A stretch of DNA of 32,000 nt from Trichodesmium erythraeum IMS101 (GTDB taxonomy: Bacteria > Cyanobacteriota > Cyanobacteriia > Cyanobacteriales > Microcoleaceae): contig NC_008312.1 in NCBI RefSeq assembly GCF_000014265.1, positions 4,440,001 to 4,472,000 of the forward strand, written 5' to 3'. Below the pieces are notes generated by a model. It was not told the DNA's origin and ran no database searches. It saw only the letters and a program-made list of their open reading frames with translations. This document shows, in pieces, positions 1-32,000 of this stretch (position 1 is the stretch's first letter; each line of letters opens with the position of its first letter). The position numbers and the translations under genes are program-made.

Positions 1-3000
1 AAAAGCTTTCCCCATTATCTGATAAGCTTCTGAGTTTTTTTCAACTTTAATTACTGAATAGCAGATAGCGATCGCCTCAGAAAACAATCCTTCTAAATAA
101 TAAGTCTTAGCTTGTTTTAATAGTTCTTTAACTTCTGCTTTTTGAGAATAATTAATCTGATTTGTCACTATCTGATTCAACTGCAGTAATTCACCACTTT
201 TCCGTTCAATTTCTGCTGCACTTAGTTGATGACCATTCTGATATTTATCTTCTAATTTTGCTGAGATATTAAAATTCACATCACCCTTTAAACTCTTCTG
301 ATTTTGATTTTTATTTTCCCAAACTTTATCTTTAATTTCTGCTGAATTTAGTTGCTCACCATTCTCGTATTCAGCTTCTAACTTAGCTGAGATATCAGAA
401 TTCATATCAACCTTTAAACTCTTCTGATTTTGATTTTTATTTTCCCCAACTTTATCTTTAATTTTTGCTGAATTTAGTTGATAACCATTCTCGTATTCAG
501 CTTCTAACTTGGCTGAGATATCAGAATTCATATCAACCTTTAAAGTATTCTGATTTTGATTTTTATCTGCCCAAATTTCCTTAGCTTTATGGTAATAAAT
601 AACTGCTTCATCCCATCTTCCGAGACATTTTAATCCCAAACTAAGATTATAGTAAACTGTACCCAAATTAGGATTTAACTCTATAGAATTTTGATAACAA
701 GATACTGCCTGAGCAATTTTTCCTTTCTCATACAATTTATTTCCTAAATTAAAATGGTCATTAGCAGTTACTTTTTTAGGTTCTAAAGAGTAAGCTTGGT
801 ACCAAAAATCTAGAACTCCTAATGTTTCACCTAACTCAGTCAAAACCATCGCTAATTTGTAATAATTCTCAGCCACCTTTAGTTTTATTTCTAACGCTTT
901 TTCATAACAATAAATCACCAAATTCAAAATTTTATACTCAACATATAAATTGCCTAATACTATATAAATTAAACCATAACTTTGCTGAATTTCCAGAGCT
1001 GTTTTGTAACTGCTCTCAGCTTGTTTTATTTCCCCAATTTTTTTCTGAGAATCTCCGATAATTATGTAAGCTGCTGCTACATCTATTTTAAGAGAAATCG
1101 CTTGCTGACATTGAGAAATTGCTTTTTCATAAAATCCCTCCTCATAATATTTTTGAGCTTCCTGAATATAAACATTAGGAATATTTCTCACACCATTAGA
1201 TGTCATATCTTTTAAAAGAAACGTTGAATTTATTTGTTTTACCTCATTGACTTTGGAAATTTCTTTCAGTTTTAAAGTGGAGTGAATAATCTGATTATTA
1301 TTAGCTTTTTTTGGACTATTCATAACGGTTTTTTCTCCCTCTATATTCCCATAAACATTAGTGACATCTGCTTCGATGATTAGAGGTTTATTGGGAGCTA
1401 AAGTTTTCGTAATTTCCTTATAGTTTGTAACCCTTTTATCCTGACTATTTTCTAACACAGATAAAGATGATTCTAGATAATTAACAGAGTCCGATAAATC
1501 ACTTTTTAAATCAAAAGTTGATATCACTCTACTAACTCCTTTACTAACAACTCTTTGAAAATTTTCAGGTTTCTGAATAATATGAATTGTATCATCAGCC
1601 CGAACCTGCTGAATTATTCCCTGACTATTTTGGTGATTTTCTCCTATTAGTAAATTGAGAGAATTTTCGAGATTTTGCCAATAATTAGGAAACACTTTTG
1701 TAGTAGGTTTCTTTGTTCCTTGCAGTTTTAATGCTTCCCCTAAACTTTCATAAGCTCCTAATAAATTAGGATTTAATTCTATCGCCCGACAATAGCACGA
1801 TATTGCTTGAGAAATTACCTTTTGTTGCAGCAGACTATTTCCTAATATTAAATGTTCTTCTGCTGTAGCTTTTCCAGGCTCTAAACTGTAGGCTTGATAC
1901 AAACAGTTATCACCTTTTGTCTTCTTACCAACTTTTCTCCAAGCTATAGCTAGTTGACGGTAAGCATCAGCATAATTTGGCTGGATAACCAAAGATTTTT
2001 GATAACATTTAATTGCTTCTATCCATTGTTCCTGTTGAGCATATAAACTACCGATATTCAGATAAATTTCTGGGTCATTTTTTTCTAAAGAAAGAAATTT
2101 TTTATAGGACTGCCAAGCTGCTTCTACTTCCCCTTGAGATTGCAATCTTTTGCCTAACTTTTTGTAGTATAAAGTTAATTTTATGGCTTGATTTTCTGGA
2201 GTTATTTTTTGATTAACAGGTTCTAAATATTCAGCCTTTATCGAAAATTTTTCCGCCTCAGTATAGCTGCCAATTTTTTGATAAATTCTGGCTAAGTTTC
2301 GGTAAACTCCGGCAAATTTTGGTTGAATTTTTAGAGCTTTTTGATAATAACTTATTGCTTCTTGCCACTGTTCTTTTTTTACAGATAATGTGCCTAAGTT
2401 AGCATAAGCTTCTGCAAAATTTGGCTGATATTCTATAGCTTTTGTATACCAATACCAGGCGGTTTCTATTTGACCTTGAGCATAAAAAACATTCCCTAAA
2501 GTTTTACAAGCTGGGCTATAATCTGGTTGAGATTTTAAGGCTTGAGTACAGGTAGTTTTGGCTAATTCTAATTCTTTTTGCTTTAAGTATAATTCTGCTT
2601 GTTTATTTAACTGACCAGCTATTTCTTGGGAGTTAACTTTTAATGATATTTTTTGACCTACCTGTTTCATCGGTAGCTTCTTCTTTTCCTGAGATATTTT
2701 TTTCCTAATACCTACTTGTTGTTCTTTCTGAATAGACGCTTTTATCTCACTACTGAAAACTGTTTCTAGTATTTTTTTCTTCTCAATAATGCCAAGAACT
2801 TTTAGAGCTTTTTCTAAAGAATTAAGATTCAGGATAATATCTTCTGTCAGAGGATTTTGATACATTAATTTCCGGATGGGAGCACAACCAAAATCTTCTC
2901 CTTTTAAATAGTAATGTTCCAGTCCTATTTTTTGGCTAATCCCACAATAATAATGTCTAATATAGTTAGGTGATACTAATTCTATAACTTTAGTTCCTCT

Positions 3001-5142
3001 AGGAGAAAATATAATATTTGTCAGTCCACTACCATGAGCTCCAATAATCACTTTGGCATGAGAAAATATGGCTATCTGCTCTTTCAAATTCATTGAGTCT
3101 GGCTGAATACAAACAAAACCTATTTCACTTAATTTTAAGAGTACTTCTTCTTCATTGAAAACTCGTCTATATCGTGAATTATTTCTACTTATATATATCC
3201 TTTCTGGATAGAATGAGCTGGTTTTATTTTCTGTAAATATCTCCTGTTTTATTCTTGATAAAAATACCTGACGGTGAAATTCTAAACTCCAGGATGTTAG
3301 CCTACCTAAATCTCCAGGAAATGAGGGAACAATTAATTTTTTAGCTTGGATATAAGGGTGCTGTTCGCTGGAGATAATTTTATTTTGGGGAATACCTAAT
3401 ACATTCAAACTTTCCCTTTGAAATGGCATCTGATAATTACTAACTAAAAAAAAATCTATTTCTTTTAAGTCTATGCCATGAAGCTTTAGAATTTCTAACC
3501 TCGGCAATATATCTACCATCCAATGAAAATATACATGGTCATATAATCCTGATAATACTGCTACTTTACCATCTATTTTTTCTAATTCTGGTAGTTCTTC
3601 TAAGTCAAAAATTTCTTGTTTATTTTCATCAGAATTTTGACATCCTAGCTGACCTGCTTCGTTCCAGGAAAGCTCTTTTACAAGTTGATTATCTTGATTG
3701 ATAATTGCTATTGCATTATTAATCATCCCATATTTTTTCTGGGGTACAACCCATGCCCTACCTGATAGTAGTTGAGCTACAAATGTTTCTGTTTCTGCTC
3801 TTTTTAATGAGTTATTTTGGCTGAGAATATTTGTCGTTGTTTGATTTTCTGAACAGCTATAAATTCTACTGCCTAAGTGGAGCATATTAAATTCTTGAAA
3901 ATTTTGTTCCCACCATGGTCTACTGTTTAATCTTTCACAGGATGATGATAAAAATTTCGGCTTTTTCTGAGCTTTTTTTGATTTTGATAAACTCTGCAAA
4001 TTCTCTAATATTTCGGGATGCTCTGGATAAGTTTCTAATCCTAGATTAGTAATAATAATTGCTGAATTTATCAGATTTTGCTTGACTAAACTCTTACCTA
4101 GCTTGACATATTCTTCTGCTGTTACTGTTTCCAGTTCTAAAGCTTTTTTATAATAAATTTTTGCTTGTTCATCCTGGTCAGATTCTCCTGATACATTCCC
4201 TAAATGTAGATAGATTTCTATCAGGTATTGAGAAATTTCTTTCAGAGATAATGAATTGGGAAAATTAGAGTTTTTTAGAGCTTTTAAAAAGTTGGCGCCG
4301 GCTACTTTCCCTTTGTCTAATTCATCTGTACTTTCTGCTAATAAATTACTCCATTTACAGTAACCTTCCACAAAAGAATTGTTCTGAATAGCTTTTTGTA
4401 AATTAGTCATGGCTTCTGAGAGTTTTCCTTGTTCCATTAGGGAATAAAAACTCTCACTATAAGCTGTTAGATTTTCTGGTTCTAGTTCTATGATTTGCTG
4501 AAAATATTTAACTGCTTTTTCATGTAATCCCTGACTTTGATATACTTGACCAAGATGATAAAGAGATATGGTAAATTGAGGTTCTAACTTTAGGGATTTT
4601 TTCAAGTAAGTTATTGCCTGGTCTAATTGACTTTTTTGTAATAGGGCTTGACCAATATTATTGTAGATAGTAAAGTCGTCTGGTTTCAGCAATAAAGCTT
4701 CTTTAAATACAGCAATTGCTGCATCTGATTGACCTTGATGCAATAAAATACAACCCCAATTACTGTAACAATTAACTATAGTTTCATGAGAGTTACTTTT
4801 CTCACTTTTTGATAAGTTTATTGCTTGCTGATAACTATCAATTGCTGAAATTAATAAACCTTGATTTTGCAAGACAATGCCCAGATTATAATAAGCGTTA
4901 ATATCGTCTGGTTTTAGGGCAATTGCTTTTTTATAGCTCTGATATGCTCCTAATAAATCTCCCTGTTGATAGTGTATAATCCCTAAGTTATAGTTAACTT
5001 GTTGTAAATTTGGATTCTGATTTAGTGCCTGTTGATAATAAAATGCTGCTTCTTCTAATTGGCCTTTTTCCTGGCACAATGAACCTTTAATTGCGATGTT
5101 TTTAGCTTCATCTATCAGTTGAATAACAGGAGTATTTTGCAT
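1..5142 (-). CDS. Giant TPR / GT61 (DUF563) glycosyltransferase / TPR multidomain protein, C-terminus beyond the window edge (at least 1714 aa)
   Basis: ATG at 5142 (cat on + strand) has GGAG about 11-14 nt upstream and an in-frame TAA two codons upstream. Hand translation gives MQNTPVIQLIDEAKNIAIKGSLCQEKGQLEEAAFYYQQALNQNPN..., a TPR sequence. The same frame is still open and TPR-like at positions 1-60 (..EAYQIMGKAF) and across 2641-2820. The track lists no minus-strand ORF here, as expected if no stop occurs before position 1. The middle part carries a GT61/DUF563 signature (AKVIIGAHGSGLTNIIFSPRGTKVIEL). Confidence 0.8.
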   Translation of the reverse strand, partial: MQNTPVIQLIDEAKNIAIKGSLCQEKGQLEEAAFYYQQALNQNPNLQQVNYNLGIIHYQQGDLLGAYQSYKKAIALKPDDINAYYNLGIVLQNQGLLISAIDSYQQAINLSKSEKSNSHETIVNCYSNWGCILLHQGQSDAAIAVFKEALLLKPDDFTIYNNIGQALLQKSQLDQAITYLKKSLKLEPQFTISLYHLGQVYQSQGLHEKAVKYFQQIIELEPENLTAYSESFYSLMEQGKLSEAMTNLQKAIQNNSFVEGYCKWSNLLAESTDELDKGKVAGANFLKALKNSNFPNSLSLKEISQYLIEIYLHLGNVSGESDQDEQAKIYYKKALELETVTAEEYVKLGKSLVKQNLINSAIIITNLGLETYPEHPEILENLQSLSKSKKAQKKPKFLSSSCERLNSRPWWEQNFQEFNMLHLGSRIYSCSENQTTTNILSQNNSLKRAETETFVAQLLSGRAWVVPQKKYGMINNAIAIINQDNQLVKELSWNEAGQLGCQNSDENKQEIFDLEELPELEKIDGKVAVLSGLYDHVYFHWMVDILPRLEILKLHGIDLKEIDFFLVSNYQMPFQRESLNVLGIPQNKIISSEQHPYIQAKKLIVPSFPGDLGRLTSWSLEFHRQVFLSRIKQEIFTENKTSSFYPERIYISRNNSRYRRVFNEEEVLLKLSEIGFVCIQPDSMNLKEQIAIFSHAKVIIGAHGSGLTNIIFSPRGTKVIELVSPNYIRHYYCGISQKIGLEHYYLKGEDFGCAPIRKLMYQNPLTEDIILNLNSLEKALKVLGIIEKKKILETVFSSEIKASIQKEQQVGIRKKISQEKKKLPMKQVGQKISLKVNSQEIAGQLNKQAELYLKQKELELAKTTCTQALKSQPDYSPACKTLGNVFYAQGQIETAWYWYTKAIEYQPNFAEAYANLGTLSVKKEQWQEAISYYQKALKIQPKFAGVYRNLARIYQKIGSYTEAEKFSIKAEYLEPVNQKITPENQAIKLTLYYKKLGKRLQSQGEVEAAWQSYKKFLSLEKNDPEIYLNIGSLYAQQEQWIEAIKCYQKSLVIQPNYADAYRQLAIAWRKVGKKTKGDNCLYQAYSLEPGKATAEEHLILGNSLLQQKVISQAISCYCRAIELNPNLLGAYESLGEALKLQGTKKPTTKVFPNYWQNLENSLNLLIGENHQNSQGIIQQVRADDTIHIIQKPENFQRVVSKGVSRVISTFDLKSDLSDSVNYLESSLSVLENSQDKRVTNYKEITKTLAPNKPLIIEADVTNVYGNIEGEKTVMNSPKKANNNQIIHSTLKLKEISKVNEVKQINSTFLLKDMTSNGVRNIPNVYIQEAQKYYEEGFYEKAISQCQQAISLKIDVAAAYIIIGDSQKKIGEIKQAESSYKTALEIQQSYGLIYIVLGNLYVEYKILNLVIYCYEKALEIKLKVAENYYKLAMVLTELGETLGVLDFWYQAYSLEPKKVTANDHFNLGNKLYEKGKIAQAVSCYQNSIELNPNLGTVYYNLSLGLKCLGRWDEAVIYYHKAKEIWADKNQNQNTLKVDMNSDISAKLEAEYENGYQLNSAKIKDKVGENKNQNQKSLKVDMNSDISAKLEAEYENGEQLNSAEIKDKVWENKNQNQKSLKGDVNFNISAKLEDKYQNGHQLSAAEIERKSGELLQLNQIVTNQINYSQKAEVKELLKQAKTYYLEGLFSEAIAICYSVIKVEKNSEAYQIMGKAF
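215..592 (-). repeat. In-frame tandem repeat, 3 x 126 bp (42 aa), inside the giant TPR CDS
   Basis: Units begin at 215, 341 and 467 (gctgaatttagttg...). Copies 2 and 3 are almost identical over about the first 100 nt. Copy 1 is more diverged, and copy 3 diverges at its distal end. Encoded unit is roughly KDKVGENKNQNQKSLKVDMNSDISAKLEAEYENGxQLNSAEI. Confidence 0.85.
2780..3900 (-). other. GT61/DUF563-type glycosyltransferase domain inside the giant TPR protein (approximate bounds)
   Basis: Translated motifs: YFHWMVDILPRL, IQAKKLIVPS, RIYISRNNSRYRRVFNEEEV, GAHGSGLTNIIF, GTKVIEL. The domain is collinear with the split ORFs at 18278..19264. Confidence 0.65.
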
Positions 5143-5747
5143 GTATTATTTTTCTCCATTATTTTCTAAATATGTTTAGTCATAACTGAACCATAACTAC
5201 TGTCTTTAGTTGGTGTTTAATAGCCATGGATGAATGGTCTACAACATATTCGTGTAGTATTCTGTAGGAAAACACATCTACAGATAGTGTATGAATTGAT
5301 ATTTTACGACTGACCACAATGTATAATCAACATTTTACGGGTTCCAGTCCAACTGACAGTTTTGCAAGTTATAGCTTCTGAAACATCCAAGATAATTTTG
5401 TTGTATTCACCAGCTTTGTGTTTCAATAAAAGTTTAAGTCTGTAATATGCCCAATTCAAAATCTGTTTAACTGACTTACTAAGGCACAGAAATTACTTTA
5501 CCTAACCAAAGGTTTTCGTGGGTTGAGGGTTCGCAGGCTGCTGCTAGCTTGACATTGGTCTTAAGCTTGCCTGGTGCGTCCATTTTTTGTCTGGTGACTA
5601 CCCGCAGGTGACTAATTTATAAAAAAAACATATATTATGTATATTATATTTATTTTAAAAAAATCAAATATCCACCCTAGAAGGATGAGACTTTCAACCC
5701 ATTAATTTACTTGAATTTTAATTTAGTTTCCGGAAATATCTATTAAG

Positions 5748-5882
5748 TCAATACTCCACTGTTCGTTTCCTTCCTCTGGATGTTTCCGGTTTGGCCACAG
5801 GTAGTATGGGAGCCATTATTTTCAAAAGCTCCTGATTAATCAGTTCTATGGAAAAGGTTTTGAGTAGAAGAGTGAGATTCAT
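5748..5882 (-). pseudogene. Possible relic of an IS5/DUF4096-type transposase N-terminus (44 codons)
   Basis: Minus-strand translation is MNLTLLLKTFSIELINQELLKIMAPILPVAKPETSRGRKRTVEY*. The pattern L..I.P.LP..K....GR.R resembles the N-terminus of IS5-group transposases. No DDE domain follows. Confidence 0.3.
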
Positions 5883-5921
5883 ATACTTAATATTTTATAT
5901 TTTCTCTATTTTCTCCCTTTA

Positions 5922-5946
5922 TAGCAATCGAAGCAAAGGTTAGGAC
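5922..5946. repeat. IS630 terminal inverted repeat, left in + coordinates
   Basis: Pairs with 6843-6867 (23 of 25 positions). Confidence 0.8.
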
Positions 5947-5964
5947 GTTAACTTAACAGCATAA

Positions 5965-6498
5965 TCAACTCTCAATGCGAAAATTTTCTATTGTTCCTTC
6001 TGACTTTCTGACTCGATTTTTAATTGGAAACCAATAATGTTCTATTTCATTTAAGTCAGGAGAATATGGTGGTAAATATTCAAGCTCACAATTCACTGAT
6101 TCTATTAATTCTCTAACTTTTTGGGATTTATGAAAACTTGCATTGTCTAATATTACTAATTGTCCTGTTTTTAATTGTGGCAACAATTTTTCTCTCAACC
6201 ATTTTTCAAAAACTACACGGTTACAAGAGCCTTCAAATGTTAATGGAGCAACTAATTTTCCTTCACACAAACCACTTACAATACTTACCCTTAGACTTCT
6301 TTTTCCTGACTTTAAATCGTAATATCTTTTTCCCAATTCATTCCATCCATAACCATAATCTTCTCTATTATCCATACCTGATTCATCTATATACACTAGC
6401 TGTTCCGGCCTTTTATCGCGAATTTTGGCCAGAAATTTCTTTCTTTTGTCTTCATCTCTTTCTCTGTAACCGTAAGTTTTTTTTTCTTGTATAACCAA
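5965..6498 (-). CDS. IS630 transposase, DDE catalytic part (orfB). It is out of frame with orfA, and the real N-terminus is probably supplied by orfA
   Basis: Motifs YIDESGMDN, LVILDNASFHKS and YLPPYSPDLNEIEHYW. There are 34 residues between the second Asp and the Glu (DD34E, Tc1/IS630 type). Confidence 0.8.
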   Translation of the reverse strand: MVIQEKKTYGYRERDEDKRKKFLAKIRDKRPEQLVYIDESGMDNREDYGYGWNELGKRYYDLKSGKRSLRVSIVSGLCEGKLVAPLTFEGSCNRVVFEKWLREKLLPQLKTGQLVILDNASFHKSQKVRELIESVNCELEYLPPYSPDLNEIEHYWFPIKNRVRKSEGTIENFRIES

Positions 6499-6811
6499 TT
6501 TTTTTTAAGGCTTTACTTATAGTGCGATCGCTTACCTTATCTGGCCATTCATCAGCCATTTCTTTTTGAGTTTTACTGCCATTAATCTGGGCAAATTTTC
6601 TGAATTGTTCTAAGTCTGGTATTTTGGGATTATATCCTTTTTGATAACCTGTTTTTGCTTTTATATCCCCAGTTTCTCTTCTTCTATGTAACCAAGTATT
6701 GATGGTATTACGACTAATCTTAAATATAGAACTTACTTGAGTTTTACTCATCCCACCATCAATGGCCTTAATAACTTTTTGTCTTAAGTCATAGCTATAA
6801 GGAGAAGGCAT
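6452..6811 (-). CDS. IS630 transposase, N-terminal HTH part (orfA)
   Basis: 119-aa ORF MPSPYSYDLRQKVIKAIDGGMSKTQVSSIFKISRNTINTWL... with two HTH-like segments. It ends just after an A9 run. Confidence 0.8.
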   Translation of the reverse strand: MPSPYSYDLRQKVIKAIDGGMSKTQVSSIFKISRNTINTWLHRRRETGDIKAKTGYQKGYNPKIPDLEQFRKFAQINGSKTQKEMADEWPDKVSDRTISKALKKIGYTRKKNLRLQRKR

Positions 6812-6842
6812 AATCTTTCCTAGATAATTTTTCGAGCATTAT

Positions 6843-6867
6843 GTCCTAATCTTTGCTTCGACTGCTA
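6843..6867. repeat. IS630 terminal inverted repeat, right in + coordinates
   Basis: Reverse complement of 5922-5946 with two mismatches. Confidence 0.8.
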
Positions 6868-7184
6868 TATTATTTAATTTTAATTTTTTTTTACTTTTAT
6901 TTACAATTTTAGATTTTGAACATAGTATTGCTTTTCACTATTTCTATCCACTTCCTTGTCAACTACATTAATACTCACATTCTACACTTCAATTGTATGA
7001 CAACAGTTTACAGGCAACCTCTCCATTTAATTTACTTAGAATTATTTATGGTGTTTAGTAACTACAAGTAAGATCATAAAGCTGATGATAAAATGGCCTT
7101 TTCGCGATAGCATTATTATTTAGTTTTCAAAAAATGTTTTTATAGGTATTATAAATACAAATATATTTATTAAGAATAATATTT

Positions 7185-8186
7185 ATGTCAACCACTACTA
7201 CCACTCCACGGGTAAGTGTAATTATACCCGTATACAATTGCGATCGCTATATTAATCAAGCTATAGAAAGCATTTTCGCCCAAACCTATCAATCTTATGA
7301 AATTATTGTAATTGATGATGGCTCCACAGACAATACCCGCAAGACCATGGAACCTTATATGGAGATGATCCATTATGTATATCAACAAAATCAAGGGGTT
7401 TCAGCTGCCCGGAATCATGGCATTAATTTGGCGCGGGGAGAATTAATCGCTTTTTTGGATGCAGATGATTTTTTCCTACCAGATAAACTGACTGCTCAAG
7501 TAAAAGTATTTGACGCTAAACCAAATTTAGGAATTGTTCACAGTGGGTGGCGCAGAGTGAATCAGCAGGGTGAAACTATTAAGGATGAGACGCCTTGGGA
7601 TTATGTGCCTAAGTTAAATTTAGAAGGTTGGTTGCGCTGGAAACCAATTGGCACAATGGGTACTTTGATGTTTCGACGCAGTTGGTTGCAAGAGGTGGGG
7701 AGTTTTGAGGTAGGATTAGGTCAGGCTGAGGATGTAGACTTAGTATTGCGTTTATCTGTAAAGGGTTGTGAGGCTGAGTGGTTGCGACAGTCTACTATTT
7801 GTTATCGTCAGCATGACCAGAATACAATGCGGGATGGAGTGTCTCAGGTGCAATCTATTAATCGGGTTTTGGATAAATTTTTTGCCTCGGAGTCTCTACC
7901 CTTAGAGATTAGGTTATTGGAAAAACAGTTGCGCTACAATACTTTAGTCTGGTGTTCATGGTATTTGTACTATACAGGTTTTTCTGCTGAGATGGTGGAA
8001 TATTTACAAAAGTCTTGGCAGTATACTCCTTTTTTACCTGTGGGAACGGTAATTAATTGGATTGAAAGTTTTACAGAATTTTCTGAGAATATGGGGGATG
8101 ATTTGGATGCTGATAAATTAGGGAAAACTGATGAATGGCAACAGTTAATGGGTTGGGTGATTAGTAATAGTGGGGCTAACTACTGA
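7185..8186 (+). CDS. Family 2 glycosyltransferase (GT-A fold)
   Basis: VSVIIPVYNCDRYINQAIESIFAQTYQSYEIIVIDDGSTDNT ... AARNHGINLARGELIAFLDADD is a classic GT2 N-terminal domain with a DxD motif. Confidence 0.85.
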   Translation: MSTTTTTPRVSVIIPVYNCDRYINQAIESIFAQTYQSYEIIVIDDGSTDNTRKTMEPYMEMIHYVYQQNQGVSAARNHGINLARGELIAFLDADDFFLPDKLTAQVKVFDAKPNLGIVHSGWRRVNQQGETIKDETPWDYVPKLNLEGWLRWKPIGTMGTLMFRRSWLQEVGSFEVGLGQAEDVDLVLRLSVKGCEAEWLRQSTICYRQHDQNTMRDGVSQVQSINRVLDKFFASESLPLEIRLLEKQLRYNTLVWCSWYLYYTGFSAEMVEYLQKSWQYTPFLPVGTVINWIESFTEFSENMGDDLDADKLGKTDEWQQLMGWVISNSGANY

Positions 8187-8672
8187 AGTCAAATAATTGG
8201 ATCAAAGTTGACATCATTGTACATTATTTGTCATTATATCAAATGTAGGTCCAATTTATTCATAAGAAGCAAATGACTAATTGAAATGAAATTCATTACA
8301 TAAACACCCGATGCCATTGAACCTAAGAAGTTATAATTGTTTTTGTTGGAATGGGTAGTTTTGAGGTGATCGCCTAGAGTAAAATAGGTGAATACAACCC
8401 AGGAAAACTATCTGTATCAGTACCTTGAGTTTCAAGGATTTTTAAGCATGCAAAGAATTATCAGTTAAAGACTGCGCTAACTTCCTGTGAAACACCGAAG
8501 TTAACTCCAAAGCTCATGGAATTCCGGTATGGGTAAGTTTGGGGAATTTTTGTCAAACAGTTTCGTGAGAGGTCTATTATAGCATATACCAAGAGGGTTA
8601 GGATATTCTCATATCTCTCAAATCTAGTCGCACCAAAATTTAACTTCTGCCTTCTGTATTCTATTATAGCAG

Positions 8673-11600
8673 TTATTTTTCACTTGTGCTCAAGATACGT
8701 TGGAGATATATTTGAGCCACTTGATCCCTGGGATTCAGTTTTAAGCATTGTGCAAACATTTTTCCGGGTTCCAATGAATGACCAGAAGCATAAAGGGATC
8801 TGGCAAGTTGAAATTGTTTGAGGGTATTTAATTTACCTTCTTTAACTGCGGGTGGATCGGCATCAAAAACTTCATAAACAGTTATTTTTTGCGATTTACC
8901 TTTGACTTTTAACGTATCTATGGAACGAATAGCGTAGTTGCTAGGTTGTGTCAGTTGTGAAAAAGTTTGTTCGGTAATTAACAACGACACTCCATAGCTT
9001 TTAGTCAAGCCTTCCACTCTCGAAGCCAAGTTTACAGCATCACTGATCACAGTACCATCCATACGATTTTGGCCACCGACAGTACCTAACATCAAAAGAC
9101 CAGTATTAATGCCAACACCAATTTTCACAGGAGAATGACCAGAATTAGCACGATACTGGTTATATTCCTTAAGCTGGTTGAGCATAGAAATTCCAGCTTT
9201 CACTGCATTATCTGCATTTCCAGAAAATAAAGCCATTATGGCATCGCCAATGTACTTGTCGATAAAACCTTGATTTTCTAAAATTGCTGGTTCCATCCTT
9301 GATAAAAAAGAATTAATAAAGCAAAAATTCTCAGCGGGAGTCATGGCTTCCGACATGGTAGTAAAATTACGAACATCAGAAAATAAAACTGACATTTTTA
9401 ATTGTACTTGGTCTCCTAATTCTACATCTACTATGCTTTCTTTATCCAAAAACTGAAGGAACTGTTTAGGAACAAATCGTTCATAAGCTTTATTAAGTTT
9501 ATCTAACCAGGCTTGATTTTCCAAAATTTGTGAATAAAATTTTGAATTGTCAATAGAGATAGCCGCTTGAGCAGACAGTATCTTTAAAAGTTCAACTCGT
9601 TCTGAAGTAAATGCACCTGTAGTTAAATTATTCTCTAAATAAATAACTCCTCTTAATTCACCTTGATTAATTAAAGGAGTACAGAGAATTGATTTATTTT
9701 GTCTGGCAATAATATAAGGGTCATTAATAAATGGTCCTTGATAGGTAGCATCGTTGAGTAAAATATTTTTTTTAGTGCGGAGTACATAATTGATAATCTT
9801 GTTTGGTAAAACAGGAATTGATGTTTCTGGGTCGATAAATTCTATGGGAATTGATTGTAAAATATTAACTTGGTTACTGTCTATTTTTCCTTGGGCTTCA
9901 ATAACCCAACTACCTTTATGGTTAAGAATTAAAAAGCCTTTTTGAGCCCCAGCATTTTCAATCACAATTTTCATTAAATTGTGCAGGAGATTTTCTAACT
10001 TAATTTCACCAGAAATTGCTTGAGATGCTTTAATAACTGTAGTTAAGTCGAGAATTTCTCCATCATTTCCTGTTGTAGAGATCGTGGTACTTAACCCTTG
10101 AGATTTATTCTGATTCGTTATTCCTAATAAATACTGAGGATATTCTGATTCTAATTGTTTAACTTTGGCTTTTGCCCCCCAACAAACGTAGCAATGATAA
10201 GCATTTTTTAAGTATAATTGACCGATTTCTTCTCTCCCAAAGGTGAAATAAAATTCAGATGCTCGTTCGTAAGCTAAAGCCTCTTCGTGGATAAATTCAT
10301 ACTTTTTTGCTCCTTGAATCGCTTTTTCATAAAATTCTTGTGCTCGCCAATTTTGCCCTAATATTCTGGCTTTTTCTGCTGCCACTAAATCATATTTATG
10401 TTGAAAGTTTTCTGGGCAACATTGACTCCATATTTTCATACTCTCCTGATTTTTGCCTACCTGTTCTAGTAATTCTTTTTGCTGTTTTGTATTAGCATTA
10501 TTGTAATAAGCTATCAAAGAAAGAGAAGAATAGAAATTATATTGTGGTTTTATTAAATGCCCCATCTGTTCCATCACATATTTTCTAGCATCTTGACTAC
10601 TCTTAAAAGCTATCAAGTAATCTTTCAAAAAATAAGAAACAAGTGTTTTACTAAAATAGTAAATAAACAAGAAATAAACATTCCTCTGATTCTCATATAT
10701 TTCTAAAGATGCATCATCTTCATCTTGAGAATTTCCTAGTAACAAACAGTATTTATATTGGCTTTCATTTCTTAAGTTTGTCGTAATATTTTTCAGCATT
10801 TCTATCTGATTGATAGACATTCTTTGATCTATCTTTTTAACCACCTCAGTATATGTTATAAAATCCTCCTCAACTTGCTCTAAATTAACTCCTCTAAAAA
10901 ACCTGACAAGGCAATATAACAAACAGGTATAACAAACATATTCATTACTTCCTATATTGATACCTTTCTGTATAGTATTAAGTAATTTTTCTTCTACTAT
11001 CTTGTCATTTATCAGCTTTCTCCAATGCCATATATATGCAAAAAAGTTATGAATTACTAAAGGTTCAAATTTAGTAACATTGTATTTCTCTAGTAATCTG
11101 AGAGACAGTTTTCCAAACTGATACCCAGAATCAATATCTCCTATTACTCCATATAGAAGCGCTCCATAAGAAACATAAATAGCAGCAGCTTGAGGAGGAT
11201 TATTATATTTTATACAAAGACTTAGTTGAGTTAAAAGTATCTCTACAAATAATGACATATTTGTTGTCACTGTTGAACTCCTAACTTGCTGCAATATTGA
11301 TATGGCTGCTAGTTTATAAGGATCAGTTAATTCTGGCAAATCAGCTAATTCGGCAATTGTTTTTCCTTTTAATTTCAATTTTAGTGATTCATTTTCTTGT
11401 TTAATCCTATTTTTTATTTCACTTTCACTAACAACTTCTTGGGATAAAGATACACCCAGTTTTGTCAAAGCTTTCAAAGCAATATTAATTGCTTTCTGTG
11501 TCTTAAATTGAGCAAAATAAGACATAATAATTAACTCATAAACTTTAACCTGATCAAGAATATTTTGACTTTTTTGCAGAATAGTTCTAGATAATTCTTC

Positions 11601-14090
11601 AGTTTGCTCCCACTTGGCATTTAAATATAAAATTTCTAGGGTTTCTACATGAAGTTCTAAAGTCAATTGATAATGATTCTGCCAGCTATTTTCCTCTAAT
11701 AGTTCTAAACCAGTTTCTAAGTATCTTAAAGCTGGTGCATAAGCTGTTGAAGCTTTAGCTTTTTTACCTGCTTTAAAATTAAGTTTAACTAATTCATATC
11801 TTTCTGATTTTTTAGTTATTAAAGCACTCCCTTCATTCAATTGATTAACAATATCAAATATCTTCTTTTCTAACTCATATTCTCCAAGATTTCTCAATAG
11901 TAGACGACCTATTTGTAAATGTAATTTATTTTTCTGATCTTCTGGAATTAAAGAATAGGCAGCTTGTTGAACTCGGTCATGCAAAAATTTGTAAGGGACG
12001 TACTTGGCTGATTCCAAATAGTTTTCTGGCAGCTCATTTGATAATTCTTCAGCATTCCAAAGTAAAACGATTTTATAGTTATTATCCAGAGGATTTATTA
12101 GTCCTTCCTGAATTGCATATTCTAATTCTTGGGCAGTAATTGTTTGAGATTTTCTATTAATAATCGAAAGAATTTCTAAATTAAATTGGTTACCAATACA
12201 AGCTGCTAATTTGAGAATATTTTGAGTTTTTAGCTCTAGTTTTTCAATTTTACTTACCATCAATTCTACTACATTATCGGTAATAGATACCCTTTTAATC
12301 TCTTCTATATCCCATTGCCAATAACATTTTTGATGTTTTTTTGTATTAATTAAAGACTGAGGCTCCTGAAATACTAGCAAACTTTCTTGATACAAATAAT
12401 AGAGAAGTTGAGTTAGGAAAAAAGGATTACCATTGGTTTTTTTCCTAATTAACTTAGCTAAAGGTTTTGAAATTTCTGAGCTGCAACTGAGGGTATCAGC
12501 AATTAATTGATTAATGTGGGTAAATTTTAAGGGCGAAAGGCTAATTTCATTAACTATAACTTTTCCTTGCTTAATTTTATTTAAGGTATTTACTAAAGGA
12601 TGGGTTGAACTAACTTCATTATTTCTATATGCCCCCAGCATCAGAAAATATTGGTTGTCAGAATTTGACATTAATTGCTCTATTAAATTTAGAGAGGGTA
12701 AGTCTGCCCATTGTAAATCATCAATAAAGATAACTAGAGGGTGTTCTTTCTCACAAAAAACTTTCAGAAATCTTTGAAAATATAAATTAAAACGATTTTG
12801 ACTTTCACTTCTATCTAGGTGTTCAACTGGTGGTTGCTGCCCGATAATTTTTTCGAGTTCAGGAATTACATCAATCAGAATTTGACCATTATTTCCTACA
12901 GCTTCTAGAATCTTTTTTTCCCAAATTTTTAGGGTTATTTCTGCTTCACTTAGTAGTTGATAGATTAAGTCGTGAAAAGCTTGAGAAATAGCTGAATAGG
13001 GAATATCTCGCTGTAATTGGTCGAATTTTCCCTTAATAAATTGTCCTCGTTTTTGTGTAATAGGTTTGTGAATTTCATTAACTAAAGCAGATTTACCAAT
13101 TCCTGAATAACCAGAAATTAGAATCATTTCTGTTGTTCCTTGAGTAACCTTCTCAAATGTGTTTAAAAGTTGAGCTATTTCCTGTTCTCGACCATAGAGT
13201 TTTTGGGAAATATGAAACTTTTTAGAAATATCTTGACTACCTAAAGTAAACTCAGAAATTTTTCCTAAAGATTCTAACTGACTGAGACATTTTTTTAAGT
13301 CAGCTTCAATTCCTAAAGCATTTTGATATCTTTCTTCTGGAGATTTAGCTAACAATTTGATGATGATATTAGATAGAGAATTAGGAATATTAGGATTTAG
13401 TTTATGGGGTGGTAAAGGTTGTTGTGCAATATGACAATGAACTAACTCTATTGAGTCATTTGTTTCAAAAGGAAGTTGATTGGTTAAAAGCTCATAAAAA
13501 GTCACGCCAAGAGCATAAAAGTCACTGCGATAATCTATTCCTCGGTTCATTCTACCTGTTTGTTCTGGGGCGATATATGCTAAAGTTCCTTCTAGTTGAT
13601 GAGGGGGAAAAACTTTGATAAATTCTTGGGATAAGCGGGTAGAAATGCCAAAGTCGATGATTTTTAGTTGACCTGTTTGAGGATTATAGATAATATTGGA
13701 AGGGTTGATATCTTTGTGGATGATATTATTTGTATGAATTACTGCTAAACCTTTAGTTATCTGAATAGCAATAGTGAGAAATTCTTCTAATGTGAATTGA
13801 GTTTGGGGTAATAATAACTTTAAAGATTTACCGCCAAAGTCTTCTAAAAGTATGACTAAACTATTGTTATATCGGTGTAAATCATAAACGATAATTATCT
13901 GCTCTCTCTTATTTAAAGAACGAGTAATTTCATATTCTTGTTTATAACGAGTTAGTTCTGAAGGTGTAGGATAGTTTTCTTTAAGAAACTTTAGAATAAT
14001 AGGTTGATTATTTGGTTTTAATAAGCCTTGAAAAACTAAGGAATTAGGACTTTCATATATTTGCTTAGTAAGTTTATAGTTAGTTTCCAT
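8673..14090 (-). CDS. Multidomain signalling protein (1805 aa): Ser/Thr-kinase-like domain, P-loop ATPase, helical/TPR-like region, GAF, class III adenylate/guanylate cyclase
   Basis: Complete ORF. Motifs seen in order: HKDINPSN, DFG and APE; then GYSGIGKS; then a GAF-like block; then FSDVRNFT..IGDAIMALF..VNLASRVE. Confidence 0.9.
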   Translation of the reverse strand: METNYKLTKQIYESPNSLVFQGLLKPNNQPIILKFLKENYPTPSELTRYKQEYEITRSLNKREQIIIVYDLHRYNNSLVILLEDFGGKSLKLLLPQTQFTLEEFLTIAIQITKGLAVIHTNNIIHKDINPSNIIYNPQTGQLKIIDFGISTRLSQEFIKVFPPHQLEGTLAYIAPEQTGRMNRGIDYRSDFYALGVTFYELLTNQLPFETNDSIELVHCHIAQQPLPPHKLNPNIPNSLSNIIIKLLAKSPEERYQNALGIEADLKKCLSQLESLGKISEFTLGSQDISKKFHISQKLYGREQEIAQLLNTFEKVTQGTTEMILISGYSGIGKSALVNEIHKPITQKRGQFIKGKFDQLQRDIPYSAISQAFHDLIYQLLSEAEITLKIWEKKILEAVGNNGQILIDVIPELEKIIGQQPPVEHLDRSESQNRFNLYFQRFLKVFCEKEHPLVIFIDDLQWADLPSLNLIEQLMSNSDNQYFLMLGAYRNNEVSSTHPLVNTLNKIKQGKVIVNEISLSPLKFTHINQLIADTLSCSSEISKPLAKLIRKKTNGNPFFLTQLLYYLYQESLLVFQEPQSLINTKKHQKCYWQWDIEEIKRVSITDNVVELMVSKIEKLELKTQNILKLAACIGNQFNLEILSIINRKSQTITAQELEYAIQEGLINPLDNNYKIVLLWNAEELSNELPENYLESAKYVPYKFLHDRVQQAAYSLIPEDQKNKLHLQIGRLLLRNLGEYELEKKIFDIVNQLNEGSALITKKSERYELVKLNFKAGKKAKASTAYAPALRYLETGLELLEENSWQNHYQLTLELHVETLEILYLNAKWEQTEELSRTILQKSQNILDQVKVYELIIMSYFAQFKTQKAINIALKALTKLGVSLSQEVVSESEIKNRIKQENESLKLKLKGKTIAELADLPELTDPYKLAAISILQQVRSSTVTTNMSLFVEILLTQLSLCIKYNNPPQAAAIYVSYGALLYGVIGDIDSGYQFGKLSLRLLEKYNVTKFEPLVIHNFFAYIWHWRKLINDKIVEEKLLNTIQKGINIGSNEYVCYTCLLYCLVRFFRGVNLEQVEEDFITYTEVVKKIDQRMSINQIEMLKNITTNLRNESQYKYCLLLGNSQDEDDASLEIYENQRNVYFLFIYYFSKTLVSYFLKDYLIAFKSSQDARKYVMEQMGHLIKPQYNFYSSLSLIAYYNNANTKQQKELLEQVGKNQESMKIWSQCCPENFQHKYDLVAAEKARILGQNWRAQEFYEKAIQGAKKYEFIHEEALAYERASEFYFTFGREEIGQLYLKNAYHCYVCWGAKAKVKQLESEYPQYLLGITNQNKSQGLSTTISTTGNDGEILDLTTVIKASQAISGEIKLENLLHNLMKIVIENAGAQKGFLILNHKGSWVIEAQGKIDSNQVNILQSIPIEFIDPETSIPVLPNKIINYVLRTKKNILLNDATYQGPFINDPYIIARQNKSILCTPLINQGELRGVIYLENNLTTGAFTSERVELLKILSAQAAISIDNSKFYSQILENQAWLDKLNKAYERFVPKQFLQFLDKESIVDVELGDQVQLKMSVLFSDVRNFTTMSEAMTPAENFCFINSFLSRMEPAILENQGFIDKYIGDAIMALFSGNADNAVKAGISMLNQLKEYNQYRANSGHSPVKIGVGINTGLLMLGTVGGQNRMDGTVISDAVNLASRVEGLTKSYGVSLLITEQTFSQLTQPSNYAIRSIDTLKVKGKSQKITVYEVFDADPPAVKEGKLNTLKQFQLARSLYASGHSLEPGKMFAQCLKLNPRDQVAQIYLQRILSTSEK
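8863..9400 (-). other. Class III nucleotidyl cyclase catalytic domain (approximate)
   Basis: Metal-binding Asp motifs VLFSDVRNFT and DKYIGDAIMALF. Also GINTG..MLGTVG, and the Asn/Arg motif DAVNLASRVE. Confidence 0.8.
9560..10055 (-). other. GAF domain (approximate)
   Basis: ILDLTTVIKASQAISGEIKLENLLHNLMKIVIENAGAQKGFLIL ... LINQGELRGVIYLENN ... LLKILSAQAAISIDN. Confidence 0.7.
13089..13112 (-). other. Walker A / P-loop of the ATPase module
   Basis: GYSGIGKS at aa 327-334. A Walker-B-like LVIFIDDLQWAD lies further downstream. Confidence 0.75.
13281..14078 (-). other. Protein kinase-like domain (approximate)
   Basis: ILKFLK (VAIK-like Lys), IIHKDINPSNII catalytic loop at 13695-13718, IIDFGIS, AYIAPEQ. 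Confidence 0.75.
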
Positions 14091-14387
14091 TTTATTATTT
14101 ATTGAGCTTCAATAATCTTTTCAATAAGTCAGCTATTATTTGAGTTTCTTAGAAAAATTTTATTACTCTACTTGACTAACGTAGCAATCCTAAGTTATCA
14201 CCTAGAATCATCAAATGCTTTGTAAAAAAAATAGGTATAACTCCTGTTAATTCTACCTCCTGTATCTTGCTTTCCAGCCACCAATTTCTATCACAAATCA
14301 TATCATATTACTACTAATTTTTATTATCAATTATATAGCAAGCAGGGATAAAACGTAAGAAGATAAAAAAAGTAAATATCGGCAAAC

Positions 14388-14492
14388 ATGGAATATTTAG
14401 ATACCTTTATCAAGTCAAATTAAGACTCCAGAGAGTTAAAAGGAGCCATGGTAGTTATAGTTAACAACTCTAATGGGTTGTCAAATAGTTAA
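14388..14492 (+). pseudogene. Possible decayed IS630-like transposase HTH fragment
   Basis: MEYLDTFIKSN*DSRELKGAMVVIVNNSNGLSNS* resembles, from memory, cyanobacterial IS630-type N-termini (..NPDxRELKRAxAV..). It has an in-frame stop and no downstream catalytic domain. Confidence 0.3.
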
Positions 14493-15347
14493 AAAAGGAA
14501 AAGGTAAATTTAAAAGTCAGAAAAAACACAAAAAAGGGCAAAGATGCTTAATGGAGATCAACATTTGTTTTTCATGTCTGGTGATAGCATCAATTTTGTA
14601 AATTCTTGATTTGACTATATTTTTAACTATTTAATCGAAACTTCAATACTAGAAGATGTTAAATTGTGTCAGCAAATTGTTGATAAAAATGACATATAAC
14701 TGTTAGTATTTAGACCAGAATTGTAGTGATATTGGATTGAGGATAACTAAAGTAATTATGCCAAGAATGTGTTATATATGGAAGCGGTTATGGCTAGAAA
14801 ATTTATATGATCTTTCTGTTAAAATAGGATAGTTGAAAGAGTCTTTAACAGAAGATAAATTAAATCCTTTTTCTATGTCAATGTCAACTTTTAGTCAGAC
14901 TTAACCACAAAGGAAAGTTGTTGCTATTATCAGCCCTTTTAAGACACCATTAGCTTTCATTTATTAAGTTTTTTTAATTCATCAAAACTTATCTCAAAAC
15001 CTCTCTCCTAGGAGGAGAGGAGATTATAATCCCCATTCCCTTCTTAGTAAGGGTTGTAGAAGGGGTTAGGTTTTTAGGAATGATTAATCATACAGCACTT
15101 CTCAAATAACTTCTAAATGATTCCTAATTTACTAAAAAATTTATTCATCAAAACTGTATAACTTTTTTCTTTATTTCAGCCTAGCATAGCCGATATTATA
15201 TTAATATTTTAGCTGTTGCATTCTCAAAATTTATGAAAACTTGAAAAAGGAAATAAAAATCATGAAAATTTTACCTAATATCAGGTATTTAATGTCCCCA
15301 AAAATCATTATATTTTAGACTTATTAAACTTAAAAACTGATGTAGCT

Positions 15348-15596
15348 TCAGAGATTTCTTGTTAAAGAATATAAGAGAGAATATCCTCCAAAAAATAGAA
15401 CAGGAACTGCTATCATCACAATTATTGAACCTAAAGGAGCTTCAGAAGAAATTACATAGACTAATATTGCTGTATAGGGAACTAATACTCCAATTCCAGC
15501 AAGAGTTAATTTTTTAGGAGTCCATTTAATCTCTTTTTTCTGAACTTTTGTCAGCATCTTTAGGTCTTTCCCTTTTAAAATCTTACCTCTTGGCAT
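15348..15596 (-). CDS. Small hypothetical membrane protein (82 aa, two predicted TM helices)
   Basis: Lys-rich N-terminus followed by two hydrophobic stretches (LAGIGVLVPYTAILVYVI and GSIIVMIAVPVLFFGGYSLLY). Same strand as the TPR-sulfotransferase gene and 88 bp downstream of it. Confidence 0.5.
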   Translation of the reverse strand: MPRGKILKGKDLKMLTKVQKKEIKWTPKKLTLAGIGVLVPYTAILVYVISSEAPLGSIIVMIAVPVLFFGGYSLLYSLTRNL

Positions 15597-15684
15597 GAGT
15601 TACTCCTTTGACTAATAATTATCAGATACTTTGATTTTATTTACTTTATTCTAACTATTCCACAAAACTGAAGCAACTTAAGTA

Positions 15685-18183
15685 TTATTTCCAATCAAAC
15701 TGCATTCCTAAATATTCCTCTAGCCTTTGATTATGAGGTTGAAAATATTCACTTAATTTCTGGCGCATATCATCACTTATTGGTGAATAATGTCCTGGAT
15801 TTAACTTTCTATATTCAGGCAGTTTATGTTCTGGTAACCCTAGAAATTTAAATACTTTTTTCATGGTATTTACAGGTTTTTGATAAAGGTCTTCTGCTTT
15901 TAAAATCAGTATTTGCTCTCTAGGAAATACTCCTAACCATTTATTAATAAACTCTACATAAATACCACGCCCTATATAATTCCCTGGTTGCTGCCAATAA
16001 ATTTTTTCTCCTTGGGGTTTTTGGGGATTTTTGCTGAGTATTTCTAACTCGTAATTTATAGCTGTTTCAAAAGAGCGATCCTCCCAATTTAATCTAATAC
16101 AATGATTGTATTGAGAGAAGGCTCTATCCACAGGATTTCTTAATATTATTAATAGTTTTACTTTTGGAAATACGTTATATATTCTCTTAGCAGTCTGATA
16201 ATTTTCTAGATAGTTAGGAGTTGCTTCTCCAGTAATAAATTTTTCTGATTTAGGAATAGGAGGAAAATGTGCTAGATACCAATTAATTCCTTTGTTGAAG
16301 TCTCTATACCAAAAATGCGTTTCTTTTTTAATTGCTGGTATTACCCAGGGATGTTGAGCAATATAATTTTCTAGTGAAGTTGTACCACTTTTTTGAGCGC
16401 CAATAATAATAAAGTTAGGACCATTAGTATTTTTTAAATCCCAATTTTGTTCAACAAAAGTAGGATTAGATTGGCGAGTTTTGTTGTAGGAAGCAGTTTG
16501 ATAATTTTTGATTGCTGCGTCTAAATTTCCTGTTTTTGTGAGAATTTCTCCGAGGTTAACATAACACCAAATACTTTCTAGATTTTCTTGAGTGGCTTTT
16601 TGAAAAAATGCCAATACTTGTTGTATTTTTCCTTGTTTAATCAGAAAATCTAATAAATCAGAATAGAAGAAAAACCAGGGATATTCAGGTTTAATTTTAA
16701 TTGCTTTTATATAAGCTTCGGCAGCTTGATTCAACCTCTGAAGTTTAAGTAAAATATTTCCTAGTTTATAATGAGATATGAATTGTTTCGAGTTTTTATT
16801 AATAGTATTTTGGCAATTAGTTAGTTCCTGGTATAAATCTTTCTTTTTGTTTTCTAGTTGGGCAAGTTGCCAAGTAATTTCTGGATGATTTGGCTCCACC
16901 TGCAAACCTATACTATAAACGATTATCCCTGGATTAAATAGATTCTTTTTTCCTAGTAAACTTCCGAGTTTTAAGTAAAATTCTGGAGCTTCTGGCTGAA
17001 TTAATAATTCTTTAATAGGGGTAGATTTCTGTTGTTGATAATTTTGAATAATCTCAGAATAATAGTTAATAGTTTCTTTTAAATTTGATTGAGATTGTTT
17101 TTCCAGAGCGTATCCCAGTCGTTCATAGATACTTGGCAAATCTTGATTAATTTTAAAGGCATAAAGATAAGCTACTACTGCTTCATTCCATATTTTAAGT
17201 TGGATTAATGTTTCTCCTAAACTGTAGTAAGACCAGAGAAAATTAGGATTGAGTTTAATAGCTTTATGGTAGGCAACAATGGCAGCATCTAACTCTCCTT
17301 TTTCTTGGAAAATATTAGCTAACTTATGATGAACCACCCAAGTTTCTGGTTTTAATTCTATAGATTTTTGATAGGCACTAATAGCTGCATCTAATTGTTT
17401 GTGTTTGACTAGAGCATCTCCCAAACAATGATAAGTAACGGCATCTTGAGAATTTAATTGAAGTGCTTCTTGATAAGAAGAAATTGCTTTTTCCCACTGC
17501 TGAGTATTGGCAAAAGCTTTACCTAAACTGTGATGAGACCAGGAAAATTTCGGGTTAAGTTTAATAGCTTTTTGATAACTTGATATAGCTGCTTGCCATT
17601 TTTCTTCTTGACTATAAAATTCTCCTAAATTATGATGTGCTTGATAGAGGTTTGGATTGAATTTAAGTGACTGTTCGTAACAAGCGATCGCTTCTTTTTT
17701 TCTGTTATACGTTAATAGAGTTTTTCCCAAATTCAAATATTCCAAATCTGTTGCCAATTCTGGTTTTAAAATAAATGCTTTATACTGACAAGAAGCTGCT
17801 AATTCTGGCTTGTCTATTTGATGGTATATTTCTGCTAAAGCACGATAAGCACTGGCAAAATTTGGTTCTAGTTTGGTAGCTTTTTGGTAGGAAGCAACAG
17901 CTTGATCCCACTCCTGTTGTTTGACATAAACACTCCCTAGATTAGCATGATTTTCAGCTAAATTTGGTTGTTTTTCTATAGCTTTTTTATACCAAGTAAT
18001 AGCAGCATCTAAGGCATCTATTTTTTCCATGATTTTCCCTATAGTATTACTAACTGGGGCAAAATCTGGAACTAATTCTAAAGCTTGTAAAGAGGTAGCA
18101 TAAGCTTTATCAAAATCTCCTTGACTTAGATAATATTCTGCTTCTTGATTTAATTTTAATGCTGCTGTTTCTGGATTTTCCAT
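15685..18183 (-). CDS. TPR-repeat / sulfotransferase fusion protein (832 aa), paralogue 1
   Basis: About 580 aa of TPR repeats (repeated A..Y.KAI.L.PN motifs), then a C-terminal domain with PAPS-binding-type motifs. Confidence 0.85.
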   Translation of the reverse strand: MENPETAALKLNQEAEYYLSQGDFDKAYATSLQALELVPDFAPVSNTIGKIMEKIDALDAAITWYKKAIEKQPNLAENHANLGSVYVKQQEWDQAVASYQKATKLEPNFASAYRALAEIYHQIDKPELAASCQYKAFILKPELATDLEYLNLGKTLLTYNRKKEAIACYEQSLKFNPNLYQAHHNLGEFYSQEEKWQAAISSYQKAIKLNPKFSWSHHSLGKAFANTQQWEKAISSYQEALQLNSQDAVTYHCLGDALVKHKQLDAAISAYQKSIELKPETWVVHHKLANIFQEKGELDAAIVAYHKAIKLNPNFLWSYYSLGETLIQLKIWNEAVVAYLYAFKINQDLPSIYERLGYALEKQSQSNLKETINYYSEIIQNYQQQKSTPIKELLIQPEAPEFYLKLGSLLGKKNLFNPGIIVYSIGLQVEPNHPEITWQLAQLENKKKDLYQELTNCQNTINKNSKQFISHYKLGNILLKLQRLNQAAEAYIKAIKIKPEYPWFFFYSDLLDFLIKQGKIQQVLAFFQKATQENLESIWCYVNLGEILTKTGNLDAAIKNYQTASYNKTRQSNPTFVEQNWDLKNTNGPNFIIIGAQKSGTTSLENYIAQHPWVIPAIKKETHFWYRDFNKGINWYLAHFPPIPKSEKFITGEATPNYLENYQTAKRIYNVFPKVKLLIILRNPVDRAFSQYNHCIRLNWEDRSFETAINYELEILSKNPQKPQGEKIYWQQPGNYIGRGIYVEFINKWLGVFPREQILILKAEDLYQKPVNTMKKVFKFLGLPEHKLPEYRKLNPGHYSPISDDMRQKLSEYFQPHNQRLEEYLGMQFDWK
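15688..16422 (-). other. Sulfotransferase domain of paralogue 1
   Basis: NFIIIGAQKSGTTSL (5-prime PSB-like), IKKETHFW, ILRNPVDRAFSQY (3-prime PB-like). Confidence 0.7.
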
Positions 18184-18277
18184 TAACTTTACTGTTACTC
18201 CTACTCAGCTTACTGATAATTATATCATTAATCTTATTCTATGCCTATTTTTTTATTCTAGCTTTGAGCCAAGTAAA

Positions 18278-19944
18278 TCAGATTATTTTTGCTAATTTCA
18301 TTAAGTTTAGTAGTTTTTGTAAATCAACAATAATATCTTTATTAGCTGATTTACTAGAGAAATTATCATCAAATTCCTCACCTATTAACTGGTAGTATTC
18401 CCAGCCACATATATTACTCAAAAGCCAATAATAATTCATTACATATTCTGGGTGAAAAATTTCTATAACTTTAGTTCCAGGATGGCAAAATACAAGGTTA
18501 GTTAAACCAGAGCCATGGGTTGCTACTATAATAACTTGACTATAAGGTAGTAACGATGCCTGTTGTGTCACTGAAATTGATTCTAGATTTATACTTTTAA
18601 AACCAAATTTTTCTAATAAATTAACCACCTCTTGTTCATTAACTATTCATCGGCTTGATGCTTTTTTCCGGCTAATATATATTCTTTTAGCCTTACTAGA
18701 TGATTGTTCTCCAGTCTTTACAGGTAAAAATAAACCTCTCAAAAATGCACAACCCCATTGTGTAAATCTCATATTTTTACCATGATGACTAGATAAGGAA
18801 GGAACTAGTAATTTTTTAGCTTTTATGTGAGGAAAATATTGGCTTTCTATAATTTTATTTGATGAAATTATTAATGCTTCAATAGTTTCTTTTTGAAAAG
18901 GTAAATCGCAGCGACTGAAAACAAATTTATCTATTTTTAAATGGCTGTGACGTAACAAGTGAACTCTCGTTACTACATCAAATACCCAATGAAAATAATT
19001 TTTTTGACCCCATTTTGTCGATAAAAAAGCAACTGTTCCATCTATATTAATTGCATGAGGTAATCGTGAATAAGATATAATTAACTCAGGAACACCAGAG
19101 GAAATATCTGATACTAATTTATTATCTGAAGTCATTATAGCGCTATTAAAATTATCTCCCCAAGCTCTTCCATTTTCCAATATTACTAAAAATGCTTCTT
19201 CAGAGTCAATTTGACACCGTTTAAAAGCACGATGAATATTTTTATTTATAGTCTGAGATAACAATAAATTTATTTGACTAGAAGGGTATATATCAATTCG
19301 AGTTATTGTTTTTGCTGAAAGTGTAATAACTTGCTAATCTCCTGTTAATTGACAAAACTTTTCCAGTAAATTTTTTGGTAATTTCTTAGAAAATCTACAC
19401 TTAAACGCAGTATTAATATAATTTTGTTTTTCCAAAACTTTAGCTATTTGATGGTAGACATCTATATAGCTAGATTTAATCTGTAGAGATTGAACAAAAC
19501 AGGCGATCGCCTCTTCAACTTTCCCTACTTCTAATAACTTATCTCCTAAATTTAAGCATTCTGTTGCTGAAACTGATGTTGGCTCTAAAATAAGTGCTTT
19601 ATATCTGCATTCTATTACTAATTTATTCTCACCTAAACCCTCCCATATTTTCGCCTATTCCTATTGCTTTTGTATAGCAATTATACTACCTAAATTTGCA
19701 TAATATTCTGCTAAATTATGATTTTTTATATGGCTTTTATATAGTAGTTTTTAGCTAATTCTAGCCCACCCATTTTTTGCATAATATTACCCATAATATT
19801 ATGTAATTCCCTGCATTTGGGTGAGCTTTATCTAGATTTTAAACAAGTAAAATAAGCTTCATCTAACTTTCCTTGAGATAAATATATTTCAGCTTTTTGC
19901 TTTCCATTAAATACTGCTATTTTTTGATTATCTATATCTGCCAT
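18278..19944 (-). pseudogene. Decayed TPR-GT61/DUF563 glycosyltransferase gene
   Basis: ORFs 18647..19264 and 18278..18628 are in the same frame and separated only by a TGA at 18644-18646 (..KKASSR*IVNEQEVVNLLEKFGF..). They carry ATHGSGLTNLVF. Upstream, the TPR leader starting at ATG 19944 is interrupted by a TAA at 19828-19830 and further stops. A TAG at 19334-19336 and frame changes separate it from the GT61 part. Confidence 0.8.
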
Positions 19945-20034
19945 ATTTTCCCTAACTTCTAAGATAATATAGTTAATAATTAATATTTAATAAGCAATTA
20001 CCAATTATTCTCTAAATATACAAGCCTTAAATAA

Positions 20035-22080
20035 TTACCAATTAAACTTTATACCCAAATACTCTTCTAATCTCTGATTATGAGGTTGAAAATATTTAGA
20101 TAATCTTTGACGCAGCAAATCAGAAATTGGTGTATAAGAACCAGAATTTAACTTTTTATATTTTGCCAGTTTATGTTCTGGCAAACCTAAAAAATCAAAT
20201 ACTTGCTTCATGGTATTATCGGGCGTTTGATAAAGGTCTTCTCCTCTCAAAATTAAAAATTGTTTCTTAGGAAATAATCCCATCCATTTCTGTATAAATT
20301 CTATATAAACACCTCTCCCTATATAATTTCCTGATAGTCGCCAATATTTTCTATCTCCTTGGGGTTGTTTAGGAGTAGTTTTCAGTATTTCTAATTCCTG
20401 ATTAATTGCAACTTCAAAAGAGCGGTCTTCCCAGTTTAATCTCTGCCAATGATGATATTGAGAAAAAGCTCTATCTACTGGATTTCTTAAAATCACCAAT
20501 AGTTTAATATTAGGCAGTAAACTATAGATTCTTTCTGGAATTTTATCAGTGACTAAATAATTAGGAGTAGCTTCCCCAGTAATCAAATTTTGCGACTTAG
20601 GAATGGGAGGAAAATGAGCCAGATACCAATCTATTCCTTGATTAAATTCCCGTGACCAAAAATGGGTTTCTTTCTTAATAGCTGGTAATACTTGGGGGTG
20701 TTGACTAATATAACTTGCTAAAGAAGTCGTACCACTTTTTTGAGAACCAATAATAATGAAATTAGGACGCGCTACATTATCAAAGTTCCAATACTTGTCG
20801 ACAAAGGCAGGATTTGATTTTTTTGTTTTGTTGTAACAAGCTGTTTGATAGCTGTTAATTGCTTCTTTTATATTTCCTTTTTCTGTAAAAATTTCTCCTA
20901 GGTTAAGATGACACAAAATACTATTTGGCTCTTTTTTTGTGGCATCTTGATATAAATTTAATACTTCCTCAAGCCGACTTTTTAGTAAGTGTTTCCATAA
21001 TACTGAATGATGAGAATACCAAGAATGTTCTGGTCTAAGTCTAATAGCTTCTAAGTAAGTAATAATAGCTTCCTCTTTTTGAGAATTGTGTAAAAAAGCA
21101 TCAGCTAAATTATAGTATGTATTAGAGAAATTTGGGTTAATAATAGTTGCTTTGTCGTAAGCAGCGATCGCTTTATCCCATTTTTGTTGTTTAGTATAGA
21201 CATTACCTAAACTATGGTAACTCCAAAAGAAATTTGGATTTATTTCTATAGCTTTTTCGTAACAGGATATTGCCACATCTAGCTTACCCATTTTTTCCCA
21301 AACATCTCCTAATTTTTTGTGGAATAAATGATTTTCTGGTTTTAATTCTATAGCACGACTATAATCTGAAATTGCTAACTTATATTGTCCCTGTTTTTGC
21401 CAAACTTCCCCGAGTAAGTAGTAACATCTAGGGTTTTTAGCATCTATCTTAATTCCTTCGCGTAAAGCTATTAATGCTGACTCTAATTCCCCATTTTTTA
21501 CCAACAATTCTCCTAAATTTTGATATCCTGCTGACAAATTAGGATTAATTTTAACAGCATTACGGTAACATTTAATTGCTGCCTCTATTTTGTTTAATTC
21601 TAATAATTTTTTTCCTATATTCAAATGCTCTATAGCTGTAGCTGATTCCGGTTCTAGGATAAGTGCTTTATAAGTATATTCTGTGGCTAATTCTTCTTTT
21701 TCAGTACACTCGCAGACTTTCGCTAAATTTCGATAAACTATCGCTAAGTTAGGCTTAATATGGATAGCTTTTTGGTAATAAAAAAATGCTTTTTCCCAGT
21801 CCCTTTGTTTAGCGTACATACTACCAATATTAGCATGGGCTTCAGCAAAATCAGGAAATATTGTTATGGCTTTAAAATAATAATTTTTGGCTGCCTCTAT
21901 ATCTCCTTTGACCTGTAAAATATTGCCTATAGTTTTGTAAGCTGGTGCAAATTCTGGTTGGCTATTTAATGCTTTTAAACAAGCTGCATAAGCTTCATCC
22001 AATTTTCCTTGGGCTAGACTAGATTCTGCTAATTGATGAAAATTAATAGCTACTGTTTCTACCTTTTTATTATTAGACAT
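20035..22080 (-). CDS. TPR-repeat / sulfotransferase fusion protein (681 aa), paralogue 2
   Basis: N-terminal TPR array. The C-terminal 240 aa are very similar to paralogue 1. Confidence 0.85.
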   Translation of the reverse strand: MSNNKKVETVAINFHQLAESSLAQGKLDEAYAACLKALNSQPEFAPAYKTIGNILQVKGDIEAAKNYYFKAITIFPDFAEAHANIGSMYAKQRDWEKAFFYYQKAIHIKPNLAIVYRNLAKVCECTEKEELATEYTYKALILEPESATAIEHLNIGKKLLELNKIEAAIKCYRNAVKINPNLSAGYQNLGELLVKNGELESALIALREGIKIDAKNPRCYYLLGEVWQKQGQYKLAISDYSRAIELKPENHLFHKKLGDVWEKMGKLDVAISCYEKAIEINPNFFWSYHSLGNVYTKQQKWDKAIAAYDKATIINPNFSNTYYNLADAFLHNSQKEEAIITYLEAIRLRPEHSWYSHHSVLWKHLLKSRLEEVLNLYQDATKKEPNSILCHLNLGEIFTEKGNIKEAINSYQTACYNKTKKSNPAFVDKYWNFDNVARPNFIIIGSQKSGTTSLASYISQHPQVLPAIKKETHFWSREFNQGIDWYLAHFPPIPKSQNLITGEATPNYLVTDKIPERIYSLLPNIKLLVILRNPVDRAFSQYHHWQRLNWEDRSFEVAINQELEILKTTPKQPQGDRKYWRLSGNYIGRGVYIEFIQKWMGLFPKKQFLILRGEDLYQTPDNTMKQVFDFLGLPEHKLAKYKKLNSGSYTPISDLLRQRLSKYFQPHNQRLEEYLGIKFNW
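20038..20769 (-). other. Sulfotransferase domain of paralogue 2
   Basis: NFIIIGSQKSGTTSL, IKKETHFW, ILRNPVDRAFSQY. Confidence 0.7.
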
Positions 22081-22204
22081 ATTTTAATCACTTTATTATT
22101 GAAACGCTTGTTTTTAAGTTTTTTTGACTGATTATAACTATTCCATTATTTACCGTATTTAACCAGAAATTTTATAAATTTATAAATAATTAGAAAAATT
22201 TCCA

Positions 22205-22294
22205 TGAACTTCATTTTTACTTTAGCTACACTATCTTCTGCTAGCTGATTAAAATTAATAGCTACTGCTTCTATTTTTTCATTATTAAAATATG
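22205..22294 (-). pseudogene. Relic copy of the 5-prime end of a TPR paralogue, start codon lost
   Basis: 22236-22293 (ttctgctagctgattaaaattaatagctactgcttctattttttcattattaaaatat) aligns with 22024-22083, the first codons of the 20035..22080 gene, at roughly 80 percent identity by eye. The copy is displaced by 212 bp. cat (ATG) is replaced by aat. Confidence 0.6.
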
Positions 22295-22675
22295 TCTAAT
22301 AATTTTGCTCCAGTTATTTTGAACTTACTTTACCCAAAGTAAGTGAGTACTAGAAAATACTCAGATCACAATTCCTAACTACTGTTTTTTAAATCCCTTT
22401 TTTAATTTATCAAAAATTAACTAGATACAACTCCCAAAATTAATCCTTTGAGAGGGAGAAACATTTTCTATCTTGCAAAATTCTTGGTTCATCAATAAGG
22501 CAAAACCTTGAACCTTAAACTTTTAAATATATAAATTCCGCAAAAAGGTTGACAAAACAATAAACTTAATAGCCTCCACTTTCAAAGTTAGGGAAAAAAA
22601 TATTTGCCATGGGTATTTCAAGCCTGTAGCTTTAGCCAGAGATATTAATAACTAAAATTACCTTTTTATTTAAGA

Positions 22676-24022
22676 TTATAAATTATCTTTATTTCTCCAT
22701 TTTTCTGCAGCTTCACTGTCACCTAGCTGCTCAAAGATATAGGCTATTTTTTCGTAAGCTTTATCATAGTCTGGTTTAATTTGTATTGCTTCTCTAAAAC
22801 ATTCGATAGCATCAGACCAATTTTTTTGTTGAATATATACTTTTCCTAATGATGCGTATAACCAACAAGAATTAGAATTAATTTCTATAGCTTTTCGATA
22901 ACTAATAATAGCCTCATCTAATTTCCCAAGCTCCTGCAAAGCATTTGCTAAACTACGATGAAATAAATGATTATTTGCTTTTAACTCTATCGCTTTACTA
23001 TAAACTTTAATTGCTGACCCCCATTTTTTTTGTTTACCCAGTGCTTCCCCTAATAGATAGTGAAACTTAGCTAAATGTGGGTTAAGTTTGATACCTTTAC
23101 GGTAGACAACAACTGCTTGATTTATTTTTCCTTGTTTGACCAATATTTCTCCAATTTTACAGTAAGCATCCCAAATATTAGGATCATTTTTAATCAGTTT
23201 ACGATAACAAGTAAGGGCTTGATTTAACTTACCTTGTTCATACAAAATATCTGCTAAATTTTTGTAAGACCAAGGAAACTTTGGATTAATTTCTATAGCA
23301 CGTTTAAATACTTCTACTGCATCATTTAACTTACCTGTTTCTCGGAAAATTTTTCCTAGTTTATGAAGAATTAACCAATTTTCAGGTAATAGTTTACTTA
23401 AACTTTGATAACAATCTATTGCTGCATCTAATTCTCCCTGATTTACTAAAATTTCTGCTAATTTCGAGTAAGCATCCGATAAAGTAGGATTTAATTCTAT
23501 AGCCTCAAAATAATCAGCGATCGCCTCTTTTATTTTTCCTTTACTAAATAAAACATCCCCCTTATTTAGCTTTTCTAATGCTTTTTTTTCTGATTCTATT
23601 TTTTTTCCGTAATACCAATATTTTTTGGCTAAACCCAAATCTCCTAACTGTTGATAAAGCCGAGATAAATTACGATAAGTACCAGTAAAATTTGGTTGTA
23701 ATTCAATAGCTGTTCTATAACAAGCGATAGCTGGTTCCCACTCTTTTTGTTTAGCATATAAACTACCAATATTTGTATAAACTTCCGCCCAATTTGGTTG
23801 TTGCATAATTGCTTGTACATAGTAATTTATTGCTTCATCTAACTTTCCCATAGCCTGCAATACATTTCCCATACTTTTGCAAGCTAAAGCATAGAATGGT
23901 AATATTTCTAGAGCTTTTTCACAAGCCAAAAAAGCCTCATCTAATTTTTCTGCTTTTAAATGAGACTCTGCTTCTTGACATAAACTAAAAGCCGACATTT
24001 CTGGAGTTAAAGCTGAATACAT
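22676..24022 (-). CDS. TPR-repeat protein (448 aa), no catalytic domain
   Basis: TPR motifs over the whole length. The N-terminal module is homologous to the N-termini of the sulfotransferase paralogues (..ACKSMGNVLQAMGKLDEAINYYVQAI..NWAEVYTNIGSLYAKQKEW..). Confidence 0.85.
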   Translation of the reverse strand: MYSALTPEMSAFSLCQEAESHLKAEKLDEAFLACEKALEILPFYALACKSMGNVLQAMGKLDEAINYYVQAIMQQPNWAEVYTNIGSLYAKQKEWEPAIACYRTAIELQPNFTGTYRNLSRLYQQLGDLGLAKKYWYYGKKIESEKKALEKLNKGDVLFSKGKIKEAIADYFEAIELNPTLSDAYSKLAEILVNQGELDAAIDCYQSLSKLLPENWLILHKLGKIFRETGKLNDAVEVFKRAIEINPKFPWSYKNLADILYEQGKLNQALTCYRKLIKNDPNIWDAYCKIGEILVKQGKINQAVVVYRKGIKLNPHLAKFHYLLGEALGKQKKWGSAIKVYSKAIELKANNHLFHRSLANALQELGKLDEAIISYRKAIEINSNSCWLYASLGKVYIQQKNWSDAIECFREAIQIKPDYDKAYEKIAYIFEQLGDSEAAEKWRNKDNL

Positions 24023-24246
24023 ATTTTTTTGATCAGGAAAAATGAAAAAGTAAAAATAGAATAGAGAATACTTAAATTATTAGTTCTTATTAGGTTCGAC
24101 TTCACCAGAAAACTTAAAATCCTAAATTTCCTTTTTTATTCCCTAAAAAAGGAAAGTTTGAAGCCTTATTTCTTAGTCAAATCTCCCAGAATAAATCTGA
24201 TAGCTTTAACCAAGAGGTTCAAACTCTTAGTCTTTATCAGTCCTAT

Positions 24247-24460
24247 AAAAGCTTTTAGTCTAACTGTACAGAAAGTTTCTTCGCTTTATGACTGTGCCCT
24301 CTGCCTCTTACATTCCCTATTAAATTTTTTAACATAAAATTTATGATAATTTAAAAAAGCTGTTAGTCTAACTATACAGAAAGTTTCTTCCCTTTATGGC
24401 TGTAGTCTCTGCCCTGACATTCTCTATGAAATTTTTCAGTATAAATTTTTTTGATAATTT
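24247..24460. repeat. Intergenic tandem direct repeat, 2 x about 107 bp
   Basis: Copy 1 is 24247-24352 and copy 2 is 24354-24460. Both contain agtctaact(g/a)tacagaaagtttcttc(g/c)ctttatg(a/g)ctgt...gataattt. Similarity is high by eye, with small indels. Confidence 0.8.
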
Positions 24461-24597
24461 CAACAAAATAACAACAATTTATCCATGTAATTTCCAGCTA
24501 TAACAAAGCAACTTCTAGCCTATTTTTTATTTCCTATGTAAGTATTATTTACCAGAAAATTGCCATACACTAACTGCAAAAAATCAATTTTTTTAGA

Positions 24598-26469
24598 TTA
24601 CTCCCAGTTAAATTTTATCCCTAAATATTCTTCTAATTTTTGATTATGAACTTGGAAATAATTACTTAATTTTTTATCCATTAATGGATCGATTTGTGAA
24701 TAATTACCAGGATTATAATTCTTATACTCTAATAGTTCGTATCTTGGCAAATCTAAAAACTTTAAAACTTGCTGTACAATTGCTTGTGGATCAGCATAAA
24801 AATCTTCACTTTTCAAAATTAGTAACTGTTCCCTTGGGAATAAACTCATCCATTCTTTTAAAAATTCAATATATACTCCCTTTGCCAAATAATTCTGTTC
24901 TCCCATCCAATAATTAACTTTTTCTGGATTATTGATTAGCTTATCTAAATCTGATTCAATTGCCTCTTCTAAAGATCGGTTTTCCCAGTTGAATCTTCTC
25001 CAGGTATAATATTGAGATATAGCTCGAACTACAGGATTTCTCAAAAGTATAATCAACTTAATTTTTGGAAAAAATTGATAAATTCTCCTAGCAGCATCAG
25101 GATGATTAAAATAACTAGGACTAGCTTCCCCAGCCAAGATTTTTTTTCCATCTGGAATTACTGGAAAATGAGCCAGATACCAATTAATTGACTCATTAAA
25201 TTTCCAAGACCAAAAATCAATTTCTTTTTTAATAGGAGACATTATTTGTGGGTGTTGAGTCAGATAACCAAAAAGGGAAGTAGTACCTCCTTTTTGCACT
25301 CCAATAATTATAAAATTCGGTCCCTGCACTTGTTCTAAATTCCATGGTTGCGATACTAAACTAGGGTATTTTTTTGTAGTTTGCTGATAACAAGCTGTTT
25401 GATAATAAGGTATAGCTTCATCAATTTTACCCAAACAAGTTAGAGCTTCTCCTATATTTAAATAAGACCAAAAAGAATCGGGATTAGCTTTCTGAAACAT
25501 CTGAAAAAAATTGAGTATTTCCATTAGTTTATCTTCCCTAGCAAAGGCTTCCCATATATTGTGATAAAACCACCAATGAAAATCCGGTTCAATTTCAATA
25601 CCTTGACGGTAAGCAATAACTGCTTCATTCCATTTTTTTTCTCGAGTTAGGGCAATACCTAAATTATAGTAAGACCTACTATTTTGCTTTAATTCTATTT
25701 CTTTTCTTACTTCTAATATTTCTCGTTCTAACTGATTTTTTTTCTCTAATACTTGCTTGAGTTTTTCAAAAATTTTTAGGTAATCTTGATTAATATCTAG
25801 AGCTATTTTATATAAAATAATTGCCCCATTAATTTGATTCGCTTTAGTTAAACCATCTGCTACTTGTACAAGTAAATCAGGGTTTTGTTGTAAAAGTAGT
25901 AGTGATTTATCGTCAATATAATATTGCTTAATATCTTGAATATCTTTGTAGAAATCCTTAATTTTTCCATCTAAGCTTGATTTATGTTTTTCTTCTATAG
26001 CATCTCCTAGTTTACTATAAATTCCTGGTAATTCTGTCTGAAGTTTAGTAGCATAGAGATAGTTATATATAGCTTCATCCCATTTTTTTAACTTGATTAA
26101 AGCATCACCTAAATTGTAGTAAGACCAAGAAAAATTTACATCGACTCTGATTGCATTTTGGTAAGCTTTAACCACCTCATCCCATTTTTCTAGCTTACTT
26201 AACGCATTTGCCAAATTATAATAAGACCAAGCAAAATTAGGATCTAACTCTATTGCTTTATCATAATTTTTTATAGCTTTTTCCCAATCTTTTTTTTGAG
26301 ATAAAGCTTGTGCTAAGTGATAGTAATACCATGAAACATTAGGTTTTAGTATGATAGCTTTACGGTAGTTTTCAATTGCTAAATCCCAATTATTTTCTTG
26401 AACATATATACTACCAAGGTTTGCATACTCTTCAGATGTATTCAAATTTAAATTATTTTTCGACGACAT
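24598..26469 (-). CDS. TPR-repeat / sulfotransferase fusion protein, paralogue 3 (623 aa from ATG 26469; the track ORF starts at TTG 26490)
   Basis: TPR repeats, a coiled-coil-like Lys/Glu segment, then a sulfotransferase domain. It lacks the first TPR module present in the other paralogues. Confidence 0.85.
   Translation of the reverse strand: MSSKNNLNLNTSEEYANLGSIYVQENNWDLAIENYRKAIILKPNVSWYYYHLAQALSQKKDWEKAIKNYDKAIELDPNFAWSYYNLANALSKLEKWDEVVKAYQNAIRVDVNFSWSYYNLGDALIKLKKWDEAIYNYLYATKLQTELPGIYSKLGDAIEEKHKSSLDGKIKDFYKDIQDIKQYYIDDKSLLLLQQNPDLLVQVADGLTKANQINGAIILYKIALDINQDYLKIFEKLKQVLEKKNQLEREILEVRKEIELKQNSRSYYNLGIALTREKKWNEAVIAYRQGIEIEPDFHWWFYHNIWEAFAREDKLMEILNFFQMFQKANPDSFWSYLNIGEALTCLGKIDEAIPYYQTACYQQTTKKYPSLVSQPWNLEQVQGPNFIIIGVQKGGTTSLFGYLTQHPQIMSPIKKEIDFWSWKFNESINWYLAHFPVIPDGKKILAGEASPSYFNHPDAARRIYQFFPKIKLIILLRNPVVRAISQYYTWRRFNWENRSLEEAIESDLDKLINNPEKVNYWMGEQNYLAKGVYIEFLKEWMSLFPREQLLILKSEDFYADPQAIVQQVLKFLDLPRYELLEYKNYNPGNYSQIDPLMDKKLSNYFQVHNQKLEEYLGIKFNWE
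24601..25326 (-). other. Sulfotransferase domain of paralogue 3
   Basis: NFIIIGVQKGGTTSL, IKKEIDFW (Asp where the others have His), LLRNPVVRAISQY. Confidence 0.7.
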
Positions 26470-27170
26470 TTTTGATTTAACATTGATCAATAAAAATTTA
26501 CAGTAGTTTCCTACTTAATAAAGTATATATATTGGTAGTTTTAGGCAATAGGCAAGATGGTTAGCAAAATATGGAAAAAGCAAAAAATACTTACCCCGTC
26601 AGTTGTGGAATATTAATCTAGAATTTTATGTCTTAATTATATAGAGATTTTCATATTAATCAGTATAGTATTTTTACCTATTCCGTGTTGCCTAAAACCA
26701 AAAATTTGTCACCTAACCTAGATTTATAAATGCATTCTTCTTTTCCATTCCCACCGAATTCTAATTATTTAATTGTTATGCATTTCAACCACATAATTAG
26801 ATACACAAAATTTATTATACATATCTTACATAATAGTATACTCTAGTATCAAAATAACAATAATGATAATTTTTCATGGTTTTTATTAGGGAATTAAACA
26901 ACAAAACTAGAAAATTTTTATAAAGAATTAGTCAACACAGTAAATTTCTTCATGTTAGAGACAGAGCTAAATATATAATTTAGTTATCAGAGATTTTCTA
27001 TATATAAATTAGAATTAATACTTAGAGTGAATAGAAAAACCATATATAATTGGTCTACTAGATAGAAAGTTTTCGCATGGAATAGACATCTATAATCACA
27101 AAGATAGAGTTAGCACGGAAAATCTAAGTTAAATCAGGATCAGAATAAAATAGTAAAATAGTTGGTAAGT

Positions 27171-27314
27171 ATGAATCTGAAAACTTTAAAAAAGTTATAG
27201 CTAAAATTCAAACTGGGATGGCAAACTGATATAAGTAAAGAAACAATAAGAAGAATCTGCAAAGTTGAATATAAAATAGAAAATAATGAAGATAGGAATG
27301 AGCAAAACTATTAA
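27171..27314 (+). pseudogene. Possible decayed transposase (IS630-like HTH) fragment in a long spacer
   Basis: Frame translation MNLKTLKKL*LKFKLGWQTDISKETIRRICKVEYKIENNEDRNEQNY* resembles the second HTH region of IS630-type transposases. It has an in-frame stop and no flanking ORF. Confidence 0.25.
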
Positions 27315-28061
27315 CGCATGAGAGTTATAAGTGAAAATACTAAGATGATAATAATTCCCAAAAAAATCAAGACCAATTTCCTTAATACACTTTCAAAAAG
27401 TTGATTTTATTGAATACAGAATATTTTCTGTAAATTGCCTTAAAATCATAAATAATAACTAGGAAAACCTACCCAAGTACAATCATTAATATTCTGGGAT
27501 GAATAAATTATAAAAATAAATGATATTTTGATATATATGAAGTAGTAATTCATAGTTAAATAGTTATTAACTGCCTGGATAACTTCAGTAAATATTTATC
27601 AAAATCTACATCTACCTTAGTAGTCATAAATAAAGTTCCAATAATTACCACGGATAAAACAAAAAAACAATAGGAATGGAAGCAAAAAAAATTAGATATA
27701 TTTTGGTTATCTATCTACTCACAAGTCAGAAAAATTGATTGAAATATTATGAAAATTTATGAATTATGAATTAATCAAAGTTAATGCATAAGAAAGTTGG
27801 AGTAGCTTAAAAAATAGCTCAAAAAATTACTTTGAAATTTGGGCAAATTATATGTAAATAATTGTTTGTAGGTGTTTAGCATGTTGTGTACCTAATTAAC
27901 AACACAACTCTTATGACTTTTGATTCCCGAAGACGCATTTTAAATAAATTATTAGCTTACTCCATACTCCCTAACAAAATTTTAACTTCTATTTTGCCAA
28001 AAATTTCCTTGATTCAGGCATAATAGTTAATAATACAAAATATTCTAATTCTAAGAATTCA

Positions 28062-28880
28062 ATGGGCGTTTCTATAGAAGTTGACAATACAAACTTTGCT
28101 ACCGAAGTATTAAAAAATTCTCACAAAAAACCAGTTTTAGTAGACTTCTACGCTACTTGGTGTGGTCCATGTAAAATGCTAAAACCAATCTTAGAAAAGT
28201 TGGCTACTGAATATGACTTTATCTTAGCTAAAGTTGATGTCGATCAGAGTCCAGACTTAGCTCAAACTTATAACATCGAAGGAGTACCAGATGTAAGAGT
28301 CGTAACTCAAGGAGAAGTTAAACCAGGTTTTGTAGGAGTTCTCTCAGAACCAAAACTCAGAAATTTTCTAGGGGAATTTAATCTTCACTCAGAGCTAGAA
28401 AAAAATTTACAGCAATTACAGGAGCTGATAAAATCACGTAAACTTGAACAAGCAAAAAATCTTTTAGATCAGCTCTTTCACAAGTATCCTAATAACGTTA
28501 CTATCATCATAGAAGCTGCTAAGTTTTTGGTAAGCTCAAATAAACTAAAAGAAGCAAAAAAGCTTATTGAAACTATTGGCGAGCATAAGCGAGAATTTTA
28601 TCCTCAATTACAGGCCGTAAAAGCGTTAATTCACTTTAAAGAAGAAGCTGAAAATCCAGGTGATAGTACACTAGATAAAACTTATGCTAAAGCTTGTAGT
28701 CTAACATTATCAGATAACTACGAACAAGCACTAGAATTATTTTTAGAGCTAATCACTAAAAATCATAAGAATAAAAAGGATGACCGACCCCGCAAAGCAA
28801 TGCTAGCAATATTTCACATCTTAGGAGATAATCATCCGATAAGCAAAGAATATCGCAATAAATTATTAAATTTGTATTAA
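28062..28880 (+). CDS. Thioredoxin-domain protein with a helical TPR-like C-terminal extension (YbbN/CnoX-like architecture, intact CxxC)
   Basis: VLVDFYATWCGPCKMLKPILEKLA...GVPDVRV is a thioredoxin fold, followed by about 160 aa of helical repeats. Confidence 0.8.
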   Translation: MGVSIEVDNTNFATEVLKNSHKKPVLVDFYATWCGPCKMLKPILEKLATEYDFILAKVDVDQSPDLAQTYNIEGVPDVRVVTQGEVKPGFVGVLSEPKLRNFLGEFNLHSELEKNLQQLQELIKSRKLEQAKNLLDQLFHKYPNNVTIIIEAAKFLVSSNKLKEAKKLIETIGEHKREFYPQLQAVKALIHFKEEAENPGDSTLDKTYAKACSLTLSDNYEQALELFLELITKNHKNKKDDRPRKAMLAIFHILGDNHPISKEYRNKLLNLY

Positions 28881-28894
28881 AGTAATTTCTCATA

Positions 28895-29809
28895 TCAAAT
28901 TCCTACTGGTAGCACTAAACCTTCTATGGCCATAACTGCCATAGGAAAAGCTGCTTTAACTTTTTCTGCCATCCCATCCAGAAAATCATCACTATGACCT
29001 GGTTCATGGTGAAAAATTACTAGTTGCTTTACTCCGGCAGCTTTAGCAACTTTGATTGCTTCCTGCCAAGTAGAATGTCCCCAACCCACTTTAGAGGACT
29101 TGGGGTTATGATACTCATCATCAGTGTACATAGCATCATAAATTAGAACATCAGCACCTCGAGCTAAATAGACTACGTTTTCATCCAAACCTTCAGGAAA
29201 ATGCTCTGTATCAGAACAATAAACCGCACTCCTTCCATTCCATGTCACCCTGTATCCTATCGCCTTATTAGGATGATTCAGAGAACCCGTTTCAATCTCT
29301 ATATTATGGAGCATCATTTTTTGCCCATGCTCAAGTTCATAAAATCGCAAGTCCGCCTGCATATCCTTGAGAGGAATAGGAGAGTTATTATGTAAAACTC
29401 TATCCATAAAATGCTTTTTCATTGACTCCCCTTTAGGAGGAATTGCCCCATAGATGTGAAAACAATTTCCTCTAGTAAAAGCCGGAGTGAACAATGGGAA
29501 ACCTTGAATGTGATCCCAATGATAATGAGTAAAAAAGACATAAGCTTCAATTGGCATTTCCTGCATCAGTTCTTTCCCTAATTCTCGTATTCCAGTACCT
29601 CCATCAAATATCAAACGATTATTAGCAATTTGCATTTCTATGCAGGAAGTATTTCCTCCATATCGAACAGTATCTTTTCCAGGAGTCGGAACACTACCCC
29701 GAACTCCCCAGAACTTGACTAGAAAATCTCTTCTATTTTCAGACAACTCTGCAGAATCAATATTATCTTGGGTAGGCACTATAGTAGAAGATTTAGTTTC
29801 CATATACAT
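28895..29809 (-). CDS. MBL-fold metallo-hydrolase
   Basis: [12 protein letters not shown] (HxHxDH motif) and downstream His/Asp ligand positions. Its start overlaps the aroC stop. Confidence 0.8.
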
Positions 29810-30905
29810 TTTCTGACTTTAAGGTATTACATTGTCCATAATGACGCAATAAATGATCACATAGAACTATAGCTACCATTGCTTCTACCATAGGTACAGC
29901 CCTAGGTAAAACACAAGGGTCATGTCTTCCTTTAGCCGCAAGAAATGTCTCTTCACCTTGACGACTAACAGTACGCTGCTCTTTCCTTATTGTTGCAGTG
30001 GGTTTAAATGCCACGCGCAATACAATATTTTCTCCATTAGAGATGCCACCCTGTATTCCACCAGAACGATTTGTCACTGTGCGAATCTCACCAAGTTTAT
30101 CTGTATAGAGTTCATCATTATGCTCGCTACCTGTCATAGTAGTACCTGCAAAACCAGAACCAATTTCAAATCCTTTGGTTGCTGGCAAAGACATTACACC
30201 CTTGGCTAAATCAGCCTCTAGTTTATCAAATACAGGAGAACCCAAACCTTTTGGCACATTCCGGACTATACATTCTACTACACCCCCCACAGAATCTCCC
30301 AAATCCCGTATTTTTTCAACTAATTCAATCATTTTCTCCGCACATTCACTATCTGGACAACGAACAATATTGCTTTCTACTTGTTCCATTGTTACCGTTG
30401 TTGGATCAACAATAGCTTCTAAATTTTTGATCCGCTTCACATAGCCTACAATTTCCACACCAGAATATTGTTGCAAAATTTTTTTAGCGATCGCTCCTGA
30501 AGCCACTCGTCCAATTGTCTCTCTGGCCGAAGACCTTCCCCCACCTTGCCAATTTCTGATACCATATTTAGCATCATAAGTTGCATCAGCATGAGATGGA
30601 CGATATTTAATAGCCATATCTTGATAATCTTGGGGACGAGCATCCTTATTTCTGACCCAAATCATAATTGGTGTCCCCAAGGTTTGACCTTCAAATACCC
30701 CAGACAGTATTTCACAAGTATCACTTTCTTTACGGGGTGTAGTAATTTTGCTTTGCCCTGGTCGCCTACGATCTAACTCATATTGAATTTCTTTAACATT
30801 TATTTCTAGCTTTGGTGGGCAACCATCAATTATAACTCCTACTCCTCCCCCATGGGATTCACCAAAGGTTGTTACCCGAAACAAATGTCCAAATATGTTG
30901 CCCAT
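29793..30905 (-). CDS. aroC: Chorismate synthase
   Basis: [31 protein letters not shown]...RPSHADATY...[10 protein letters not shown]...GRHDPCV are hallmark chorismate synthase motifs. Confidence 0.95.
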
Positions 30906-30964
30906 TAAACTCCAACTATAAACTGCTTAAAAAATCACTATTACTGCTTTTTCTTCAAATTCTC

Positions 30965-31177
30965 ATGCTTCTAGACTCATGTTTAATTAAGCCTGGTAAG
31001 TTAACCTATCCGACTCGTATTTTGGCTTTCCTTTTACATTACCTAGCTACCTTTGGAATTGGGAGATTTTTACTGGAGTTTTATTACTTTCCCCAACGCG
31101 CACAAGTCACCCTAGGTATCGCGGTATTGTCTCTGGTCACTGCAGCTTTTACCACATTTCGACCGCCTTTTGACTGA
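30965..31177 (+). CDS. Hypothetical small membrane protein (70 aa from the internal ATG)
   Basis: Track ORF 30869..31177 would overlap the divergent aroC start by 37 nt, so the ATG at 30965 is more plausible. Two hydrophobic segments are present. No family recognised. Confidence 0.4.
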   Translation: MLLDSCLIKPGKLTYPTRILAFLLHYLATFGIGRFLLEFYYFPQRAQVTLGIAVLSLVTAAFTTFRPPFD

Positions 31178-31356
31178 TATTTAGTTACTCTACTCTAGCA
31201 TAAGCAGTCAATAAAGCTGATTAGCAGGTATAAGTTTTACCTACAAAATCATCAGAGTTTTTCCCAGACGAAGCGATAAGCTGCAATGTACTCAAAAAAA
31301 AGGCCTATTATACTTAGCTTGAAGCTAGTTTTTCAGCCTACGAGTCCCACTAAGCT

Positions 31357-31488
31357 TTAATCTTCATGTTCATCAAAAGGGTCAACCAACTCTTTTGATG
31401 GAGGTCCAAAAGCTGTATAAATTGAAAATCCAGTAATGGCCACAACCATTACACCTATCGAAATGCTAAGAACTGTTGCAGGTTCCAT
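31357..31488 (-). CDS. psbN: Photosystem II protein PsbN (43 aa)
   Basis: Hand translation [43 protein letters not shown] matches the conserved PsbN sequence. It is too short for the ORF track. Divergent from psbH, as in other cyanobacteria and plastids. Confidence 0.9.
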
Positions 31489-31575
31489 ATAATTCATTAA
31501 AATTGTGACTGTTATACATATACAATATTACAAAACATTAAAATTTTCTGCTGAAAATAGTAAAAATCGAAAATT

Positions 31576-31779
31576 ATGTCACAAAGAACTGGATTAGGAG
31601 ACATCCTCAAGCCCTTAAACTCAGAATATGGTAAAGTATCTCCCGGTTGGGGAACTACATGGGTGATGGCCGTTTTTATTGGCTTATTTTTTGTCTTCTT
31701 GTTAATTATTCTCCAAATCTACAACTCTTCCTTGTTATTAGAAAATGTTGATGTAGATTGGGCAAACTTAACTAAATAG
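31576..31779 (+). CDS. psbH: Photosystem II phosphoprotein PsbH
   Basis: [28 protein letters not shown]...[11 protein letters not shown] is the conserved PsbH sequence. Confidence 0.95.
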
Positions 31780-31797
31780 AGTAAATTTAAACCAAAG

Positions 31798-31835
31798 GGG
31801 CTAAGAAGTTCAGTCAAGCTGAATTTTTCTAGCCC
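31798..31835 (+). terminator. Imperfect stem-loop downstream of psbH (possible terminator or stabiliser)
   Basis: gggctaagaagttcag / ctgaatttttctagccc can pair: gggcta with tagccc, gaa(g) with (t)ttc, and ttcag with ctgaa, leaving the loop tcaag. No clear U-tract follows. Confidence 0.35.
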
Positions 31836-31892
31836 TATACATTAAACTAATACATATACTATATTAAAGTAAATTTTGAGAAGGAAAAAAAG

Positions 31893-32000
31893 GTGAATAT
31901 ATTTGGTATAGGCCTCCCAGAAATGATTGTTATTTTGGTGGTAGCCCTTTTGATATTTGGTCCGAAAAAGTTACCTGAAATTGGTCGGAGCTTAGGACAA
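31893..32000 (+). CDS. tatA: Twin-arginine translocase subunit TatA/E, partial (GTG start, runs off the window)
   Basis: GTG AAT ATA TTT... translates to (M)[48 protein letters not shown] lies immediately upstream as a ribosome-binding site. Confidence 0.85.

Follow-up and report, generated by a model that had tools for sequence, protein, structure and literature searches.

xss (synechan) of Synechocystis PCC 6803 is the sole genetically characterised cyanobacterial pathway for a sulfated polysaccharide (PMC8205485). Its sulfotransferase (ST) genes are clustered with multiple glycosyltransferase (GT) genes, and cyanobacterial ST genes are mostly found within EPS clusters; T. erythraeum carries 30 of them, the highest number in the survey (PMC8205485). 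TPRs are not mentioned in the text or supplements of the xss paper (PMC8205485).

TPR fusions have been described elsewhere. In the ABC-transporter-dependent Vi capsule pathway of Salmonella Typhi, a cytoplasmic polysaccharide-modifying domain is fused to 9-10 TPRs in both TviD (O-acetyltransferase-TPR) and VexE (TPR-acyltransferase). TviD depends on its TPR region to associate with the membrane and to bind the TviE polymerase, but not for catalysis, and VexE also bears 10 TPRs (PMC8760489). In OGT, SPINDLY and Caulobacter FlmG an N-terminal TPR superhelix stands directly before the transferase, and the TPR domain of FlmG binds the flagellins and is required for their glycosylation (PMC7591256).

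Trichodesmium erythraeum, a marine cyanobacterium that fixes nitrogen, has an old, conserved row of genes in which heparan-sulfate-type sulfotransferases and glycosyltransferases are fused to long TPR arrays. The window analysed, a stretch of 32,000 nucleotides from strain IMS101, contains the following features:

1..5142, minus strand: giant TPR - GT61 - TPR gene, N-terminal 1714 aa, open through the left edge of the window
~5901..6868, minus strand: IS630-family element with DDE_3 and HTH_Tnp_IS630 ORFs, in the GT61/GT2 intergenic region
7185..8186, plus strand: soluble GT2 (GT-A) glycosyltransferase, Glycos_transf_2 PF00535 (Pfam, 5.5e-38)
8673..14090, minus strand: Ser/Thr kinase - AAA16 - GAF - adenylate/guanylate cyclase, 1805 aa (Pfam)
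14646..14883, plus strand: E1-like/YcaO cyclodehydratase relic, last ~80 codons, frameshifted (tblastn with the YcaO of locus L023)
15348..15596, minus strand: 82-aa protein, N-terminus basic, two TM helices predicted, immediately downstream of ST832
15685..18183, minus strand: ST832, 832 aa, ~15 TPRs and a C-terminal Sulfotransfer_1 domain (Pfam, 2.6e-18)
~15685..16422, minus strand: PAPS-type sulfotransferase domain of ST832
18278..19944, minus strand: TPR-GT61 pseudogene with at least 5 in-frame stops and 1 frameshift (three-frame translation)
20035..22080, minus strand: ST681, 681 aa, ~10+2 TPRs and Sulfotransfer_1 (Pfam, 5.2e-24)
~20035..20769, minus strand: sulfotransferase domain of ST681
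22212..22286, minus strand: ST681-like relic of 25 aa with 64% identity to ST681 residues 3-27 (tblastn)
22676..24022, minus strand: TPR448, 448 aa, ~12 TPRs only (Pfam)
24598..26469/26490, minus strand: ST630/623, 623/630 aa, TPRs and Sulfotransfer_1 (Pfam, 1.6e-18)
~24598..25323, minus strand: sulfotransferase domain of ST630

Profile searches with Pfam agree with the first-pass annotation on the identity and position of three TPR-STs, a TPR-only protein, two TPR-GT61s (one intact, the other decayed) and a soluble GT2. The relic that it had placed at 22205..22294 exists (E 6.7e-5 against ST681 within the window) but is tiny. Absent from its list were the kinase/cyclase, the IS630 element, the 82-aa gene and the YcaO relic. 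The longer ST630 product results from an alternative TTG start at 26490; public records call the 623-aa product. By hydropathy, the array enzymes have no TM segment, hydrophobic N-terminus or signal segment, which fits cytoplasmic PAPS and NDP-sugar chemistry. The 82-aa protein reaches a hydropathy maximum of 2.18 and has no match in Pfam.

The order ST630 - TPR448 - ST681 - TPR-GT61 - ST832 - 82-aa membrane protein is recurrent. It was found again in Okeania, Dapis, other Trichodesmium and further Microcoleaceae, often with the same GT2 close by, and the orthologous loci of Okeania, Dapis and Trichodesmium are flanked by housekeeping genes. Co-localisation of TPR-ST, TPR-GT61 and GT2, on which a joint reading of these genes had depended from the outset, is kept in at least six genera. 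Among the 62 loci retrieved with an ST domain, a GT61 ORF occurs in 30 (TPR-fused in 25) and a GT2 within 10 kb in 12. A second, paralogous array consists of a triple-GT2, a TPR-GT61 and three TPR-STs.

Orthologues are 57-90% identical versus 29-54% for most paralogue comparisons; the ST domains of ST681 and ST832 are closer than most, at 71%. The TPR arrays are 57-83% identical between orthologues and only 29-43% between paralogues. Orthologues of ST832 share 75-83% of their TPR part and 79-89% of their ST part, TPR448 has stand-alone orthologues of 450-457 aa in the same position (67-79% identical), and orthologues of the 82-aa protein directly follow that of ST832 in 17 related loci. Judged from these sequence comparisons, the array paralogues are older than the Trichodesmium/Okeania/Dapis split and each is under constraint. 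The earlier idea of an expansion into paralogues does not hold in the sense of recent diversification.

The row could be an unlinked pile-up of tolerated tandem duplicates of a TPR-enzyme family that share no joint pathway. One member is indeed a pseudogene, the 25-aa relic is present, intergenic gaps of ~600 nt separate some members, and IS and relic sequences lie close by. We regard such a pile-up as very improbable, given that the order and content of the genes are kept across genera, that orthologues are closer to each other than most paralogues are, that the catalytic residues are all retained, and that the same ST, GT61 and GT2 set occurs in the second array and in distant taxa. A random paralogue pile-up is largely refuted by the synteny analysis.

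The kinase/cyclase within the span and the YcaO relic are part of a separate neighbouring module. The kinase/cyclase, which interrupts the array and probably belongs to an adjacent, decayed YcaO module, is 80% identical to a gene located after YcaO and an amidohydrolase in locus L023, and it has a sub-threshold match to TIGR03903 (TOMM system kinase/cyclase). An intact YcaO occupies the position of the relic in eight relatives, and eight related loci have the E1-like/YcaO gene at a distance of 0.2-2 kb past the 82-aa gene. It could be speculated from this that the GT and ST enzymes tailor a ribosomal peptide of the YcaO/TOMM type, produced with YcaO and the kinase/cyclase. We find this extremely unlikely: the YcaO of the window is a frameshifted relic, while the three STs, TPR448, GT2 and the 82-aa gene are intact and conserved; in at least six orthologous loci the gene that comes after the array is GT2 instead of YcaO; the orientation of YcaO differs among loci; a precursor peptide gene was not seen; and YcaO is absent from the distant TPR-ST clusters. 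The IS630 insertion is not part of the system, and its segment is missing from the otherwise 99% identical contig L072.

The best relatives of the ST domains among solved structures are 3-OST-1/3/5 and the N-sulfotransferase domain of NDST (1.1e-26 to 5e-23). ST681 matches 3-OST-5 at 1.1e-26 and NDST at 5e-23, in line with the initial assignment to the heparan-sulfate N-/3-O-sulfotransferase class. The three quoted motifs were all found: in the alignment with 3-OST-5, IIGSQKSGTTSL falls on the PSB loop, KKETHFW on the catalytic Glu/His and RNPVDRAFSQY on the 3'-PB motif; in the 3-OST/NDST alignment these correspond to GxxKxGT[T/S], to K-E-x-H-F with the catalytic Glu, and to R-x-P-x-x-R-x-x-S. 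A survey of 138 ST domains, those of the window plus those of 62 related loci, revealed the putative catalytic Glu and the 3'-PB (PAPS-binding) Arg and Ser in every one (138/138), and the PSB-loop Lys in 134, with Arg in 4. The position of the 3-OST His varies by paralogue (H in 60, D in 34, N in 20 and Y in 16). ST832 has its catalytic and PAPS-binding residues intact, and ST630 retains the catalytic Glu with Asp at the His position. Strong PDB matches of the ST domains are carbohydrate STs only, cytosolic small-molecule STs score 1e-3 or worse, and tyrosylprotein ST is absent among the PDB matches. Animal heparan-sulfate STs are Golgi-lumenal type II membrane proteins that lack TPRs and act on heparan sulfate, whereas the STs of the array are bacterial, TPR-fused and cytoplasmic.

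Membership of the giant protein in GT61, as first proposed, was confirmed (Glyco_transf_61, Pfam, 1.8e-32). TPRs lie on both sides, so that the GT61 domain (~2785..3795) is internal and not C-terminal. The protein has a full length of 2622 aa, extending beyond the window, on the Tara Oceans contig L072, where it carries a weak GT8-like C-terminus. A 1902-aa protein of the same architecture adjoins a TPR-ST in Tychonema. For the giant gene of the window, POMGNT2 ranks first among the PDB folds matched by the AlphaFold model (pLDDT 87; E 4.8e-11, TM 0.56) and EOGT is a weak sequence match, which supports the membership in GT61. The Pfam GT61 match is over the cut-off, yet the sequence identity to POMGNT2 and EOGT is only 12-14%, and these eukaryotic enzymes are ER-lumenal and without TPRs. 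In the pseudogene, two GT61 halves still match PF04577. Its slot is filled by intact TPR-GT61 orthologues of 677-678 aa in loci L016, L022-L024 and L027, and its broken ORFs recur on 4 independent metagenome/MAG contigs, which excludes a sequencing error.

The GT2 gene runs divergently from the giant GT61 gene, and no TM segment was found in its product by hydropathy. In the PDB it matches best to the second GT-A module of the K4 chondroitin polymerase, K4CP (chain residues 369-578, 2.8e-33); the alignment covers 213 residues, the DxD region among them, with a domain score of 86 bits. Heparosan synthase matches at 1.2e-11. The K4CP likeness is one at the level of the GT-A module and of the GT2 family and does not fix donor, acceptor or processivity. 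Unlike K4CP and the Pasteurella heparosan synthase, the GT2 is a single GT-A module, with no capsule (kps) genes nearby. It is not the stand-alone gene that it had been taken for, but an orthologue of the GT2 that flanks the array in relatives (85% identical in Okeania L010). A triplicated paralogue flanks the second array (L040), a 985-aa GT2 to each of whose three modules it is 46-53% identical; three GT-A modules in one protein resemble the bifunctional GAG polymerases.

Exporter, priming transferase, flippase, polymerase and PAPS-synthesis genes were found neither in the window nor in the orthologous Okeania, Dapis and Trichodesmium loci; the window holds no Wzm, Wzt or APS-kinase homologue, as the first-pass annotation had also reported. 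Wzm, Wzt and APS-kinase genes do occur in some distant TPR-ST clusters. In Tolypothrix (L070) two TPR-STs adjoin Wzm, Wzt (with Wzt_C), an APS kinase and a GT1. In Tychonema (L068) the counterpart of the giant GT61 protein is followed by a TPR-ST, a methyltransferase, a GT1/GT2 fusion, a GT4 and an APS kinase. Loci L158, L160 and L161 have two to five TPR-STs each, beside GT1, GT2, GT4 and GT10 enzymes, FkbM-type methyltransferases, other ST families, an NDP-sugar epimerase/reductase and a carbamoyltransferase. The Wzm/Wzt link is found in one distant cluster (L070) and that to APS kinase in three (L070, L068 and L065). The relatives of the array point to a Wzm/Wzt route, unlike xss, which is a Wzx/Wzy cluster with flippase, polymerase, PCP and the regulators XssQ/R/S, none of which the array has.

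On balance, we think it somewhat more likely than not that the array assembles a glycan for export in the cytoplasm and sulfates it there at multiple sites, its TPR arrays being complex scaffolds in the manner of TviD and VexE. This reading is favoured by the match of the ST domains to carbohydrate STs, by that of GT2 to K4CP, by the fold match of GT61 to POMGNT2, which glycosylates a sugar acceptor, and by the conserved gene linkage together with the glycan-type genes of the distant clusters. The latter also strengthen the earlier proposal of a surface glycan that is first glycosylated and then sulfated. The reading is weakened by the lack of exporter and PAPS-synthesis genes in the window and orthologous loci, by the small number of distant clusters that provide the links to Wzm/Wzt and APS kinase, and by the architecture of 10-15 N-terminal TPRs followed by a transferase, which is that of the protein-modifying OGT, SPINDLY and FlmG. 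A further weakness is that those GT61 enzymes whose structures are solved have proteins, or glycans linked to proteins, as their substrates. No structure of a sulfated polysaccharide from Trichodesmium was found in the literature searched. The likeness to TviD and VexE has its limits: their modifying domains are SGNH-like acetyl-/acyl-transferases and not PAPS sulfotransferases or GT61, the TPRs of TviD are C-terminal, the Vi locus includes its own exporter genes whereas the array does not, and there is no sequence homology outside generic TPRs.

A protein-directed modification as by OGT, SPINDLY or FlmG is a lesser possibility, which we consider doubtful. The TPR arrays would bind particular cytoplasmic or pre-secretory proteins, e.g. 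pilins, S-layer or RTX/oscillin-type surface proteins; on these, GT61 would begin or lengthen an O-glycan, and the targets of the STs would be that glycan or Ser/Thr/Tyr side chains. In support of this speculation, the TPR part of the ST681 model (pLDDT 91) is nearest to the OGT TPR superhelix in the PDB (1.1e-17, 24-27% identity), with SPINDLY also among the neighbours. This likeness is shared by designed consensus TPRs and therefore generic, and the catalytic domain of OGT and SPINDLY is GT41, not GT61 or sulfotransferase. Also in its favour, every paralogue has a conserved TPR array of its own, which is what binding to specific partners would predict. Glycoproteins are the substrates of POMGNT2 and EOGT, relatives of the GT61 domain, and the window lacks export genes. 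In Microcoleus and Phormidium, SLH-domain and RTX (HemolysinCabind) genes occur in the vicinity of a single TPR-ST. Flagellins are the substrates that the TPR domain of FlmG binds, whereas no protein substrate is encoded near the array, and to our knowledge Trichodesmium has no flagellins. In ~70 related loci no conserved candidate substrate gene was recognised beside the TPR-ST arrays. The neighbours in the distant clusters (GTs, sugar methyl- and carbamoyl-transferases, NDP-sugar enzymes, APS kinase, Wzm/Wzt) instead point to a free or lipid-linked glycan, up to five TPR-STs and further ST families per cluster suggest dense sulfation of a polymer, and the ST domain is nearest to polysaccharide STs, with tyrosylprotein STs missing. 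The selection of proteins by OGT-like TPRs in the first-pass annotation had followed from the architecture, for which TviD and VexE, as TPR fusions in polysaccharide pathways, offer a well-studied alternative.

Unlikely, in our view, is the decoration of a small glycoconjugate instead of a polymer, such as a sulfated, methylated or fucosylated glycolipid or oligosaccharide signal (Nod-factor-like or heterocyst-glycolipid-like) or a glycosylated natural product. Carbamoyl, methyl, fucosyl and fatty-acyl decorations are a set familiar from Nod factors. Distant TPR-ST clusters contain the carbamoyltransferase, methyltransferases and GT10 fucosyltransferase and also a fatty-acyl-AMP ligase/PCP/thioesterase protein, a GH18 chitinase-like gene adjoins the giant GT61 gene, and the window is free of polymer export genes. 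The GT2, however, is without a NodC-type membrane domain and matches NodC weakly (1.9e-8, under the family cut-off), no acyltransferase or lipid-synthesis gene is found in the window or orthologous loci, the Wzt of L070, which carries a Wzt_C module, speaks for a polymer, and TPR scaffolds of more than 5000 residues in total are hard to reconcile with a small molecule.

If the array does make an exported glycan, its enzymes would be cytoplasmic or peripheral to the membrane, and the soluble GT2 and the GT61 enzymes would add sugars to the growing chain at the cytoplasmic face of the membrane. The three PAPS-dependent heparan-sulfate-type STs, which have different residues at the acceptor-side position occupied by His in the 3-OSTs, would then each sulfate a different acceptor position. 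The N-terminal TPR arrays and TPR448, a candidate scaffold, would hold the enzymes together at the membrane in an ordered complex; rather than choosing protein substrates they would act as the TPR regions of TviD and VexE do. Its link to the membrane is possibly the conserved 82-aa protein with two predicted TM helices, which may serve there as an anchor or partner. The genes for export, probably of the ABC Wzm/Wzt type, and for PAPS synthesis would lie at other places in the Trichodesmium genome. Such a pathway would yield a sulfated polysaccharide of the extracellular, sheath or slime type.

The genes of interest are listed below; the three sulfotransferases carrying tetratricopeptide repeats (TPRs) are named by their length in amino acids. 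Exact protein matches assign the window to the chromosome of T. erythraeum IMS101. RefSeq names the products 'sulfotransferase', 'tetratricopeptide repeat protein' or 'tetratricopeptide repeat-containing sulfotransferase family protein'. The first-pass annotation had described an island of TPR-scaffolded sulfotransferases and glycosyltransferases, and a Pfam profile search bears out all of its domain calls. The G+C content of the DNA is about 30%, and many marine metagenome contigs carry the same genes.

Genes and elements in the window, from right to left
24598..26469/26490, minus strand: ST630, TPR-sulfotransferase (GenBank ABG52036, a 623-aa sulfotransferase)
22676..24022, minus strand: TPR448, TPR only by Pfam
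20035..22080, minus strand: ST681, TPR-sulfotransferase (GenBank ABG52034)
18278..19944, minus strand: decayed TPR-GT61 gene, at least five in-frame stops and one frameshift
15685..18183, minus strand: ST832, TPR-sulfotransferase (GenBank ABG52033)
15348..15596, minus strand: 82-aa ORF (GenBank ABG52032), no Pfam family
14646..14883, plus strand: YcaO relic, the last ~80 codons of an E1-like/YcaO cyclodehydratase gene, frameshifted
8673..14090, minus strand: kinase-AAA16-GAF-cyclase, 1805 aa (GenBank ABG52031)
7185..8186, plus strand: GT2 (GenBank ABG52030)
~5901..6868: element of the IS630 family, bounded by inverted repeats, its transposase split over two ORFs (frameshifted)
1..5142, minus strand: start portion of the giant TPR-GT61-TPR gene, which runs past the left window edge

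Three of the proteins exceed the curated Sulfotransfer_1 (PF00685) cut-off of 22 bits by a wide margin (66.8, 85.5 and 67.5 bits). When the catalytic domain of ST681 was searched against the PDB, the heparan sulfate enzymes 3-OST-5, 3-OST-3A1, 3-OST-1 and the NDST sulfotransferase domain were found at 1e-26 to 4e-22, and the best 14 matches were all 3-OSTs and NDST apart from one bacterial sulfotransferase. Cytosolic steroid and phenol sulfotransferases reached only ~1e-3, and tyrosylprotein sulfotransferases were absent from the matches. The motifs quoted in the first-pass annotation align to the PAPS-binding PSB loop, the catalytic Glu/His and the PAPS-binding 3'-PB motif of human 3-OST-5. 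Both the nearest sequence relatives and the catalytic Glu in K-E-x-H-F place the domains in the heparan-sulfate 3-OST/NDST class, although homology at ~30% identity does not fix heparan sulfate or heparosan glucosamine as the acceptor.

An alignment of 138 sulfotransferase domains, three from the window and 135 from related loci, showed the putative catalytic Glu, the PSB Thr and the Arg, Arg and Ser of the 3'-PB motif to be invariant. The PSB Lys is present in 134 domains and replaced by Arg in the remaining four. The position of the 3-OST His is variable (H in 60, D in 34, N in 20 and Y in 16); in the window, ST832 and ST681 keep His there and ST630 has Asp. Judged by these residues, all paralogues look catalytically competent, with differences on the acceptor side.

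The left-edge protein scores 112.9 bits on Glyco_transf_61 (PF04577/DUF563; cut-off 27). The first-pass annotation had placed a TPR array ahead of this domain; the fusion stands, but the GT61 domain (residues 450-786) has TPRs on either side. Its structural model (pLDDT 87) retrieved POMGNT2 as all of the top 16 PDB fold matches (E ~5e-11, TM 0.56), while EOGT is a weak sequence match. The full-length giant protein has 2622 aa on the 99%-identical Tara Oceans contig L072 (1005-8873). Its C-terminal ~340 aa look like a GT-A domain; they gave only a sub-threshold GT8 match (E 0.011), and a PDB sequence search was without match. A Tychonema protein of 1902 aa shares the TPR-GT61-TPR architecture, with 37% identity over ~1800 aa, and its gene is followed by genes for two TPR proteins, a TPR-sulfotransferase, a methyltransferase, a GT1/GT2 fusion, a GT4 and APS kinase.

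The giant gene holds an in-frame tandem repeat of 126 nt x 2.9 (window 208..575). A 1534-aa version is called on contig L074, representing either a real length polymorphism or an assembly collapse of repeats. Downstream of the giant gene, just left of the window, lies a GH18 chitinase-like gene (L072:1-911 / L074:2-913). A metagenome search with this gene retrieved only eukaryote-like chitinases at no more than 61% identity and zero Trichodesmium contigs; several of the retrieved contigs have names like those of marine metatranscriptome sets and may derive from such sets.

The decay of the second TPR-GT61 gene, also noted in the first pass, is genuine. Its GT61 halves score 39.5 and 24.6 bits on PF04577, and the ORFs are broken in the same way on four independent contigs. 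Several relatives have an intact copy (677-678 aa) at this place in the array, whereas Trichodesmium and some Okeania have a shortened or fragmented one; the gene is thus the dispensable member. The relic fragment reported near ST681 is also real but marginal, consisting of a 25-residue match to the ST681 N-terminus.

The GT2 protein scores 131 bits on Glycos_transf_2 (PF00535; cut-off 23.3). The nearest solved structure is the E. coli K4 chondroitin polymerase (K4CP; overall E 2.8e-33), where the second GT-A module aligns with 86 bits over 213 residues. The alignment includes the DxD region, in which LDADDF of the GT2 corresponds to LDSDDF of K4CP. Heparosan synthase was found at 1.2e-11. By profile, DxD motif and closest structure, the protein is predicted to be a GT-A module of the glycosaminoglycan (GAG)-polymerase-like type. 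The GT2 and the giant GT61 gene are head-to-head, with the IS630 element as their sole separator. The element is missing from L072 and is therefore strain-specific; its insertion could affect expression of both divergent genes.

In the full-length AlphaFold model of ST681 (pLDDT 91), about ten canonical TPRs are followed by a short linker, two proximal repeats and the sulfotransferase domain. The best fold matches of the TPR part were the TPR superhelix of OGT and SPINDLY, but designed consensus TPRs scored nearly as well, so that the resemblance is generic. In a search for an OGT-type Asn ladder, 2-6 of 10-21 repeats had Asn at position 6 of the TPR. Since Asn at this position also belongs to the general TPR consensus, the count is uninformative. 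NCBIfam yielded generic TPR equivalogs alone, nearly all under cut-off, with MamA and PilW passing on TPR content alone; no specific family was found for the array proteins, and all GT2 matches were far under cut-off.

The first-pass annotation had left open whether the enzymes modify a glycan or proteins. For proteins, the TPRs would pick protein clients, as in OGT and FlmG (PMC7591256), and the architecture does favour this: the N-terminal superhelix of the ST681 model is contiguous with the transferase domain, as in OGT, SPY and FlmG. However, the catalytic domains here are Sulfotransfer_1 or GT61, and not the GT41 domain of OGT and SPY. Furthermore, no candidate substrate gene is conserved near the arrays. 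We consider modification of protein targets possible but unlikely, and favour, by a modest margin over even odds, the synthesis of a surface glycan.

No transmembrane segment or hydrophobic N-terminus was found in the sulfotransferase, GT61 and GT2 enzymes. The highly conserved 82-aa protein has a basic N-terminus and two predicted transmembrane helices, and its gene is invariably the next one downstream of the ST832 orthologue (17 loci). The protein is a candidate membrane anchor for the TPR enzymes.

A sulfotransferase-domain profile, run against one genome per species, gave 62 loci, nearly all of them in filamentous cyanobacteria, namely Microcoleaceae and others (Okeania, Dapis, Trichodesmium MAGs, 'Lyngbya', Tychonema and Oscillatoriales). 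The window's own locus is not among them, the best match being 91%. The order ST630 - TPR448 - ST681 - TPR-GT61 - ST832 - 82-aa gene is kept in Dapis, Okeania, Trichodesmium MAGs and other Microcoleaceae. In these relatives one side of the array is flanked by the genes for chorismate synthase, the MBL-fold protein and the thioredoxin-TPR protein, as on the right of the array in the window. Beyond the 82-aa gene lies either the orthologous GT2 on the opposite strand (85% identity between the window and Okeania locus L010) or an E1-like/YcaO gene. A GT61 ORF is present in 30 of the 62 loci (TPR-fused in 25), and a GT2 within 10 kb in 12. The proposed island thus holds up on both domain identity and conserved co-occurrence.

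The first-pass annotation had suggested a paralogue expansion diversifying target recognition, and a recent expansion of this kind is not supported by the sequence identities. Between genera, orthologues are 57-83% identical in their TPR arrays and 69-90% in their sulfotransferase domains, whereas the window paralogues share only 29-43% and 53-71%, respectively. It follows that the duplications date far back and that constraint acts on every copy separately, its TPR array included. Okeania and Dapis also possess a second, paralogous array, in which a divergent GT2 adjoins a TPR-GT61 gene followed by three TPR-sulfotransferases, an arrangement paralleled by the head-to-head GT2 and giant GT61 genes of the window. 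This GT2 has 985 aa in three modules that share 46-53% identity each with the GT2 of the window; the soluble GT2s thus occur in single-module and triple-module forms.

Some features of the non-coding DNA and the right border were also recorded. ST630, TPR448 and ST681 are separated by gaps of ~600 nt, unusually long for an operon, and an intergenic tandem repeat of 108 nt x 2 is located between ST630 and TPR448 (24247..24460). Upstream of ST630 lies a stretch of 1.6 kb (26491..28061) with 25-27% G+C and no ORF of at least 80 aa. The MBL-fold gene (28895..29809, minus strand) overlaps that for chorismate synthase by 17 nt and has a weak precomputed Pfam flag for Anti-Pycsar Apyc1; in Okeania and Dapis, the AroC-MBL-Trx/TPR trio is what conservedly borders the array on the right. 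Neither Rfam nor a tRNA scan gave a match in the window.

Short TPR-sulfotransferases (~400 aa; three or four TPRs and the catalytic domain) are widespread in Microcoleus, Nostoc, Tolypothrix, Kamptonema and others. In Tolypothrix PCC 7910 (locus L070), two of them adjoin Wzm (ABC2_membrane), Wzt (ABC_tran + Wzt_C) and APS kinase, in a cluster that further holds a GT1-PhyH protein and UbiA-TPR fusions; this one distant cluster has the Wzm/Wzt pair that is lacking in the window. APS kinase also adjoins the Tychonema L068 cluster and the L065 cluster. Nostoc punctiforme UO1 encodes two TPR-sulfotransferases with GT1/GT2 proteins and one UbiA-TPR fusion, and an 8.6-Mb genome encodes two with two GT2s, a GT1, a carbamoyltransferase and a GDSL-like enzyme. 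Three metagenome contigs carry two to five TPR-sulfotransferases each, together with GT1, GT2, GT4, GT10, FkbM-type methyltransferases, Sulfotransfer_2 and Stf0-type sulfotransferases, an NDP-sugar epimerase/reductase, a carbamoyltransferase and TPR-GT61. Microcoleus and Phormidium have a lone TPR-sulfotransferase near SLH-domain and RTX genes and a polysaccharide deacetylase. Where the distant clusters include transport and sulfate-activation genes, these are of the polysaccharide type, and no candidate protein-substrate gene was recognised in their neighbourhoods. The UbiA-family membrane prenyltransferase domains fused to TPR arrays (L070:722-2881 and L070:7724-9472 in Tolypothrix, L156:18764-21227 in Nostoc; one also fused to a methyltransferase) are located next to TPR-sulfotransferases and represent a further kind of TPR-enzyme fusion in these clusters.

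Cyanobacterial sulfotransferase genes are mostly found within EPS clusters, and T. erythraeum IMS101, with 30, has the highest count in the table of Maeda et al. (PMC8205485). The only characterised cyanobacterial sulfated-EPS pathway, xss/synechan, is of the Wzx/Wzy type (PMC8205485). Whereas xss co-encodes flippase, polymerase and PCP with its sulfotransferases and glycosyltransferases, none of these three families was found among the Pfam-scanned ORFs of the window, and the flanks of orthologous loci are housekeeping genes.

For the favoured surface glycan, the most economical model would be a cytoplasmic complex for glycan assembly and decoration. The GT2 and GT61 enzymes would lengthen the chain, and the three sulfotransferases, with their different acceptor-side residues, would sulfate different positions using cytoplasmic PAPS. 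The product would then be exported by machinery encoded elsewhere. In O-antigen and capsule pathways the ABC-transporter route finishes the polymer in the cytoplasm; such a route would fit, since the polymer would be completed where PAPS-dependent enzymes can reach it. The distinct TPR arrays, TPR448 and the 82-aa protein with its two helices may serve as scaffold and membrane anchor. Of the analogues with an experimental basis, the Vi-antigen system fits the TPR arrays best: TviD depends on its TPR region to associate with the membrane and to bind the polymerase TviE, though not for catalysis, and VexE bears ten TPRs (PMC8760489).

A more specific version, to which we assign a low probability, is that filamentous cyanobacteria produce a GAG-like polymer wholly within the cytoplasm. 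GT61 and the GT2 modules resembling chondroitin/heparosan polymerases would build its chain, multi-position sulfation would be written by a fixed set of sulfotransferases of the heparan-sulfate type, and the distinct, conserved TPR arrays would form an assembly line setting the order or spacing of modifications. If true, bacteria would possess a counterpart of the animal Golgi 'GAGosome' from which the latter may even have evolved, and Trichodesmium would make in this way the acidic exopolymer to which colony formation and the capture of dust and iron have been linked.

Two other roles were rejected. A PADLOC scan for defence systems returned only generic TPR and kinase matches. A RiPP-related function of the sulfotransferases and glycosyltransferases was considered because YcaO is adjacent in eight relatives, yet it is decayed here and absent from the distant clusters. 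The YcaO of the eight related loci is intact (765-826 aa) at the position of the relic, followed by an Amidohydro_2 gene in three (L008, L011 and L023) and then by the kinase/cyclase gene in L023; IMS101 has apparently lost a RiPP-type module next to the array. The 1805-aa protein, a Ser/Thr kinase - AAA16 (STAND-like) - GAF - class III cyclase, belongs to the same 90%-identity cluster as Tery_3863 and has sub-threshold TOMM kinase/cyclase matches and generic matches to PD-T4-6/mad6 kinase and Pycsar cyclase.

Sulfated polysaccharides are a hallmark of cyanobacteria, and to our knowledge synechan is the product of the one pathway dissected. Trichodesmium is a globally important N2 fixer whose colonies, exopolymer particles and capture of dust iron rely on acidic surface polymers, and we know of no T. 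erythraeum sulfotransferase gene with an assigned product. The gene annotations and the general theme of sulfated cyanobacterial glycans were already known. Our literature search found no paper describing TPR-sulfotransferase/TPR-GT61 arrays or naming these proteins; the conserved architecture, the fusion of TPRs to both sulfotransferases and GT61, the K4CP-like GT2 partner, the small membrane protein and the association, in distant clusters, with Wzm/Wzt and APS kinase appear to be new. Together they define a conserved, testable gene set: three sulfotransferases, predicted to be active and differing in acceptor-site residues, a candidate TPR scaffold protein, GT61, a K4CP-like GT2 and a small membrane protein. 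This set is of ancient origin and evolves under constraint, and its distant relatives connect it with PAPS supply and with export of the ABC type. Should the TPR arrays prove to organise sequential sulfation, this would represent a new organising principle for glycan modification and a bacterial source of carbohydrate sulfotransferases for defined sulfated glycans.
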